IMG/VR virus record: IMGVR_UViG_3300032246_000177
Coordinates: 1-58,486 of that record
Direction: 5' to 3' (one strand)
Length of the DNA: 58,486 nucleotides
DNA from: a virus
Taxonomy: Duplodnaviria; Caudoviricetes
This document shows, piece by piece, positions 1 through 58,486 of this stretch. Numbering within the stretch: position 1 is the first letter of the stretch; the number at the start of each line of letters is the position of its first letter. The position numbers and the translations under genes were made by a program. Below the pieces are notes generated by a model. The model did no database searches. It was not told the origin of the DNA and was given only the letters and a program-made list of their open reading frames with translations.

Positions 1-555
1 GAAGCTACTGCTGGTGGATTAACCACTAAGCAGTTAATGGCTGCTAACATGGGCATGAATGCTTTAAAAAGTGGTTTTGGTGGTGCATCGGGTCAAGGCG
101 GAACTACTGGCGGTCAATCTACTCCAACTATGCAAATGCCAAATCAACCATATATTGCACCAACCATGCTTGCTACTCCAAACTACGGCAAGCTTTATGA
201 TGCGCAGATCTACAATTACAATACTAGACGTGCAGCTCAGGGCGGTATGATGTATGGAAATGGTGGCGGAATTTCTACACTTGGTTCATACTCTGATGGT
301 GGCCGTCTATTGAAAGGCCCCGGCGATGGTATGTCTGATGACATTCCAGCCCATATAGGAGAAAAACAGCCAGCAGCTTTGGCTGATGGGGAATTTGTGG
401 TCCCAGCAGATGTAGTAAGTCACTTAGGTAATGGCTCTACAGACGCTGGCGCTAAACAGTTGTACAAAATGATGGATCGGATTCGTGAAGCCCGCACTGG
501 ACAAAAGAGGCAGGGCAGACAGATCAATCCAAATAAATTTTTACCAAAAGGTTAA
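1..555 (+). CDS. Internal virion protein, 5'-truncated
   Basis: Frame is open from base 1. C-terminal GPGDGMSDDIPA...LADGEFVVPAD module typical of phage internal/tape-measure-associated proteins. First gene of the ejection-protein cluster. Confidence 0.7.
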   Translation, partial: EATAGGLTTKQLMAANMGMNALKSGFGGASGQGGTTGGQSTPTMQMPNQPYIAPTMLATPNYGKLYDAQIYNYNTRRAAQGGMMYGNGGGISTLGSYSDGGRLLKGPGDGMSDDIPAHIGEKQPAALADGEFVVPADVVSHLGNGSTDAGAKQLYKMMDRIREARTGQKRQGRQINPNKFLPKG

Positions 556-558
556 ACC

Positions 559-2061
559 ATGGCAATTACAACACAAGGTATTGATACCTCCAGTCCAGCA
601 GGGATGACGACACAAACGTCTACACCCTCAATCCAACCTTGGGCGCAACCGTACATTAGCAATTACTTAAATGCTACTCAGAATTTAATTCAAAACCAAC
701 AAACCCCTGAGCTATTAAACCAGTCTTACATAGATGCTAAAAACCTAACTCTTCCTGGTGGATTTGCATCTGGTTCAGCATTAGCACAGGCTGGTGGACA
801 AGGTTCTTTAAGTACCGCTCCTATTGCTTTGCAGTATGGTCAGCAAGGCGCTGGTTATGGCGCTCAAGGCGTTAAGTATGGCGAGACTGGCGCTGCAATG
901 GGTACTGCAGCAAGTCGTGCTGGTGACCTGTATGCACAGCAAGCTACTAATCCAGCAGCTGTTCAAGCCTACATGAACCCTTACATTCAGCAATCTTTAG
1001 ACCCACAACTAAAATTACTGAATCAGCAACAACAAATAGCCGCACAAGGAATCAATGCTCAAGCAGCAGGTCAAGGTGCATTTGGCGGTAATCGTGCCAC
1101 TTTAGCCCAAGGCTTAAATGCTCAGAATTATGATTTTGCTCGACAACAAGCCATTGGTCAAGGCTATAACACTGCATTCCAACAAGCACAACAAGCTCAA
1201 CAATTTGGCGCTGGCTTAGGTTTACAAGGCTTACAAACTGGTATACAAGGTCAGCAATTAGGTTTGGCTGGTCTTGGAACTGCAATGCAAGGTTCACAAG
1301 TTGGTTTACAAGGCGTTCAAGGCGCTCAGCAAGGTTACGCTGGCGCTACTACTGCTGGCGGTACATTAGGTAACATTGCAGCTCAACAAGCTCAAGCTCA
1401 ATTAGCACAAGCTCAATTGAAGAACCAGTTTGGTTTGCAACAACAAATGTTCCCATACCAGCAACAGCAGTATGCTCAGTCAATGATGTCTAACTTGCCG
1501 TTCCAAAGCGCATCACAAACAAGCAATCAATACACATCTCCTCCTAATGCGCTTGGTACTGGTATCAATCTTGGTACTAGCTTGTTAGGTGCGGGTTTAA
1601 TATATAAAGCATTAGGTACTCCTGGAGCTTCTGGAGGATTGGCAAAAGATATTAAAGAAAGAAAATCTTATGCTGCAGGTGGAATGGCAGAAGGCTTAGC
1701 CCCTGCATATGGGTCTGATGCTAATCCAATTCCTATGGGTCAAATGGGTGGTGCTGGTATTGCCGATCTTCTTCAAGCAAGAGAAGCTGGACTAGCTCCT
1801 GCATTTAGTGGATCCAATGAAGACTATGTAAACTCTTTGTATCAAAACATGCTTGGTAGACAAGCGGATCAAGGTGGCTATCAGCATAACTTAGATCTAT
1901 TAAATTCTGGCAAGGTTAGCGCTCAAGATTTAGCTGGCGCATTCCGTAATTCAGCAGAAGGTCAAAGCATGCCAAATAGGTATCAATTAATGGGCGCTGG
2001 TATGCCAGCTCGCAGCGGTCTTGCTGATATTCGTTTAAATCAATTATTGGGCGCAGCATGA
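559..2061 (+). CDS. Q/G/A-rich DNA ejection (pilot-like) protein with C-terminal DUF4214-like domain
   Basis: GAFGGNRA motif and Gln-rich helices. YVNSLYQNMLGRQADQGGY...FRNSAE resembles DUF4214. Confidence 0.65.
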   Translation: MAITTQGIDTSSPAGMTTQTSTPSIQPWAQPYISNYLNATQNLIQNQQTPELLNQSYIDAKNLTLPGGFASGSALAQAGGQGSLSTAPIALQYGQQGAGYGAQGVKYGETGAAMGTAASRAGDLYAQQATNPAAVQAYMNPYIQQSLDPQLKLLNQQQQIAAQGINAQAAGQGAFGGNRATLAQGLNAQNYDFARQQAIGQGYNTAFQQAQQAQQFGAGLGLQGLQTGIQGQQLGLAGLGTAMQGSQVGLQGVQGAQQGYAGATTAGGTLGNIAAQQAQAQLAQAQLKNQFGLQQQMFPYQQQQYAQSMMSNLPFQSASQTSNQYTSPPNALGTGINLGTSLLGAGLIYKALGTPGASGGLAKDIKERKSYAAGGMAEGLAPAYGSDANPIPMGQMGGAGIADLLQAREAGLAPAFSGSNEDYVNSLYQNMLGRQADQGGYQHNLDLLNSGKVSAQDLAGAFRNSAEGQSMPNRYQLMGAGMPARSGLADIRLNQLLGAA

Positions 2062-4331
2062 ACATTTCACAGCTATCCGAACAGTTAAAAGACGTTCCAC
2101 AAGGTACCCTTGTTGGCTATGCAAAGAATCCTAATAGCGTAGTTCCTCAGTTCTTAGCATTAGCTGAGATTCAACGCCGTCAGCATTTACAGGCACAAGC
2201 TCCAGCTCCTACAGGAACTGTTGCTGATGATGTGTTGGCACAGGCTAACCCAGTGCCACAGCAAATGATGCCTCAACAGATGGCTCCTCAACAAGTAGAT
2301 CCTCGTGTATTGCAGGCTCAGGCTATGCAACAACAAGCTCAACAACTACCAGAGAATCAACCTGGCGTAGCCCAGCTACCTACGGGTATGCCACAAGGCA
2401 TGGCTTCTGGCGGTATTGTTGCGTTTGCTGGTGGTGGATCATCTATGTTAGAAGACGATGACGATGAAGACAAAGAGTTAGAAAGATTGTTTCCTGGACC
2501 TAGCGTTACAACCGAAGACATTATGGCATTAGCTCAAAGGGCTAAGTCTGGAGTTCGTTCCGTTGTTGACAGATTGCCACAATCTTATGATCAAGCATTA
2601 GCTGCAAAGCAAGCTTCATCTGCACCATCTTCTGTTGGTATTAAAGATTTAATTGCAAACGCTGCGTCTAAACATAACTTACCCCCTGAATTTCTAAACC
2701 GCATTGCTGGTATTGAAAGCGGTGGAGACCCTAATGCTATAAACAAAACTGGAAGTACTGCAAAAGGCTTGTTTGGATTCTTAGATAGCACATGGAAAGG
2801 TTACGGAGTTAATCCAGAAGACCGTTCTAAACCAGAAGTACAAGCTGAATATGGCGCTAAATTAGCTCGTGATAACGCAGAGTTTTTGAAAAAGAAACTA
2901 GGTCGTGACCCTTCTTACCATGAAGTATATGCAGCCAATTACTTTGGCCCAACTGGTGCAGCATCCCTGTTAAGACAAGATCCAAATACGTCAATGAAGA
3001 CAGCTTTATCAAGCTTTGAATCTCCAAAGCGTGTTGATCTAATCATGCAACAGAACCCTAATCTTCGTGGTAAAACCGTTGGGGAAGTTATTAATGGACT
3101 GCGTGGCAAGATGGGCGAAGGCATTGTTGGCTTAGCACATGGTGGAGCCGTTCAGCACTTTGCGACTGGCGATGAGGTTCGTGCAGCAATAGCTGAAAGA
3201 CAAAAGGCTTTTGATGTAGTTCAACAAAATCTTCCTGATAGCCCTTCGTCTGACTATGCTGGTTCTGTAACTAGCTGGATGGAAAGCCCTGAAGGTATTA
3301 AGCAGTTGCGTGATAGACAGATTGCTATGGAAGCTATTAGAAACAATATGCCTATTCCAAAGCTAGATAGCCCATATCAAGCCTATACTCCTAAAACTGC
3401 GGCTCAAGTGCGTCAAGAACGTACAGACGCTAAGGTGGCGGCTGAAAACAAAGAATCAAACAAGCCAACTCCAAAAGTAAACCCAGAGTTGACTCCATAC
3501 AAACTATCATCAGCAGAACAAGACATTGCAAATGCTATGGATAGCGAAGATGCAAACTTTAACAAACCATTGGTTGGTCCAATTGTTACCCAGCCATCAA
3601 GCAATGCACCGACTCCTGGTGGTGTTGCTCCTCCTGGTGCAGTAGCTCCTAAATCTAAGTCAGATTTAATAGAGGAAATGTTATCTAAAAATCTTGAATC
3701 ACAAATTGCAGAAGCTGCTCAAAACAAGAAGATGCAATTAGGTCTTTCATTGTTAGGCGCTGGTGCAGCTGGATTACAAAGTGGATCTAGATATTTAGGT
3801 CAAAACTTAGGTTCTTCATTAGCTGGTGGTGTTAATACATACGGCGCCCTTAAGAAACAAGAGCAAGATCAAAATAAAGATATTCTTGGTACACAGTTAG
3901 GTCTGTACAAGTATGCAGCTTCTAAAGAGCAGGCAATCAAAAATGCTGAAGCTTTAGAGAAGTATCGTGAAGCATCTTTGGGATTGAAGCCTACAGAAGA
4001 AGAGCGGGCTAGAGATAAGTTTAACCTTGCGCTATCTCGTAACCCACAGATGCTTGAATTAAATCGTTTAATTACAGAAGAGCAGAAGGCTGGAATGTTA
4101 ACTCCAGAAAGATATGCTCAATATCAAGCAAATATTGGATTAATAACACAAGCTTTGGCTAAACAGTACAATGTAACACCAGATGTTTTTGTCCCAATGA
4201 AGCCGGTAACAGATCCAACTAAGGTTAAAAAAGAGTGGAGCTGGAATTCTTTAAATCCTTTTTCTAGTTCTGCACCAGACAAAGGCGCTACTGGGGTAGA
4301 TCCAAACAACCCGTTGTTATCAGCAAAATAA
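2058..4331 (+). CDS. Internal virion protein with lytic transglycosylase (SLT/lysozyme-like) domain
   Basis: IAGIESGGDPNA...AKGLFGFLDSTW...YAANYFGP, with the catalytic ES motif. ATGA overlap with the upstream gene. Confidence 0.75.
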   Translation: MNISQLSEQLKDVPQGTLVGYAKNPNSVVPQFLALAEIQRRQHLQAQAPAPTGTVADDVLAQANPVPQQMMPQQMAPQQVDPRVLQAQAMQQQAQQLPENQPGVAQLPTGMPQGMASGGIVAFAGGGSSMLEDDDDEDKELERLFPGPSVTTEDIMALAQRAKSGVRSVVDRLPQSYDQALAAKQASSAPSSVGIKDLIANAASKHNLPPEFLNRIAGIESGGDPNAINKTGSTAKGLFGFLDSTWKGYGVNPEDRSKPEVQAEYGAKLARDNAEFLKKKLGRDPSYHEVYAANYFGPTGAASLLRQDPNTSMKTALSSFESPKRVDLIMQQNPNLRGKTVGEVINGLRGKMGEGIVGLAHGGAVQHFATGDEVRAAIAERQKAFDVVQQNLPDSPSSDYAGSVTSWMESPEGIKQLRDRQIAMEAIRNNMPIPKLDSPYQAYTPKTAAQVRQERTDAKVAAENKESNKPTPKVNPELTPYKLSSAEQDIANAMDSEDANFNKPLVGPIVTQPSSNAPTPGGVAPPGAVAPKSKSDLIEEMLSKNLESQIAEAAQNKKMQLGLSLLGAGAAGLQSGSRYLGQNLGSSLAGGVNTYGALKKQEQDQNKDILGTQLGLYKYAASKEQAIKNAEALEKYREASLGLKPTEEERARDKFNLALSRNPQMLELNRLITEEQKAGMLTPERYAQYQANIGLITQALAKQYNVTPDVFVPMKPVTDPTKVKKEWSWNSLNPFSSSAPDKGATGVDPNNPLLSAK

Positions 4332-4340
4332 AGGATACCC

Positions 4341-7300
4341 ATGCCTAGTTTGTTAGAGATCTTAGATGATCCAAACTATGTCAATGCTAATGAAGAAACA
4401 AAGCAGGCTATCTTTAATAAGTACTCTGCTACTGATGATAACTTTGTCAAAGCTAATCCTGCTACACAAGAAGCTATTCGTGTAAAGTTTGGGGTTGCAG
4501 TCCCTTCAGGCGAAGAGGGTGATTCATTAGCCGCATTTGGGCATGGTGTATTGCGTGGGGCATTGCCAGCCGCTGCTGGTATCGTATCTGGTGCCGCTGG
4601 TGCTACTGCTGGTATGGCTGCTGGTCCAGTTGGCGCAGTAGTCGGCGGTCTAGGAGCTGGCTTTGCAGGCTCTGCCGCAACCGCAGCAGCTCAAGAAAAG
4701 TTTCTAGAGGAAAACCCTAAGTTTGCTAAAGCCCTTGGTTTAGATGTGGCTACTGCCGCTAGAGAAGCTAGGGTAAACCCTTATGCATCTATGTCTGGTG
4801 AGATTGCTCCTAACTTATTAGCATTCCGCCCAAGCGGTGCTATGTTTAGAAGTGCCAAAGGACTTGAAGAAGCCGCCGCTAAAAAGGTTATAGCTGAGCG
4901 AGCAGCCGCTATTACAAACTCCGTCATCAATACGGGCGTTGGCGCTGGTATGCAAGTCGGTCAGGAAGCTTTAGGCGAAGAGCCTATTGACTGGAATAAG
5001 GTTGGTATTGCCGCATTAGGTGGTGCGTTAGGACAGAAAGAAACATCGCTTGGTAGAGGTCTTACAACCCTAGGCGAATTGCCAGCCTCTGCAGCTACCA
5101 AGGCGGCTATAAACGCTTTGCGTAGACCTACCCCTGAACCAGCCCCAGAACTCGTCTCTAAAGCCCCAGAAACAACTGCTGGAGGTGTACCCAAGTCTCA
5201 GTCTGTAGATACTGAGGCTATGATGAATCTCATTCCTGAAGCCGAAAGACCAGCAATTATTCCTTCTGAAATAGCAAAGCCAGAAACTCAAATTACACCT
5301 ATTCCAAAAGCTGAAGTTCCAAAGGCTGAATTATCTTTAAAAGATGTTGCTGACCAAGCAAAAGTAATGACTCCAGAAGAGTTTAAAGAGTTTGCTAGCA
5401 AAGGAAAAATTAATACCGCTAAAACATCAGAAAAAAGTTTAGATGATTTTTTAACTGGAAAATCTAAATTTGCAGATTTAGGTGAATTAAATTGGGAAGA
5501 TCCAGCTACTTACGATTTAACAGACCCTTTGGAAAAAGCTGGGTTTAAGATTTTTCAAGACGAAAGATCTGGAGCAACTTATGTTGCCGAGTCGGAAAAA
5601 GATTTAAAAGGAATTTTAAAGGCAGAAAGTGCAATGGAGTACGGTCATGCATATGGCTATGCCCCAGAAGATATTGCCCACTTTTATATGAAAAGACGTG
5701 GTGGCAATTTAGATGCAGCATATCAAGAGTACATTAAAGAAGCCAAGTTAATTGCAGATGAACAGGCAGCTAAAATGGCAGAGTCTGTTGTTCCTGAATC
5801 ACAAGAAGTGGTTAAACCTGCCACAAAAGAAACTTTATCGGAAGAGCAGATTACTCCTGTTTCTGATAAGTTTGCTGCAGAGCATGCAGAGCTTGGTAAA
5901 ACATTGCGAGAATCTCTTGATCAGATGGGGCTTAACCATGTAGGTTTAAGTCTTGAAGACTCTTTACAAGGCTATGTAAACGGCAAGATTCAACCAGTAA
6001 CTGGTAAGTATCTACAGAATATGATTTCCCTTTCTCTGAAAGGTGAAGATATTCATAGCTCTATGAACCATGAAGCTTTACATGCTATGAAAGACAATGG
6101 ATTCTTTACTGATGCAGAATGGGGAATTCTGTCTAGCAAAGCTTTTGATTGGCTTAAAAAGTACAACATTGAAAAATCCTATGGGAATCTTTCAAAAGAA
6201 CTGAAACTTGAAGAAGCTATTGCTAAAGCCTTTGCTGACTATAAAACACAGACTCCACAAGTTAAATCAATTATCTCCAAAGCTATAGCTACGCTTCAGC
6301 GTGTTGGTAATGTATTCCGTGGTCGTGGCTTTAAGAACCATGAAGACATTTTCAAGTCAGCCGCAGAGAATAAGCTGGCTGGTAAGCGTGTTAAACCAGA
6401 AGGTGAAGCTCGTTTTGAGGTAACAGAGAAACCAGTTACTGCTCGTAATGTCCTCAATCAAGAGGTTAGCGCAAGCTTTGTAGCTCCTGAAGTTACTAGA
6501 AAGACTGAGTTCATTCGTAACTTTCAAGATCGACACATTGATCTAAAACGCACTATGGAATCTATCAGAAAGAATATTAAAGATCTTTCTGAAAAGTGGG
6601 ATCCATATCAAAAGCTTGGTTTGTTTAATAGTAAAGTGGCTGAACGCTTTAGATCATTTGCTGATAAAGAAGTTGATCCATTAGTTAAAAAGATGGATAA
6701 GCTTAAGATTACAAACGATGAGCTACATACTTACCTTTTGAATAGACGTGCGGAAAGTTACAACAACCGTATGAATAAACTTAATCCAGACATTGTAGAT
6801 GAGAACGGTAACGTCATCCCTTATAAGCTTAAGGATCGTGCGTCTTCCATACATACTGATGATGCCCGCAAGTATTTTGACGACTTAGATCCTAAGAAGA
6901 AGTCTGCTTTAGAAAACCTAGCTAAAGATGTAGATAACATTATTGATGGTACCCATAAGGTTCTTGTAGAGTCGGGAAAAGAAACTCAAGAAACCATTAA
7001 TGTTTGGAAGAAAACGGATGAAGACTATGCTCCGTTCTTCCGTGAGATGGAAGACAACAGACTATCTACTATTTCTAGAAAAGGTATTGGTACCAAAGGC
7101 TCTGCTTCTAAACGAGCTATGGGTTCTGAAAGAAAAGTTGCGGACATTTTAAACAGCATCATTGGTCAGCGTGAGCAAGCGCTTGAAAATGCTGAGCGTA
7201 TGGTAGTTGGTCGCTCATTGTTTGGTCTGACATTAAAGGCTCCTAATCCAGGTATATGGCTACCTGTTAGCCCATCTGCCATTAAGAACCCAGCGCTTTT

Positions 7301-9158
7301 AGCAAGAGAACTAGATGAGATGGGTCTTGACGGCAAGGATATTGTTGGATTAATGCAAGAGAAGAAGTCTCGTAGGATTGTTAAAGATCCAATTACTGGC
7401 GCTGAAAAGGTTGAGCATCAGGTAAATCCTTTAGAGCGTTACAAAGACAATGTACTGCCTGTTCGCATGAACGGTGAAGATAGTTACATTTTCTTTAACA
7501 AAAACGATCCTTTAGCTGCAAACATGATCCGTTCGTTTAACAACATGGATACACCAACCGTAGGATTGGTTGGCAAAGAGATCGGTAAAGTTACCCAATG
7601 GATGGCTAAGGTCAACACCCAGTGGAACCCCGTATTCGGTGCATTGAACTTTATGCGTGACTTTGGTTCAGCTATGGCTAACTTATCTAACACAGAGTTA
7701 GCTGGTCAACAGGCTAAGATTGCTGGTGGTGTGCGCAAGGCAATGAGTACCATTTGGCATACTATGCGTACTGGCGATTACCCTGATACCGAGTTTGGAA
7801 AGCTATATAAAGAGTTTAGGGAGAGTGGTGGACAGACTTTGTATCGTGAACAACTAGTAAGACGTGCTGACCAAGAAAGCATGATTAACGAAAAGATTAA
7901 TAAATTGCATAGCAATGCTGCCAAAAAGATGGCAAGTGGTTTCTTTAAAGGATTGTCTGACTTCAATGACTCAATTGAAAATGCAATTCGTTTGTCTGCA
8001 TTTAAAGCAGCTAAAGAAAAAGGATTATCTGCAGAAAAATCCGCTGCAATTGCTAAAGATTTAACAGTAAACTTTGACCGTAAAGGTGCATTAGGCTCTC
8101 AGATTAATAACTACTTTGCATTCTTTAACGCATCTGCACAAGGTACTGCTCGTATGATGCAAACTCTTGCAGGCCCAGCCGGTAAGAAGATTGCATTGGG
8201 TGGATTAGGTATTGGCGCCCTTCAAGCTGGAATGATGGAGCTTGCTGGATTTGGCGACAACGATCCACCTGAGTTTGTTAAGTCTAGGAACTTTATTATT
8301 CCAACCCCAGATGGTAAATATATTTCTATTCCATATCCATTAGGCTTGCACTTCTTACCTAACATTGGACGGATTGCTGTAGAGACTGGTTTACATGGAG
8401 ACTTTGCTAAGCATGCTTCTAATATGGCTGCTATAGTTGCTGACTCATTTAACCCATTGGGTGGTGGAGAAGTGTCGTTACAGACTATTTCTCCTACCGC
8501 ATTAGATCCAATCGTTGCATTGGCAACAAACAAAGACCCATTTGGTCGTCCTATTTCCAAGCAAGATCGTGCTACTTCACCTACTCCTGGATTTGAGCGT
8601 TCTCGTGAGCAATCTAGTGCAGTCAACAAAACTATTGCTGAGGCATTGAACTATATTACTGGTGGTACAGAAGATACCAAGGGCTTTTTAAGCCCAACAG
8701 CAGATCAATTAGATTACTTAGTAGGCCAAGTTACTGGTGGTGTTGGTCGTGAGATTATGAAGATTAGCAAGACGGCTGGTGCAGTTGCTAAGGGTGAAAC
8801 AGAAGATCTAGCATCTTATGATATTCCATTGGCTGGAAGATTCTATGGAGATACAAAATCTAATGCGGCCAATTCACAACATTTTTACGACAATGTAACT
8901 AAGATGGCTGAGCATGAGGCAGTAATTAAAGGTATGCGAGAGCGCAAAGAAAATGTTGCTGAATACCTTAGTGAAAATCCTGATGCTCGTTTATGGCAAC
9001 AAGTTAATAATGCAGAGAACCAAATCTCTGATATTAATAAACGTCAAAAACAAATGCGTAAATTAAATGCGGATGAAGACAAGATTAAAGCCTTAAATGA
9101 TCGTAAACAACAGATTATGACAAGAATCAACGAACGGATTAATTCATTGAAAGAATAG
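4341..9158 (+). CDS. Large polyvalent ejection protein (zincin HExxH domain; C-terminal LPD38-like domain)
   Basis: 1605 aa. MNHEALH...EEAIA zincin signature. C-terminal FFNASAQG...IPYPLG...NKDPFGRPI...LDYLV region is like LPD38. Confidence 0.7.
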   Translation: MPSLLEILDDPNYVNANEETKQAIFNKYSATDDNFVKANPATQEAIRVKFGVAVPSGEEGDSLAAFGHGVLRGALPAAAGIVSGAAGATAGMAAGPVGAVVGGLGAGFAGSAATAAAQEKFLEENPKFAKALGLDVATAAREARVNPYASMSGEIAPNLLAFRPSGAMFRSAKGLEEAAAKKVIAERAAAITNSVINTGVGAGMQVGQEALGEEPIDWNKVGIAALGGALGQKETSLGRGLTTLGELPASAATKAAINALRRPTPEPAPELVSKAPETTAGGVPKSQSVDTEAMMNLIPEAERPAIIPSEIAKPETQITPIPKAEVPKAELSLKDVADQAKVMTPEEFKEFASKGKINTAKTSEKSLDDFLTGKSKFADLGELNWEDPATYDLTDPLEKAGFKIFQDERSGATYVAESEKDLKGILKAESAMEYGHAYGYAPEDIAHFYMKRRGGNLDAAYQEYIKEAKLIADEQAAKMAESVVPESQEVVKPATKETLSEEQITPVSDKFAAEHAELGKTLRESLDQMGLNHVGLSLEDSLQGYVNGKIQPVTGKYLQNMISLSLKGEDIHSSMNHEALHAMKDNGFFTDAEWGILSSKAFDWLKKYNIEKSYGNLSKELKLEEAIAKAFADYKTQTPQVKSIISKAIATLQRVGNVFRGRGFKNHEDIFKSAAENKLAGKRVKPEGEARFEVTEKPVTARNVLNQEVSASFVAPEVTRKTEFIRNFQDRHIDLKRTMESIRKNIKDLSEKWDPYQKLGLFNSKVAERFRSFADKEVDPLVKKMDKLKITNDELHTYLLNRRAESYNNRMNKLNPDIVDENGNVIPYKLKDRASSIHTDDARKYFDDLDPKKKSALENLAKDVDNIIDGTHKVLVESGKETQETINVWKKTDEDYAPFFREMEDNRLSTISRKGIGTKGSASKRAMGSERKVADILNSIIGQREQALENAERMVVGRSLFGLTLKAPNPGIWLPVSPSAIKNPALLARELDEMGLDGKDIVGLMQEKKSRRIVKDPITGAEKVEHQVNPLERYKDNVLPVRMNGEDSYIFFNKNDPLAANMIRSFNNMDTPTVGLVGKEIGKVTQWMAKVNTQWNPVFGALNFMRDFGSAMANLSNTELAGQQAKIAGGVRKAMSTIWHTMRTGDYPDTEFGKLYKEFRESGGQTLYREQLVRRADQESMINEKINKLHSNAAKKMASGFFKGLSDFNDSIENAIRLSAFKAAKEKGLSAEKSAAIAKDLTVNFDRKGALGSQINNYFAFFNASAQGTARMMQTLAGPAGKKIALGGLGIGALQAGMMELAGFGDNDPPEFVKSRNFIIPTPDGKYISIPYPLGLHFLPNIGRIAVETGLHGDFAKHASNMAAIVADSFNPLGGGEVSLQTISPTALDPIVALATNKDPFGRPISKQDRATSPTPGFERSREQSSAVNKTIAEALNYITGGTEDTKGFLSPTADQLDYLVGQVTGGVGREIMKISKTAGAVAKGETEDLASYDIPLAGRFYGDTKSNAANSQHFYDNVTKMAEHEAVIKGMRERKENVAEYLSENPDARLWQQVNNAENQISDINKRQKQMRKLNADEDKIKALNDRKQQIMTRINERINSLKE

Positions 9159-9175
9159 GGACTTTCCCTAACTAC

Positions 9176-9205
9176 TTGTATTTCCTTTTAAAATCAATGT
9201 AATAT
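9176..9205 (+). promoter_or_regulatory. Putative sigma70 promoter
   Basis: TTGTAT-18-TAATAT upstream of the GAGGA RBS of 9238. Confidence 0.4.
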
Positions 9206-9237
9206 GCGGATAAGTTAATAAAACTAAAGAGGAAACT

Positions 9238-10203
9238 ATGTCAAGTGGCTACTATTTAACCGATGATCAGTTTATTGAAGAATGGATGAAGCTGGGTAGT
9301 CCACAAAAGTTTGCAGAGAAACACAAAGTAAATGTTCGTTCAGTATATAACCGACGACGAACGATTGAGGTTAAGCGCAACATTGAATTACCCACTCATA
9401 ATGATGCTAGAGAATCTAGCCTTAAAAAATTACAACAAACTCCAGGTCACTCCCGCCGTGGTATAGAGATGGAAAAGGGTCGAGTAGTAGTCTTTTCAGA
9501 CGCTCACTTCTGGCCTGATGATGTAAGCACCTCATACAAAGCTCTTTTGATGATCATCAAAGAGTTTCGCCCACAGGTCGTAGTGGCAAATGGAGATATG
9601 TTTGACGGGTCACAGGCTAGCCGCCATGCTCGTATTGGCTGGGAGAAAACCCCAACAGTTAAAGAAGAGTTAGAGGCCTGTCAGGAAATGATGGCTGGCA
9701 TTGAGAAAGCCGCTATAGGAGCAGAGCTTATCTGGACATTAGGAAACCATGACGCCCGCTTTGAGACTTTCTTATCAGCTCAGATGGGTACATATGAGGG
9801 AGTAGCAGGGTTTACCCTTAAAGATCATTTTCCACTATGGAAACCATGCTGGTCATACTGGATCAATGAAGATACTGTTATTAAACACCGCTGGAAGGGT
9901 GGTTTTGGAGCTGGTCGTGCCAATACCCTTAATTCGGGCTGTAACATCATTACAGGCCACACACACAATTTGGCTGTCCAACCCTTCACTGACTACAACG
10001 GAACCCGCTATGGCGTTCAAACGGGCTGCCTAGCGAACATCCATGGAGAACAGTTCATGGCATATACAGAAGATAATCCCAAGGACTGGAGAGAAGGGTT
10101 TGCCCTGTTATCATTTGAGGAGGGCAGACTTATGCTGCCTGAGCTAATCCAAGTATGTGGTGAGGATCGTTTTGAATTTAGAGGGTGCATCAATAAGGTA
10201 TGA
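9238..10203 (+). CDS. Calcineurin-like metallophosphoesterase with N-terminal HTH-like segment
   Basis: SDAH, NGDMFD, GNHD and GHTH motifs. Confidence 0.85.
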   Translation: MSSGYYLTDDQFIEEWMKLGSPQKFAEKHKVNVRSVYNRRRTIEVKRNIELPTHNDARESSLKKLQQTPGHSRRGIEMEKGRVVVFSDAHFWPDDVSTSYKALLMIIKEFRPQVVVANGDMFDGSQASRHARIGWEKTPTVKEELEACQEMMAGIEKAAIGAELIWTLGNHDARFETFLSAQMGTYEGVAGFTLKDHFPLWKPCWSYWINEDTVIKHRWKGGFGAGRANTLNSGCNIITGHTHNLAVQPFTDYNGTRYGVQTGCLANIHGEQFMAYTEDNPKDWREGFALLSFEEGRLMLPELIQVCGEDRFEFRGCINKV

Positions 10204-10547
10204 AGCTAACGCCAGCAATCCTACGGAATTTGTACAGTGCAATCTACTGTATGAAGCCGTTTGCTCGCTGGTCTATGCCTTTGCCTGAAGAGATTCATTT
10301 TGTAGTTGACCAAGATCCAGAAGTCATGGGTACTTATTACTACGATGATGGCGGTGATCACGAACATACAATCACTATTTCAGATAAAAAATGTGGTCAT
10401 TTATCGACTGTTATTCGGGTCCTATGCCACGAAGCCGTCCATATGAGCCGATGGAAAACTAATCGCTGGACACATCACGATAAAGAGTTTAGGCGGCGTA
10501 CTAAAGTTATATCCGATGAATTGGGCTTCGATCCGCTAGAATTGTAA
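10200..10547 (+). CDS. SprT-like zinc metalloprotease-fold protein
   Basis: LCHEAVH followed by HDKEF. Coupled by ATGA overlap. Confidence 0.65.
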   Translation: MKLTPAILRNLYSAIYCMKPFARWSMPLPEEIHFVVDQDPEVMGTYYYDDGGDHEHTITISDKKCGHLSTVIRVLCHEAVHMSRWKTNRWTHHDKEFRRRTKVISDELGFDPLEL

Positions 10548-10561
10548 GATATACTATCCAA

Positions 10562-10616
10562 TGGGAGGTTACGGCGTTCTCCTCTTTTCGCCTGCAACCC
10601 ACGGTTGCCCTCCCAA
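10562..10616 (+). ncRNA. Candidate small structured RNA or convergent terminator with an anti-SD loop
   Basis: GGGAGG/CCTCCC stem encloses GGCG-TTCTCCTCTTTT-CGCC and GCAACC-CAC-GGTTGC hairpins. TATACT at 10550-10555. Confidence 0.45.
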
Positions 10617-10617
10617 C

Positions 10618-11400
10618 TTACTCAGTACATTCACATGGCACATCAAATCCAACAAATGGTAACTCCATTTGAGATTTATGCATGAGTATTATTTCAGACC
10701 AAGCATAATTTCTACCAAGCCCTTTGATGGTTGTTAATTCAGCTTGTTTTTCAATTGCCAATGCTCGTTCAACTAAGTCTGGATGTTTTTCGTATAAATC
10801 AATAATTTCTTTTGGTTTTGAGCTTGGACAAAAGAAACATGCTGATTTTGCAACATTTATAATGTTATGTCGCTTCAAAGCGTCAAGACAATCTTCCCTT
10901 TCCCAATCCCAATCAATCAAGGGATATGAGTATTCGTATTTTGGATCATCCCGTTTTGCAGCGTTGTTTGCTCGTCTAGTTTCACCAGCATCATAACCAA
11001 TGTATTTAATGCATTTTGAGCCTGTTTTCCACCATTCAATAGCTGGAGTCCAAGAGTTTAAAAACTTGTCTTGTGGCGCAATCTTATGCTTCTGAGAGCA
11101 TGATTTAAAACCATAGGCTATAGATGGTAAGTTTTTGCGTCTGTGGCATTCTTCTTCCAAAGTTTCTAAGCTTCCATCTTTACGAACCCTTTTTACTACA
11201 GTAATTTTTGGCAACCCTTTTTTAACCAACCATTCACTAAACACCTCAATATGCTTATAGGTCTCTGGTCTTTCGCCTCCAGTATCTGCAAACAGTATTA
11301 AATCTATTGGAAGTTCTTTTTCGTATAGCCCCAAAATCATTCCAGTGCTATCTACTCCTCCCCCAAAAGCAACTATGTGTGGTTTATTCATATTATTCAC
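10618..11400 (-). CDS. PAPS-reductase-family (adenine nucleotide alpha hydrolase) protein
   Basis: FGGGVDS PP-loop, FADTGGE, IGYDAGE, YPL and KSACFFCP motifs. Confidence 0.8.
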   Translation of the reverse strand: MNNMNKPHIVAFGGGVDSTGMILGLYEKELPIDLILFADTGGERPETYKHIEVFSEWLVKKGLPKITVVKRVRKDGSLETLEEECHRRKNLPSIAYGFKSCSQKHKIAPQDKFLNSWTPAIEWWKTGSKCIKYIGYDAGETRRANNAAKRDDPKYEYSYPLIDWDWEREDCLDALKRHNIINVAKSACFFCPSSKPKEIIDLYEKHPDLVERALAIEKQAELTTIKGLGRNYAWSEIILMHKSQMELPFVGFDVPCECTE

Positions 11401-11699
11401 TTAAAGATTCTAGAAGCTTCATCCTTCTCGTGTAATATTTTGGTCGTGGCCTCCAATAACTCAAGTTGGGTAATGGCATAAGCTTTCTCGAAGGCTTTAG
11501 CTCCAAGTCCGTGAACACCGGTATTGCCTCTGTGATGCTCTGGGCAGAGACCGATGACAGGGGAATTATCTCTCTTACCTCCATACCGACGTATATGGTG
11601 TATCTCACAGGGGGTGGGTCCGTAACCAAGATGTTTGCAAAGTATGCAGCCGATGTCTGCAACACTCGAAAAATGTTTTCTTTCATCTTTTGTTGGCAT
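11397..11699 (-). CDS. Ref-like / HNH-type zinc nuclease
   Basis: CILC...EIHHIR...LCPEHHRG pattern. Likely start MPTKDE. Confidence 0.65.
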   Translation of the reverse strand: MPTKDERKHFSSVADIGCILCKHLGYGPTPCEIHHIRRYGGKRDNSPVIGLCPEHHRGNTGVHGLGAKAFEKAYAITQLELLEATTKILHEKDEASRIFK

Positions 11700-11943
11700 C
11701 AACCATCTTTCTAATAAACTCCCCAGCAATATCTATGGGTGTTAATTGTTTAGGTTCTAGTTTTAGTATAAATCCATCAGCCAAATGCCAGCCTAGATTA
11801 ATGTCTCTAATAAGCATTCCAGCGTCCATTAAAGCCCTTGTATGGGCGCCAACAGAGGCTCTTCCCAATCCTACATTGATGTCAACCGACAGAACTCCTG
11901 GGTTCTTCGCTATGAATTCCAATATCAAAGTCTTCTTGTCCAT
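11683..11943 (-). CDS. Winged-helix DNA-binding protein (putative)
   Basis: ILEFIAKNPG...SVGAHTRALMDAGML. Confidence 0.5.
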   Translation of the reverse strand: MDKKTLILEFIAKNPGVLSVDINVGLGRASVGAHTRALMDAGMLIRDINLGWHLADGFILKLEPKQLTPIDIAGEFIRKMVDANKR

Positions 11944-12040
11944 AGTAAAAATAGTAAGATCCGTCTGGTAATATTTTGTACTGCGGCATGGGTACTCCAG
12001 CCGCTCTTAGGGCTAGTATAACCTCTTCTATTTCATCCAT
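11882..12040 (-). CDS. Hypothetical protein
   Basis: GAGGA RBS before MDEIEEV; lies within the operon. Confidence 0.45.
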   Translation of the reverse strand: MDEIEEVILALRAAGVPMPQYKILPDGSYYFYYGQEDFDIGIHSEEPRSSVG

Positions 12041-12198
12041 GGTCTGTTCCTCTTGGCTTGGGCGCATAGCCCTTGTACCGCTGGTGGATCCTGTTTTGTT
12101 ACCTCAGAACAGGCGTAAATTGACGGCTCCGAATGCGCATAAAAAATCCACGCAAACAGAGTTATCAAAACGATTGTTGTTAAAATTAATACTTTCAC
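12028..12198 (-). CDS. Small membrane-anchored protein (56 aa, not in ORF track)
   Basis: GTG start overlaps the upstream TGA. MKVLILTTIVLITLFAWIFYAHS hydrophobic N-terminus; two Cys. Confidence 0.55.
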   Translation of the reverse strand: MKVLILTTIVLITLFAWIFYAHSEPSIYACSEVTKQDPPAVQGLCAQAKRNRPWMK

Positions 12199-12497
12199 AT
12201 GTAATTCTTTGCTTGTTTACCTTTAGGAAGGACAAATGAATCAATAGGATAAGACCTCATATCCCCATCTTCCCAGCGTACAAAAACCCTAGAGTCATCT
12301 GCAGCCCAACATCCCATCAAAGACTTTCCATTTCCAAGGTAGCTATATGCCAAAAAGGTATTGGCAACATCTTTGCATTTAAGATCTGTTAGCGCAATCC
12401 TACCTCCGCCTTGATTTGGTATCTCAGCTACTACGGCTGCGTTTACGCTTAGGGACAATATCGACAATACCACCAGTAATAGCTTTTTCATTTTCAA
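12195..12497 (-). CDS. Secreted/periplasmic hypothetical protein
   Basis: Signal peptide MKKLLLVVLSILSLSVNA; a Cys pair. Confidence 0.65.
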   Translation of the reverse strand: MKMKKLLLVVLSILSLSVNAAVVAEIPNQGGGRIALTDLKCKDVANTFLAYSYLGNGKSLMGCWAADDSRVFVRWEDGDMRSYPIDSFVLPKGKQAKNYM

Positions 12498-12609
12498 GTT
12501 CCTCTAATAGTTCATCTGCCATCCTTACTGCGCCAACAGGATTTCCACAGTTTACTAGCGCAAAACAAGCCGCTAGAAACCTCATATGCTCACGATCTTT
12601 ATTTTCCAT
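12424..12609 (-). CDS. Hypothetical protein
   Basis: Operon-coupled ORF. Confidence 0.55.
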   Translation of the reverse strand: MENKDREHMRFLAACFALVNCGNPVGAVRMADELLEELENEKAITGGIVDIVPKRKRSRSS

Positions 12610-12886
12610 TTTGTTCCAGCATATTAATGCTCTCCACTAATATATCGCTGAGCCTGTCATTGCCAATCAATAAGATAGAAGCTTCTTTGGTATCACGAAT
12701 TACTTGAATGGAGTCTCTTAATCCTTTGTTATACCCACTATTAAATTGATCCATACCATCTAAAGCTACAGCCAAAGCGTCTCTTACAAAAGAAGAAGCA
12801 CTGCGATTTTTCTGTGCCTTCTCTTTTAATAAGGTTACATGGTCGCTTGGCAAATATAAGCAATACGGAACTAGTTTGCTTTCCAT
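12599..12886 (-). CDS. Hypothetical protein (ribbon-helix-helix-like N-terminus)
   Basis: YCLYLP...SASSFVRDAL. Confidence 0.5.
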   Translation of the reverse strand: MESKLVPYCLYLPSDHVTLLKEKAQKNRSASSFVRDALAVALDGMDQFNSGYNKGLRDSIQVIRDTKEASILLIGNDRLSDILVESINMLEQNGK

Positions 12887-13287
12887 GCTTTGAACTCCTC
12901 ATTTAATCGCTCGAACACAGTTCTAGCTTTCATATTAGTTTTAATATCTGCACGGGACTCTATATCTAAATAAGCACATAACCAGTCCTTTGCAGCTTCT
13001 TCGCTTCTCTCAAACAAGTAACCATGTTCATGCAAGAAATCCCAGAACTGACGATCTCTGCAGATAATGCCAGCTACTTTGACTGCTTGGGATCCAGCAA
13101 AATCCTGACGATCCATTGGCTCTTCATTATCGGCTAAACGAACCATAACCACCATGTACCTAGAGCCTACAAAATCCCTCAGAATCTCGTCAGGAGACTC
13201 GTCAGGATGTATAGCTAGGGTAAGTACATGGCCGTCTTTAGTCTGCTTGAGAGCTACTTTCTTGGCTTCAAACTGACTAGTTTCCAT
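12871..13287 (-). CDS. Conserved phage hypothetical protein
   Basis: AGIICRD..FW...LCAYLDIESRADI motif; operon-coupled. Confidence 0.6.
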   Translation of the reverse strand: METSQFEAKKVALKQTKDGHVLTLAIHPDESPDEILRDFVGSRYMVVMVRLADNEEPMDRQDFAGSQAVKVAGIICRDRQFWDFLHEHGYLFERSEEAAKDWLCAYLDIESRADIKTNMKARTVFERLNEEFKAWKAN

Positions 13288-13631
13288 TAATACGTTCCTG
13301 TAACTAAAAGCTTAATGCGTTGCCAAAAAGTTAGCAATCGAACTGGCTTAGAGTTAGCTTGCATATCTTCAAACAATTTCTTATATGAATCGCATTCACG
13401 CATTTCAGTAGCCAATGCTGTTTGCAAACGTTTGGCTAAACCCTCCCAATCCGTGACTGGGGGAATCCAACCTTCGCTGCTAACGCTTGAATTTAGGCGG
13501 TTTAACTCATCAAAAGACAATGAGTCTCCAATCTTCATCTTTTCCAAGGTTTTGGTATTGCGACTGCCCGCTGGACGACCACGTTTTTTGGTAGCTTTTG
13601 CCGCTACCGCTGGCTTTTTAGTTACGCCCAT
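13287..13631 (-). CDS. Hypothetical protein with AT-hook-like motif
   Basis: KKRGRPAGS. Confidence 0.55.
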   Translation of the reverse strand: MGVTKKPAVAAKATKKRGRPAGSRNTKTLEKMKIGDSLSFDELNRLNSSVSSEGWIPPVTDWEGLAKRLQTALATEMRECDSYKKLFEDMQANSKPVRLLTFWQRIKLLVTGTY

Positions 13632-13885
13632 GGATCTTTCTCCGTTGTAGAAACTGCTGGTTGGTCTTTCTTAACATAGGTATCTATAGAAACAGAGATG
13701 CCCTTTTTGCCAGATGCAAAAACCTTCTTCCATGCAGAAAGCTTGATCTCTACTAAAGGCTCACCCTTGTCCATTAGTTCCTTGAGATAGTCACGTTCAA
13801 TCTTAATGTAACCATTCATATCGGGCGCCTTCTCAGAACGCTTCTCATCGACAAAAAACAACATACCTTTATTTGGATATTCCAT
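13622..13885 (-). CDS. Putative ssDNA-binding protein (DUF736-like)
   Basis: KAPDMNG...LSAWKK, with a DPW tail; next to the ERF-like gene. Confidence 0.55.
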   Translation of the reverse strand: MEYPNKGMLFFVDEKRSEKAPDMNGYIKIERDYLKELMDKGEPLVEIKLSAWKKVFASGKKGISVSIDTYVKKDQPAVSTTEKDPWA

Positions 13886-13895
13886 TTACTTCTCC

Positions 13896-14606
13896 TTATT
13901 TAAAAGACTTCTTGGTGGTGTTAAAACTTGTAATTAAATCCGCATGAAACTCAGGATCTAGATCTTTTGCTCTCTCAAAAAGAGAGCGGTTTACCTTAAA
14001 GATGTTGTCCACATCGTCAGGTTTGGTTGCTAAAGCTAGCAATGCTGCTGTGCCAGCCTTCAACCCAGCCATCCACTCTTCTGCCGTTCCCTTATCGTTA
14101 ACTGGCTTCAGAGTCCATTCACCTGGCAAGGCGATTGCTTCAGATAGCTTAATGCTTGCAACTGCTGGTTGTGTTTTGGCAGTAGCTACAGGCGCAACTA
14201 CTGCATCAGGCTTTTTTGCTGATGCCTCATTCGGGTTTGTTACCGGTTCAATGGCATCATTTTCCACAATCTCAAAGGCATTAACCCAAAGATAGCGTCG
14301 TAAATATGTCTGAACGGCGCCCAAATTTTGAACATCATGGCAACCTTTTAAGGCAGCAGATGACATTGGTGATGTAAACATTACTGAAGTGCCGTCTTCC
14401 GTGTCATTAATTTGTAGGAAAGCCATTTCGTGATTAAACGATACAACACCGCACAAACTCATCTCAGAACAGATCTTTTGAATAGCCGGCAAGAAATCAC
14501 CCAACTCAAAGTAATGATATCCAGCAAACTTATTATGACCAGATTTCTTCAGTGGTGTGTTTTGTAACCGTATACGGGCATCTTGTAGCTTTTTATAAAC
14601 GCTCAT
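13896..14606 (-). CDS. ERF-family single-strand annealing protein
   Basis: KSGHNKFAGYHYFEL...QNLGAVQTYLRRY. Confidence 0.8.
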   Translation of the reverse strand: MSVYKKLQDARIRLQNTPLKKSGHNKFAGYHYFELGDFLPAIQKICSEMSLCGVVSFNHEMAFLQINDTEDGTSVMFTSPMSSAALKGCHDVQNLGAVQTYLRRYLWVNAFEIVENDAIEPVTNPNEASAKKPDAVVAPVATAKTQPAVASIKLSEAIALPGEWTLKPVNDKGTAEEWMAGLKAGTAALLALATKPDDVDNIFKVNRSLFERAKDLDPEFHADLITSFNTTKKSFK

Positions 14607-14824
14607 TTTATTTCCTCTTTATGTGTTTCTACTTCAATTAACTTCTGTGTGTAATGCAATACTTTTCGAAGGTCATCAATGCCACCCTTCTTTCTCCAGC
14701 GGGTAATGTACTTCACAATGTTTCCCTCTAGATACCCAAGGTCATTGGCAATAATGTAATCCCATGGTTGCACCGCATTATTTTTGTAATGCGTACCACC
14801 GACTTGAGAATCATTAGCACTCAT
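14603..14824 (-). CDS. DUF3310 (SaV-like / T7 gp1.7-like) protein
   Basis: QVGGTHY...GNIVKYITR..KKGG..DLRK. Confidence 0.85.
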   Translation of the reverse strand: MSANDSQVGGTHYKNNAVQPWDYIIANDLGYLEGNIVKYITRWRKKGGIDDLRKVLHYTQKLIEVETHKEEIK

Positions 14825-15036
14825 AGACGTTGTACCTGATGTGCTTTGTGTAAAACCCACTTCTTGCCCATCTTTTTAATGCAATCCTTGATAGCTTTCT
14901 CATTACGAGCTTGCATTCCAGCAATCTCTTCATCGGTCATACATCCGTAGTACATCGTGTCACCAATCGGAAACCAATCATTCCTTCGCTTGCCAATAAA
15001 CTCTTCATTAAAACGATCCATTAGTTGCTTAAACAT
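14821..15036 (-). CDS. Hypothetical protein
   Basis: Operon-coupled ORF. Confidence 0.55.
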   Translation of the reverse strand: MFKQLMDRFNEEFIGKRRNDWFPIGDTMYYGCMTDEEIAGMQARNEKAIKDCIKKMGKKWVLHKAHQVQRL

Positions 15037-15200
15037 TATTTCATCCCCTCCAAAATGTTGTCATATTTCTTTTGTAGTTCAACAATTGCATCCTGTAAGC
15101 AATCCAATTGAATAACTTGATGCATTGCTTCAAACTCTTCATAGAAGTAAACGGTTGCCTCTTCAATGTTTTCATCGTAGTTAAATGTAAATAAACTCAT
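15036..15200 (-). CDS. Hypothetical protein (54 aa, not in ORF track)
   Basis: MSLFTFNYDE... fills the gap with stop/start overlaps at both ends; AGGAG RBS. Confidence 0.55.
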   Translation of the reverse strand: MSLFTFNYDENIEEATVYFYEEFEAMHQVIQLDCLQDAIVELQKKYDNILEGMK

Positions 15201-16072
15201 TGCTTCTCCTTTAGGTAGGTTTGATACTGATCACACCATTGGGCTACCGGACAGAATGACGAGCAACGAGTGCGGTCTCCTGGACGAACCTCCAATTGAT
15301 ATCCTTTTCCAGCTTTTTCTAAAGCTATTTCGGCAGCATCTAGTTCTTCATGAACTGACTTTGCTCGTGATGCACCTTCTTTTTTTACTGCATACATCGT
15401 GGGCTTTTCCCACATCTGCTCAGGAGTACATAAAGGCAACTCCTCTCCAGTCTCAGCCGCAAATAAAGCTCCCGAATGTATGTGAATAAGGTTGCGGATG
15501 AATGATTCTCTTTCTTCCATAGGCCACAAGTTAATACTAATTACAGCAACTGGCGCTTCTGGATATCCCTGACGGTTCTGCGCATCTCTGCGATTCCAAT
15601 CACGAATGATGGCTACGATGTCTAGCTTGACTACTGGGGCTTGTTTAACACGCTCTACCAACCACGCATAGATGTTTAACTGTTGCTCCCACTCCACCTT
15701 CTCGTTCATTACAGACCACGCTCCTACGGTCTTATAGTCGCTGATCTCAATGCCATCTTTAACAACTTTCTGAAGATCAATGGCGCCCGAAATATGCCAG
15801 CCATCTATATCTGTATGTAAGCGTTGTTCTACGATATGGTTTTCATCCTTACCTTGTTCTAATACAGAATGAATAGCAGTGCCAAAGATAGACCAAATCA
15901 TTTCAGATACATCGGTCGTAATCTGCTCGTCATACTTTTTGCGCAACAGAACAATGCGTGGGCTATTGATCAACTCGGTAGCTGATAGATGAGCCTTACC
16001 TTTGCTATAGGTAGGGCGATCCAAGACATTCATAAATGTCTGCGGAAGGTTATATTTATTGGTTAATTTCAT
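15197..16072 (-). CDS. PD-(D/E)XK / Cas4-like exonuclease
   Basis: GTAIH, ISGAID, DYKT, QLNIY motifs and C-terminal RCSSFCPVAQWC. Confidence 0.8.
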   Translation of the reverse strand: MKLTNKYNLPQTFMNVLDRPTYSKGKAHLSATELINSPRIVLLRKKYDEQITTDVSEMIWSIFGTAIHSVLEQGKDENHIVEQRLHTDIDGWHISGAIDLQKVVKDGIEISDYKTVGAWSVMNEKVEWEQQLNIYAWLVERVKQAPVVKLDIVAIIRDWNRRDAQNRQGYPEAPVAVISINLWPMEERESFIRNLIHIHSGALFAAETGEELPLCTPEQMWEKPTMYAVKKEGASRAKSVHEELDAAEIALEKAGKGYQLEVRPGDRTRCSSFCPVAQWCDQYQTYLKEKQ

Positions 16073-16227
16073 TTCTGTTTGTCCAACCAAAACTTCAAAT
16101 CAATCAACGCAATAATCAAGTCATTGCACTTATTCCAAGAGCCAAGAAAATCACGCTGTTGCAATAGTTTGCTTAATTCCTTTTCGCCTTTTTTAAGCTC
16201 AAGGATAGTTTCTGAATAATCAATCAT
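16069..16227 (-). CDS. Hypothetical protein
   Basis: Likely start MIDYSE. Confidence 0.5.
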   Translation of the reverse strand: MIDYSETILELKKGEKELSKLLQQRDFLGSWNKCNDLIIALIDLKFWLDKQK

Positions 16228-16228
16228 C

Positions 16229-16531
16229 TTATCTTCCATAAGGAACATAACCTTGGCGGTTGCCTTGGTTGTCAAAGTAATTTACTGTTCCGCTAGGGCT
16301 TTGAACCGCATAGCCTTGACGATTACCTTGGTTGTCATAGACACCATTGTTCGAGTTGTAATTGTTTTGACTATTGTTCCAATTGTTTGGATTGTTGTTC
16401 CAATTGTTAGGGCTATTATTGTAGTTGTTTTGACTGTTATTCCAGTTGTAAGGATTGTTATCCCAGCTAGTTACTTGTGCGGAGGCTACTCCACCTAGCA
16501 ACAGCAATGCTGCTAATAATTTCTTCTTCAT
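16229..16531 (-). CDS. Secreted Asn-rich heptad-repeat protein
   Basis: Signal peptide, NN(S/N)(P/Q)NN(W/Y) repeats and two DNQGNRQGY copies; AGAGGAG RBS. Confidence 0.75.
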   Translation of the reverse strand: MKKKLLAALLLLGGVASAQVTSWDNNPYNWNNSQNNYNNSPNNWNNNPNNWNNSQNNYNSNNGVYDNQGNRQGYAVQSPSGTVNYFDNQGNRQGYVPYGR

Positions 16532-16542
16532 GGCTTCTCCTC

Positions 16543-16689
16543 TTATTTAGTTGCCATCATCCATAAGCCAACATTGGCTCCAGCGTATCCTAAGTAACAT
16601 ACAAACATCGGTACATTACCTTTGACAAACTGTTCTATTGCAATATACAGGTAAATTAAACCTGTTGCAATGATTAAATTACCACTCAT
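16543..16689 (-). CDS. Small two-TM membrane protein
   Basis: MSGNLIIATGLIYLYIAI...YLGYAGANVGLW. Confidence 0.6.
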   Translation of the reverse strand: MSGNLIIATGLIYLYIAIEQFVKGNVPMFVCYLGYAGANVGLWMMATK

Positions 16690-16720
16690 AGGGTATGTCC
16701 TAGTATTTGTGTTGTAAAAA

Positions 16721-17155
16721 CTAAGAAAGCTGGGCAAATTGAAAGCGTTTTTTAGGAACACTATAAAAATATTCGCCTTCTTTAATGTTGCAATTAGGAT
16801 TTTCAATCAAATCACAGTTGGTAATTTGGTTGGTATTTATCCACAAAGCTTTAGTAAAGTTTTTGTTGACTACAAAGTAGATGGTTGGCAAATCGTTATC
16901 AAACAGTTTTGCCTTGCGCTCTGGTATATGAACGGTCTCAAATGGAAACTCCCACCTGAATGAAGGCCTGACTTCAACCTCCACATAAATCTTGTTCTTA
17001 CCATTTCTACTACAAATTAAATCTACTTCATACTTCTTATAATCTTGAGCATACAAATCCCACTCCCGAAGAAGAAACTTTTTAACGGCTTCTCTTCCAG
17101 GTATGTCGTACTTATCGCTAAGTGACTGGTCGTAGGTTTTGTAGGCTCCAAGCAT
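16721..17155 (-). CDS. PD-(D/E)XK restriction-fold nuclease-like protein
   Basis: VDLI...YVEVEVR...ERKAK. Confidence 0.55.
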   Translation of the reverse strand: MLGAYKTYDQSLSDKYDIPGREAVKKFLLREWDLYAQDYKKYEVDLICSRNGKNKIYVEVEVRPSFRWEFPFETVHIPERKAKLFDNDLPTIYFVVNKNFTKALWINTNQITNCDLIENPNCNIKEGEYFYSVPKKRFQFAQLS

Positions 17156-17952
17156 TATGCAGATCTAGGTAACGCCCCACTAAATCCATATGTACCGGTA
17201 TGGGTAAAATGCGCCCAAGGAGCGCACCAAACCCTAAAGCCAGCCTCACGAGCAATCTTGCAGAAGTGGTAATCTTCAGACAATAAACGATTGCTTTCTT
17301 CATCAATACTGGTAGCAAAGAACTCTTTAATTAATTTAACTTCTCTTACTGTATCTACCGCATGATACATATCATTTGTATAGCTAGGCACTTTAGTTTC
17401 TAATCGTTCAAAAACCTCACGTTTAATCAACATAAAACCTGTACCACCGTTGGCAATCTCAATAGGCTCGTTAATGTTGCCCGTAGCACTTTGTACGCCT
17501 GATGGTAAGTTCAATACAAATGCTCCTGTGTGCTGGCTTAGTTCTTGTGGGGGTACTCCAGCTTTAACGGCTTCGGTTACTTGTACCCAGTTGATTTCCT
17601 TCTTAGGATATAAACCACAAATAATATCTTTGTCTGCCGCAAGCATCCTAGGAATATCGTTAGGATTAAAACCAATATCAGCATCAATAAACATCAGATG
17701 GGTAGCATCGGATTTCATAAAGTCATATGCCATGCTATTTCTAGCACGGGTAATTAAAGACTCGTTCATCATAAATGAGTAGTACATTTGAATACCAGCT
17801 TGACCAAACGTACCTACGCACTGCATAACTGCTGAAGCATATAGGCCAGTACACATACCACCATACATTGGTGTAGCTACAAATAATTTAGCAGCTACTT
17901 TTGGTTTTTGTTGTACGAATGGTGCAATCTTTTTGTCGTTTTTAAAACTCAT
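17155..17952 (-). CDS. GT-A fold glycosyltransferase
   Basis: VATPMYGG, SLITRARN, FIDAD (DxD), GTGFMLI and SEDYHFC motifs. Confidence 0.8.
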   Translation of the reverse strand: MSFKNDKKIAPFVQQKPKVAAKLFVATPMYGGMCTGLYASAVMQCVGTFGQAGIQMYYSFMMNESLITRARNSMAYDFMKSDATHLMFIDADIGFNPNDIPRMLAADKDIICGLYPKKEINWVQVTEAVKAGVPPQELSQHTGAFVLNLPSGVQSATGNINEPIEIANGGTGFMLIKREVFERLETKVPSYTNDMYHAVDTVREVKLIKEFFATSIDEESNRLLSEDYHFCKIAREAGFRVWCAPWAHFTHTGTYGFSGALPRSA

Positions 17953-18101
17953 TTTGTTTCCTTTTTTTGGTCAATGTATTGTTTAAGTATACTTAATATG
18001 CCAGCCTCAACTAATACGGCCAGCCCTTCCTTATCGAAGTTGACTACTGCATCAGCAGATCCATCTTCATATTCTTTAATAACCTCTAATTGGATATCCA
18101 T
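17949..18101 (-). CDS. Hypothetical protein (50 aa, not in ORF track)
   Basis: MDIQLEVIKEYEDGSADA...; overlaps both neighbours. Confidence 0.55.
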   Translation of the reverse strand: MDIQLEVIKEYEDGSADAVVNFDKEGLAVLVEAGILSILKQYIDQKKETK

Positions 18102-18781
18102 TATTTTCTCCAGGGCAACGGTTCGCCATATGCCCGTTTCATTTGTTCATTACCTTGTCTAAACATTTCAAGTAATCTTTCGGGCGCTCTGTAATTAACC
18201 GTAGCCTTTCCCGTGCATCCGAAGGAAGGCAAAGTTGCGGCGGCAGCTTTATAGAAGGGTCTGTCTGCCCCCCATTGTCCGTAGAATTTATGCGCAATAG
18301 TAACCAAATATTCCCGCCTAAAGCAGTAACAATTAGTATCGACAAAATTGAGTGTGTGATCATAAAACGTCGGCCATCTGCCAAGGCTTTCACAATCGTC
18401 GTCTCCAATGTATTCTCCATCCTCATTGCATATTCTCCTCAAGCTATAAGACCACATTAAATCTTTACTTTTAATTTTATTAATCATGGTTTCCACATGA
18501 TTAGGCTCGAACCAATTATCCTCATCCAAAAATAGGATGTAATCAGCATTTACCATTAGAGGCATGGCTGCATAGACTCGGTGTCCATACCATCCATTTC
18601 CGCCTACATTCTCAGGTAATTCAATTACTTTTTTAAGATCGGTATTCTCAAAATATTTAGACTTTTGAATCCCATCTAAAACCAAAAGATGCTCAGTCTT
18701 CATGGTTTGATCTCTAACACTTTGTATTGCCTTATGTACCGTATCTTTCCCAGTAGTAGGAGTGATTACCATTATCCGCAT
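18101..18781 (-). CDS. Glycosyltransferase family 2
   Basis: VITPT, SVRDQT, LFLDEDN and WGADR motifs. Confidence 0.85.
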   Translation of the reverse strand: MRIMVITPTTGKDTVHKAIQSVRDQTMKTEHLLVLDGIQKSKYFENTDLKKVIELPENVGGNGWYGHRVYAAMPLMVNADYILFLDEDNWFEPNHVETMINKIKSKDLMWSYSLRRICNEDGEYIGDDDCESLGRWPTFYDHTLNFVDTNCYCFRREYLVTIAHKFYGQWGADRPFYKAAAATLPSFGCTGKATVNYRAPERLLEMFRQGNEQMKRAYGEPLPWRK

Positions 18782-18978
18782 GTCTTAATTACCTTTCCTT
18801 GAGACTCCTGATATACGCAACCGCCTTGCATCTGCGGGCGCTTAAACTCCCTGATATGGCGGCATTCTTGTTCTGCTTTTACTGGAATAGTTTTATCCAT
18901 GCAGTTGTATTCAGCTACATAGACTTGGGACTGGTCGCAACCAGCTAACAATAAAATGGGCAATAAGTACTTAATCAT
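18772..18978 (-). CDS. Putative lipoprotein
   Basis: Lipobox LLAGC. Confidence 0.65.
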   Translation of the reverse strand: MIKYLLPILLLAGCDQSQVYVAEYNCMDKTIPVKAEQECRHIREFKRPQMQGGCVYQESQGKVIKTCG

Positions 18979-19838
18979 ATTTGCGTCACATTCTCACAAG
19001 ATTTACAGATGCTGCATTTAGAAAACTTAGGCTCTTCATTAATCTCAATCAAATCTAATAAGGGTTTACCCTTAAATATCTCTTCATAGGTCTGAGTTAA
19101 TAGATTACCGATAATATGCTTAAGGTTGTAATCCATACAACAAAGCACAACGTCACCATTAGGTAGCAAAACGTTTCGATCATAGAACGGGGTACTCCTA
19201 CAAGTTAATGAAAAAGAATTAATGGGGGTAAGACTAAGGACTTGGCCAGCTACTTGCTCAGTATTCAAGCTATCCGCCCGTGTATGCCCTTGCCAACCTG
19301 GAAGCTTTCCTATCAGCGACTGAAGCTCAGGATGTACTAAGCCAGAGCTATCCATTGTCATCGCTCCAACGCCACAAGGAACATTGGTATGAGACATTAC
19401 CGCAGCAGCATTTAACCACTCTTCGCTGTTTTTCCAGCCTTTCATATTGCCGTTAGCGTCGGGAAGGTGCAACATAATCACATCTACTTGACTAGGATGA
19501 TCCTCTAATACTTTGCGGACTCGCTCAGGATCCGTCATGCCGTATAGAGTACTGTAAATAGCAATGTTAAATCCCATGTATAGAACGGTCTCTAGCATCT
19601 CCGTACAGTGCGGGTTAGCCCAAGGCTCAGACATACCGGAGAAGTCGATCCTAGTGTCTTTTGGTAGCTTTGAGAGTACTGTTACTAGGTCTCTGGGTTG
19701 TAAATACTTTTCGCTATTGCCATAACTATCCCGTAAGTTTTCTTGCGGACAAAAAGTACACATCAATGGGCAACCGATCATTGTGGTCAGCTCCATTACT
19801 GGGCCTTCAAAATGTTTAATGCCGTACTTCTCTTTCAT
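18975..19838 (-). CDS. Radical SAM protein with SPASM/twitch domain
   Basis: CPLMCTFC (CxxxCxxC), SGMSEP, NGDVVLCC..D...IGNL and CSICKSC. Confidence 0.85.
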   Translation of the reverse strand: MKEKYGIKHFEGPVMELTTMIGCPLMCTFCPQENLRDSYGNSEKYLQPRDLVTVLSKLPKDTRIDFSGMSEPWANPHCTEMLETVLYMGFNIAIYSTLYGMTDPERVRKVLEDHPSQVDVIMLHLPDANGNMKGWKNSEEWLNAAAVMSHTNVPCGVGAMTMDSSGLVHPELQSLIGKLPGWQGHTRADSLNTEQVAGQVLSLTPINSFSLTCRSTPFYDRNVLLPNGDVVLCCMDYNLKHIIGNLLTQTYEEIFKGKPLLDLIEINEEPKFSKCSICKSCENVTQI

Positions 19839-20560
19839 TTGTACATTCCTTCTGGTAAAGGGCGGTCTGGTTTGTCTAAGACATTAGGCATGTCCAATGG
19901 GTGTGGAAACTCTGTGCAAAATCCTGTTGCTGGTGAGCGGTCTTTGCGTAAGAAAGTTAGTTCAAATACGGTAGGCATTAAAAACCCATCAATGTCAATG
20001 AATTGGCAGTTGTTGTTTGGGTGGTTATGAACTACATGGAAATCTTGTAATAACTTGTGAAAGAAAGTTTGGACTATATCCCAAGCAAGAGGGTTGTTAA
20101 ACCAGTTTTGTACATCGTGTATTTCAATCGCCATAATCCTAAAGTTACATAGTACTTCCGATGGTGTGCTGAGTATCGTTACATACTCTGCGCCCTCAAT
20201 ATCCATCTGAAGAATCAAGTCGTCGCTGGAATAAGAATTGCTAAACATCCAGTCTGATAGGGTCATATAGCCTTCAGTATTTACGCCATCTAAATACTTC
20301 TTGGTAAAGGATGCTACTTCCAATCCATCAGGAGGTGCATCTACTGAAGCATCTGCAAGGTGAGACTTAATACCACGCCCAAGAAGATCTTTCTCAAAGT
20401 TGGCAGTTACATCTACGCCAGGCGAGAAACAGGCTGTAATGCCCTCTAAATCGTCTGGAATTAAATATCCACCATCGTTATTTCCGCCAATACGTACCAG
20501 CTCAAAATTAGTCTTTACTGGCCTAATTGATTGAATAAGATCTTTTAATTGGTTAATCAT
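19835..20560 (-). CDS. FkbM-like SAM methyltransferase
   Basis: RIGGNNDGGY, LQMDIEGAE, IEIH and HPNN motifs. Confidence 0.8.
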   Translation of the reverse strand: MINQLKDLIQSIRPVKTNFELVRIGGNNDGGYLIPDDLEGITACFSPGVDVTANFEKDLLGRGIKSHLADASVDAPPDGLEVASFTKKYLDGVNTEGYMTLSDWMFSNSYSSDDLILQMDIEGAEYVTILSTPSEVLCNFRIMAIEIHDVQNWFNNPLAWDIVQTFFHKLLQDFHVVHNHPNNNCQFIDIDGFLMPTVFELTFLRKDRSPATGFCTEFPHPLDMPNVLDKPDRPLPEGMYK

Positions 20561-21420
20561 TGAACTATATTTCTCACAAAATCTAATGCGTTATCAAGGC
20601 TGGGTTCTTCCCAAAGAAGTGGCTTAGTATACATAGCCTCGTAAAGTTCTTTGCTTTCATCAATAGCCTGAATAGTTTGAACAAACCAGTTCATATCCTT
20701 GGTGTTCATATAGTTCAGATATGCACCCTCATGGAAATCACAATCAGCCGACATGGTTCCGCTATAGATAGGTATAGTATCGCCCGCATAGGCGTCTAAT
20801 AACTTCTCGGTAATGTATCCATCATAGATAGAGTTTTCAGGGCAGAGGCAGAACTTATACTGTGGCAACACAGAAAACTTAGATTCACGCAATGAGTTAC
20901 CAAACATATTGCCGTAACCATGTACGGGTTTATACTTAGATATAGAGTTGTACAAGTTAATGCGTAACCCTTCGGGGTTGCCAGCGATCATGGCGCAAAA
21001 CTTATCTTTCTTAGCCCAATCAACTACCCTTGGCTTAGTCAATGGCTCAATCTTAATCAATGGTTCATATCCATGATTGTGTGCATTTGGTCTGCGTGGT
21101 TTCTGCTCAAAATCAGGCCAAGCTAACCGTGAATACCATAAAGGTAATCGAAAATTACGTCCACCATAACTGTCATAGTCAAAAGACAGAGAATGATCAT
21201 AGCCCAAGTAGCTAGGTCGAATATTCTCTCCAATGTACGCAATAGTTTTTCGTGGATCATATTGAGCATTTCCAAAGACTGAGGTTACGATAAGGTCTGC
21301 TTCGTATGGATTGTTTGTATATTCAAACCCACCCAGAGCTTGTTGGAAAAAGTATTCAAAAAAGTCTCCATCAAAGCCGCCGTCCCAAAAGTTAATTACG
21401 CATAGCTTTTTCATTAGCAA
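20557..21420 (-). CDS. Alpha-1,3/4-fucosyltransferase-like protein (GT10)
   Basis: YKFCLCPENS..DGYITEKL..A....IPIY is the GT10 alpha-1,3-FucT motif. Confidence 0.85.
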   Translation of the reverse strand: MLMKKLCVINFWDGGFDGDFFEYFFQQALGGFEYTNNPYEADLIVTSVFGNAQYDPRKTIAYIGENIRPSYLGYDHSLSFDYDSYGGRNFRLPLWYSRLAWPDFEQKPRRPNAHNHGYEPLIKIEPLTKPRVVDWAKKDKFCAMIAGNPEGLRINLYNSISKYKPVHGYGNMFGNSLRESKFSVLPQYKFCLCPENSIYDGYITEKLLDAYAGDTIPIYSGTMSADCDFHEGAYLNYMNTKDMNWFVQTIQAIDESKELYEAMYTKPLLWEEPSLDNALDFVRNIVQ

Positions 21421-21680
21421 CGCCCATCCACATCAGTATCTTTTTTCTTTTTCTTTTTTAACTCAATCTTTTCTGATTGGCGATTAAGAGCCATAATCTC
21501 AGCAGCTAACAAATCTAACTTGTCGCTAAGACTTGTAAGCATGTCTACTGCCGCCCAAGCCGCCCCGCTTTCTGCATTATCAGAAAGACTAGTAGCTATT
21601 AACTCCACAACCATTGCTGCGCTATGTACCTTGTAACCTACTTCGCTAACCTCGTTAGCCTTCTCCCACAAACCGTCCAT
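21414..21680 (-). CDS. Hypothetical protein
   Basis: Likely start MDGLWEK. Confidence 0.55.
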   Translation of the reverse strand: MDGLWEKANEVSEVGYKVHSAAMVVELIATSLSDNAESGAAWAAVDMLTSLSDKLDLLAAEIMALNRQSEKIELKKKKKKDTDVDGRC

Positions 21681-21840
21681 CTTCTCGCTCCTTTGCTGGT
21701 TTAAAAATGTAGAACAAATCGCCATTGTTCCTTTGGATAATTTTCCGTTGCTTATCTCTGTCGTCCACATAGTCTTTTAAGTAGTAAGTAATACTGTTAT
21801 CTAATTTAAAACTTTCCTCTTTACGTCTGTTAGCCATCAT
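21655..21840 (-). CDS. Hypothetical protein
   Basis: Likely start M(M)ANRRK. Confidence 0.45.
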   Translation of the reverse strand: MMANRRKEESFKLDNSITYYLKDYVDDRDKQRKIIQRNNGDLFYIFKPAKEREDGRFVGEG

Positions 21841-21907
21841 CTGCCTTTCATAAACAGAAAGATTACATAACAGGTGCAAAATACCATCACCGCAATGATT
21901 ATCTCTA

Positions 21908-22105
21908 TCACTTGCTTTGATCCTTTGCCCATTCATCCATAGCTTTATCAAACAGACGTTGCATTTCGGCAATTTCTTTTGCTTGATTTTCAATTACCCT
22001 AGCTGCAGTAATTACTAAAGCAGAACCAGCAATTTCATTGTCTTGCATATCGTTAAATAGCTTGTCAAGTTCTTTTACAAATACTTCAATGTCTAAATGT
22101 TTCAT
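21908..22105 (-). CDS. Hypothetical protein
   Basis: ATGA-coupled ORF. Confidence 0.55.
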   Translation of the reverse strand: MKHLDIEVFVKELDKLFNDMQDNEIAGSALVITAARVIENQAKEIAEMQRLFDKAMDEWAKDQSK

Positions 22106-22371
22106 TTCTCTTGTGCCTTTCTTAATATTGCTCTAGCAAACTCCAATACATTAGGGCAAAAATTACCCCATTCTTGCGCTATTTCCTCATCTGTTAGTGT
22201 CTTTGCTGGATGGGTGTAGAGTGGAATAATTGTTCCATGATTCCAATGTGGAACATTTTTAGTACATTCATCAATTTCTTTTTGCAATTCTTCTTTGCTT
22301 TGAGAAATATTGCCAAACTCGCAAACACTATCGTCATATTTAATAATCCACGCTACTGGTTCATTGTTCAT
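22102..22371 (-). CDS. Hypothetical protein (EPVAW...PLYTHP...LTDEEI type)
   Basis: Motif pattern common in proteobacterial phage early regions. Confidence 0.65.
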   Translation of the reverse strand: MNNEPVAWIIKYDDSVCEFGNISQSKEELQKEIDECTKNVPHWNHGTIIPLYTHPAKTLTDEEIAQEWGNFCPNVLEFARAILRKAQEK

Positions 22372-22730
22372 TTTGTTATAAACCCTCTTCTCTCAAGCTC
22401 TTCAATAATGTCTGCCATTACTTCGGTTGGTACTTCTGCGTTTTCCCAAGCCAGTATCTGATTACGCATCTTTTCTGCCTCTTCACGATGTAACTGCACC
22501 AAGTCTACAAGCTGTCCATTTGTGTCTTTCACTTCCTCAACACGCTTTTTTAACGCCTCTATTTCAGCTTGTTGCCCCTCAATGACATCAAGCTGGCGCT
22601 TTTCCCATTGTTGCAGGTTGTTGATTTGCTCTTGTTGCTGGCGTAGCATGGTGGCTGCATCAGCAAATGCTTTCCAATTCAAAGTCTTGGCATCAAAGTC
22701 AAGTAAATCAGCTAGTTCATTTGCGTTCAT
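22368..22730 (-). CDS. Coiled-coil hypothetical protein
   Basis: MNANELAD...AATMLRQQ. Confidence 0.6.
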   Translation of the reverse strand: MNANELADLLDFDAKTLNWKAFADAATMLRQQQEQINNLQQWEKRQLDVIEGQQAEIEALKKRVEEVKDTNGQLVDLVQLHREEAEKMRNQILAWENAEVPTEVMADIIEELERRGFITK

Positions 22731-22731
22731 A

Positions 22732-22923
22732 TCAGTGGGATGTCGGTACGTTTTCAATCTCACGCTCTGCAAGCATGGCATCAGCCAACTCATAGGCTCT
22801 CTTGGCGGCTATTTCATCCCAGGTCTTTCCACTGGATAAATCAAACTTCCAGTCACCGGAACACATGCCGCTCATTACTTTGGCAGCAAAATAATCACGC
22901 AATCTGCGTTGTCTATCAGTCAT
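22732..22923 (-). CDS. Hypothetical protein (LRDYFAAK type)
   Basis: LRDYFAAK...AYELADAMLAER. Confidence 0.7.
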   Translation of the reverse strand: MTDRQRRLRDYFAAKVMSGMCSGDWKFDLSSGKTWDEIAAKRAYELADAMLAEREIENVPTSH

Positions 22924-22926
22924 TTC

Positions 22927-23523
22927 TTATTCCTCAATTAATTGTTGTAATTCATTAGATCTGGATGGGTGTCTCATCTTGCGTAATGCCTTGGCTTCAA
23001 TTTGCCTAATTCTTTCTGCAGTACAACCCATCTCTTGCGCAACATCACGTAAACTTTGCTCGTTGCCGTTAATACCAAACCTTTTTCCAAGAACCATTTG
23101 CTCTGTAAATGTAAGGGTTTTTAAAGTTTTAGCTATAATTGATACTTTTTCTTTTTCAAAAACTTCAGCGTCTGGTTCTTTCATTTCAATTAAATCTATT
23201 GGATCCATTGCCAAAGCTGCAAGAACTTCTGTGCCTGACATTGCACCTTCTGCGCTATTGTTTTTAAGTCTCATACTAAGTTGTTCGTTAGTCCATAGGT
23301 CTGTTGGACAAGCCCCTAATACCTCCATCATTGTTTGCGCAACATCTGTAAATGTTCCATCATTGCGTATGGGGCAAACACGTAAACCAACCAATGCCGT
23401 AACATGGGTGTCTGTTAACCCAGCAGCCCTAGCAAACTCTGCTTGAGATTTATAGCCAGCATCCTCAATTGCTGATAGCAACAAGTTATTTCTAACCGTT
23501 ACTTTTACTCTATACTCTTTCAT
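22927..23523 (-). CDS. XRE-like HTH fused to an RpoD region-4-like domain
   Basis: [11 protein letters not shown] at the N-terminus; [20 protein letters not shown] at the C-terminus. Confidence 0.8.
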   Translation of the reverse strand: [198 protein letters not shown]

Positions 23524-23543
23524 ATATTTCTCCTCTTGTTGCG

Positions 23544-23572
23544 ACTATAATCACAGTTATGAATACAGTCAA
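23544..23572 (-). promoter_or_regulatory. Sigma70 promoter of the leftward middle operon
   Basis: TTGACT-17-TATAGT on the minus strand, followed by an AGAGGAG RBS. Confidence 0.75.
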
Positions 23573-23607
23573 TACATCGTACCCACTTTAATGCAATTTA
23601 TTTATTA

Positions 23608-23958
23608 GTGATTACCCTAAAGCTACCTTACCCGTGTTCCGTTAATTCTTATTGGCTAACATCTGGTAAAAGGCGTTACATTTCCAAGCGAGGTATGGCC
23701 TTCAAAGCGTCAGCAGCAGAGGCATGTAATGGACTAACTGGATTTGGAAGTGATCCAGTAGAAGTGTCAATCGTGTTGTATCCACGAGACAAAAGACTAC
23801 TCGACATAGATAACATCTGTAAATGTATTCTAGATTCATTACAAGGGTATCTTTATGATGATGACCAACAGGTCTGGAAACTGACCGTTGAGCGAGCCGA
23901 AAAGATTAAAGGCGGTGGATGTGATGTGACCATCAAGCCATACTTTCATGCGGCATGA
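23608..23958 (+). CDS. rusA: RusA-like Holliday junction resolvase
   Basis: LPYPCSVNSYW, DIDNICKCILDSL and DDQQV motifs. Confidence 0.85.
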   Translation: MITLKLPYPCSVNSYWLTSGKRRYISKRGMAFKASAAEACNGLTGFGSDPVEVSIVLYPRDKRLLDIDNICKCILDSLQGYLYDDDQQVWKLTVERAEKIKGGGCDVTIKPYFHAA

Positions 23959-24009
23959 AGGCATGAAACTTTACAATAATTGCAAAAAACTTTACAAAAA
24001 GTGCATGAA
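23945..24009. repeat. Short repeat cluster
   Basis: GCATGAA x4 (one inverted) and AAACTTTACAA x2. Confidence 0.55.
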
Positions 24010-24089
24010 ATTTTAATAAATGATGCGTCTCATTCTCATTTACTAGGTTCCTTTTGGGAACTTAGGGTTAACCCTGATAACTATTAACA

Positions 24090-24105
24090 CTGTATGGATG
24101 TACAG
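24090..24105. promoter_or_regulatory. LexA (SOS) box
   Basis: CTGTATGGATGTACAG = CTGT-N8-ACAG, intergenic. Confidence 0.65.
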
Positions 24106-24135
24106 TAGTTTTACTTTTCCTCGGTAGGGTGTTTG

Positions 24136-24169
24136 GGGGTGGCATCACGGAGCCACTCCCATTTTTTTT
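24136..24169 (+). terminator. Rho-independent terminator
   Basis: GGGGGTGGC-loop-GCCACTCCC followed by a T-tract. Confidence 0.65.
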
Positions 24170-24201
24170 GCATCTGGTAAATTTACCACATAGGTGTATA
24201 A

Positions 24202-24218
24202 TTGTTGCATTGCAACAA
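24202..24218. promoter_or_regulatory. Palindromic operator (PhaR-like core) immediately after a TATAAT -10
   Basis: TTGTTGCA-T-TGCAACAA; TATAAT at 24197-24202. Confidence 0.5.
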
Positions 24219-24252
24219 AAGTAGCGTATGTTACACAATTTTAGGAGAACTA

Positions 24253-24378
24253 CATGTTTACATTTGACGATCAGTACAAGAAGGTTGAGCAGTTGGCTGA
24301 GCATTACAAACAAATCAATGATTTTTGGATTCACTCAGTTTTATCAAGCTTAAAAACTTTCTTTAAAGTAGGTAAGTA
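24253..24378 (+). CDS. Small amphipathic-helix protein (41 aa, not in ORF track)
   Basis: AGGAG RBS, own -10 element and terminator. MFTFDDQYKKVEQLAEHYKQINDFWIHSVLSSLKTFFKVGK. Confidence 0.7.
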
Positions 24379-24392
24379 ATGGCGTAAGCCAC

Positions 24393-24423
24393 GGGGTGAG
24401 CAGAAACTGCTTGCCCCTTTTTT
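24393..24423 (+). terminator. Rho-independent terminator
   Basis: GGGGTGAGCAG-AAA-CTGCTTGCCCC-TTTTTT. Confidence 0.8.
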
Positions 24424-24489
24424 ATTTGTGTTATAGTTTTACTAACAGAAGGAAACTTTGGACGGTTTTCTTATGTTACAATCACGACC

Positions 24490-24785
24490 AAAGCCTCATA
24501 CACATGGGGTCTGCGCCTAGTTTTCTTATGCTTGGTTGGTCGGTGACAAACATAAGCGAATGTCCAAACGTAGACTCCAGTTGTATGGGGCTTTTTCTTT
24601 TGTGGTTTATCCTGGACGGCAGAGAAACACCAGCGGGATAGATACAAGCGCTACTGGGGAAGTAGATGTAAGAGCGCAATATCGGTGGCGAAGCTTAGTG
24701 CCGATTCTACGAACGACTGGCGAGTGCTGTGGCTCCGAAAGGTAACAGTTAAAGGCGCACTGCTAGGGCGTAGTGCGCTCACCAA
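24490..24785 (+). ncRNA. Candidate structured non-coding RNA region (long hairpin plus multi-branch domain)
   Basis: Several nested stems with G-U pairs and a GAAA loop; no convincing ORF. Confidence 0.45.
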
Positions 24786-24828
24786 AAGGTAACATGGGCT
24801 TACGTAAGAAAGCAATAGAAAGAGAGCA

Positions 24829-25014
24829 ATGGACTTAAGAGAAGAAATACGAAAGCAAGCCGGGGTAATCCCCGATGCGGTACAAAAAGGATCGGTGCAA
24901 ACTACGATCAGGTGGAAAGAAAGAGCGATGAACGCTTTAAGAACCGCCAATAACCCTAAAGCAACCGAGCGAGACCTGAAAATGGCTTTCGCTGAACTAA
25001 TGAGGAATGTATGA
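24829..25014 (+). CDS. Hypothetical protein
   Basis: ATGA-coupled to the ParB-like gene. Confidence 0.6.
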   Translation: MDLREEIRKQAGVIPDAVQKGSVQTTIRWKERAMNALRTANNPKATERDLKMAFAELMRNV

Positions 25015-25811
25015 AACTATCAGAAATTACACTTGACCCCGAACTTCAATCCCGTGAAACATTAAATCAGGATACGATCAATGATTATTCCGAGAAGATC
25101 AGAGAGGGAGTTAAATTCCCAGCCCTTAAGGTATACCGAGTTGGATCTCGCTATTATCTCGTTGATGGATGGCACCGCTACTTTGCTTATAAGAAGGCTG
25201 GCATAGTTGATGTAGAGGTTGTTGTCATTGAAGGTACTAAGCGTGATGCATTACTGGCATCTACTGGTGTTAACAAAGATCACGGACTTCCACCAAATCG
25301 TGCTGACAGACGCCGTGCAGTATTAAAATTACTGGACGATATGGAGTGGTCTACTTGGAGCAATCGTGAGATCGCAGATCAGACTGGTGTAACCCATCCA
25401 ACCGTGATGGCTATCCGTGAATCTTTAGGTAAGCCACAACCTGAAGTAGTTAAGTTCGAACGAAACGGAAAAGAATTTCAGCAAACAGTTAAGGCAAAAG
25501 ATGACGAGCAAAGAGTACCAACACAACCCGTTGAAGAGGATAAACTCCATGAGTTGGCAGTTGAAATTCAAGCCTTGGCTGAGGAGAACGAGCGACTCGA
25601 AGCCAGAGTTGCGGTCGCTGCTATGGAAGGTACGGCTACAGAGAAAGGGGCTGCTCAAGCTATCATTGAGGAGCTTCAAGCTACGGTTAAGACTCAAGAA
25701 ATTGCGATCCGTTCATTAACCATTAGCCGTGATACTTTCCAAAACAAATGCTCAGAATTAATGAAGCAAGTTACTTACTGGAAAAAGCAAGCACAAAAAA
25801 TGGCAGCGTAA
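25011..25811 (+). CDS. ParB/Srx N-terminal domain protein with HTH and coiled coil
   Basis: YYLVDGWHRYFA and WSNREIADQTGVTHPTV. Confidence 0.8.
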   Translation: MKLSEITLDPELQSRETLNQDTINDYSEKIREGVKFPALKVYRVGSRYYLVDGWHRYFAYKKAGIVDVEVVVIEGTKRDALLASTGVNKDHGLPPNRADRRRAVLKLLDDMEWSTWSNREIADQTGVTHPTVMAIRESLGKPQPEVVKFERNGKEFQQTVKAKDDEQRVPTQPVEEDKLHELAVEIQALAEENERLEARVAVAAMEGTATEKGAAQAIIEELQATVKTQEIAIRSLTISRDTFQNKCSELMKQVTYWKKQAQKMAA

Positions 25812-25863
25812 ATAGGGGTATACCTCTATTAAAAAGCAGTCATAAAAGCAGTAAAGTTTACAT

Positions 25864-25948
25864 GGGGTGAACGCAACAAAGTCGGCTCGGCGACTCTAAA
25901 AAACCTGTACCTTATTTACGGCTTCACATGGCCGTTGTTAGTAACCCC
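25864..25948 (+). ncRNA. Candidate structured RNA with loop-E (GAA/AGUA) motif
   Basis: GGGGT-GAA...AGTA-ACCCC encloses two hairpins. Confidence 0.45.
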
Positions 25949-25986
25949 CCGAATGCAAGCGGTTTCTTGCTAGAACAGGAGTATAA

Positions 25987-27477
25987 GTGTTACAACTGCG
26001 TGAGCATCAATTAGAAGTAGTGCAAAAAATTAAAGAAGGATTTGAGCAAGGCCATACACGGCAATTGCTATATGCTCCAACAGGATTTGGTAAGACAGAA
26101 GTAGCAATGTCTATCATGAAGACTGTTGCAGACGATTACAAAAAGACAGCGATGGTATTAGACCGCATTGTCTTAATCGACCAAACCAGTATGCGTTTAT
26201 CTAAGTATGGTATTGAGCATGGAGTCATGCAAGCCAAACACTGGAGAGAGCGTCCATACGAAAGAATTCAGATCTGCTCTGCTCAAACGCTAGAGCGTAG
26301 ATCATCCTTCCCCGATATTGAGTTGCTAATCATTGACGAATGCCACATTGCTCGTACCAAGACAACTGAATTCATCAAAAACAATCCGCATATCAAAGTT
26401 ATTGGACTGACTGCAACCCCTTTTACCAAGGGGCTTGGAGACATTTATACCCATGTTGTGGGCGCCACACCTACTGGTGATTTGATTGAAAAGGGTTGGC
26501 TTACTAAACTGCGTGTCTTTATTGCTAAAGAAATTGATATGACAGGCGTATCTAAGGTAGCCGGTGAATGGTCTGCTGGTGATACAACCAAGCGTGGTAT
26601 GCAGATTACAGGCGATATTGTTGACGAATGGGAAAAGAAAACGCACGAAGTATTTGGTGGCCCACGAAAGACGATTGTCTTTTGTTCAGGCGTTGAGCAT
26701 GGGCGAGATCTTGTAGAAGAGTTTGCAAAACATGGGTACAACTTTGTTTCTATTTCTTATAAAGAAGAAGACGAATTTAAACGACAGGCTATTGAAGACT
26801 TTAGTCGCCCAGACACACAAATTCATGGACTGATTGCTACTGACATTTTGACTCGTGGATTTGATATATCCGATGTCATGATTGGTGTATCAGCCCGTCC
26901 ATTTTCTAAGTCTTTGTCATCCCATGTCCAGCAACTTGGGCGTGTAATGCGTCCACACGAAGGCAAAGACTTTGCATTGTGGCTTGATCACTCAGGTAAC
27001 TTTTTGCGTTTCCGTGATGATTGGGATCGTCTTTATACCGAAGGTGTGCAGACTTTAGCAGAAGGCGGTTCAGAGAAAGCTAAACGAGAACCGACAGAGA
27101 AAGAAAAGAAAGAAGCTAAGTGTCCAGTTTGCGTGGAGCTATGGGTATCTAAGACTAATACTTGCCATTCTTGCGGCCATGTGAGACCTAGCAGAAGCAT
27201 GGTTGATAGCGTAGCTGGACAACTAGAAGAACTAGAAGCGGCTAATCGTAAGTTGCATAAATCTAATACTGAATTTTATGCGGAGTTAATTTATTACGGT
27301 CGCCTTAAAGGTTACAAAGAAGGCTGGGCCGCATACAAATACAAAGAAAAGTTTGCAGTCTTTCCAGGTGGATTGAATGTATCACCTAAACCACCAACAC
27401 CCGAGACTTTGCGCTGGATTAAGAGTAGGTTTATTGCATACGGTAAGAGTAAAGCACAACAAGGAGTAACGGCATGA
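25987..27477 (+). CDS. Superfamily 2 helicase (DExH) with zinc finger
   Basis: APTGFGKT, DECH, TATP, QQLGRVMR, CPVC...CHSC; AGGAG RBS and GTG start. Confidence 0.9.
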   Translation: MLQLREHQLEVVQKIKEGFEQGHTRQLLYAPTGFGKTEVAMSIMKTVADDYKKTAMVLDRIVLIDQTSMRLSKYGIEHGVMQAKHWRERPYERIQICSAQTLERRSSFPDIELLIIDECHIARTKTTEFIKNNPHIKVIGLTATPFTKGLGDIYTHVVGATPTGDLIEKGWLTKLRVFIAKEIDMTGVSKVAGEWSAGDTTKRGMQITGDIVDEWEKKTHEVFGGPRKTIVFCSGVEHGRDLVEEFAKHGYNFVSISYKEEDEFKRQAIEDFSRPDTQIHGLIATDILTRGFDISDVMIGVSARPFSKSLSSHVQQLGRVMRPHEGKDFALWLDHSGNFLRFRDDWDRLYTEGVQTLAEGGSEKAKREPTEKEKKEAKCPVCVELWVSKTNTCHSCGHVRPSRSMVDSVAGQLEELEAANRKLHKSNTEFYAELIYYGRLKGYKEGWAAYKYKEKFAVFPGGLNVSPKPPTPETLRWIKSRFIAYGKSKAQQGVTA

Positions 27478-27650
27478 CAGAAAAAACACCATACGATGAT
27501 TACGCCATGACTCAGCAAGAAGTTGCTGATGTACTTGGAATGAAAAGATCTTATGTTGGTTTTGTAGAAACTAGAGCTAAAGCTAAGTTAAAAGCTGAAT
27601 TAGAAAAGCGTGGTTATAAATTAGAAGATTTTTTAGGAGGAATGGCATGA
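27474..27650 (+). CDS. Small sigma-region-4-like HTH protein (58 aa, not in ORF track)
   Basis: MTQQEVADVLGMKRSYVGFVETRAKAKLK; ATGA overlaps. Confidence 0.65.
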   Translation: MTEKTPYDDYAMTQQEVADVLGMKRSYVGFVETRAKAKLKAELEKRGYKLEDFLGGMA

Positions 27651-27820
27651 GAGATGGTGGCAAAGGGGATTTGCAGAGACCGTTAGGCGTTCCATTACAA
27701 GAGTTTGATAACAACTGGGATGCCATATTTAAAAGGAATAAGAATGAGTTTCACGATACATCAAGCGAACGGATTGAAAGTGATTCAATGGTTCAAAACA
27801 ATAGACGAACTGATAGCTAG
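27647..27820 (+). CDS. Hypothetical protein (57 aa, not in ORF track)
   Basis: MRDGGKGD..RP...FDNNWDAIF; AGGAGG RBS. Confidence 0.6.
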   Translation: MRDGGKGDLQRPLGVPLQEFDNNWDAIFKRNKNEFHDTSSERIESDSMVQNNRRTDS

Positions 27821-27863
27821 TATGTTGGCAAACCCTAAAGACGTATATCACAGGAATAATTAA
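27744..27863 (+). CDS. Hypothetical protein (39 aa, not in ORF track)
   Basis: AAGGA RBS; TAATG overlap with the methyltransferase. Confidence 0.5.
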   Translation: MSFTIHQANGLKVIQWFKTIDELIASMLANPKDVYHRNN

Positions 27864-29392
27864 TGAACTATTTATCAGTATGCTCAGGAGTTGAGGCAGC
27901 CACGGTAGCATGGCATGACCTTGGCTTCAAGCCAATAGCCTTCTCCGAGATTGAGAAGTTCCCATCGGAAGTTTTAAAGCATCACTACCCAACCATCCCC
28001 AATATGGGGGATATGACTAAATATAAAGAATGGAATTTAAATGAGCCAATTAACCTTTTGGTCGGAGGAACTCCCTGCCAATCCTTCTCCGTTGCTGGAC
28101 TTCGCAAAGGTCTCGAAGACCCAAGGGGAAACCTTGCCCTTACCTATGTTGGAATTCTTGACAAGTTTAGACCCAAGTGGTGCATATGGGAAAACGTGCC
28201 AGGTGTCCTTAGTTCGAATGGAGGACGGGATCTTGGTTCCTTCCTTGGGGCGCTGGCAGAACTCGGCTATGGGTTCGCATATCGGGTGCTTGACGCTCAG
28301 TACTTCGGAGTTCCCCAAAGACGCAGACGTATCTTTGTTGTTGGATGTCTTGGAGACTGGGAATCTCCCGCAAAAGTTTTATTTGAGTCCTCTTGCTTGC
28401 TCAGGGATACTCCGCCGAGCAGACAAAAGAGGAAAGAAGTTACCGGATTTACTTCAAGCAGCTTTGGAGGCTACGGCGAAGGAGTTGGGACAGTCAGAGC
28501 AAGCGGAGGAGATCTTGGAGGAGGATCAGAAACCTTAGTAACCTTTGATCGTCAGTCTAGTGGTGAGTATGGTACTCAGCAAGTTGCTAGCACCGTGGCC
28601 GCAAGAGATTACAAAAGCGCATCTGATCTGATCGCTAAAGTTTATGAGACGCATCCAGCAGACTCCCGAATAAAAGAGATGGGCGATGTATCTCAAACAG
28701 TAACATCACGATGGGGTACAGGCGGTGGTAATGTTCCACTCGTTCAATCTATTGCAGTACAAGATGTATCAGGGCGTGAGAAGAAACAGAATGGCAAAGG
28801 CTGGAGCGAGGATGGAGTTAGCTACACAGTAGATACCCACGCTACACAAGGAGTTGCATATGCTTTCGAACCTGGTATAGCCAAACGTGAAGGCGGTGAT
28901 AGTCGTTTTAGCGAGGAACTTTCTCCCACTTTACGCAGAGAGATGGGCGATAACCAAGTTGCAGTCGCTTACTCATTCAATCACTCACAACAATCTATGA
29001 TGGTTGGCGAAAACCTAGCCAGCCCATTAATGAGCCGTGATTATAAAGATCCACAGGCAGTACTGGAGGCTTATAGTCTGCGTGAAGATGCAAAGGCTAA
29101 TAACTTTAGTGCTACACCATTAGAAGTAACGCCAGCATTACAGGCTTTGCGTCCATCAGTTCAATCGCATCATGCTCAGACTTTTGTATCTCAGTCTATG
29201 GCAGTACGCAGACTTACTCCAGTTGAGTGCGAACGTTTACAGGGATTTCCTGATGGCTATACCAACATACCTTGGCGTGGCAAAGATGAATCACCTGATG
29301 GTCAAAGATATAAAGCGATGGGTAATAGCATGGCAGTACCCGTTATGAAGTGGATTGGTAAACGCATTCAGGAGGTAGACAATGAACTTTGA
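27863..29392 (+). CDS. C5 cytosine DNA methyltransferase with long variable region
   Basis: Motif I SVCSG, GGTPCQSFS, ENV, PQRRRR, RRLTPVECERLQGFP and GNS. Confidence 0.92.
   Translation: MNYLSVCSGVEAATVAWHDLGFKPIAFSEIEKFPSEVLKHHYPTIPNMGDMTKYKEWNLNEPINLLVGGTPCQSFSVAGLRKGLEDPRGNLALTYVGILDKFRPKWCIWENVPGVLSSNGGRDLGSFLGALAELGYGFAYRVLDAQYFGVPQRRRRIFVVGCLGDWESPAKVLFESSCLLRDTPPSRQKRKEVTGFTSSSFGGYGEGVGTVRASGGDLGGGSETLVTFDRQSSGEYGTQQVASTVAARDYKSASDLIAKVYETHPADSRIKEMGDVSQTVTSRWGTGGGNVPLVQSIAVQDVSGREKKQNGKGWSEDGVSYTVDTHATQGVAYAFEPGIAKREGGDSRFSEELSPTLRREMGDNQVAVAYSFNHSQQSMMVGENLASPLMSRDYKDPQAVLEAYSLREDAKANNFSATPLEVTPALQALRPSVQSHHAQTFVSQSMAVRRLTPVECERLQGFPDGYTNIPWRGKDESPDGQRYKAMGNSMAVPVMKWIGKRIQEVDNEL
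28041..28538 (+). CDS. Overprinted ORF inside the methyltransferase (M.EcoHK31I beta-like)
   Basis: 165-aa ORF in the +1 frame; LLDVLET..LPQKFYLS...GILRRADKRGKKLP. Confidence 0.6.
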   Translation: MSQLTFWSEELPANPSPLLDFAKVSKTQGETLPLPMLEFLTSLDPSGAYGKTCQVSLVRMEDGILVPSLGRWQNSAMGSHIGCLTLSTSEFPKDADVSLLLDVLETGNLPQKFYLSPLACSGILRRADKRGKKLPDLLQAALEATAKELGQSEQAEEILEEDQKP

Positions 29393-30185
29393 ATCTTTTG
29401 CACATGAACATGGGCTAATCATTGATAGCCTGGTTCACGACCGATGGACTCGTGTCCCGACAGTTGATAAGCCTAATAAAAAGAATGGTTCTTATATCTA
29501 CCGAGGCGATTCGGGCGCAGTAAAGAACTGGGCAGTGCATGAGAAAGCAATCTATTGGAGTGGTAGCTATATTCCAGAGGCTGAGTATCGAAAGCGTGTG
29601 CAGAAGTCTAAGAAAGATTTGCTTGCTAAACAGAACGATGCAGCTGGTAAAGCAGCATGGATACTTGATCGTTGTTTAAAAGCAACACACCCATACTTAG
29701 CTAAGAAGGGTTTTTCTGATGTCAAAGACTTGGTATGGAATAACTTGCTCGTCATACCTATGCGTATGGAAGGTAGATTGATTGGTTGTCAGTTGATTGA
29801 CCCCGAAGGTTCTAAAAGATTTCTTTCTGGTCAGCGCACCAAAGGCGCATCGTGCGAGATCAACAACAAAGGGCGCATCATTCTTGTAGAAGGCTACGCT
29901 ACCGCCCTATCTATTAGAAAGGCTCTTAAAGCCGTTCGCACTAGATACAATATCCAAGTATGCTTTTCTGCTGGAAACATCGCAGAGGTGGCAAAGAATC
30001 ATCCTGACTGCATGATAGTAGCGGATCACGATCCTGTGGGCATCAAGGCAGCCAAGAAAACAGGAATGCCATACTGGGTTTCTCCTGTAGAGGGTGAAGA
30101 CTTCAATGATTTTGAAACTAGGGTTGGCGCTGAGGCCGCTGGCAAATCGCTTATTGCAATAGGTCGGAAGGTGATTCCTGAGTAA
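29382..30185 (+). CDS. Toprim primase (TraC/P4-alpha-like)
   Basis: HPYLAKKG, VEGYATALS, ADHD and DFND motifs. Confidence 0.85.
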   Translation: MNFESFAHEHGLIIDSLVHDRWTRVPTVDKPNKKNGSYIYRGDSGAVKNWAVHEKAIYWSGSYIPEAEYRKRVQKSKKDLLAKQNDAAGKAAWILDRCLKATHPYLAKKGFSDVKDLVWNNLLVIPMRMEGRLIGCQLIDPEGSKRFLSGQRTKGASCEINNKGRIILVEGYATALSIRKALKAVRTRYNIQVCFSAGNIAEVAKNHPDCMIVADHDPVGIKAAKKTGMPYWVSPVEGEDFNDFETRVGAEAAGKSLIAIGRKVIPE

Positions 30186-30345
30186 ACTCGTTGTTCTTGA
30201 CGAAGACGCAGTTGTTAACTTCCCATAAGTTGTTAACGATTGCGTTTCCGATAAGGAATGATTGACCAGGTTCTCCGACTAACTCCATTACAACTTCAAC
30301 CTTGCCATTCTTCCCATCTTTTAGATAAAGGATTACTGCGTCCAT
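30151..30345 (-). CDS. Hypothetical protein
   Basis: Last ORF of the leftward early operon. Confidence 0.55.
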   Translation of the reverse strand: MDAVILYLKDGKNGKVEVVMELVGEPGQSFLIGNAIVNNLWEVNNCVFVKNNEFTQESPSDLLQ

Positions 30346-30521
30346 ATAAGTCGAATAGCCTTATGCTCTGTAAAATAATCCGGAAAAGCCTCAACAAGTA
30401 TCTTGAGGTTGTCGGGGTCAGCTAAAAGGGCAGCCTTGCCTAATGATACCGCAAAACCGCCCTTGTTTTCTAGCCTATCGACCGCTTGAATGAGTGCGGT
30501 TCGATCTGTTAATACCCTCAT
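30333..30521 (-). CDS. Hypothetical protein
   Basis: GGFAVSLGKAALLADPDN...AFP. Confidence 0.6.
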   Translation of the reverse strand: MRVLTDRTALIQAVDRLENKGGFAVSLGKAALLADPDNLKILVEAFPDYFTEHKAIRLIWTQ

Positions 30522-30578
30522 GCTAGGCACAAGGCTACTGCCATAAGTCCAAATAATACTGCACAAATTAGGTCATCT

Positions 30579-30770
30579 CTAGTCATGTTCAATTCCTATC
30601 CCGTGGGCATGTTCAATCCGCCTAACAAATTCAATAAGCGGACTGATGGTTTTTTGTGAGCAGACATCAAAGTAAATCTGCTCGATCTCTTTGTTTGTCA
30701 AAGGACTGGTAGGCTGGATCTTCTCCAGCTTAGCCAGTTCCTTAAAAAACTCCTTTTCGTTACTCATCAT
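30579..30770 (-). CDS. Hypothetical protein
   Basis: LTNKEI...FVRRIEHAHGI. Confidence 0.55.
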   Translation of the reverse strand: MMSNEKEFFKELAKLEKIQPTSPLTNKEIEQIYFDVCSQKTISPLIEFVRRIEHAHGIGIEHD

Positions 30771-30945
30771 CACCGTCTTCTTCAGCCTCAATGTCAGTGA
30801 CCTCAGTATATTCCCTCAAATCCCCGATGTCATTCTGAAATTCATCATAGGCCGCCCCTTCAGCCTCCTCATAATCGGGAGCGGTAACAAAGTAAGTATT
30901 AGTTCCACTGTAGTGGATCTTTACTGCATATCTTTTCATTCTCAT
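30760..30945 (-). CDS. Acidic hypothetical protein
   Basis: Coupled ORF. Confidence 0.55.
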   Translation of the reverse strand: MRMKRYAVKIHYSGTNTYFVTAPDYEEAEGAAYDEFQNDIGDLREYTEVTDIEAEEDGDDE

Positions 30946-31094
30946 AATTCGTATCCTATTAGTTTTCCTGTATCCACTTTATAGTTGTGGGCTAGTTCAT
31001 CCATGAATCTAGACAGTTCATCTGCCATGTCGCAATCGTCATCTAGAATTTCAAAGATTCGTTCGTAAACATATTTAGTTGATATTGTGCTCAT
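30942..31094 (-). CDS. Hypothetical protein
   Basis: Likely start MSTIST (ATGA overlap). Confidence 0.5.
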   Translation of the reverse strand: MSTISTKYVYERIFEILDDDCDMADELSRFMDELAHNYKVDTGKLIGYEL

Positions 31095-31318
31095 GCTTTC
31101 CCCTCTAGTCGTTGTGATGTCGTTGATGAATTGGTCAAAACCCCATAGCCAGTTTTCTTGCATAACTCCTCCTCTTTTTTTAAAGCATACTGTAAGTTCT
31201 TGTTTAAAATCTCTAGGTCTATACCCTGACATACCCTAATTCTTTCTTGTAGGCAAGCAATAGACTCCTTTACATCCATCAGATGATTTAGCCTTTTGCT
31301 CTTAGCTCTTTTGCTCAT
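31091..31318 (-). CDS. Hypothetical protein
   Basis: AAGGGA RBS. Confidence 0.5.
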   Translation of the reverse strand: MSKRAKSKRLNHLMDVKESIACLQERIRVCQGIDLEILNKNLQYALKKEEELCKKTGYGVLTNSSTTSQRLEGKA

Positions 31319-31368
31319 ATTCCCTTTCTAGTTTTGGTTAAAAAATAGCCTGTTACTCTTAGCAATCC

Positions 31369-31439
31369 TGGTTTTTTGTGAAAAAACCAAACATCACTCC
31401 AAAAAGCCCGTTTTAAAAGGCTTTTCAGAGTTGCGTTTG
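31369..31439 (-). other. Tandem intergenic hairpins (processing site or terminator)
   Basis: Minus strand: CAAAC..ACTCTGAAAAGCC/GGCTTTTTGGAGT..GTTTG, then TGGTTTTTT/AAAAAACCA. Confidence 0.5.
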
Positions 31440-31730
31440 TTAAATCTCGAAAGTTATTGAGTCGCTATCGAATGGAATTTTTTTATCTCCAACGATGACA
31501 AACCAAGAATAGTCTTTCTGAACTACTCCAAAGCGACTGGCTGCGTAGGTGTTTGCAAATTGATTCATGCGTAGTTTTGTAGTTCTTGACTTCCAACCGC
31601 CCGTTTTAAGGGTGATTACATTACCCAATTGAGAGGCAACCTCAGTCCCTCTATAAATACCCACTAAAGCCCCGTCATGATTGCGGATAGTTGTAGTCTC
31701 TACACCTCTGAAAATTTGAGTTTGTGCCAT
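31440..31730 (-). CDS. Hypothetical early protein
   Basis: LKTGGWKSRTTKLRMNQ...QKDYSWFV; start MAQTQ. Confidence 0.65.
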   Translation of the reverse strand: MAQTQIFRGVETTTIRNHDGALVGIYRGTEVASQLGNVITLKTGGWKSRTTKLRMNQFANTYAASRFGVVQKDYSWFVIVGDKKIPFDSDSITFEI

Positions 31731-31732
31731 GT

Positions 31733-31888
31733 TTATGCCTCTTTTGGTTGGTTTGATTGAATAAAAGCCTCGCAACACCGCTTTAGGATGTCGTTTGCCT
31801 CGTCCAAGGGAAGATATCCCTCGTCAAATTGCTCGTAGATGTCATTGACTGAGCAAAATAGATCGTCAATTGTGAATGGTTCGCTCAT
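31733..31888 (-). CDS. Hypothetical protein (51 aa, not in ORF track)
   Basis: GGAGGAAGT-ATG start; MSEPFTIDDLF. Confidence 0.6.
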   Translation of the reverse strand: MSEPFTIDDLFCSVNDIYEQFDEGYLPLDEANDILKRCCEAFIQSNQPKEA

Positions 31889-32046
31889 ACTTCCTCCGAT
31901 TCTTCTACCCATGAACGGATGTCTTCTTGCAGTTGTTCAACTCTGTAAATTCCATTGGCGATATCTTGGAGCATATCTATAAACTCAAAGCGAGAAAAAT
32001 CGCTCCCTAACCATGCCTCTACCTGATTAAATGTAATTGGTTTCAT
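31885..32046 (-). CDS. Hypothetical protein
   Basis: GGAGGAAGT-ATG start; lies just 3' of the hammerhead cleavage site. Confidence 0.65.
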   Translation of the reverse strand: MKPITFNQVEAWLGSDFSRFEFIDMLQDIANGIYRVEQLQEDIRSWVEESEEV

Positions 32047-32063
32047 ACTTCCTCCTTTTGTTT

Positions 32064-32114
32064 GCAAATGACCCCTTTCGGGGTTTCGGGTATTAAACCC
32101 ATCCTCAGATTTGC
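32064..32114 (-). ncRNA. Type I hammerhead ribozyme
   Basis: GCAAAU-CUGAGGA-U-GGGU(UUAAU)ACCC-GAAA-CCCC(GAAA)GGGG-UC^AUUUGC: full catalytic core and three perfect stems. Confidence 0.9.
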
Positions 32115-32287
32115 TTTTTTAACAACTTGTCCCATATAGAATCTAACAAAGCCTCCTTTTCTATTTCGGTAAATGCGTTGGAAACATCCACTCCAAGATT
32201 CAAATAGATGTAGTCATAAGCCTTTGTGAGTGCATCTACTGCAATCTTTTCTACTGCCTCGTTGGTTGGTTCGTGCCAATTTTTCAT
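32105..32287 (-). CDS. Hypothetical protein
   Basis: Its TGA stop is part of the ribozyme CUGA core. Confidence 0.6.
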   Translation of the reverse strand: MKNWHEPTNEAVEKIAVDALTKAYDYIYLNLGVDVSNAFTEIEKEALLDSIWDKLLKKQI

Positions 32288-32508
32288 GCTATCTCCTTGA
32301 TTGGTTCTCTATCCCTTAAACACTCGCCCGAATTGATCTCCTGAACTCGTATATCAGCCCATTGCTCAAACCATTTCGGCTCAAGGTTGTAAGCCTTTGC
32401 GTGTGCCTTAAGTCCCTTGTGGAGCGTTCCTATAGCCTCGTTGTAAGTTGCTCCGATGGCTTGAAAATCAAAACTCCGACTATGTGCCTCTGCGTAGTAG
32501 ATCTTCAT
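32284..32508 (-). CDS. Hypothetical early protein
   Basis: GGAGG RBS; ATGA coupling. Confidence 0.65.
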   Translation of the reverse strand: MKIYYAEAHSRSFDFQAIGATYNEAIGTLHKGLKAHAKAYNLEPKWFEQWADIRVQEINSGECLRDREPIKEIA

Positions 32509-32705
32509 ACCTCCTCCTTATTGAATTGAATCTCTGCCGATACATAAGCCTTGATCATCTCAAGAATTTCTTCCCCATTCTGCCATTCCATGTCGAAGAA
32601 CTGAGAGGCAACATCGCCATTAGTTATCTTCAATTGGTTTTGAACCGATAAGCACATATCGGATAAGGCTTGCTCTGCGATTTGTTGAATTTGTTCTTTG
32701 TTCAT
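32505..32705 (-). CDS. Hypothetical early protein
   Basis: GGAGG RBS; ATGA coupling. Confidence 0.65.
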   Translation of the reverse strand: MNKEQIQQIAEQALSDMCLSVQNQLKITNGDVASQFFDMEWQNGEEILEMIKAYVSAEIQFNKEEV

Positions 32706-32935
32706 ACTTCCTCCGTTGTTAAATCAATCTCAAATGAATCAATCATTTCGCCCCACATACATTCTTCTTCGTTTCCGTCATAAATACCCACAAGCATATC
32801 TATATCAAAACGGTGATCACATCCACCACCGCAAGTAATGACGATGTATTGACCTGTAGGCAATTTTTTAACCCAAGCGGTGCAATTACCCCCTGTGTGT
32901 TCAATGTAAAAACCCTGTTCTTTTAAGTCTTTCAT
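32702..32935 (-). CDS. Hypothetical early protein
   Basis: HTGGNCTA motif. Confidence 0.65.
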   Translation of the reverse strand: MKDLKEQGFYIEHTGGNCTAWVKKLPTGQYIVITCGGGCDHRFDIDMLVGIYDGNEEECMWGEMIDSFEIDLTTEEV

Positions 32936-33231
32936 GCTTGCTCCTTGGTTAGGTTGTTAGCCTTGATATAGGCTAGAACTTCGTTTAAATCGTCCGACTC
33001 CATTAAGTGATCAGAATCACCATACTCACCAACTACTAAAACAAACTGCTTTCCTCCGCACTCCCTTTCTTCGGGGTTTGATTCTTGAAACCAAATGCGG
33101 AGCATCTTCTCTCCTCCTAATGGATAGTCTAAGGATGGGCAAGAGTCGTTATGCCATGAGTTGTCCTCCCAACCTTTGCCCAAATCAGGAAGGTTATAGG
33201 CAAAATCGGGGAATTCGTTTTTATAAGTCAT
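32932..33231 (-). CDS. Hypothetical early protein
   Basis: EFPDF...DNSWHNDSCPS motif. Confidence 0.7.
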   Translation of the reverse strand: MTYKNEFPDFAYNLPDLGKGWEDNSWHNDSCPSLDYPLGGEKMLRIWFQESNPEERECGGKQFVLVVGEYGDSDHLMESDDLNEVLAYIKANNLTKEQA

Positions 33232-33240
33232 ACTTCCTCC

Positions 33241-33552
33241 TTAAATCCACTCGTGGCGAAATTGTTTATTGGGATTAACGGCTCTTAAAATGTTGTGGAC
33301 AATATGAAAACCCATATCCATTCCACATCCACGAACGACAAGCCCGTTGTGTTTGCCTTGCTTAAGTCCTAACGCTTTTCCAACCAACCAATCAAGGTGA
33401 ATGATTCTTCCAGCATCAATCATTTTTATGCTGATCTCTCTTTGCATACCCGATGAAGATACATGGCGGATAACTGTGTAAATGGTATCGCTTTGGATAT
33501 CACGCAAAATGTTATCCAACTCGACTCTTGCTTGCTCTTGTTCTTTTTTCAT
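33241..33552 (-). CDS. Hypothetical early protein
   Basis: RHVSSSGMQR...GCGMDMGFH motif. Confidence 0.7.
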   Translation of the reverse strand: MKKEQEQARVELDNILRDIQSDTIYTVIRHVSSSGMQREISIKMIDAGRIIHLDWLVGKALGLKQGKHNGLVVRGCGMDMGFHIVHNILRAVNPNKQFRHEWI

Positions 33553-33561
33553 AAATTCCTC

Positions 33562-33648
33562 TTATATTTGAATGAATGCAAACACCAAAGCGGTGATAGT
33601 GCATAGGGATACAACTGCTACAAACTGAATAAAATCTTTATCTTCCAT
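33562..33648 (-). CDS. Small single-TM peptide (28 aa, not in ORF track)
   Basis: AGAGGAG RBS; MEDKDFIQFVAVVSLCTITALVFAFIQI. Confidence 0.55.
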   Translation of the reverse strand: MEDKDFIQFVAVVSLCTITALVFAFIQI

Positions 33649-33693
33649 AACTTCTCCTCTTTTGCAATACATTAAAAAAAACTACATATTGAG

Positions 33694-33723
33694 ATACTAC
33701 ACCCAAACCATAGTCGAGTGCAA
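33694..33723 (-). promoter_or_regulatory. Sigma70 promoter of the early operon
   Basis: TTGCAC-18-TAGTAT on the minus strand. Confidence 0.6.
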
Positions 33724-33764
33724 ATCCCGACTAAAGTTTGGGGTTATTACTCAAAGGCCCCAAG

Positions 33765-33929
33765 CTATTCGCCCGACTCCTTTTGCCCAAATAAAGCCTT
33801 GACGATGCAATCAGCCAAGACTAACTGGCTCTTAGTAGGTAACTCAGGGAAGTAGTCAACTACATAGGCATAAGCCATCTTTAAGCGGATCTCTGAGCGG
33901 TCTTCTATTACTGTTGTTTGTGTATCCAA
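33765..33929 (-). CDS. Hypothetical protein (54 aa, TTG start, not in ORF track)
   Basis: GGAG upstream; MDTQTTVIEDRSEIRLK. Confidence 0.4.
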   Translation of the reverse strand: MDTQTTVIEDRSEIRLKMAYAYVVDYFPELPTKSQLVLADCIVKALFGQKESGE

Positions 33930-34234
33930 GATGTTTAATCTCCATTAGGTTTAAAAAGTGCTACATACATAAGACGATCGACTGTCCAAAAACTTAGGGC
34001 AATTCATCCTCTTATCTATAAAGACGAGAGAGAAAGCAAAAAGTGAGGGTCAATTAAAAATATATTTTTTGGCGGTTTTCCAGGATTCCGGAGGTTTGCT
34101 GCCTCAAACGAAAAAGCCCGATAGCCTTATAGGAGAACGGCTTAGATACTTATGCAGTAGGAGAGAACACAGAGCATAGGAGACTTACTTAGGTATGAGA
34201 GTCCACAGAAAAACAAAGCATCGCCTTTTAAGCA

Positions 34235-34265
34235 CTGTATACATATACAGTCTTTATGCTATCAT
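34235..34265 (+). promoter_or_regulatory. LexA box overlapping an extended -10 promoter upstream of terS
   Basis: CTGTATACATATACAG (34235-34250), then TG-C-TATCAT (34257-34265). Confidence 0.7.
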
Positions 34266-34294
34266 TATCCCAATACCAAATAAATACCCAATCA

Positions 34295-35074
34295 ATGAAA
34301 CTTCACAGACTAACGAGAAAACAGATCAGAGAGCAATTGGATCAAGTACCGATCACGGAGATTCTCGGAGTACCGAAACGCAATCTAACCCACAAACAAC
34401 AGGAATTTTGTAAGCATATGGCTAAGGGAGAAACAGGTGCAGAGAGTTATCGTAAGGCTTATGGGAGCGAGGGAGCGAAGGCTAGACCGAAGGTCGCTGG
34501 TAATCGTGCATCTAAGTTGAAAGATCGTGAGGTAATACAGAGGGAGATCGAGGCGATTAGGGTAGCTCTGGAGTTCGAGAAATCACATACCACCCAACAA
34601 TTAAGAGCGTTGGTGGTATCTCAGCTTACAAAAGAGGCGTTAGATCCCGATAACAACGCAAACGCTAGGCTCATCGCTCTGCGTAGCTTGGGAACGGTGG
34701 CTGGTGTCGATGCCTTCCAACACATTAGCCAGTCAACAATCATTAAGGATTCAACAGAGAGCCGAGCCGAACTCATGGACAAACTAAAACAAGTCATGGC
34801 GGACAATATGCGGACGATTGATCATGAGCCTGACGATGCGGACGCTCTGCTCGCTCTGATTGCTGGTGGAAAGCCCGACCCCATCGAAAATTCCGAGTAT
34901 TCCGACCCCACCGCAGCCCCATCCCCGTTTGACCAAAATTCGGGTACCGGTAACTTACATAGTATTCCAGACAAACAATCACAAACAAAACAGGGGCTAC
35001 CCCTCGAAAACGAAAGCCATCTGGTAAATTTACCAGATACAGAAGACACCCCCCTAATGAAATCAAACACTTAG
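34295..35074 (+). CDS. terS: Terminase small subunit
   Basis: LTHKQQEFC...AESYRKAY...ASKL HTH; lies upstream of terL. Confidence 0.8.
   Translation: MKLHRLTRKQIREQLDQVPITEILGVPKRNLTHKQQEFCKHMAKGETGAESYRKAYGSEGAKARPKVAGNRASKLKDREVIQREIEAIRVALEFEKSHTTQQLRALVVSQLTKEALDPDNNANARLIALRSLGTVAGVDAFQHISQSTIIKDSTESRAELMDKLKQVMADNMRTIDHEPDDADALLALIAGGKPDPIENSEYSDPTAAPSPFDQNSGTGNLHSIPDKQSQTKQGLPLENESHLVNLPDTEDTPLMKSNT
35019..35038. promoter_or_regulatory. Perfect 20-bp palindrome (CTG-N10-CAG type)
   Basis: ATCTGGTAAATTTACCAGAT; near-identical copy at 24172-24191. Confidence 0.55.
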
Positions 35075-35184
35075 GGGTGGGGGGTATATGAAAAAAAATT
35101 ACAAAGATATGACGCCCGCCGAACGAGCTGCCTTTAGAAAGCACTTGGTAGGAGTTAAAGCTCACCTTAAAAGGTTAGAAGAAA

Positions 35185-35415
35185 ATGACTGAGCGCCAGG
35201 CTATCGTTTACGAGATGATTGACGAATGGTGGAAGAAGTTCGGCTATGCGCCCTCTATAGATGATGTCATGAACCAAACCAACTTTAAGGGGCGGGGGCA
35301 TACGCACAGGATTATGAAGCAACTATGTGATTTAGGTCTCTGTAAAAGATTACCCAATCGGGCGAGAAGTATTAGACCTACCTATATGCGTGTCCATAAG
35401 TTAGAACGAGAATGA
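35185..35415 (+). CDS. Stand-alone LexA-type DNA-binding domain
   Basis: MTERQ..VYEMI......GYAPSIDDV...LCDLG...R.PNRARSI; no peptidase domain. Confidence 0.8.
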   Translation: MTERQAIVYEMIDEWWKKFGYAPSIDDVMNQTNFKGRGHTHRIMKQLCDLGLCKRLPNRARSIRPTYMRVHKLERE

Positions 35416-36899
35416 ATATAGAAGAGATTATCAAAGGTTTACCGCCAGAAGAACAAGATTCTTTGTTCTCTATGGCGAAAGACTATATGGACTCTTTAGG
35501 TCGGGAAAAGGCTCAAACGGACTTTATGGAGTTTGTCCGTCAGATGTGGCCCGGATTTGTAAACGGCCCTCACCATAAGATTATGGCTAAAAAGTTCCAA
35601 GAGATAGCCGAAGGCAAATGTAAAAGACTTATCATTAATATGCCTCCCCGCCATACCAAAAGTGAGTTTGCATCGTATATGCTTCCCGCATGGTTCTTAG
35701 GAAAGTATCCTAGTAAGAAGATTATTCAATGTTCTAATACCGCAGAATTAGCGGTCGGTTTTGGTAGGAAAGTGAGGAACCTAGTTGGTAGCGATGCATA
35801 CTCAAAGATATTCCCGAATGTCGCTCTTAAGTCTGATAGTAAGGCTGCTGGTCGTTGGGCTACTAATGCCGATGGCGATTACTTCGCTATTGGTGTTGGC
35901 GGTACTGTTACAGGTAAAGGAGCTGATCTGCTCATTATTGACGATCCGCACTCGGAGCAAGAGGCGGCGATAGCAGCCACTAACCCAGAAGTCTACGATA
36001 AGGTTTATGAATGGTACTCATCAGGTCCTCGTCAACGACTTCAACCAGGTGGTGCCATTATTGTCGTTATGACCCGCTGGAGTCTAAGAGACTTAACGGG
36101 CAAGATTTTAAAGTCTTCCATTGAGCGTGACGGGGATATGTGGGATGTGATTAACTTCCCCGCCATTTTGCCAAATGAAGAACCTTTGTGGCCGGCATTC
36201 TGGCCGTTAAAAGAACTTCTTGCCTTAAAAGAAGAACTTCCTGTTTCTAAATGGAATGCCCAGTATCAGCAAAGCCCTACGAGTGAAGAGGGCGCCCTTG
36301 TTAAAAGAGAGTGGTGGAAGCTTTGGGAGTCAGATCGTCCTCCGCAATGTCAATTCATTATCCAATCTTGGGATACCGCCTTTACCAAGAACGAACGGTC
36401 AGACTACTCAGCCTGTACGACTTGGGGTGTCTTTTACAAGGACGAAGATGAAATGCAACCCAATATCATCTTGCTTGATGCTTTTAAAGAAAGACTTGAG
36501 TTTCCAGAATTAAAGGAGCGGGCGATCAGAATGTATAAAGAATGGGAACCCGATGCGTTTATCGTAGAGGCTAAGGCGTCTGGTGCCCCGCTTATATTTG
36601 AATTGCGGCGCATGGGTATCCCTGTATCAGAGTTTACACCTACTCGTGGCAATGATAAGATAGCTCGATTAAATTCGGTAACAGATTTGTTTGCATCCGG
36701 CAAAGTGTGGGCGCCGGGAACAAGATGGGCTGATGAAGTGATGGAAGAGATGGCGGCATTCCCAAACTCGGATCACGATGACTTAGTGGATAGCTCCACA
36801 CAAGCATTGATTCGTTTTCGGAAAGGCGGTTTTATTTCTCTACCTTCAGATGACCAAGACGAACCACAATTTTACAGACGGAAGGCTGCGTACTACTAA
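35412..36899 (+). CDS. terL: Terminase large subunit
   Basis: MPPRHTKS Walker A, LLIIDDP Walker B, SWDTA and HDDLVDS nuclease motifs. Confidence 0.95.
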   Translation: MNIEEIIKGLPPEEQDSLFSMAKDYMDSLGREKAQTDFMEFVRQMWPGFVNGPHHKIMAKKFQEIAEGKCKRLIINMPPRHTKSEFASYMLPAWFLGKYPSKKIIQCSNTAELAVGFGRKVRNLVGSDAYSKIFPNVALKSDSKAAGRWATNADGDYFAIGVGGTVTGKGADLLIIDDPHSEQEAAIAATNPEVYDKVYEWYSSGPRQRLQPGGAIIVVMTRWSLRDLTGKILKSSIERDGDMWDVINFPAILPNEEPLWPAFWPLKELLALKEELPVSKWNAQYQQSPTSEEGALVKREWWKLWESDRPPQCQFIIQSWDTAFTKNERSDYSACTTWGVFYKDEDEMQPNIILLDAFKERLEFPELKERAIRMYKEWEPDAFIVEAKASGAPLIFELRRMGIPVSEFTPTRGNDKIARLNSVTDLFASGKVWAPGTRWADEVMEEMAAFPNSDHDDLVDSSTQALIRFRKGGFISLPSDDQDEPQFYRRKAAYY

Positions 36900-37054
36900 T
36901 GGTTGAATTACGCAAAGGCTTTAAAACTGAAGAAGAAGCAATAGCTTTTAAAAAAACTATTGTGGGAGATTACGAAATTGTTGGTCTATATGAGGGAATC
37001 TTCCCAGGACCAGCATTTGCATACTTTTTAAGAGAGATAGAACATGCCAATTGA
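36899..37054 (+). CDS. Hypothetical protein (51 aa, not in ORF track)
   Basis: TAATG coupling; MVELRKGFKTEEEAIAF. Confidence 0.5.
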   Translation: MVELRKGFKTEEEAIAFKKTIVGDYEIVGLYEGIFPGPAFAYFLREIEHAN

Positions 37055-39515
37055 TAAAGCACTATACCAAGCCCCAGTCGGAATCGACACACTGGCAGAA
37101 CAAGAACCTGAGATGGAGATCGAAGTAGTTGATCCAGAATCAGTAACGATTGGTATAGATGGACTCGAAATTGAAATCGAGCCAACTGAAGAGGGCGAAG
37201 ATGACTTTGATGCCAACTTAGCGGAATACATGAGCGAAGGCGATTTATCTTCTATTACTGGAGATTTAATCGGCGATTTTGATAATGACATCTCTTCCCG
37301 CAAAGACTGGATTCAAACCTATGTAGATGGATTAGAACTCTTGGGTCTGAAGATCGAAGAGCGAACTGAACCATGGGAAGGTGCTTGTGGAGTATTCCAT
37401 CCATTGCTATCAGAAGCAGTAGTCAAGTTCCAAGCTGAAACCATGATGTCTACTTTCCCAGCTTCTGGGCCAGTAAAGACACAGATCATTGGTAAAGAAA
37501 CACCAGAAAAGAAACAAGCATCCGAAAGAGTAACGGCTGATATGAACTATCAGTTGACAGATGTTATGCAAGAATATCGCCCAGAGCATGAAAGAATGTT
37601 ATGGAGTTTAGGTATTGCTGGTAACGCATTTAAGAAGGTTTACTTTGATCCTTCTTTAAATCGTCAAGTGTCTATGTTTGTTCCTGCCGAAGACATAGTC
37701 GTTCCTTACGGCGCTTCAAACCTAGAGTCAGCAGATCGTGTAACCCATGTAATGCGCAAGACTGAAAACGATTTACTCCGCCTTCAGCATTCGGGTTTCT
37801 ACCGAGATATAGACTTAGGTACTCCTGATAATGTCTTAGACGAAGTAGAAAAGAAAATTGCAGAGAAACTTGGCTTTAGAGCTACCTCTGATGATCGTTA
37901 TAAAGTTTTAGAAATGCACGTTAACCTAGACTTACCGGGTTACGAGCATACCGATGATGAAGGAGAGCCAACAGGTATTGCTCTTCCTTATGTTGTAACA
38001 ATTGAAAAAGGATCAAACACTGTATTAGCGATCCGCAGAAATTGGAACCCAGAAGATGAAACTCATAAAAAGCGTCAGCACTTTGTTCACTACGGATACA
38101 TTCCGGGCTTTGGTTTCTATTGTTTCGGTCTCATCCATCTTATCGGCGCTTTTGCTAAGTCTGGTACTTCTATACTACGCCAGCTTGTCGACGCTGGATC
38201 TCTCTCAAACTTGCCGGGTGGCTTTAAGACCCGTGGCTTGCGAGTTAAAGGCGACGACACACCGATAGCTCCAGGTGAATTCCGTGATGTAGACGTTCCA
38301 TCAGGCACGATGAAAGACAACATCATGCCATTGCCATACAAAGAACCTTCAATGGTTCTGGCTGGTTTGTTAGATAAGATCGTTGACGAAGGTCGTCGCT
38401 TTGCTTCTGCTGCCGATATGAAGGTTGCAGATATGTCAGGGAATACCCCAGTAGGGACAACCCTAGCAATCTTGGAAAGAACGCTCAAAGTAATGTCTGC
38501 GGTACAAGCCCGTATTCATTATTCAATGAAGCAAGAGTTCAAGCTACTCAAGAAGATTATTGCTGACTACACTCCAGAAGACTATAGCTACGAGCCGTCT
38601 GAAGGTCGCCGTTCTGCCAAGAAGTCTGACTATGATGATGTAGATGTCATTCCAGTAAGCGATCCTAATGCAGCAACAATGAGCCAGAAGATTATGCAGT
38701 ATCAAGCTGCCCTTCAGTTAGCTCAGTCAGCGCCACAACTTTATAACTTGCCACTACTGCACCGTCAGATGCTTGATGTTCTTGGATTAAAGGATGCTAA
38801 CAAGTTAGTACCAATGCCAGATGACCAGAAACCAAGAGATCCAATCTCTGAGAATATGGCTGCATTTAAGATGGAACCATTGAAGGCATTTATTTATCAA
38901 GATCATCAGGCGCATATTACTGTCCATATGGCAGCAATGCAAGATCCTAAGATTATGCAGACGATGGGTCAAAACCCTAATGCTCAAATGATCATGGGCG
39001 CAATGATGTCACATATCCAAGAACACGTTGGATACGAATACCGTCGCCTGATGGAAGAGATGATTGGTGTTCCAATCCCTTATTCAGAAGAAGACGACTA
39101 CGAAGTACCAGAAGAAGTTGAATTACAGATTGCTCGCTTGGCAGCTCCTGCAGCTCAGAAGTTACTGCAACAAAGCCAATCACAAGTTGCACAGCAACAA
39201 GCACAACAGCAAGCGCAAGATCCGTTATTGCAGATCCAGCAAGCTGAATTGCAAATCAAGCAACAAGAAGCACAAACATCTCAACAAAAAGTTCAGATTG
39301 ATGCACAAGCTAAAGCAGAACAAATGCAAATTGAGCGGGAACGTATAGCTTCTCAAGAGCGTATTGCTGCTATGCAGAATCAAGCTAAAGTTGAAAAAGA
39401 TCGTACTCAACTCTCTATTCAAAGTGAGATTGAACATGCGAAGCTTGCGGTGGACATCGGCAAGCACAGTCAACAGATGTCCAAAGAGAAGGAGCAACCA
39501 ACGAAAGGTAGTTAA
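37044..39515 (+). CDS. Portal protein (P22-like, with Gln-rich barrel)
   Basis: 823 aa directly after terL; HPLLSEAVVKFQA motif; C-terminal Q-rich coiled coil. Confidence 0.88.
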   Translation: MPIDKALYQAPVGIDTLAEQEPEMEIEVVDPESVTIGIDGLEIEIEPTEEGEDDFDANLAEYMSEGDLSSITGDLIGDFDNDISSRKDWIQTYVDGLELLGLKIEERTEPWEGACGVFHPLLSEAVVKFQAETMMSTFPASGPVKTQIIGKETPEKKQASERVTADMNYQLTDVMQEYRPEHERMLWSLGIAGNAFKKVYFDPSLNRQVSMFVPAEDIVVPYGASNLESADRVTHVMRKTENDLLRLQHSGFYRDIDLGTPDNVLDEVEKKIAEKLGFRATSDDRYKVLEMHVNLDLPGYEHTDDEGEPTGIALPYVVTIEKGSNTVLAIRRNWNPEDETHKKRQHFVHYGYIPGFGFYCFGLIHLIGAFAKSGTSILRQLVDAGSLSNLPGGFKTRGLRVKGDDTPIAPGEFRDVDVPSGTMKDNIMPLPYKEPSMVLAGLLDKIVDEGRRFASAADMKVADMSGNTPVGTTLAILERTLKVMSAVQARIHYSMKQEFKLLKKIIADYTPEDYSYEPSEGRRSAKKSDYDDVDVIPVSDPNAATMSQKIMQYQAALQLAQSAPQLYNLPLLHRQMLDVLGLKDANKLVPMPDDQKPRDPISENMAAFKMEPLKAFIYQDHQAHITVHMAAMQDPKIMQTMGQNPNAQMIMGAMMSHIQEHVGYEYRRLMEEMIGVPIPYSEEDDYEVPEEVELQIARLAAPAAQKLLQQSQSQVAQQQAQQQAQDPLLQIQQAELQIKQQEAQTSQQKVQIDAQAKAEQMQIERERIASQERIAAMQNQAKVEKDRTQLSIQSEIEHAKLAVDIGKHSQQMSKEKEQPTKGS

Positions 39516-39703
39516 TGGATCCTTTAGATGTAGTACTCAAAGAAGCTAGAGACCGAATTGAGATGCTCAGTGAGGCATTAAAAAGAGGTAGCTGCACGAG
39601 TTTTGAGGAATATAAGTACACATGCGGTCAGATTCGAGGTCTAGAGTCCGCATGCGCAATAACCCTAGACCTTCAGAAAAATATGGAGAACTCCGATGAG
39701 TGA
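39515..39703 (+). CDS. Hypothetical protein
   Basis: EEYKYTCGQIRGL; sits between portal and GroES. Confidence 0.7.
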   Translation: MDPLDVVLKEARDRIEMLSEALKRGSCTSFEEYKYTCGQIRGLESACAITLDLQKNMENSDE

Positions 39704-40100
39704 CCAATTAGCATTAGATAGAGCAGTAGATTTATCAGCATTACTGGATAAAGCTCCAGAAGAAAAAGCACAGCAACTCCCTATTCCTTCAGGATATCGC
39801 ATCCTTTGCGCTATTCCAGAAGTGGAAAATGAGTATGACAGCGGTCTATTAAAAGCAGACCAAACCATTAACTATGAAGAAAAGCTGGCAACAGTACTAT
39901 TCGTGGTCGAAATGGGGCCGGATTGCTACAAAGATGAGAAACGATTCCCCAACGGAGCATGGTGTCAAAAGGGTGATTTCGTAATTGTCAGACCAAACGC
40001 TGGAACACGCCTGTTAATTCATGGTCGTGAGTTCAGAATGATCAATGATGACGTTGTGGAAGCCGTAGTTCAGGATCCACGTGGCATCACACGTGCTTAA
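39696..40100 (+). CDS. groES: GroES-like co-chaperonin
   Basis: PSGYRIL, GPDCY, KGDFV and FRMINDDVVEAVV. Confidence 0.85.
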   Translation: MSDQLALDRAVDLSALLDKAPEEKAQQLPIPSGYRILCAIPEVENEYDSGLLKADQTINYEEKLATVLFVVEMGPDCYKDEKRFPNGAWCQKGDFVIVRPNAGTRLLIHGREFRMINDDVVEAVVQDPRGITRA

Positions 40101-40110
40101 GGAGCTATAA

Positions 40111-41079
40111 ATGGCTGAAAATAAAATGGAATTAGAAGAATTCGAGTTTCCAGACGAAGTAAAGGCTAAACCCGATACTGAATCTAGTGATGACTTTGAA
40201 ATTGAGATTGAAAATGACGTCCCTCCCCAGGATCGCAACCGTAAGGCTGTAAATCCAGAGGTAGTTGAAGCTTTAGAAGAAGAAGATCTAGAGAAATTCA
40301 ACAATGACCAGAATACCGCCTTGAAAGAAGCGAAAAAGGTCTACCATCAGGAGCGTCGTGAGAAGGAAGCGGCTATTCGTGAGCAACAAGAAGCGATTAA
40401 CCTAGCTAAAAAAGCGTTGGCTGAGAACAAAATGCTCAAAGAACGACTCCATAACGGCGAATCTGTGTATGTTGATACAGTAAAACATGCAGCATTGTCA
40501 GAATTAGAGTCAGCAAAGCAAGATTTCAAGCTGGCATATGAGTCTGGTGACGCTGATAAGCTATTAGAAGCCCAAGAACGCATGACAAATGCGAAGTTTC
40601 GGATGGATAAAGCAGAAAATTATCAACCACAGTTTAAAAAAGCTTCTCAAGAAGAACAATTTGATGTACAAATACCACAACCGCAAGTAAATGCGCCTGA
40701 TCGTAAAGCTGTTGCATGGCAAAAGCAGAACGATTGGTTCGGATCCGATGAGGAAATGACCAGTTTGGCGCTTGGATTGCACGAGAAATTGGTACGAAAT
40801 GGGGTCCCGGCTGGATCTGATGAGTACTACGAAAGCATTGATAAAACGATGCGCAAACGTTTCCCAGAGAATTTTGATGGGGAGCAAGAAGTAGAGACTG
40901 AAGAACCCGCTAAGGTTAATCGGCCTAAAGCTAGTACGGTCGTCGCTCCGGCAACCAGAAGTACGTCTCCGAAAAAGATTCGTATTAGTAAAACCCAAGT
41001 CGCATTAGCGAAAAAACTGGGTTTAACCCCAGAGCAGTATGCCCGTGAACTAACTAAATTGGAGGCCCAAAATGGCTGA
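40111..41079 (+). CDS. Capsid scaffolding protein
   Basis: Acidic coiled coil, NDWFG and AKKLGLTPEQYA. Confidence 0.75.
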   Translation: MAENKMELEEFEFPDEVKAKPDTESSDDFEIEIENDVPPQDRNRKAVNPEVVEALEEEDLEKFNNDQNTALKEAKKVYHQERREKEAAIREQQEAINLAKKALAENKMLKERLHNGESVYVDTVKHAALSELESAKQDFKLAYESGDADKLLEAQERMTNAKFRMDKAENYQPQFKKASQEEQFDVQIPQPQVNAPDRKAVAWQKQNDWFGSDEEMTSLALGLHEKLVRNGVPAGSDEYYESIDKTMRKRFPENFDGEQEVETEEPAKVNRPKASTVVAPATRSTSPKKIRISKTQVALAKKLGLTPEQYARELTKLEAQNG

Positions 41080-41524
41080 AGCAAGAATAAAACGTGATGT
41101 AGATACTAGAGCAACTTTTGAACGTCCTCAACAGTGGGCGCAACCTGAGTTACTTCCTGAGCCTGATAAAGAGGCTGGGTATTCATATCGCTGGGTACGT
41201 GTTGCAAATTTGAACACTGCTGATCCACGCAATCTTTCCGCTAAATTACGGGAAGGTTGGGAGCCAGTGCGCATTGAAGAACAACACAAATTTCAACTGT
41301 TAGTTGATCCTCAAAGTCGTTTTAAAGACAACATTGAGATCGGCGGCTTGTTATTGTGTAAGACACCAACTGAGTTTGTAGAGCAGCGTAACGCTTATTA
41401 CGCCAAGCAAAGCGCATCTCAGACTGATGCAGTAGACAATAACTTGATGCGTCAAAGCGACCCAAGGATGCCACTCTTTAAAGAGAACAAATCCTCGACT
41501 AGCTTTGGCAAAGGTAATAACTAA
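41072..41524 (+). CDS. Head-module hypothetical protein
   Basis: YRWVR...LREGWEPV...GGLLLCK. Confidence 0.75.
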   Translation: MAEARIKRDVDTRATFERPQQWAQPELLPEPDKEAGYSYRWVRVANLNTADPRNLSAKLREGWEPVRIEEQHKFQLLVDPQSRFKDNIEIGGLLLCKTPTEFVEQRNAYYAKQSASQTDAVDNNLMRQSDPRMPLFKENKSSTSFGKGNN

Positions 41525-41551
41525 CTTTTTTTAACTTATTAGGAGAATTAA

Positions 41552-42178
41552 ATGGCTTATCCAACCGTTTCTGCTCCCTACGGTCTTGACCCTGTTAACC
41601 GTGTAGACTTTATGCCATATGCTGGCGCAACTCGTCTACTGCCGATTGCTAGTACTTATAATACTGCGATCTACAACGGTGACATCGTCATGGTCAAAGG
41701 TGGCAATATCATCAAATCGAACGTAACTGTCGATTCCACAACTGACAATACAGCGAACCTCACTTATGGTGTGTTCATGGGTTGCCAGTACGTTAACTCA
41801 CAAAGTCAGCTAGTTCAAGCTCAGTATTACCCAGGTAATGCTGCTGCAACTTCTGCTACTGCGTATGTAGTTGACGACGCTATGGCTGCATTTAAAGTAG
41901 CAATTACCTATTCTGGTAACGCTACTGTTACTACTGCTAACGCATCTATTGTTGGTACTAATATGTCCATCGTTCAAGGTACTGGTTCTTCCACTACTGG
42001 TAACTCTGGCTTGTCAGTTTCTGCACCAGTAGTTGGTACAGGTAATGCTGCTGCTTGGCCTGTTCGTGTAATTAACGTAGTTCCAGCAACAGCAGTTAAT
42101 GCAACCGCCTTCACAGAAGTTATCGTGAAGTTAAATAACCCACAAATTCTGTTGCCAGCGGCACAGAACTACGTCTAA
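41552..42178 (+). CDS. Capsid decoration/minor capsid protein
   Basis: Beta-rich; immediately upstream of the MCP; AGGAG RBS. Confidence 0.6.
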   Translation: MAYPTVSAPYGLDPVNRVDFMPYAGATRLLPIASTYNTAIYNGDIVMVKGGNIIKSNVTVDSTTDNTANLTYGVFMGCQYVNSQSQLVQAQYYPGNAAATSATAYVVDDAMAAFKVAITYSGNATVTTANASIVGTNMSIVQGTGSSTTGNSGLSVSAPVVGTGNAAAWPVRVINVVPATAVNATAFTEVIVKLNNPQILLPAAQNYV

Positions 42179-42192
42179 TAAAGGAGCTTTAA

Positions 42193-43101
42193 ATGGCTAT
42201 TTCACGTGCACAGCTCCTCAAAGAGCTACTCCCAGGACTCAATGCCTTGTTTGGACTTGAGTACGCTCGCTACGGCGAAGAACACAAAGAGATCTATGAA
42301 ACAGAGACCTCTGAGCGTTCATTTGAAGAAGAAACAAAACTGTCAGGTTTCTCTGCAGCTCCTGTTAAAAACGAAGGCTCAGCCATCGCTTATGACAATG
42401 CTCAAGAAGCATGGACAGCTCGCTACAACCACGAAACTATTGCCTTGGGCTTTAGCTTGACTGAAGAAGCAATCGAAGACAACCTCTACGATTCTTTATC
42501 AGCTCGTTATACCAAGTCTTTGGCTCGTGCTATGGCTTATACCAAGCAAGTTAAAGCTGCTGCTGTATTGAATAACGGCTTCACTACCGGTTATAACGGT
42601 GGCGACGGCGTTCCTCTGTTCAGCTCATCACACCCATTGGTATCTGGCGGTACAAACAGCAATCAACCAGCTACGGCTGCCGACTTGAATGAGACTTCTT
42701 TGGAAGCCGCTGTCATTCAAATCGCTGCTTGGACTGATGAGCGTGGTTTGTTAATCGCTGCTAAGCCTAAGAAATTGGTTGTTCCACCTGCATTACAGTT
42801 CGTGTCAACTCGTTTGCTCGAAACTGAATTGCGTGTTGGTACAAACGATAACGATATCAACGCTATCAAGAACAATGGTTCTGTCTCTGAAGGTTACGCT
42901 GTTAACCACTTCTTGACCGATACAAATGCTTGGTTCCTGACAACTGATGTTCCAAACGGTATGAAGCATTTCGTTCGTACTCCTTTGAGCAACAGCATGG
43001 ACGGCGATTTCGACACTGGTAACGTTCGTTACAAGTCTCGTGAGCGTTATAGCTTCGGTTGGTCTGATCCACTAGGAATGTTTGGATCTGCTGGCGCTTA
43101 A
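42193..43101 (+). CDS. Major capsid protein
   Basis: MAISRAQLLKELLPGL...RYKSRERYSFGWSDP; biased codon usage; terminator follows. Confidence 0.9.
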   Translation: MAISRAQLLKELLPGLNALFGLEYARYGEEHKEIYETETSERSFEEETKLSGFSAAPVKNEGSAIAYDNAQEAWTARYNHETIALGFSLTEEAIEDNLYDSLSARYTKSLARAMAYTKQVKAAAVLNNGFTTGYNGGDGVPLFSSSHPLVSGGTNSNQPATAADLNETSLEAAVIQIAAWTDERGLLIAAKPKKLVVPPALQFVSTRLLETELRVGTNDNDINAIKNNGSVSEGYAVNHFLTDTNAWFLTTDVPNGMKHFVRTPLSNSMDGDFDTGNVRYKSRERYSFGWSDPLGMFGSAGA

Positions 43102-43119
43102 TCAAAGCCCCCCAGCAAC

Positions 43120-43155
43120 AAGAAAGCCCCACCCTACCCGGTGGGGTTTTTCTTT
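43120..43155 (+). terminator. Rho-independent terminator
   Basis: GCCCCACC-loop-GGTGGGGT-TTTTCTTT. Confidence 0.85.
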
Positions 43156-43162
43156 ATAAAGC

Positions 43163-43190
43163 TTGCACTTATTTATAAATGTAGTAATAT
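43163..43190 (+). promoter_or_regulatory. Putative promoter
   Basis: TTGCAC-16-TAATAT. Confidence 0.5.
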
Positions 43191-43198
43191 TCAAGAAA

Positions 43199-43274
43199 CC
43201 GGGAAAACCGGCTTGTTAAACTGTCCCGGCAGATGCATACACTATTAACAGGCCTGATCTTTGTATGAAGGACA
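43199..43274 (+). ncRNA. Candidate pseudoknotted 5' leader RNA
   Basis: Crossing stems CCGGGA/TCCCGG, GGCTTGTTAA/TTAACAGGCC and CATACA/TGTATG. Confidence 0.5.
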
Positions 43275-43281
43275 ATTTATT

Positions 43282-43791
43282 ATGGCATTATCTACAACCT
43301 CAGCCGTATGGCGCTCGACAGGTGGCGATCAAACTCGTACCGCTTTTGCTGGCTCTATGCACATGGCTGCTCAGTTTTACATCGCTAACACTTCTGCTAC
43401 TTCAAACGTAGTAGTATCTTCAGCTTCTGGCGCTCCAGCTTTGATTCTGCCAGCTAACGCTGTTGTTACTGACGTTATCATCACCAATGGTTCTACTGGC
43501 GCAAACTCTACATGTAACATTGGTTTTACACCATTGGTTTCTGTAGGTCCTGGTCAAGCTACAACTTTAGGTACTAATGTTCCTGCAGGTTTAGTAAACA
43601 ACGCCAACTTAGTAACTCGCACTACTATTTCTGTTGGTTCAACAGGCCAAGGTACAGCATTAGGTAACGTAGCTAACTCAACTAACTTAGTTTTAGTTAC
43701 TTCTGCTATCGGTACTGCTGGCGCTGTTGGTGGTCCTGTAACTGGTATTATTCAATACTACGTAGCTGACAACGGTCAACAAAACGTTTAA
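43282..43791 (+). CDS. Virion structural protein
   Basis: AAGGA RBS; beta-rich with LPANAVV. Confidence 0.7.
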   Translation: MALSTTSAVWRSTGGDQTRTAFAGSMHMAAQFYIANTSATSNVVVSSASGAPALILPANAVVTDVIITNGSTGANSTCNIGFTPLVSVGPGQATTLGTNVPAGLVNNANLVTRTTISVGSTGQGTALGNVANSTNLVLVTSAIGTAGAVGGPVTGIIQYYVADNGQQNV

Positions 43792-43839
43792 TTAATCTAG
43801 GGGGATTCGTCCCCCGCTTAAATCTTAAGGAGATTAATT

Positions 43840-44361
43840 ATGATGCAAACTGACGTTAAATCGGCTCACCAATCGGTTGCTGGATTTTTAGTTCCAGCTA
43901 TTAGAACTCGTGTCAAACAAATTACATATTCTGGTAATGGATCACAAGCTGGCGCACTCATGCTTTTTGATACAACAGTAGCTCCAACTACAGCTAGTTA
44001 TTCTAAAACTGCTAACGTTGTAACAGTTAGCTCTACAGCCCACGGACTTTCTAATGGCGCTATAGTAGGTATTGGGTATTTAAGTGCTACAGGAAATTCA
44101 GCAACAGACGGTAATTATGCAATTTCTAATGCTTTAGCGAATACTTTTAACATTACAGACATTAATTTAGTATCTAACGTAAGTGGCGGTACAGGTTGTT
44201 ATTTTGTAGCGAATGGTAATACTTGGATTACTTCATTTGATACTTTAACTAGCCAAACTTCAACACAACAAGTTAGCATTCCTGGTGAAGGTGTTTTAGT
44301 GCAAAATGGTTTGTATGCCCAAATGAACTCTATTGGTTTTGTAACTGTATTTTATGGCTAA
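43840..44361 (+). CDS. Virion structural protein
   Basis: MQTDVKS...IPGEGVL...TVFYG. Confidence 0.7.
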   Translation: MMQTDVKSAHQSVAGFLVPAIRTRVKQITYSGNGSQAGALMLFDTTVAPTTASYSKTANVVTVSSTAHGLSNGAIVGIGYLSATGNSATDGNYAISNALANTFNITDINLVSNVSGGTGCYFVANGNTWITSFDTLTSQTSTQQVSIPGEGVLVQNGLYAQMNSIGFVTVFYG

Positions 44362-44614
44362 GAAAAAAGGCCCTTCTCTAGCAGTTGGTAGAGGCGAGAA
44401 ACTTCCCGTTTCTCAAGGGGCTGGTCTTACCGCTAAAGGTAGAGCGAAATACAATGCAGCTACAGGTAGCAATTTAAAAGCCCCACAACCTGAAGGCGGA
44501 GCAAGGAAGAAGTCGTTCTGCGCACGTATGTCTGGTATGCCGGGTCCTATGAAAGACGAAAAGGGTCGCCCTACTCGTAAAGCGGCTTCTTTAGCCAGAT
44601 GGAAATGCAAATGA
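44354..44614 (+). CDS. Small basic protein (RKKSFCARM type)
   Basis: Lys/Arg-rich; GLTAKGRAKYN...SLARWKC. Confidence 0.7.
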   Translation: MAKKKGPSLAVGRGEKLPVSQGAGLTAKGRAKYNAATGSNLKAPQPEGGARKKSFCARMSGMPGPMKDEKGRPTRKAASLARWKCK

Positions 44615-44859
44615 CTTTAGACGAACAAACCCGCCTAGAGCTTATACAGTTAGTTAAAACGGCTGTTAGCGAAGCAGTAGATTCACACCCATTAAGTCCA
44701 GATGAAGTTCATTGGGTACGCATGGCTATACAAGCTGAGGCTGAAAGAGCTGAAGTGCGTAAAGCTATCATCAATAAAACTTTAGCTGGTTTAGTTTGGA
44801 TTGGTATTGTTGCTACAGGCGGTTGGCTAGTTGATTACATATCAAGTCATTGGAAATAA
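44611..44859 (+). CDS. Single-TM membrane protein
   Basis: C-terminal hydrophobic helix. Confidence 0.6.
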   Translation: MTLDEQTRLELIQLVKTAVSEAVDSHPLSPDEVHWVRMAIQAEAERAEVRKAIINKTLAGLVWIGIVATGGWLVDYISSHWK

Positions 44860-44860
44860 T

Positions 44861-45466
44861 ATGCCAAGCAAATCTAAGAAGCAGCATAACTTTATGGCCG
44901 CTATTGCTCACTCACCAGAGTTTGCAAAGAAAGCTGGCGTACCTATGTCAGTTGGTAAAGATTTTATAACTGCCGATAAAGGCAAGAAATTTAAAGAAGG
45001 TGGAACCATGGCGCACAGTGAAAAAAGCGAAATGAAAGAAGATATTACGCAAGACAAAAAGCTTATTAAGAAAGCTTTTGGAATGCATGATAAGCAGTTA
45101 CACGAAAGTAAGAAGACTAACTTAACTAAATTAAAAGGTGGTGGTATGGCTAAGGAAACAATGGGTCCACGCACAATGGCGATGGATGTAGAAAAAGGCT
45201 CAAACAAATTATTAGCTCATGGTGAATCCGCTGTTCAAAAGCGTGGCCACACTAAGGGCATGGAAGAGCGTGACTACAAAGTTGAAAAGATTCAAGGTGG
45301 CGCTAAAGGCGGCAAAGGCACATTTGGTGCAGCTCCTATTAAAATGGCTAAAGGTGGTATGTGTGGTGGTGGTAAAACCATGAAAAAAATGTCTACTGGT
45401 GGATCTGCATCTAGCCGTGCTGATGGTATTGCTGCCAAAGGCAAAACTCGTGGAAAGATTTGCTAA
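44861..45466 (+). CDS. Basic low-complexity protein with xxGG motifs
   Basis: MPSKSKKQHNFMAA; FKEGG, MAKGG, MSTGG. Confidence 0.7.
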   Translation: MPSKSKKQHNFMAAIAHSPEFAKKAGVPMSVGKDFITADKGKKFKEGGTMAHSEKSEMKEDITQDKKLIKKAFGMHDKQLHESKKTNLTKLKGGGMAKETMGPRTMAMDVEKGSNKLLAHGESAVQKRGHTKGMEERDYKVEKIQGGAKGGKGTFGAAPIKMAKGGMCGGGKTMKKMSTGGSASSRADGIAAKGKTRGKIC

Positions 45467-45468
45467 TC

Positions 45469-45753
45469 ATGCCATACGAAGAGACTGGCAAAGAGAAGCT
45501 TAAACGTGAAGCCTATTACAAGGCTAACAAAGAACGTGGTATTCGTGCTGAAAAACAGCAAGAGTACGAACGCTTTGGCACAACCGAGCAGAACATTCCA
45601 CAGGTAAATCCTATGGGTGATGTTGTTACCCCTGCCGCCGCTGGTATGAAAAAAGGTGGTAAGGTTCGTGGTCACGGTTGCGAAACACGTGGAAAAACCA
45701 AAGGCACCATGATTACTATGTGTGGTGGCGGTTACGCTAAAGGCAAAAAATGA
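45469..45753 (+). CDS. Small basic protein
   Basis: MKKGGKVRGHG. Confidence 0.65.
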   Translation: MPYEETGKEKLKREAYYKANKERGIRAEKQQEYERFGTTEQNIPQVNPMGDVVTPAAAGMKKGGKVRGHGCETRGKTKGTMITMCGGGYAKGKK

Positions 45754-46007
45754 GACCATCTCGTGGAATGGGTGCAGTTATGCCTTCTAAGATGGGAAAG
45801 CCCGTAAAGAAAGCTCGTAGAGATAATACGGACTTTACTCAGTATGCTGAAGGTGGAGAAGTTTGGGATAAAAAGCGCCCTAAAGACTTAGGCGCTCCTA
45901 AGAAATTAGCTCCAGCAAAGAAAGCTAAAGCAAAAGCAATGGCTAAAGCTGCTGGTCGTCCGTATCCAAACCTCGTGGATAACATGAGAGCAGCAAGGAA
46001 AAAATAA
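45750..46007 (+). CDS. Small basic protein
   Basis: MRPSRGMG, YAEGG, GRPYPNLVDNM. Confidence 0.7.
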   Translation: MRPSRGMGAVMPSKMGKPVKKARRDNTDFTQYAEGGEVWDKKRPKDLGAPKKLAPAKKAKAKAMAKAAGRPYPNLVDNMRAARKK

Positions 46008-46183
46008 TGGCTACTAAGAATTGGATTAAAGACGCTATAAAGAAGCCTGGCGCACTGCGCAAAGAGCTTGGCGTTAAGGCTGGAGAAAAGATTCCAGCTA
46101 AGAAATTGGCGTCTGCAGCTAAGAAATCTGGTAAAATCGGTCAGCGAGCTAGACTTGCACAGACCCTTAAAGGCTTAAAATAA
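46007..46183 (+). CDS. Small basic protein (58 aa, not in ORF track)
   Basis: MATKNWIKDAIKKPGALR...RARLAQTLK; TAATG overlaps on both sides. Confidence 0.75.
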   Translation: MATKNWIKDAIKKPGALRKELGVKAGEKIPAKKLASAAKKSGKIGQRARLAQTLKGLK

Positions 46184-47118
46184 TGAGTACAACAGGTACC
46201 ACATCGTTTAATTTAGATGTAAACGATCTAATCGAAGAAGCATTCGAGCGCTGTGGTAAAGAGTTGCGTACTGGCTATGACTTTAAAACAGCCCGTAGAT
46301 CTCTTAACCTGTTAACCATTGAGTGGGCTAACCGTGGTATTAACCTTTGGACAGTTGAACAGGGCGTTATTCCAATGGTTACAGGACAGGCTATGTATCC
46401 TATTCCTGTAGATACCATAGACCTTATGGATACTGTTATCCGTCAAAACAACGGTACATCTAACCAAATTGATATCAATATCAGCCGTATCGCTGAGCCG
46501 ACCTATATAAGCCTGCCTAATAAGCTCGCACAGGGGCGCCCGATCCAAGTGTATATCAACCGTCAGTCAGGTCAAGAAAACGCCACAGACAAGCTTTTAG
46601 CGGCTAATATAAGCAGTTCCTCTACAACTATTACCTTATCATCTACCAATGGATTGGCTTCTGCTGGATTTATTAAGATTGGTACAGAAACAATCAGCTA
46701 TCCAAATGTTAGCGGAAACCAACTTTTAAACTGCGCTCGTGGTCAAAATAATACGACTGCTGCAGCTCATATTACTGGTGCTGCCATTACAGTTCAGAAC
46801 CTTCCGTCCATTAATGTATGGCCGACACCCAATGCACCTGGCAATCAGTACTTATTTGTTTATTACCGCCTGCGCCGCATCCAAGATGCTGGCTCTGGTG
46901 TGTATGTACAAGATATTCCATTCCGCTTTATTCCTTGCATGGTTGCTGGATTAGCTTATCAATTGGCAACAAAATTGCCAGACGTAGATATGAACCGCAT
47001 CCCAATGTTAAAAGCAGATTACGAACAACAATTCCAAATGGCAGCAGATGAAGATCGTGAGAAAGCTCCGATTCGATTTGTGCCTAGAATGTCGTTCTAT
47101 GGCGGAGGAGGCCGTTAA
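46183..47118 (+). CDS. Head-tail adaptor/head completion protein
   Basis: DLIEEAFERCG...ARRSLNLL..EWANRG. Confidence 0.7.
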   Translation: MSTTGTTSFNLDVNDLIEEAFERCGKELRTGYDFKTARRSLNLLTIEWANRGINLWTVEQGVIPMVTGQAMYPIPVDTIDLMDTVIRQNNGTSNQIDINISRIAEPTYISLPNKLAQGRPIQVYINRQSGQENATDKLLAANISSSSTTITLSSTNGLASAGFIKIGTETISYPNVSGNQLLNCARGQNNTTAAAHITGAAITVQNLPSINVWPTPNAPGNQYLFVYYRLRRIQDAGSGVYVQDIPFRFIPCMVAGLAYQLATKLPDVDMNRIPMLKADYEQQFQMAADEDREKAPIRFVPRMSFYGGGGR

Positions 47119-47120
47119 CC

Positions 47121-47546
47121 ATGCCGAATCAGTTTGCTTCGGGTAAATGGGCAATTGCAGAGTGCGATAGATGTGGTTTTAGGTACATGCTAAAAGAGCT
47201 TAGAACGGAGGTTGTAAAGACAAAGCCGTTCAAGATTAAAGTTTGTAGATCATGTTGGAACCCAGATCAACCTCAGTTACAATTGGGTATGTATCCGGTA
47301 AACGACCCGCAAGCGGTTCGAGAGCCTCGTCCTGACGTAAGTTATTTGCAGTCTGGTACTAATGGTTTACAGATTAATTTAACTGGTATTGGTCCAGATG
47401 GACTAGGCAACCCAGATATGGGTAGTAGGATCTTCCAGTGGGGATGGAACCCTGTCGGTGGATCAAGGTTATTTGACAATGGTTTAACGCCAAATGACTT
47501 GATAGGTAACACACAACTTGGTACAGTATCGGTTAGCATAACTTAG
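47121..47546 (+). CDS. Hypothetical protein with two CxxC motifs
   Basis: CDRCG...CRSC...DPQAVREPRPD. Confidence 0.7.
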   Translation: MPNQFASGKWAIAECDRCGFRYMLKELRTEVVKTKPFKIKVCRSCWNPDQPQLQLGMYPVNDPQAVREPRPDVSYLQSGTNGLQINLTGIGPDGLGNPDMGSRIFQWGWNPVGGSRLFDNGLTPNDLIGNTQLGTVSVSIT

Positions 47547-47554
47547 GAGTCATT

Positions 47555-47740
47555 ATGACATTCAAAAAAGCAGCAGACGGAGTAACAAAAACAGGAAAAA
47601 CCAAAGGTAAAAACCTTGGCGATTCAGGCCCAAATGTTGCCATTCAAACTGGCAAAAGTTCTAAAGGTGCATCTACCGTTACTGGCGCAGCAATGAAAGC
47701 TGTAGGCCGTAACCTAGCTCGTGCTAAAAATCAGGAGTAA
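47555..47740 (+). CDS. Small basic protein
   Basis: ADGVTKTGKTKG; GRNLARA. Confidence 0.7.
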   Translation: MTFKKAADGVTKTGKTKGKNLGDSGPNVAIQTGKSSKGASTVTGAAMKAVGRNLARAKNQE

Positions 47741-47742
47741 TC

Positions 47743-48090
47743 ATGGCTACTAATAAATCAGTTAAACCTACCAAAGCGGATAAGTATCCGTTAGGTCATG
47801 CTAAAGAAGCTAAAGACGCAAGCACTTGGTCATATAAGTTTCCAGAAAGTACTGGCACAGCCAAAGACATTGGTGTTTATGCCCAACCTGCGCCAAATAA
47901 AATGAGTGCAGATATTGGATATCAAACAAATCCAAATACACTCAAAGCTGATGAACACACTCCTGGTGGAATGCCAGCAATGCGTGTTTCTATTAGTAAC
48001 AATACTCGTGGTCCTAAGACTGAGGGTGTTACTATGCGTGGTTATGGCGCTGCAACCAAAGGTATTAAGTCTAGAGGCCCAATGGCATAA
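47743..48090 (+). CDS. Basic hypothetical protein
   Basis: MRGYGAATKG. Confidence 0.7.
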   Translation: MATNKSVKPTKADKYPLGHAKEAKDASTWSYKFPESTGTAKDIGVYAQPAPNKMSADIGYQTNPNTLKADEHTPGGMPAMRVSISNNTRGPKTEGVTMRGYGAATKGIKSRGPMA

Positions 48091-48794
48091 TGAATTACAG
48101 TGAACTTTTTCAGCAAGTACAAGCGTATACAGAGAATATATTTCCTGATACGCTAGTAGAGCTATCTGGAAGTGCTAACTCTAGCTTGGTTAATGTAACC
48201 ACGCAGATTAACACTTTCATTCAGCAGGCTGAAGAACGTATATACAATACTGTTCAAATTCCTTCTTTGCGTAAGAATGTTACTGGCAATTGCTCTAGTA
48301 CTAGCAAGTACTTAGCTTGCCCTAATGACTATCTGTCAACATATTCATTGGCTGTTATTCAGGAAGATGGTAGTTACGAATACTTACTTAACAAAGATGT
48401 TAACTTTATTCGTCAAGCATATCCAGATCCTACTGCTACTGGTTTGCCTCGTTATTATGCTTTGTTTGGATCTAGATTAAATGATCCTAATGAGCTAACC
48501 TTTATTCTTGGTCCTACACCTGACGCTGCTTATGGTGCTGAGTTGCATTATTTCTATTATCCAGAATCAATTGTTACCGCTGGTACTTCATGGCTTGGTG
48601 ATAACTATTCTCCTGCCTTGTTGTATGGAACGCTTGTTGAAGCGTATACCTACATGAAAGGTGAAGTAGATATGCTTAGTGCATACAACACTAAGTATCA
48701 AGAAGCATTACAACAGCTTAATCGTTTAGGAACAGGACTTGAAAGAGGCGACGCCTATAGAGACGGGCAAGCTAAGATTAAAGTAAACCCGTAA
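48090..48794 (+). CDS. Tail adaptor/tubular protein A-like
   Basis: FIQQAEERI...GPTPD...LLYGTLVEA. Confidence 0.7.
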   Translation: MNYSELFQQVQAYTENIFPDTLVELSGSANSSLVNVTTQINTFIQQAEERIYNTVQIPSLRKNVTGNCSSTSKYLACPNDYLSTYSLAVIQEDGSYEYLLNKDVNFIRQAYPDPTATGLPRYYALFGSRLNDPNELTFILGPTPDAAYGAELHYFYYPESIVTAGTSWLGDNYSPALLYGTLVEAYTYMKGEVDMLSAYNTKYQEALQQLNRLGTGLERGDAYRDGQAKIKVNP

Positions 48795-48817
48795 CACCAC
48801 TTATTTAGGAGTAAAAA

Positions 48818-49252
48818 ATGGCAATAACCCAAGCAATGTGTGACTCGTTTAAGGTGCAAATCCTTAGCGGTCAACAAAACTTAGTATCAGGCGCAAGCCC
48901 TGTATATAAATTAGCTTTGTACACTAGTTCAGCAACATTAAGTAATGCAACAGCTACTTATACTACGCTGAACGAAGTGTCTAGCTCTGGCTCTAATTAC
49001 ACTGCCGGTGGTAATACACTGACAATTAGTGCAAGCCCAGCTAGTACAGGTAACGTAGCATTCATGTCTTTTGCAAATAGCTCATGGACAAATGCAAACA
49101 TTACTGCTAACGGCGCTTTGATTTATAACAGCACTGCGAATACAGCAGTTGCGGTATTGGCTTTTGGCGCAGATAAAACTGCTACAAATGGTACTTTTAC
49201 TGTTATTTTCCCAACTGCCGACTCTACAAACGCTATCATCCGTATCGCCTAA
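48818..49252 (+). CDS. Tail structural protein
   Basis: KLALYTS...YTAGG...GALIYN. Confidence 0.7.
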   Translation: MAITQAMCDSFKVQILSGQQNLVSGASPVYKLALYTSSATLSNATATYTTLNEVSSSGSNYTAGGNTLTISASPASTGNVAFMSFANSSWTNANITANGALIYNSTANTAVAVLAFGADKTATNGTFTVIFPTADSTNAIIRIA

Positions 49253-49264
49253 TAGGAGCCTGAC

Positions 49265-50620
49265 GTGGCTCTTATTCTTTCGGATCGTGTAAAGGTCAAT
49301 ACCACTACAACTGGTACTGGCACGGTTGTTCTTGCGTCTACTGCACCGACTGGCTATCAGTCTTTTGCAGTTATTGGGGATAACAATACAACTTACTACA
49401 CCATTGCTGGTCAAACGACTTCAGAATGGGAAGTAGGTATTGGCACGTACTATTTAGCCAACAGTTCTTTATCTAGAACCACAATCCTTGCATCAAGTAA
49501 TGCTAATGCTGCCGTAACATTTAGCGCTGGAACAAAAGATGTATTTGTTACTTATCCTGCTGAAAAGTCTGTTAACTATGACGCAAGCAATTTAGTAACA
49601 TTTACAGATACAGCGTTTGTACTTGCAAACGCAACCGATTCTACTAAAAAAGCTAAGTTTGACGCATCTGGTATTAATACAGGGCAAACAATTCTTTATA
49701 CATTACCACAACCTCCAGCTAATGCGGCTGCATCTACACTGGTTGATTTGCAGTCTACTCAAGCAATTAATGGTGCAAAAACATTTACGGGTTTAAATCA
49801 AAACTTTGGATCGTCGACAGGCAATACAACAACAAACATAGCATACGGTGCGGCAGCTAGCGGAAACACAAAAACAGTTAATATAGGAACTGCTGGTTTA
49901 TCAGGATCTATAACAAATATTACGGTTGGATCTGCGAATAGTACGACTACTACGGTCTATGGTAATGTATTAGTAAACCAAGTTCTAACAGTTGGTGCTA
50001 ACTCCGCTTTAGGTGGCGTTACAAACCCAGTTGTTGCTATGACTGGAAGTGCTAATAACTATATTCAAGGATATATTTACAACCTAAGTAACCTAGCATA
50101 TTCTTCTGCGGATATGGTTGTTTATCCAAACAATGGTACGGATACTGCTGGTTGGGTTGACATGGGTATTACAAGCTTGGCATACAACCAAGCAGCGTAC
50201 GCTGTAACAGGCCCAAATGAAGGCTATATCTTCATGTCTGCGCCAGCAAATACATCATCTGGTAACTTGGTATTTGCAACCGATTCTACTGGCGCTGTCA
50301 ATGCAATGCAGTTTTACACTGGCGGTTTTGCTCAGACTAAAGCTAACGTAGCAATGACATTGAGCAACGCCGGAACATTGACTGTTAAAGGTTCAATTAA
50401 AGCAAACTCTACTGGCTTTATATTTCCAGATAATACAACTCAGTCAAGCGCAGCGGTAAGTCCATATGCTGGTAATAGCTCAATTGTTTTAAACAACGTA
50501 AACATTACTTCAAATGCAAACATAGCCGCTGGCCAAAACGGATTTTCAGTAGGTCCAGTAACAACTGCAAATGGTGTATCTGTAACCATTGCTAGCGGAC
50601 AACGATGGGTGGTTATCTAA
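49265..50620 (+). CDS. Tail fibre protein
   Basis: DRVK..TTTGTG...WEVGIGTY...KDVFVTYPA N-terminal anchor, followed by S/T/N-rich beta segments. Confidence 0.75.
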   Translation: MALILSDRVKVNTTTTGTGTVVLASTAPTGYQSFAVIGDNNTTYYTIAGQTTSEWEVGIGTYYLANSSLSRTTILASSNANAAVTFSAGTKDVFVTYPAEKSVNYDASNLVTFTDTAFVLANATDSTKKAKFDASGINTGQTILYTLPQPPANAAASTLVDLQSTQAINGAKTFTGLNQNFGSSTGNTTTNIAYGAAASGNTKTVNIGTAGLSGSITNITVGSANSTTTTVYGNVLVNQVLTVGANSALGGVTNPVVAMTGSANNYIQGYIYNLSNLAYSSADMVVYPNNGTDTAGWVDMGITSLAYNQAAYAVTGPNEGYIFMSAPANTSSGNLVFATDSTGAVNAMQFYTGGFAQTKANVAMTLSNAGTLTVKGSIKANSTGFIFPDNTTQSSAAVSPYAGNSSIVLNNVNITSNANIAAGQNGFSVGPVTTANGVSVTIASGQRWVVI

Positions 50621-50866
50621 ATGTCTACCATTACTATTGGAAACGGCGTTGCTAATGCTGTAACCTATACGGCAGATACAACTGGAAACTTGGTGTTTAC
50701 TGCTACGGGTGGAGTAGTTAATGCATCTTCTATGAACGGTGCTGTTGCAATACCGTCTGGTACAACTAATAATAGACCTACTGGTGTAAACGGAATTATT
50801 CGATATAACACATCAACAGCTAATCTTGAAGCCTATGTCGGCGGATCTTGGGTAACTTTTCCTTAA
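50621..50866 (+). CDS. Short fibre-module protein
   Basis: PSGTTNNRP...GIIRYNT module only. Confidence 0.7.
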   Translation: MSTITIGNGVANAVTYTADTTGNLVFTATGGVVNASSMNGAVAIPSGTTNNRPTGVNGIIRYNTSTANLEAYVGGSWVTFP

Positions 50867-50868
50867 TT

Positions 50869-51867
50869 ATGTCTACTATTAGCACAGGAAACACCACATC
50901 TACAGCCATTGTTATTACTGGTGATACAACCGGTAATTTGGTTTTGTCTGCTACAAGCAATCTTGTTAGCATGAGTACAAATACTGGCGGTTTTGCATGC
51001 CCTACGGGAACTACAGCTCAACGCCCTGCGTCCCCAACCAACGGCATGATTAGATATAACACCGATTCTGGATATGGTTTAGAAGGTTATATTGGTGGCG
51101 CATGGACGACTATTAAATCAGCTACATACACGGCTCAATATTTAGTGGTTGCTGGTGGTGGTAATGGTGGTGGACCCGGCGGTGGCGCTGGTGGTCGTTT
51201 AACTAGTACTGCAACATTAACTCCTGGAACCGTATATACCATCACTATTGGTGGTTCTGCGTCAAACTCTAGTATTACTGGATCTGGATTGTCTTCAATC
51301 ATTGCTGTTGGTGGTGGTAGTGGTAACGGTAATGGTGGTTCTGGTGGTGGTGAAGATAGAAACCAAGGCACTAGAGGCACTGGATACGGTACTGGTATTC
51401 CGGGACAAGGTAATAATGGTGGTTTAAGAGATGGAACAATTGGTAACGCTAACGGTGGTGGCGGTGGAGCTGGTGCTGTTGGAGGAGATGGTTCTGGTAC
51501 AACCGGCGGTGCTGGCGGTGCTGGATCGGCTAACCCAATAACTGGATCTACTGTTGGTCAAAATTCAGGCGGAACATACTATATTGCTGGTGGTGGCGGA
51601 GGCGGAGGTCTTGGCGCTGGCGGTGCTGGTGGTTTAGGTGGTGGTGGCGCAGGAACAACAAGTACTGGAGGCGGTAACGGAACGGCTAATACTGGTGGCG
51701 GTGGTGGAGGTATTATTGCAAGCGGTCCCGGTAACGGCGGTTCTGGTGTAGCCGTACTTTCTGTACCAACGGCAAGCTACTCAGGAGTGTATACAAACGC
51801 TACAATTACTACTTCTGGTTCTAATACACTACTTACATTTACAACTAGCGGTACATATACAGCTTAA
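50869..51867 (+). CDS. Gly-rich tail adhesin-like protein (paralog 1)
   Basis: GTT..RP..NGMIRYN module plus YLVVAGGG...GSGV Gly-rich domain. Confidence 0.75.
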   Translation: MSTISTGNTTSTAIVITGDTTGNLVLSATSNLVSMSTNTGGFACPTGTTAQRPASPTNGMIRYNTDSGYGLEGYIGGAWTTIKSATYTAQYLVVAGGGNGGGPGGGAGGRLTSTATLTPGTVYTITIGGSASNSSITGSGLSSIIAVGGGSGNGNGGSGGGEDRNQGTRGTGYGTGIPGQGNNGGLRDGTIGNANGGGGGAGAVGGDGSGTTGGAGGAGSANPITGSTVGQNSGGTYYIAGGGGGGGLGAGGAGGLGGGGAGTTSTGGGNGTANTGGGGGGIIASGPGNGGSGVAVLSVPTASYSGVYTNATITTSGSNTLLTFTTSGTYTA

Positions 51868-51882
51868 AAGGAGCAATAAAAC

Positions 51883-52290
51883 ATGTCATATTTTGCAAAA
51901 TGCGAGGCAACTTCAGAAGCCTCTAAGTTCTTAGTAACTGAAGTTATCGCTGCGGATCAAGAATTTGTTGATGGGCAACCTGGTTTTTGGGTACAGACGT
52001 CATACAACACTTATGGAAACGTGCATTACGCACCATCTCCTCCCGCAGAACCTCATACACCTGATGGCGGAATCCCACTCCGTGCTAACTATGCGGGTAT
52101 TGGTTTTACATACGATAACTCTTATGTTATTGACGGCGTTGTTGGTGTGTTTTATGCACCGCAGCCATACCCATCTTGGATCTTAAATACTTCAACCTTC
52201 TTATGGGAAGCTCCAGTACCTTATCCAACAGATGGCGGCGTATACACATGGGATGAAGCTACTCAATCTTGGGTTTTAGTAACACCTTAA
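51883..52290 (+). CDS. Tail fibre-associated protein
   Basis: WVQTSYN, NYAGIG, PQPYPSW and YTWDE. Confidence 0.7.
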   Translation: MSYFAKCEATSEASKFLVTEVIAADQEFVDGQPGFWVQTSYNTYGNVHYAPSPPAEPHTPDGGIPLRANYAGIGFTYDNSYVIDGVVGVFYAPQPYPSWILNTSTFLWEAPVPYPTDGGVYTWDEATQSWVLVTP

Positions 52291-52299
52291 GGACTTGCC

Positions 52300-52761
52300 A
52301 TGACGGTTATTGTTGACGGAACAAATGGAATAACTTCTTCGGGTGGCGATACAAATGCAACTTTGTCTTCAAGCACGTCTATTACAACCCCTATATTAAA
52401 ATCTACTACCGCAAACGCAGCAACATTTCAAAATACTAGCGGTGTACAGATAGGTATATTGTGTCGTGCTTGGATTTATTTGTATGACAATGGGACTACT
52501 GTAACCATCAACAATTCGTTTAATGTTGCAAACGTAACTCGCACCGCTACTTGTGACTATACGATTAACTTTACTAATGCTATGCCATCCGCTAACTATG
52601 CGGTTGTTGGTACTGCTGGTTTAAATACAACGTCTATGCGTAACGTAGCATTACCTTGGAATACAACCCCTCCTGGTACTGGTTCTTTTAGAATACAAAT
52701 TGTGACTGCTGACGGTTCTTTAGGCCCTAATGGTGTACTCTGTGTATCTGTTTTTGCATAG
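52300..52761 (+). CDS. Tail fibre-associated protein
   Basis: RAWI...SFNV...YTINFTNAM...NY. Confidence 0.7.
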   Translation: MTVIVDGTNGITSSGGDTNATLSSSTSITTPILKSTTANAATFQNTSGVQIGILCRAWIYLYDNGTTVTINNSFNVANVTRTATCDYTINFTNAMPSANYAVVGTAGLNTTSMRNVALPWNTTPPGTGSFRIQIVTADGSLGPNGVLCVSVFA

Positions 52762-52764
52762 CTT

Positions 52765-53838
52765 ATGTCCACAATCAATGCACAAGCCGGAAATTCTTCA
52801 TCCATCTCAGCTATTATTAAAAGTTCTGATGGTACGGCTAACCTTGCGTTGCAAACAAATGGATCTAATGCGGTAGTAATAAACAACACTCAAGATGCTA
52901 ATTTTACTTCTACTGGCGCTGTAACGCTTCCTGCTGGTACAACTAACAATAGACCTACTGCTGTTAACGGCATGATTAGGTATAACACAACATACTCACT
53001 GATTGAGGCTTATGTAAATGGAGCGTGGGTTGCTGTTACTGGATCTTATACTTATGATGTGTCCTACCTTATAGTTTCTGGAGGTGCTTCAGGTGGTGCT
53101 TCTACGTATGCATCTGGATCAGGAGCTGGTGGGGGTGGTGGTGGTGCTGGTGGTTTGTTAACTGGAACTACTACACTAAGTATTGGAACGGCTTATACAA
53201 TTACTGTTGGTGGTGGCGGGGCAGGAGTTGGAGGTTCAGCAAATAATTATTTTCAAGGAAACCAAGGTTCAAACTCTTCTGCATTTAGTTTAACTGCTGT
53301 TGGCGGTGGAGCTGGTGCAAGTCCGGGCGGCGTGGGTATTGCTGGAGGTTCTGGCGGCGGTGGTGGTTATATAGGAGCAGGAGGAGCGGCAACATCAGGT
53401 CAGGGTAATGCCGGAGGTAGTGGGCAAGGCGGTACACAACCCTATACTGGCGGTGGTGGAGGAGGCGCTGGACAAGCTGGTAATACTGGTGGTCAAGGTG
53501 TTGGCGGTAATGGTAGTGCATCATCTATTACAGGATCTTCCATAACATATGCTGGTGGTGGCGGAGCATCTAACTATAGCGGTGGAGCTTATGCCGGTGG
53601 ATCTGGTGGTGGTGGCACTGGTGGTACAAACGGCACAAATGGCTCTACTAATTTAGGTGGTGGCGGTGGCGCAGCGGGTGGTGGTACATATACATCTGGA
53701 GCTGGCGGTTCTGGCGTTGTTATTGTTTCTATACCAACAACTAGTTATTCAAATGTAACGACTGGCTCTCCAACAGTAACAACATCAGGTTCAAATACAA
53801 TTTTAAAATACACAGCATCTGGGACATATACAGCATGA
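52765..53838 (+). CDS. Gly-rich tail adhesin-like protein (paralog 2)
   Basis: Same architecture as 50869. Confidence 0.75.
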   Translation: MSTINAQAGNSSSISAIIKSSDGTANLALQTNGSNAVVINNTQDANFTSTGAVTLPAGTTNNRPTAVNGMIRYNTTYSLIEAYVNGAWVAVTGSYTYDVSYLIVSGGASGGASTYASGSGAGGGGGGAGGLLTGTTTLSIGTAYTITVGGGGAGVGGSANNYFQGNQGSNSSAFSLTAVGGGAGASPGGVGIAGGSGGGGGYIGAGGAATSGQGNAGGSGQGGTQPYTGGGGGGAGQAGNTGGQGVGGNGSASSITGSSITYAGGGGASNYSGGAYAGGSGGGGTGGTNGTNGSTNLGGGGGAAGGGTYTSGAGGSGVVIVSIPTTSYSNVTTGSPTVTTSGSNTILKYTASGTYTA

Positions 53839-54899
53839 CAACTTTTATTAATGCTTCTACATCTGGGTTAACAGAAATGGCTGATGCTTCTGGGGTACTT
53901 CAACTTCAGACTGCAAACACTGCTGCTATTACTATTGGTACAGATCAAAATGCAAACTTTACTTCTACTGGCGCAGTTATTTTGCCTAATGGAACTACTA
54001 ATAATAGACCGACTGGCGTTAATGGCATGATTCGTTACAACACTACAAGTGCGGTTTTGGAAGGTTATATTAACGGCGCATGGATCACCATTAAATCATC
54101 AACATATACAGCATCTTATTTAATTGTGGCTGGAGGTGGTGGCGGTGGTAATAGAGCGCAAAGAGGTGGCGGTGGCGGTGGCGCAGGAGGATTACTAGCT
54201 AATACAACAACTTTAATTGGTGGAACTGTATATACATTTACTGTTGGGGCTGGCGGTGCTGGTGCAGCGGCTGGAGTTAATACATCAGGAGCGCAAGGAT
54301 CTAATTCTTCAGCATTTAGTTTAACTGCCATAGGCGGTGGTTATGGCGATGCTTTTGGAGCTGGAGGTGCTGGTGGTTCGGGAGGCGGCGGATCTGGCGC
54401 TGGAGGCGCTGGTGGATCTGCTACATCAGGACAAGGGTCAGTAGGCGGCGCTGGCGGCGGATCTTACGGTGGTGGAGGTGGCGGGGGTGCTGGTGGTGGC
54501 GGCACGGATGGAGTAACGCAACAAGGCGGTCCCGGAGGAAATGGTTTAGCCTCTTCTATTACTGGAAGCTCAGTAACTCGTGCTGGTGGTGGTGGCGGTT
54601 GTGGTACTAATGCCGCTTCTAATGCTGGTAGTGGTGGTGCTGGAGGAACTGGTGGTGGCGGTGCGGGTTCTGGTGCAAGAGATACAGGACCTAATGCTTC
54701 AAGCGGCACAGTAAATACAGGCGGTGGTGGCGGTGGCGCAGATACTCAAGCATCTGGAGCAGGTGGGTCTGGTGTAATAGTTCTTTCTGTACCAACTACA
54801 AACTATTCATCTACATATACTGGTTCAAACGTTTCTGTAACAACAAGCGGAGCAAATACAATTATGCAATTTTTCTCTAGTGGCACTTACACAGCCTAA
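53835..54899 (+). CDS. Gly-rich tail adhesin-like protein (paralog 3)
   Basis: Same architecture as 50869. Confidence 0.75.
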   Translation: MTTFINASTSGLTEMADASGVLQLQTANTAAITIGTDQNANFTSTGAVILPNGTTNNRPTGVNGMIRYNTTSAVLEGYINGAWITIKSSTYTASYLIVAGGGGGGNRAQRGGGGGGAGGLLANTTTLIGGTVYTFTVGAGGAGAAAGVNTSGAQGSNSSAFSLTAIGGGYGDAFGAGGAGGSGGGGSGAGGAGGSATSGQGSVGGAGGGSYGGGGGGGAGGGGTDGVTQQGGPGGNGLASSITGSSVTRAGGGGGCGTNAASNAGSGGAGGTGGGGAGSGARDTGPNASSGTVNTGGGGGGADTQASGAGGSGVIVLSVPTTNYSSTYTGSNVSVTTSGANTIMQFFSSGTYTA

Positions 54900-54901
54900 T
54901 T

Positions 54902-55804
54902 ATGTTTGGATTTAACCCATTTGCCTCGGCTCCCTTTGCAGATACAGGGGGAGTTGTATCCGTTTCAGTAAGCGTTAATGTTACTGGGGTACAAGCCGTT
55001 GGGTATTTAGGCACTGCAAGTGTAACAGGTTCAGCTAATGTATCCGTAACAGGCACTCAAGCTATTGGTTATGTAGGCACAGTAAATACCGCTGCTGGTG
55101 TAGGAGTTCTTGTTACTGGAGTCCAAGGTGTAGGTCAAGTAGGTACTGTAAATACCACTGCAGGCGCAAACGTGCCCGTAACAGGCGTTCAAGGCATAGG
55201 TCAGGTAGGCACTGTAACCGTACAAATAGGCTCTTTTGCTTATGTAACAGGCGTTCAAGCTGTAGGACAAACTGGAACTGCTAGGGTCACAGGAAGTGCA
55301 AATGTATTAGTAACTGGTGTTGTAGGTGTAACCCAGCTAGGCACCGCTTCCGTAACTGCCGCAGCAAACGTATCTGTAACTGGAGTCCAAGCAGTAGGTA
55401 AAGTAGGCACTGTAACTGTAGCGGCAAATGCTAATGCTTATGTAACAGGCATACAAGGTATTGGTCAACTGGGAACTGTTTCTGTAAAAGGTACTGCTAA
55501 TATATCTCTAACAGGCGTTCAGGGCGTTGGTCAGTTGGGTAATGTAAGTATCCAATTAACCCAAAATATTAGGGTTACTGGGGTTCAAGCAGTAGGCTAT
55601 GTAGGCAATGCAAGGGTTACTGGCAACGCTAATATCTACTTAACAGGCGTTCAAGCACAGGGTATAATCGGTCAAGTGCTAGTTTGGGGACAAATTCCGG
55701 ATGTGCCGGACCCCGGCTGGACAAATATAGACGATGATTCAGGATCTGGTTGGAGTCAAATTGATGACTTAGAAACCACAAATTGGGAACTTATAGCAGC
55801 ATAA
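54902..55804 (+). CDS. 22-aa tandem repeat virion protein
   Basis: About 11 VxVTGVQ(A/G)VGQxGTxxV repeats; MFG..PFA..PFA N-terminus. Confidence 0.75.
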   Translation: MFGFNPFASAPFADTGGVVSVSVSVNVTGVQAVGYLGTASVTGSANVSVTGTQAIGYVGTVNTAAGVGVLVTGVQGVGQVGTVNTTAGANVPVTGVQGIGQVGTVTVQIGSFAYVTGVQAVGQTGTARVTGSANVLVTGVVGVTQLGTASVTAAANVSVTGVQAVGKVGTVTVAANANAYVTGIQGIGQLGTVSVKGTANISLTGVQGVGQLGNVSIQLTQNIRVTGVQAVGYVGNARVTGNANIYLTGVQAQGIIGQVLVWGQIPDVPDPGWTNIDDDSGSGWSQIDDLETTNWELIAA

Positions 55805-55814
55805 AGGAAAATAA

Positions 55815-57170
55815 ATGCCATCAACCTATTCAACATCGCTCAAACTAGAGCTTATCGGTAACGGCGAACAAGCCGGTGCTTGGGGTACGACCACTAATAA
55901 CAACTTAGGAACTCTCCTAGAGCAAGCCATTACTGGTGTGTTGCCATTAACTATTTACGGTGATACTACTCTTACAAACTACAATGGTTTATCAGATGAA
56001 GCCCGCAATGCGGTGCTGTTTTTAACTGGTAACTTGACTTCTTCTGCTAACGTCATTGCCCCATCTGGACAACAAAAAGTATACATTGTCCGTAACTTTA
56101 CTGGCAATACAGTTAATATTAAAACAACCTCTGGAAACGCTGTCTCTCTAACAAATGCTGCCTCTGCAGTAGTATTTACTGATGGAACAGATTTTTATTC
56201 GGCAACAACTTTAAACTTTATTGATGGTAATTTAACTGTTACTGGCACTACTACTTTGGGTGGTACATTAACAGCGAATAGCACAGTAGTTCTTAAAGGT
56301 GATGTTTTTTGTAATAGCAATACTGGCCAAATTTATTTACCATCAGGAAATACAGCATCTAGGAATAATTCAGCTCCTGTCAATGGTTTAATTCGCTATA
56401 ACTCTACTGGTAACTTTTTTGAAGGCTATGCAAATAGCACTTGGATTAAATTTGTTGTACAAAACCAAGCTGGATACACTATTAATTATTTAGTTGTTGC
56501 TGGCGGCGGTGGCTCTGGCGGTGGTCAAGGTGGTGGTGGCGCTGGTGGTGCCGGTCAAGTAATTTCTAGTTCATCTTTTGTTGTTCAAGGATCTACGACT
56601 TGGACTGTATATATTGGTGGTGGTGGTGCTGGTGGAAGCGCTGGAACATCAGGAACAGCCAGCTATATTACAGGCGTTGCCAATGCTTCTACTGGTGGTG
56701 GTGGTGGTACTATTTCGCCCGACCAAAATGCTGGTGGTAATGGTGGTGCATCAGGAAACGGTTATGCTGGCGCAAGTGGGTCATACAATCCAAATCAATA
56801 TTCTGGCGGTGGTGGTGGTGCCGCTGCTGCAGCAAGTGGCAATAGCGGTGGTATTGGTGTAAACACTACTATTAGAGGCACATCAGAATACTTTGGCGGT
56901 GGCGGCGGCGGTACATCTAGTGGTTCAGGAGGTGCTGGCGGTGGCGGAACTGGAGCTGGAGTTGGTGCTGGAACGGCTGGAAGTGTAAATTCTGGCGGTG
57001 GTGGCGGCGGTGGTAATAATAACGGTGTAAATAATGGTGGTTCTGGAGTAGTAATTTTACAGTTCCCAACCGCTTACTATTCTGGCGTTATTACAGGATC
57101 TCCAACAGTTACCACTAGTGGGGCAAATACTATCCTTACATTTACTGGATCAGGAACGTATCAATTATGA
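55815..57170 (+). CDS. Tail protein with Gly-rich domain (paralog 4)
   Basis: STYS..LKLEL...GEQAGAWG..TN N-terminus plus the shared module and Gly-rich C-terminus. Confidence 0.75.
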   Translation: MPSTYSTSLKLELIGNGEQAGAWGTTTNNNLGTLLEQAITGVLPLTIYGDTTLTNYNGLSDEARNAVLFLTGNLTSSANVIAPSGQQKVYIVRNFTGNTVNIKTTSGNAVSLTNAASAVVFTDGTDFYSATTLNFIDGNLTVTGTTTLGGTLTANSTVVLKGDVFCNSNTGQIYLPSGNTASRNNSAPVNGLIRYNSTGNFFEGYANSTWIKFVVQNQAGYTINYLVVAGGGGSGGGQGGGGAGGAGQVISSSSFVVQGSTTWTVYIGGGGAGGSAGTSGTASYITGVANASTGGGGGTISPDQNAGGNGGASGNGYAGASGSYNPNQYSGGGGGAAAAASGNSGGIGVNTTIRGTSEYFGGGGGGTSSGSGGAGGGGTGAGVGAGTAGSVNSGGGGGGGNNNGVNNGGSGVVILQFPTAYYSGVITGSPTVTTSGANTILTFTGSGTYQL

Positions 57171-57379
57171 TTATTGAACAACAAGCTAAAGAGCTATCTC
57201 CAGAAGTTACAGAAGTTGCAACCAAGGTTGAGATCTATTGCCCAAATTGCAGTCGGGATGTAGACGAAACCGAGTTAACTGCAAAACAATGTAACGACTG
57301 TGGCGCAGATTTAACGCAGCCTGAACAGCATGTAGCGGTTGCAGTAACCTCGGTGCCTGTTATTGGTATTACTTGGTAG
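57167..57379 (+). CDS. Zinc-ribbon protein
   Basis: CPNC...CNDC. Confidence 0.6.
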   Translation: MIIEQQAKELSPEVTEVATKVEIYCPNCSRDVDETELTAKQCNDCGADLTQPEQHVAVAVTSVPVIGITW

Positions 57380-57380
57380 C

Positions 57381-57584
57381 ATGAAACGTAACGCTATGGG
57401 TGCTATGCACTCGAAGACCATGTGGTTTTCCCTTGCTATGGTAATTCTTGGCGTGGTATATGATAACTTTTCGTATTTACAAGATGTTATTAACCCCAAG
57501 TACTACGGATCAATCTTTATTGGAATTGGTATTATCTGCGCAGTTTTAAGGTTTTATACAACTATGCCATTGGATGAAAAATGA
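57381..57584 (+). CDS. Putative holin
   Basis: Two TM helices, SKTMWF...LRFYTT; lysis region. Confidence 0.6.
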   Translation: MKRNAMGAMHSKTMWFSLAMVILGVVYDNFSYLQDVINPKYYGSIFIGIGIICAVLRFYTTMPLDEK

Positions 57585-58138
57585 ATTATATTCTTTATGC
57601 GTTAGTGTTAGTGCCTATTAACTTAATTGGTACAATTCTTACATTTCCATTAGCTTTTATCATTGGTATTTGCTATAGCACTCAAATTGGCTGGTGCAAC
57701 AACGCTACTGTATGGCAATCAGGCCCACGCCTATGGACATGGTTACATTGGTTTCAAACGCCTGATAACAGTTTAGATGGCGACCAAACCTTTAGGGCAG
57801 AGCATAACCCTTGTTGGTGGTCAAAAGTGCAGTGGTTATGGCGTAATCCGTTCTATGGTTTTGATGTCAAGTTTATTGATGGCTCTTCTGGCATGACTTA
57901 TCAAGGCGACATAAACTGCAATGATACCCATGAAGGCACTATCCGTGTACAAGGTCATGGACTATGGCAATACAACTCCTATCATAAGTTTTCCAACAAA
58001 ATGATTTGTTTAAATTTTGGGCATAACATTCGTGCGCTGGTTGACCCAGCTTTTATTACTCCTGACCAATGGCACGACAATACAGCGCTGATTAAGAACT
58101 ACCCAGCAACATTTGCGTTCACAATAAGGTTTGTCTAA
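57581..58138 (+). CDS. Membrane-anchored hypothetical protein
   Basis: N-terminal TM; WFQTPDNSLDGD...WLWRNP.YGF. Confidence 0.7.
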   Translation: MNYILYALVLVPINLIGTILTFPLAFIIGICYSTQIGWCNNATVWQSGPRLWTWLHWFQTPDNSLDGDQTFRAEHNPCWWSKVQWLWRNPFYGFDVKFIDGSSGMTYQGDINCNDTHEGTIRVQGHGLWQYNSYHKFSNKMICLNFGHNIRALVDPAFITPDQWHDNTALIKNYPATFAFTIRFV

Positions 58139-58486
58139 TGTTTCCATTACCAATTACAGGCTGGATCATGATTGCGCTTTCGGTAGCTGCTTTGGGCGGT
58201 ATCGGCTATGGTAAATATGAATCCGCTAAATACGATGCCTATGTATCCAAAGCAGAATCAGCCGCCAAAGAACAGGAAGTAATTAATCAATACAAAGCTA
58301 AAGAAGCTGCACAAGTAAACGAAAAGGTAAAAAATGATTACGAAAATAAACTCGCTCTTATTAAGCGTACTTATGGTGGGATGCGCCTCACCAGTGCCAG
58401 TGAAGCAAGCCAAGTTTCCGGAACCTCCAGTAGTACTGATGGCACCCCCGCCGACCCTAAATTTATTGTAAATTGCGCAATAACTA
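58138..58486 (+). CDS. i-spanin (Rz-like), 3'-truncated
   Basis: N-terminal TM then coiled coil; frame is open to the window end. Confidence 0.7.
   Translation, partial: MFPLPITGWIMIALSVAALGGIGYGKYESAKYDAYVSKAESAAKEQEVINQYKAKEAAQVNEKVKNDYENKLALIKRTYGGMRLTSASEASQVSGTSSSTDGTPADPKFIVNCAIT
58334..58471 (+). CDS. o-spanin (Rz1-like) embedded in the Rz gene
   Basis: +1 frame MITKINSLLLSVLMVG-CASPVPVKQAKFPEPPVVLMAPPPTLNLL: lipobox-like and Pro-rich. Confidence 0.75.
   Translation: MITKINSLLLSVLMVGCASPVPVKQAKFPEPPVVLMAPPPTLNLL

Follow-up and report, generated by a model that had tools for sequence, protein, structure and literature searches.

Within the tailed-phage particle, the proteins that lie inside it or are ejected from it are the least well understood: they evolve fast, mostly have no family name and cannot be seen in most reconstructions. 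The stretch of freshwater tailed-phage DNA analysed here (58,486 nucleotides, hereafter the window) raises the question of what a short Gly-Gly peptide contributes to proteins of this type. An earlier note had described a hydrophobic-x-x-G-G motif at domain borders of capsid-internal proteins, and suggested that it was either a protease site or a docking tag for cargo in the procapsid. The present analysis bears out this observation and strengthens it. The motif is best read as a property of the joint between modules, rather than of the modules themselves, and not as a general packaging label. On balance, we lean slightly towards this seam being a functional joint, and neither an address label nor an artefact. 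The explanation considered best as a whole, that of a selected joint recognised in trans and serving as the separation site of fusion proteins, is given somewhat less than an even chance. Text searches of the literature yielded no description of a Phi-x-x-G-G seam.

All 16 peptides named in the earlier note were found in the ORF translations of the window, in the ORFs to which they had been assigned, and 13 of them match the pattern [MFYL]xxGG; the first residue of AAQGG and GASGG is not a bulky hydrophobic one, and the second Gly is missing from FATGD. In its fuller form the consensus reads [M/Y/F]-[A/K/S]-x-G-G-x-[V/I], frequently paired with 8–12 residues between copies. Three ejection-type genes, all on the plus strand, carry it at the beginning of the window. 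gpA (1–555; sequence, alignments A1 and A7) is a Gly-rich protein cut at its 5' end by the record; this ORF is considered truncated because its orthologues in the four complete genomes used as relatives (G001–G004, making five genomes with the window) are 286–799 aa long. It contains AAQGG (a weak copy, 232–246), YGNGG (253–267) and YSDGG (289–303), the last of which does lie four residues ahead of GPGDG, at the start (316) of a conserved C-terminal GPGDG...GEFVVPA domain (alignments A1 and A7). The gpA family comprises 13,537 representative clusters (E<=1e-3). YSDGG stands ahead of GPGDG in 143 of 150 family sequences, and LGSYSDGG is invariant within the conserved C-terminal block (alignment A7). 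At least one motif copy is found upstream of the domain in 137 of 146 diverse family representatives; position -2 is Ala in 77% and position +2 is Ile in 41%.

gpB (559–2061; sequence, Pfam) is a Gln/Gly/Ala-rich protein with a C-terminal DUF4214 (1813–1965). Its copies are GASGG (weak, 1624–1638) and YAAGG (1669–1683), the latter 44 residues ahead of the DUF4214 match (residues 419–469), in agreement with the order described previously. Enrichment is weak in gpB orthologues (M/F/Y at position -3 of 69 of 458 GG sites, against a background of 0.098). gpC (2058–4331; Pfam, PHROG) is an internal protein with an SLT transglycosylase (2649–2876). Its two motif pairs, MASGG-IVA-FAGGG (2400–2438) and LAHGG-AVQH-FATGD (3132–3173), occupy residues 115–127 and 359–372 and, as had been noticed, bracket both the SLT match (198–273) and the PHROG transglycosylase match (190–354). 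In all 16 gpC orthologues the N-terminal module ends with a copy, and in 11 of them a second one follows the central segment. The N-terminal module of gpC gave no matches as a search query and gpC alone retrieved no loci in the locus search; related loci were retrieved with alignment A1.

A family of small, very basic proteins is encoded between the capsid and adaptor genes; the 322-aa protein encoded between the portal and capsid genes resembles a coiled-coil scaffold. The small basic genes described here are on the plus strand. The multi-module protein at 44861–45466 (sequence, alignment A2) contains the seams FKEGG (44990–45004), LKGGG (45131–45145), MAKGG-MCGGG (45344–45373) and MSTGG (45389–45403), and ends in the C-terminal tail SASSRADGIAAKGKTRGKIC (45404–45463); its family has 831 proteins, none of them named and none with a Pfam match. 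The next protein (45469–45753) has the seams MKKGG (45646–45660) and, near its C-terminus, MCGGG (45718–45732), and is probably disordered, because its Atlas model has a pLDDT of 0.38; Atlas look-ups assigned no family. The third (45750–46007) consists of a leader (45750–45842), a YAEGG seam (45843–45857) and a variable C-terminal module. This 31-residue leader is common to 3416 clusters, and all of its best 120 matches have an xxGG seam, beginning with Y in 119 and with F (FKEGG) in one. At least five different types of downstream module are joined to the leader through YxxGG. A second recurrent element, ADGVTKTGKTKGKNLGDSG, begins a 61-aa protein (47555–47740, plus strand) and is related to the C-terminal tails found behind many seams.

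The six ORFs named in the earlier note have M/F/Y at -3 in 12 of 36 GG sites, against 20 of 265 in the rest of the window (Fisher p = 5.9e-5), for a set of ORFs that was picked post hoc. More weight is therefore given to three independent sets: composition-preserving shuffles of the five genomes, 160 related loci, and the 146 diverse gpA-family representatives. In the shuffles, ten proteins reach p<=0.005, nine of which are small basic or internal proteins. In the related loci, M/F/Y occupies -3 in 52 of 75 GG sites of the small basic proteins, 260 of 917 in gpA and 31 of 129 in gpC, versus 89 of 626 in control families, with a background of about 0.10. The strict motif occurs 10.35 times per 1000 aa in small basic head-module proteins (79 proteins), 6.38 times in gpA (76 proteins), 2.98 times in gpC (16 proteins) and 1.48 times in gpB (57 proteins), falling to 0.24 in giant gpD-like ORFs (43 ORFs) and 0.01 in eight control families (terminase, portal, capsid and neighbours; one copy in 150,291 aa). 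The excess goes beyond what chance would give. The carriers contain 8–17% Gly, and an artefact of Gly-rich, Lys-rich low-complexity proteins might have been suspected on these grounds. It is hardly credible, given that composition-preserving shuffles do not reproduce the counts, that in the far more Gly-rich fibre proteins (four ORFs of the window) just 9 of 181 GG sites are preceded by M/F/Y at -3, and that the positions are conserved in orthologues.

The motif is conserved in all four complete relatives, across thousands of homologues from metagenomes and in a cultured high-GC cyanophage. In alignment A2, which covers the family of 44861–45466, the columns of the motif vary little or not at all, at a mean column identity of 42%. 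YAKGG, YASGG, YAEGG and YADGG occur at equivalent places in the high-GC cyanophage MinM2, and the codons at seams have only GGT-GG in common. Persistence of the motif in relatives, metagenomic homologues and a high-GC cyanophage implies selection at the level of the protein. This bears on the proposal that the seam is a by-product of module shuffling, in which a short shared coding stretch would act as a crossover point and encode a peptide of little function. Modules are gained, lost and fused exactly at seams, and the phage has an ERF-type annealing protein (13896–14606), as such a proposal would have it. It is nevertheless very improbable: the DNA shared at seams amounts to only about 5 bases (GGTGG), the other codons differing, the peptide is kept in the high-GC relative, and the seam columns are better conserved than their surroundings.

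The position of the motif was examined relative to the segments that proteins share. The right ends of shared BLAST segments fall within 2 aa of the motif end in 27 of 73 cases (null 7.2 +/- 2.5, maximum 17 in 1000 draws), and left ends lie at -9 to +2 aa of the motif in 130 of 359 cases (null 76.4 +/- 7.4). In alignment A2, modules present as indels are bracketed by motif copies. The small proteins that have no motif (33 of 79) are mostly single free-standing modules, plus a few doubtful ORFs. DUF6321, the KNWI and LAKPQ modules and a phiKZ-type DUF3008-like protein (the stand-alone one of phage PA7) have no motif when encoded on their own; in fused forms of the same modules, a motif is present at the junction. 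In the window, DUF6321 (44354–44614, plus strand; Pfam) is free-standing and without the motif; in relatives, it is fused behind ...MKKGG (forms L022_7826_8353 and L029_14646_15170). The KNWI module (46007–46183, plus strand) is likewise free-standing and without the motif, and is fused directly behind an xxGG seam in three relatives (G003, L022 and L064). The claim that the motif lies at domain borders of capsid-internal proteins stands for the borders, with which the ends of shared segments coincide; the capsid-internal location is plausible.

We infer that gpA, gpB, gpC and the small basic proteins are virion cargo from their gene position (the ejection-type proteins are encoded after the lysis and fibre genes), the SLT and LPD38 domains, PHROG matches to 'internal virion protein' and 'virion structural protein', and the synteny of the window with MinM2 and GB2A. 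Confinement of the motif to plausibly capsid-internal or ejected proteins is, on this basis, supported. No proteomic data for this phage group were found, and a literature search on cultured relatives gave only unrelated papers. A nucleotide search of a phage collection gave one short match (in a phosphoesterase gene) and no close relatives, and no host could be assigned from genome bins, contigs of relatives of about 60 kb being present in bins of many phyla.

Restriction to putative cargo, with absence from shell, portal and fibres, is also what would be expected of the docking tag proposed in the earlier note, namely a short address that binds the procapsid interior, scaffold or portal and loads cargo, in the manner of encapsulin targeting peptides or the T4 capsid targeting sequence. 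Tandem copies could provide avidity, terminal copies exist (14 of 105), and many seams are flanked by conserved elements, namely an N-terminal leader and a basic C-terminal tail. However, the motif is missing from free-standing modules of the same gene cluster and from the giant cargo protein, and the leader or the RADG..KGKTKG tail would be a better candidate for a tag than the seam. Its coincidence with module joints favours a role of the motif in the joint rather than as an address; the docking tag appears weakened by these comparisons and is judged improbable.

According to the explanation preferred here, [M/Y/F]-[A/K/S]-x-G-G-x-[V/I] would be a selected seam joining independently exchangeable modules, carried by gpA, gpB, gpC and the small very basic proteins. 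It would be recognised in trans, and fusion proteins would be separated there, making it a processing site for a candidate peptidase of phage or host origin. Exposure and flexibility of the stretch would come from Gly-Gly, and specificity from the hydrophobic residue together with Ala or Lys. A cut at the seam itself is possible, with the balance tilted somewhat against it. Doublets 8–12 residues apart would release tiny peptides, and 14 of the 105 copies (the other 91 being internal) fall within the last 8 residues, some preceding a conserved terminal Cys. The 43 giant gpD-like ORFs, some with HExxH, hardly use the motif. YSDGG is invariant in the gpA block and also occurs inside tape measure proteins, for which no cut is reported at this element. 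Against any reading in trans, Phi-x-x-G-G-Phi fits a helix cap or a tight beta-turn, and is maybe a passive idiom spread by module shuffling.

The same observations can be accommodated by a structural joint that is never cut, in which Phi-x-x-G-G-x-V would act as a hairpin staple or tight turn, or would cap a helix that leads into a hinge. Cargo made of several modules could then be stored like a string of beads and pass through the portal and tail channel one module at a time, with doubled copies forming a short beta-meander that may pair with partner strands. Successive copies are spaced 8–9 residues apart in 54 cases and 11–12 in 64, as against about one per bin in shuffles; hydrophobic residues recur at -3 and +2/+3; LGSYSDGG is invariant in gpA and the same element is present in tape measure proteins; and no protease shared by the five genomes was found. 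All these features would suit an uncut joint, but a hinge does not need the conserved Phi-Ala/Lys, the giant gpD-like ORFs, which probably have many domains, manage without the motif, and the restriction to this set of proteins is left unexplained. An uncut joint is regarded as rather unlikely, though a serious alternative.

The search for a peptidase that might act at the seam bears on both readings. The window and its four complete relatives were found to share no peptidase family (Pfam, PHROGs and NCBIfam for the window; Pfam for 113 ORFs of G001–G004), which counts against a cut; nor did these scans reveal a packaged cysteine protease. No C39 peptidase or ABC transporter family (double-glycine leader type) was found in any scan, and the supposed similarity of GDGMSD...GEFV to self-cleaving peptidases of the LexA type found no support in Pfam or PDB profile searches. 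It had been stated that the window contains no recognisable prohead protease. This holds for the head module, but two zincin-type candidates had been overlooked, neither of them conserved in relatives. The first is gpD (4341–9158, plus strand), a giant polyvalent cargo protein that makes no use of the motif and is considered here as context and contrast. It has an LPD38 domain (8262–8804; Pfam, E = 9.9e-38) and a HEALH sequence (6069–6083); the zincin-like H-E-x-x-H, with a Glu about 44 residues downstream, is invariant in 26 of 26 sequences. The second is a SprT-like ORF (10200–10547; Pfam), with no orthologue in G001–G004. The gpD zincin was dropped as cognate peptidase because it was not found in G001–G004 and the giant proteins lack the seam; DUF2201_N was dropped because it is present in all four relatives and absent from the window.

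More broadly, the seam might be a single word in a widely shared cargo code, read by a conserved partner (an endopeptidase, or the portal/ejection machinery) in unrelated podophage lineages, including an abundant aquatic group and cyanophage relatives. We consider this unlikely. If it were true, the packaged and injected protein set could be read from sequence, and a leader and seam could be attached to foreign proteins to have them loaded and released. In any event, the motif is nearly absent from shell, portal and fibre proteins and frequent in ejection-type and unnamed small basic proteins, so cargo candidates could be found in metagenomes. The seam would also account for the building and rebuilding of cargo proteins from modules (mosaicism), and the cut-site, hinge and docking-strand readings each provide a testable handle on cargo packing and release. 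The families are very large (13,537 gpA-domain clusters and 3416 leader clusters), and any function would concern a major share of aquatic phages.

Several known systems offer points of comparison. GG-I-V-A-F may resemble the loop with which GroES binds GroEL; in the small basic proteins the hydrophobic part is missing, and the idea was dropped. SU10 was also set aside: its adaptor family matches two proteins of the window, and its internal proteins have no seam. Encapsulin targeting peptides, the analogue of the docking reading, are short, usually terminal peptides that load cargo into an HK97-fold shell and are bound in an ordered way; the seam is joint-specific.

The earlier note had invoked adenain, whose maturation sites are of the type (M/I/L)-X-G-G|X. 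The adenovirus protease (AVP), which has counterparts with Gly-Gly-X sites in large DNA viruses, cuts basic core proteins behind Gly-Gly; double sites may be contiguous, as in cytokeratin 18, and the substrate Met-Arg-Gly-Gly has its hydrophobic residue at P4 (PMC4246237). The likeness lies in Gly-Gly within basic core proteins and in double sites. The analogy is nevertheless out of register, because the hydrophobic residue of the seam would be at P5, with Ala/Lys at P4; adenain systems are moreover defined by a packaged cysteine protease, and none was found in the scans of the window and G001–G004. Polyvalent proteins of phages and conjugative elements, large and with LPD-type domains and often an embedded zincin-like peptidase, are made of several modules and delivered with the DNA, and processing by these peptidases has been proposed (Iyer et al. 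2017, PMC5512222). gpD belongs to this class (LPD38, zincin-like HExxH). LPD matches are absent from the smaller proteins that carry the seam (gpA, gpB, gpC and the small basic ones), and the giant proteins do not use it. No Gly-Gly linker is named in that paper, in whose text the word 'glycine' does not occur.

The cargo protein C1 (gp45) of the Bacteroides phage crAss001 is an ejected podophage cargo (Bayfield et al. 2023, PMC10172136), from a phage of unrelated capsid and portal lineage. It contains FAEGG (260–264) and FAYGG (559–563), which follow ordered segments (214–245 and 425–552), although the motif fits only 3 of its 20 GG sites, which taken alone is a weak match. Both copies are located in stretches that the structure does not resolve, outside the ordered, bound segments, which speaks against an address label; the authors model one uncut chain, consistent with an uncut joint, and no cleavage of gp45 is reported in that text, where the stem 'cleav' is absent. 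In tape measure proteins, Y/F-A-x-G-G...GPGxG...SD...GEF is the same contiguous element as YSDGG-RLLK-GPGDG...GEFVVPA of gpA. The matches, to 8zdo_S (mycobacteriophage Douge) and 8rk3_A (JBD30), are weak (E = 0.004 and 0.12, PDB profile search), and the element is internal to long proteins and unresolved in both structures. Cleavage of the T5 or JBD30 tape measure was dropped as a precedent, T5 pb2 being cut after R1127 and not at Gly-Gly.

The T4 capsid targeting sequence provides a further comparison. According to a review (PMC9026906, citing Mullaney and Black 1996), it is N-terminal only, about 10 residues long, and cut after L/I-X-E by gp21, a known prohead serine protease. Removal of a propeptide of this type is not what is seen here: the consensus of the seam differs, 91 of 105 copies are internal, copies may also be doubled or C-terminal, and no prohead protease was recognised. 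The likeness to T4 is one of layout only: there, a short conserved peptide links a targeting part to internal proteins that are small, basic, diverse and quick to evolve, an arrangement reproduced here by one leader joined through YxxGG to variable modules (3416 clusters and at least five module types).

All 16 of the peptides listed in the earlier note are present at their ORFs, and 13 of them fit the hydrophobic form claimed there ([MFYL]xxGG), whereas three do not. Within the window, which is the entire virus record (58,486 bases), the residue three places ahead of GG is M, F or Y at 12 of 36 sites in the six ORFs concerned (gpA, gpB and gpC at the window start, 44861-45466, 45469-45753 and 45750-46007) versus 20 of 265 in the remaining ORFs (Fisher p = 5.9e-5); as this set was picked after the motif had been seen, independent sets carry more weight. 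Composition-preserving shuffles of each protein in five genomes gave p ≤ 0.005 for ten proteins. Nine are internal proteins or belong to the small basic proteins, a motif-rich family encoded between the capsid and adaptor genes; the tenth is a 171-aa membrane protein adjoining a lysozyme gene. Across 160 related loci, in counts that take in related sequences, the same position is occupied by M, F or Y at 52 of 75 sites in small basic proteins, 260 of 917 in gpA, 31 of 129 in gpC, 69 of 458 in gpB, 89 of 626 in eight control families and 203 of 1896 in unassigned ORFs (background about 0.10). The strict form [MFY][AKS]xGG occurs, per 1000 aa, 10.35 times in small basic proteins, 6.38 in gpA, 2.98 in gpC, 1.48 in gpB, 0.24 in 43 giant gpD-like ORFs and 0.01 in the controls, the control sets being orthologue-rich and amounting to eight families rather than 394 independent proteins. 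In the Gly-rich fibres of the window, only 9 of 181 GG sites have M, F or Y at this position. Enrichment over a Gly-rich background, here and in related phages, is thus borne out by the shuffles, the related loci and the fibre control. The fuller consensus is [M/Y/F]-[A/K/S]-x-G-G-x-[V/I], and copies are often paired, 8-9 residues apart in 54 cases and 11-12 apart in 64 (shuffles give about one per bin); the presence of orthologues raises both counts.

The window opens with gpA (1-555, cut by the record end; 286-799 aa in orthologues), gpB (559-2061, with DUF4214), gpC (2058-4331, with an SLT transglycosylase) and gpD (4341-9158, a polyvalent protein with LPD38), a set typical of podophage ejection proteins; we infer that the proteins carrying the motif are packaged in the virion. 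The head module comprises small and large terminase, an 823-aa portal, a GroES-like protein, a coiled-coil 322-aa protein, a Mu gpT-type capsid protein and two SU10-type adaptor proteins, and is followed by Gly-rich fibres and lysis genes. The record is incomplete: the first ORF has no start (position 1) and the last, spanin-like ORF runs off the end (position 58486) in a different frame, and in the relative G002 their counterparts are separated by about 3 kb that encodes, among others, a GH108 endolysin and a 717-aa protein. Viral contigs hold more than 596 portal relatives and more than 562 gpA-domain relatives, and the same gene order is found in the cultured Synechococcus phage MinM2 and two Planktothrix phage records. 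Three records of 65,014 bases each (OQ594354, OL906435, PP438419), given with three different cyanobacterial hosts, yield the same match and may be one phage; contigs of about 50-64 kb with a near-identical capsid gene (L184-L232) lie in genome bins of many phyla, including archaea, and are most likely contigs of free phages caught up in the binning. The four complete relatives, covered in full (G001-G004), all have a DUF2201_N protein with a VWA domain, a family A DNA polymerase and a DUF927 primase-like protein (e.g. L090:1589-2758, L092:4131-5321), instead of which the window has an ERF protein, a helicase, a C5 methylase and a Toprim protein, so that different replication modules accompany the same head and ejection modules. 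A minus-strand cluster (17155-21420) of a radical SAM/SPASM enzyme, two or three glycosyltransferases (including a GT10 fucosyltransferase) and an FkbM-type methyltransferase, with counterparts in G002, may modify glycan or DNA.

The motif is also conserved in orthologues. In 27 homologues of the 44861 protein, which belongs to a family of 831 members with no Pfam match and no informative name, the GG and hydrophobic columns are invariant or nearly so, against a mean column identity of 42%. All 16 gpC orthologues have a copy closing the N-terminal module, usually as F/Y/M-A-x-G-G-I-V-A-F-x-x-G-G with a run of acidic residues behind it, and 11 of the 16 have a second copy behind the central segment. 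The gpA C-terminal domain is represented by 13,537 clusters; among the best 150 representatives, 143 have YSDGG four residues upstream of GPGDG, and at least one further upstream copy is present in 137 of the 146 that extend 40 or more residues upstream. MinM2, which has a high G+C content, keeps the peptide at equivalent places, and the codons of the motif within the window have only GGT-GG in common, indicating that selection acts on the protein.

The placement at domain borders proposed in the earlier note was upheld by inserts in the 44861-family alignment, where copies bracket inserted modules, by the ends of shared segments and by fusions of the 45750-protein leader (45750-45842). Among 79 unique small basic proteins, 27 of 73 right ends of shared segments fall within two residues of a motif end (null 7.2 ± 2.5), and 130 of 359 left ends fall at or just ahead of a motif (null 76.4 ± 7.4), the left-end signal being increased by BLAST segments that extend into the motif, which is itself shared. 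The leader is found in 3416 clusters; in the related loci examined it precedes at least five unrelated modules, and in all of the best 120 matches it is joined to the next module via YxxGG (FKEGG in one). In the window, KNWI is encoded as a gene of its own (46007-46183); in G003, L022 and L064 it is fused behind the motif. DUF6321, likewise separate here (44354-44614), is fused behind MKKGG in L022 and L029. Free-standing single modules lack the motif; they make up most of the 33 of the 79 small basic proteins that have no copy, with a few doubtful ORFs among the rest. A phiKZ-type phage has a DUF3008-like protein that stands alone and is likewise devoid of it. The motif thus goes with the joint and not with the modules. 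This contrast between fused and free forms, the specificity for one protein set and selection for the hydrophobic and Ala/Lys residues together speak for a function exerted at the joints, and against both a general address label and a passive linker.

The motif could, tentatively, be a cut site between modules, a reading to which we lean because a cut is the simplest function required only at joints. The evidence opposing it is substantial: the doublets are closely spaced, 14 of 105 copies lie within eight residues of the C-terminus (some ahead of a conserved terminal Cys), and the YSDGG copy is invariant and built into a gpA domain that also occurs within tape measure proteins. A turn or hinge left uncut would account for the doublets and for the hydrophobic positions on either side of GG, but leaves the restriction to one protein set unexplained, and we rate it only slightly below the cut.

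A cut would call for a peptidase, and the earlier observation that no prohead protease is recognisable holds for the window with Pfam, PHROGs and NCBIfam. The helical 322-aa protein between the portal and capsid genes matches only designed helical repeats, and a conserved 150-aa protein gave no match. In gpD, HEALH (6069-6083) and a Glu pair about 44 residues downstream are invariant in 26 of 26 homologues and, judged by this pattern, look like a zincin-like peptidase missed by Pfam. Homologues of this giant protein also contain ART-PolyVal and other polyvalent domains, but the zincin-like domain was not found in G001-G004; in the related loci, 20 of 130 large ORFs, many of them incompletely covered, have HExxH in other contexts, and giant gpD-like proteins scarcely use the motif. 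A small SprT-like zincin (HEAVH; 10200-10547), encoded just behind the ejection proteins and a metallophosphoesterase, lacks an orthologue in G001-G004, and the DUF2201_N protein of all four relatives, a putative metallopeptidase, is absent from the window. The relatives were scanned over 57 + 56 ORFs, leaving out, among others, ORFs split across pieces, including the giant protein of G002. With no candidate common to the window and its relatives, no recognisable peptidase travels with the motif, which also counts against a cut.

A second recurrent element, [AS]-[DE]-G-[IVC]-x-x-[KR]-G-[KH]-T-[KR]-G, closes many otherwise unrelated small proteins (45404-45463, 45670-45720, 47555-47740 and 47743-48090 in the window), often behind the first motif and often ahead of a terminal Cys or hydrophobic pair. 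It also opens a 61-aa protein encoded on its own among the connector genes and stands at the end of a 308-aa Pro-rich protein in MinM2, and would suit the role of docking tag better than the first motif. The GroES-like protein (39696-40100; PHROG co-chaperonin, weak NCBIfam matches) adjoins the portal gene and is present in all four relatives; the G-G-I-V-A-F core of the gpC motif may resemble the GroEL-binding loop of GroES. The octamer GCTGGTGG, the Chi site of E. coli, occurs 21 times versus 1.27 expected, always on the plus strand (e.g. 10-17, 2427-2434, 51151-56737). Twenty copies are in-frame Ala-Gly-Gly, and these exact codons serve 20 of the 42 Ala-Gly-Gly tripeptides, where codon usage predicts 8.5; as most copies lie within Gly-rich fibre genes, coding probably accounts for much of the excess.

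Text searches limited to the main text of openly available papers found no published description of the motif. Polyvalent proteins and their peptidases have been described, with no mention of a Gly-Gly linker (Iyer et al., 2017; PMC5512222). In crAss001, gp45 has FAEGG and FAYGG after its two ordered segments, and no cleavage is reported (PMC10172136). The adenovirus protease substrate (PMC4246237) has a register one residue off from that of the present motif. The closest system in layout is the T4 capsid targeting sequence (PMC9026906), which differs from the motif in position, consensus and protease.

Follow-up and report, generated by a model that had tools for sequence, protein, structure and literature searches.

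A type I hammerhead ribozyme motif between small minus-strand genes of a Caudoviricetes genome, and the virus-borne clade around it

We describe a complete type I hammerhead ribozyme motif on the minus strand of a Caudoviricetes genome, where it separates two small co-directional genes. The motif, its statistical significance, its covarying conservation in related viruses and its fixed site between an upstream stop codon and a downstream Shine-Dalgarno sequence and start codon are established. Given these observations, we consider it likely that the element is a functional ribozyme acting as a self-cleaving cistron separator of polycistronic phage RNA; the cleavage itself, the chemistry of the ends and the effects on mRNA stability and expression are what we infer from the sequence. 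The discovery is a modest one, in that both this kind of element and the role proposed for it have been in print since 2011.

The motif and its genomic setting

The window, by which we mean the whole stretch of DNA analysed, comprises 58,486 nucleotides (IMG/VR record IMGVR_UViG_3300032246_000177, positions 1 to 58,486), and the completeness of the source record is estimated at 93% in IMG/VR. Read directly along the minus strand from 32114 to 32064, the 51-nt motif consists, in this order, of GCAAAU, CUGAGGA, a single U, GGGU, UUAAU, ACCC, GAA, ACCCC, GAAA, GGGGU, C and AUUUGC. Its topology is that of a type I hammerhead, in which stem I is open and loops close stems II and III. The three helices (stem I of 6 bp, stem II of 4 bp starting from a G-C pair, and stem III of 5 bp starting from an A-U pair) are arranged around a complete consensus core: C3 U4 G5 A6 N7 G8 A9, G12 A13 A14, the A15.1-U16.1 pair and C17. 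Both the G10.1-C11.1 and the A15.1-U16.1 pairs are present, and nucleotide 17, which in hammerheads is not G, is a C (32070). The features of the motif and its surroundings are as follows.

32064..32114, minus strand: type I hammerhead ribozyme, whole motif (direct reading, sole descriptor match, score with covariance model R1)
32109..32114, minus strand: 5' strand of stem I, GCAAAU, which doubles as the last sense codons of the upstream ORF
32102..32108, minus strand: core C3 to A9, CUGAGGA, with N7 = G (direct reading)
32107-32105, minus strand: U4-G5-A6, the UGA stop codon of ORF 32287-32105
32101..32101, minus strand: extra U between A9 and G10.1 (direct reading)
32088..32100, minus strand: stem II, GGGU (32100-32097) and ACCC (32091-32088), with loop UUAAU (32096-32092)
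32085..32087, minus strand: core G12 A13 A14 (GAA), invariant in alignments A1 and A2
32071..32084, minus strand: stem III, ACCCC/GGGGU, including the A15.1-U16.1 pair, with a GAAA loop
32069..32070, minus strand: predicted cleavage site, after C17 (32070) and before A1.1 (32069), from the hammerhead consensus
32064..32069, minus strand: 3' strand of stem I, AUUUGC, the 5' end of the downstream RNA if cleaved
32105..32287, minus strand: upstream 60-aa ORF without known family, ending in the core UGA
32044..32063, minus strand: A-rich flank, Shine-Dalgarno sequence AAGGAGG (32057-32051) and ATG (32046-32044)
31440..32046, minus strand: three downstream ORFs that the predicted cleavage would free
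32046-31885, minus strand: downstream 53-aa ORF
31912-31733, minus strand: downstream 59-aa ORF
31733-31440, minus strand: downstream 97-aa ORF (Pfam PF23790 Kyano_Gp96, phrog_554)
31396..31431, minus strand: terminator-like 14-bp hairpin just past the 97-aa gene (pattern scan)

The initial annotation of this DNA had described the three stems, the core, the extra U, a GUC triplet and a cut between 32070 and 32069, all of which match base for base on the minus strand. It had also equated the UGA of the core with the stop codon of the ORF at 32105-32287 and placed the cut about 23 nt before the next ATG, and both statements hold: the UGA at 32107-32105 ends the 60-aa ORF, and the next ATG, at 32046, lies 23 nt from the cut. 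A possible extension of stem I in the window (UUGUU...AACAA, which leaves an A6 bulge) is unconserved in relatives, and we do not count it as part of the motif.

The ribozyme is located in a run of small minus-strand ORFs, about 14 in number (33929-30151), which, by comparison with PHROGs and Pfam, are nearly all without a known family and most of which overlap by ATGA. On one flank of the run lies a plus-strand replication module encoding a ParB-like protein, a helicase, a methyltransferase and a primase (25011-30185), and on the other a plus-strand packaging module encoding the small and large terminase subunits and the portal protein (34256-39515). In the packed part of the run there is just one short intergenic gap, the 58-nt spacer in which the ribozyme lies. 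The label "early operon" for this cluster of small genes is a plausible but putative one. Upstream of the cluster, a scan for sigma-70 promoters gave none on the minus strand, and promoter-like sites were fewer than in shuffled sequences. Homologs of the upstream 60-aa ORF, 90% identical, occupy the same position in two related loci (L011 and L012). At the other end, the region around the terminator-like hairpin (31445-31319) folds with z = -2.56, and the hairpin at 31431-31396 is likely to be where the released mRNA ends.

The minimum-energy fold of 32130-32050 is a three-way junction that reproduces all three stems and leaves the Shine-Dalgarno sequence unpaired, with an unexceptional fold energy (z = -1.41). 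We also searched with a type I descriptor made up of CUGANGA, 0-1 inserted base, stem II, GAA, an A-U-closed stem III, a non-G nucleotide 17 and stem I. On both strands of the 58,486-base window it has a single match, the site at 32114-32064. Out of 300 dinucleotide-preserving shuffles, the loosest setting gave a match in 3, an intermediate setting in 1, and a setting with the stem lengths seen in the window in none. Because such a rate would still yield false positives in very large scans, the case for the element rests on its conservation.

Conservation in related viruses and in a wider clade

Related viral contigs were gathered via three neighbouring proteins, which gave 27 loci on 25 distinct contigs. 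In 15 of these loci, which lie on 13 of the distinct contigs, the descriptor identifies a hammerhead on the same strand. Among these relatives, stem I takes the forms GCAAAU/AUUUGC, GCAAGU/AUUUGC, GGCUAA/UUAGUC and CCUAA/UUAGG, stem II is either GGGU/ACCC or, by compensatory change, GGCU/AGCC, and stem III is found as ACCCC/GGGGU, AUCCC/GGGAU, ACUGUC/GAUAGU and others. Compensatory changes are seen in all three stems, and the core is invariant across the relatives, with any of the four bases at position 7.

A model-guided alignment of the window's own clade (A3, 10 distinct sequences) has 99.3% of its cells paired, a value that is partly built in, since the sequences of A2 and A3 were chosen by a descriptor or model that requires pairing. 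In this clade, both sides of the pair have changed at 12 of the 16 pairs, none of 500 shuffles gave a value as high, and slid controls were 23-44% paired. Stem III contributes both-side changes at 5 of its 6 pairs. These pair counts were taken from the model-guided A3; the MAFFT alignment of the same clade had misplaced gaps in stem III.

We then looked for the element across viral contigs. A DNA pattern with the exact stems had no matches and was over-specific. A broader pattern that fixes the core and stem II only (CTGANGA, 0-1 N, GGST, 4-6 N, ASCC, GAAA) matched at least 127 stretches of viral contigs. Among the matches listed, 117 of 130 core matches possess stems I and III in the type I arrangement; 9 of the 130 fit type III (2 of them fit both) and 6 of the 130 fit neither. 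When the flanks were shuffled, a mean of 3.6 of 130 and a maximum of 10 passed. The count of 117 of 130, set against a mean of 3.6, is unbiased evidence for real stems. In the wide-family alignment, itself selected or fitted for pairing, both sides have changed at 10 of 16 pairs.

Family statistics were drawn from the 112 non-identical type I members among the matches listed. In this set, stem I is exactly 6 bp in 106 members, an A stands 5' of stem I in 105, and the two bases 3' of the motif read AA in 73 members and AT in 20. Position N7 is T in 75, C in 17, A in 15 and G in 5, and position 17 is C in 97 and A in 15. Loop II follows the pattern U-N-A-N-U/G, which the UUAAU of the window fits, and the window shares the 5' A at stem I and the A-rich 3' flank as well. 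Fast hammerhead cleavage at physiological Mg2+ requires a tertiary contact between stem I and loop II, and in this clade the contact may form between the conserved flanking A residues and loop II.

Covariance model R1 was built from 29 equal-length phage hammerheads, none of them from the window's GCAA... clade. It recovers the window element at 32061-32117 over its full length (1-58 of 58) with 48.5 bits and, by a rough calibration, an E-value of about 7e-11. The next-best match in the window scores 10.5 bits, and the ribozyme is the only match below E = 3. In four of five related records searched, R1 has one match each. A related phage record that is 100% complete contains no R1 match, and the ribozyme lies directly upstream of homologs of the 53-aa gene in none of the nine loci examined. 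Thus the ribozyme is not tied to the 53-aa gene and, taking both results together, is dispensable. In one relative (L014), a hammerhead is followed by a homolog of the window's 53-aa gene. A megablast search of 30000-35000 against GenBank phages gave no match.

The broad pattern has at least 120 matches in a collection of cellular genomes, and among the matches listed 9 have type I stems with a stem I of at least 5 bp. By our own estimate, about 100 matches of this pattern are expected by chance in 596 Gb of cellular genomes. By sequence, the clade thus appears to be essentially virus-borne, the cellular matches being near chance level and too weak for a conclusion on host range.

A scan against Rfam, put forward in the initial annotation as a check of the motif, was negative. 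Rfam 15 returned no hammerhead match for the whole window at the gathering score, no hammerhead for 31950-32250 at E<=10, and none for 30100-34300 at E<=5. In nine relatives' loci, likewise, a hammerhead was not found at the gathering score, and none of the four scans detected a ribozyme of another kind. Typical family members reach 19-24 bits against RAGATH-1-hammerhead, for which the gathering score is 56.3, and 16-21 bits against Hammerhead_3, for which it is 48.5. Hammerhead_3 belongs to clan CL00010, whose other members we take to be Hammerhead_1, Hammerhead_II, HH9 and HH10. Since these scores lie far below the gathering thresholds, we file the element under the ribozyme class only, without an Rfam accession. 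In view of the conservation of the element, the silence of Rfam is read here as a gap in the curated models.

The extra U after A9 also recurs in the clade. Among the 112 members from the matches listed, no nucleotide is inserted at this place in 92, a U in 17, an A in 2 and a G in 1, and two near-identical relatives (L018 and L020) differ in whether the U is present. A precedent is the (+) hammerhead of CChMVd, which according to PMC3705267 has an extra A between A9 and G10.1; replacement of this A by U is described there as raising trans-cleavage 3-4 fold, and replacement by C or G as harmful. The insertion bias of the family, among the matches listed, agrees with these mutant data. By analogy, the extra U appears to be a tolerated core position, and it gives no reason to doubt activity.

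Genes are arranged around the ribozyme in a regular manner. Among the matches listed, a downstream ORF of at least 40 aa begins within 80 nt in 97 of 107 cases, and the distance from the 3' end of the hammerhead to the start codon has a median of 19 nt (interquartile range 16-22). The flank, the Shine-Dalgarno sequence and the spacing to the ATG (17-18 nt) recur in relatives with different downstream genes. On the upstream side, the core UGA serves as the stop codon of the preceding ORF in the window and also in 9 of the 12 loci examined in relatives; these cases include three types of stem I and no fewer than three different preceding genes. Within a single sub-clade, the core UGA is the stop codon in L018 and L019, and a TAA just before stem I takes its place in L020 and L021. 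In L026, where there are two candidate ORFs, the stop is at the 5' edge of stem I or inside it.

Over the 100 scorable members among the matches listed, the upstream stop is the core UGA in 25, overlaps the 5' strand of stem I in 26, precedes stem I by 0-3 nt in 23, falls later inside the ribozyme (mostly in loop II) in 14, and lies 4-60 nt upstream of stem I in 12. The first three classes, which reach from 3 nt ahead of stem I to the core UGA, together make up 74 of the 100. Fifty members use the reading frame whose stop is at position -8 or is the core UGA, and 32 and 18 use the other two; these counts come from related and not from independent sequences. In 103 of 112 members among the matches listed, stop codons occur in two or all three frames within the 5' half of the ribozyme. 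The family thus has a regular layout, in which the stop codon is followed by the ribozyme, then by about 19 nt that include a Shine-Dalgarno sequence, and then by the start codon. Because close relatives put the stop either inside or outside the core, the overlap with the core is common but optional.

Transcript separation and competing explanations

How the ribozyme might work as a cistron separator can be laid out from these features. Once a polycistronic RNA is made, the 51-nt motif would fold into the three-way junction and cut itself after C17. The type I topology is well suited to such a role: with stem I open, nearly the whole ribozyme would remain on the upstream RNA, which would keep its ORF and stop codon intact and carry two hairpins and a 2',3'-cyclic phosphate at its 3' end. 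The downstream RNA would begin with a 5'-OH, as expected from hammerhead chemistry provided that the element cleaves, followed by a short, unstructured leader of 23 nt with a strong Shine-Dalgarno site. It would code for the 53-aa, 59-aa and 97-aa Kyano_Gp96-like proteins and probably ends at 31431-31396, giving a released mRNA of about 670 nt with three genes. Such a separation, independent of any protein, would uncouple the stability and translation of the downstream block from the fate of the upstream genes. The scheme is in line with earlier work: Perreault et al. (2011; PMC3088659) reported cleavage of gene-flanking prophage hammerheads in vitro as well as in E. coli, and they proposed that long phage transcripts are processed in this way into single-gene or operon-length mRNAs, a suggestion repeated in a review (PMC6765202).

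The initial annotation had gone further and linked translation to self-cleavage, with terminating ribosomes occluding the fold. The geometry behind this idea stands: the stop is the core UGA, and with 32107-32105 in the A site, a terminating ribosome would, judging by its footprint, sit over stem I, the core and the first strand of stem II. A dedicated mechanism is made less likely by the difference between L018/L019 and L020/L021. In its full form, the idea is that terminating ribosomes hold the hammerhead unfolded, so that the cleavage rate and the fate of the downstream mRNA report on upstream translation. Two observations are consistent with this: the stop is the core UGA not only in the window but also in 9 of 12 loci from relatives and, among the matches listed, in 25 of 100 members of the wide family, and there is a preference for the frame of the -8 and core UGA stops (50 of 100, against 32 and 18, among the matches listed). 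However, those frame counts are drawn from related sequences and are not independent, the overlap is optional in one sub-clade, and stops are scattered over many positions in all three frames. Moreover, the genes of this cluster overlap by ATGA, and compaction alone would predict a stop flush with or inside the ribozyme. Occlusion by a ribosome would also be transient and a single cleavage suffices, which would lead to delay rather than prevention. We therefore regard translational gating of the ribozyme as unlikely, and somewhat more doubtful still the proposal that stops in or flush with its 5' half have been selected and that terminating ribosomes gate folding, cleavage and release of the downstream 5'-OH mRNA. 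If true, this would be a natural ribosome-controlled ribozyme, in which translation of the upstream ORF sets when, or in what proportion, the downstream mRNA is released. Our literature searches on stop-codon overlap or on translational control of phage hammerheads found no paper, and the term "stop codon" has 0 occurrences in the text of PMC3088659, supplementary datasets apart.

The small genes beside the ribozyme change from virus to virus, and the hammerhead, with its A-rich flank and Shine-Dalgarno sequence, might instead be a portable linker at which small accessory genes are swapped by recombination. Its upstream neighbour is the 60-aa ORF in the window and in L011 and a homolog of the window's 74-aa ORF in L013-L016 and L018, and its downstream neighbours are ORFs of 53, 64, 93, 55 or 96-98 aa. 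Compared with L014, the window has an extra gene (the 60-aa ORF) exactly at the 5' edge of stem I, and the genes beside prophage hammerheads are not constant according to Perreault et al. (2011; PMC3088659). Nevertheless, phage genomes are generally mosaic at the borders between genes, with or without a ribozyme, and recombination leaves the conserved catalytic core and the covarying stems unexplained, so that we give this explanation a low probability, albeit not a negligible one. It is compatible with the other readings, and the element may persist in part through a role as linker whether or not cleavage matters. The insertion in the catalytic core, the lack of an Rfam match and the GC-rich stem III hairpin with its GNRA loop could also suggest an inactive relic or a purely structural element, in which the extra U kills catalysis and the GC-rich hairpins stabilise the mRNA, cause pausing or act in a terminator-like manner. 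This we consider very improbable. The inserted U recurs in 17 of 112 members, among the matches listed, with otherwise intact cores and alternates with its absence between near-identical relatives; the remaining core residues of the window element are all consensus; and in the one tested precedent, a U at the equivalent position of the CChMVd (+) hammerhead raised activity (PMC3705267). In addition, stem III has no trailing U-tract (UCAUUUGC) and was left unflagged by the terminator scan. Finally, the motif is short, scans over many windows give some chance matches, and shuffles contain about 0.01 loose matches per window, all of which would allow the motif to resemble the hammerhead consensus by chance alone, without biological significance. 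Such a coincidence is hardly credible for an element that is retained by 13 of 25 related contigs, where each of the three stems has undergone compensatory change, that scores 48.5 bits with the independent family model R1, and that has the features of its family. Among the matches listed, stem I is 6 bp long in 106 of 112 members and is preceded by an A in 105, the 3' flank is rich in A, and the start codon follows after about 19 nt.

Comparison with known hammerheads and ribozyme insulators

The window hammerhead belongs to a known kind, and the stop-codon overlap is a common, optional habit of its family and probably not a special switch. The role of the thousands of phage and prophage hammerheads is still called open in PMC6155905 and PMC6765202. 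Read as a cistron separator, the window element is an uncluttered, single-copy example for which a definite product can be predicted, the three-gene mRNA of about 670 nt between the cut site and the terminator-like hairpin. It also represents a large virus-borne type I clade, of at least 117 members, that is beyond the reach of the curated Rfam models and in which the extra U recurs; annotation pipelines based on Rfam will miss the hammerheads of this clade. The regular layout makes a simple test bed for asking whether such ribozymes determine how stable the mRNAs are relative to one another, or whether they react to translation.

The prophage and phage hammerheads described by Perreault et al. 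(2011; PMC3088659) likewise have the consensus core and lie between co-directional small phage genes of varying identity, and in phage HF2 a hammerhead is reported 13 nt upstream of a helicase start. They differ in that they are often clustered as two or three ribozymes, whereas in the window's clade the hammerhead is single copy per record. With the type I hammerheads of bacterial and phage DNA, as covered by PMC6155905 and PMC13725137, the window element shares its topology, its intergenic position between small, non-conserved ORFs, and a helix III longer than that of the repeat hammerheads of eukaryotes. The traits of the wider phage clade to which it belongs are a fixed, open stem I of 6 bp flanked by conserved A residues, and a stem II of GGSU/ASCC with a 5-nt U-N-A-N-U/G loop; no description of this sub-type was found in what these two reviews say of type I hammerheads. 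Compared with the CChMVd (+) hammerhead, one nucleotide is inserted at the identical core position, where U is compatible with activity and even favourable in vitro (PMC3705267), but the viroid ribozyme is of type III and carries an A, whereas that of the window is a DNA-encoded phage type I ribozyme with a U, and the polymorphism of the extra nucleotide is a feature of the window's clade.

Among Rfam families, RF03152 (RAGATH-1-hammerhead) is likewise type I-like with an open stem I, and its core and stem III align to typical members of the viral family, whereas the upstream hairpin of the model has no counterpart in the window's clade. A last comparison is with synthetic ribozyme insulators such as RiboJ, which are placed between promoter, cistrons and ribosome binding site. 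In these, self-cleavage produces a defined, short 5'-OH leader that is independent of the upstream sequence. The window element would act on the same principle, but unlike the RiboJ-type insulators it occurs naturally, has type I topology and lies against or across the stop codon of the preceding gene.

Stop codons and the gene downstream of the ribozyme

Of the 112 listed members of the wide family (type I hammerheads recovered by pattern scan of viral contigs), 103 have stop codons within the 5' half of the ribozyme that cover two or all three reading frames. Stem I ends in UAA, the core supplies UGA, and loop II supplies U-A/G-A (alignment A2); any open reading frame that enters the ribozyme therefore ends shortly afterwards.

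The hammerhead also lies upstream of the Kyano_Gp96-like gene (31440-31733, minus strand, in the window) in 12 of the 16 viral loci that were found via this protein (L013-L028), with zero to two small genes between them. In four (L017, L020, L021, and L026), it is immediately 5' of the gene. This proportion suggests that the ribozyme and the Kyano_Gp96-like gene are loosely associated in the lineage of the window.

Possible transcription signals in and around the small-gene cluster

Two regions of predicted structure were identified on the coding strand of the cluster:

31319-31445, minus strand: two hairpins in succession, 3' of the Kyano_Gp96-like gene (fold z = -2.56)
33553-33764, minus strand: the only long gap of the cluster, 212 nt

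The first hairpin of the pair (31431-31396) has a stem of 14 bp whose base is rich in A and U, as is typical of bidirectional terminators, and the second has the form GGUUUUUU-CAC-AAAAAACC. The transcription unit containing the ribozyme probably has its 3' end here. The gap contains, in this order, an imperfect long hairpin, a short spacer, a U8 run, a Shine-Dalgarno sequence (SD), and a 36-aa ORF (33672-33562); it may constitute an internal terminator or attenuator following the first gene of the cluster.

A sigma-70 scan found no sigma-70-like promoter upstream of the cluster, which could be explained by a putative sigma factor of the phage:

22927-23523, minus strand: 198-aa protein with a match (E 9.7e-16) to phrog_351, a family of phage RNA polymerase sigma factors

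Judging from this match, the phage may itself direct promoter recognition.

An RNA motif upstream of a ParB-like gene

24605-24725, plus strand: Betaproteobacteria-1 RNA (RF02932), a strong Rfam match (88.5 bits; gathering score 49.4)

This RNA motif, here phage-borne, lies approximately 290 nt upstream of the ParB-like gene (25011-25811) of the replication module, and hints at a betaproteobacterial host.

Hammerhead copy number

Several other viral contigs among the matches listed encode two type I hammerheads of the same clade on the same strand, 0.1-2 kb apart:

L043/L044, L056/L057, L065/L066, L074/L075, L101/L102, L151

These pairs resemble the clustered arrangement described in prophages, whereas the lineage of the window has a single hammerhead copy.
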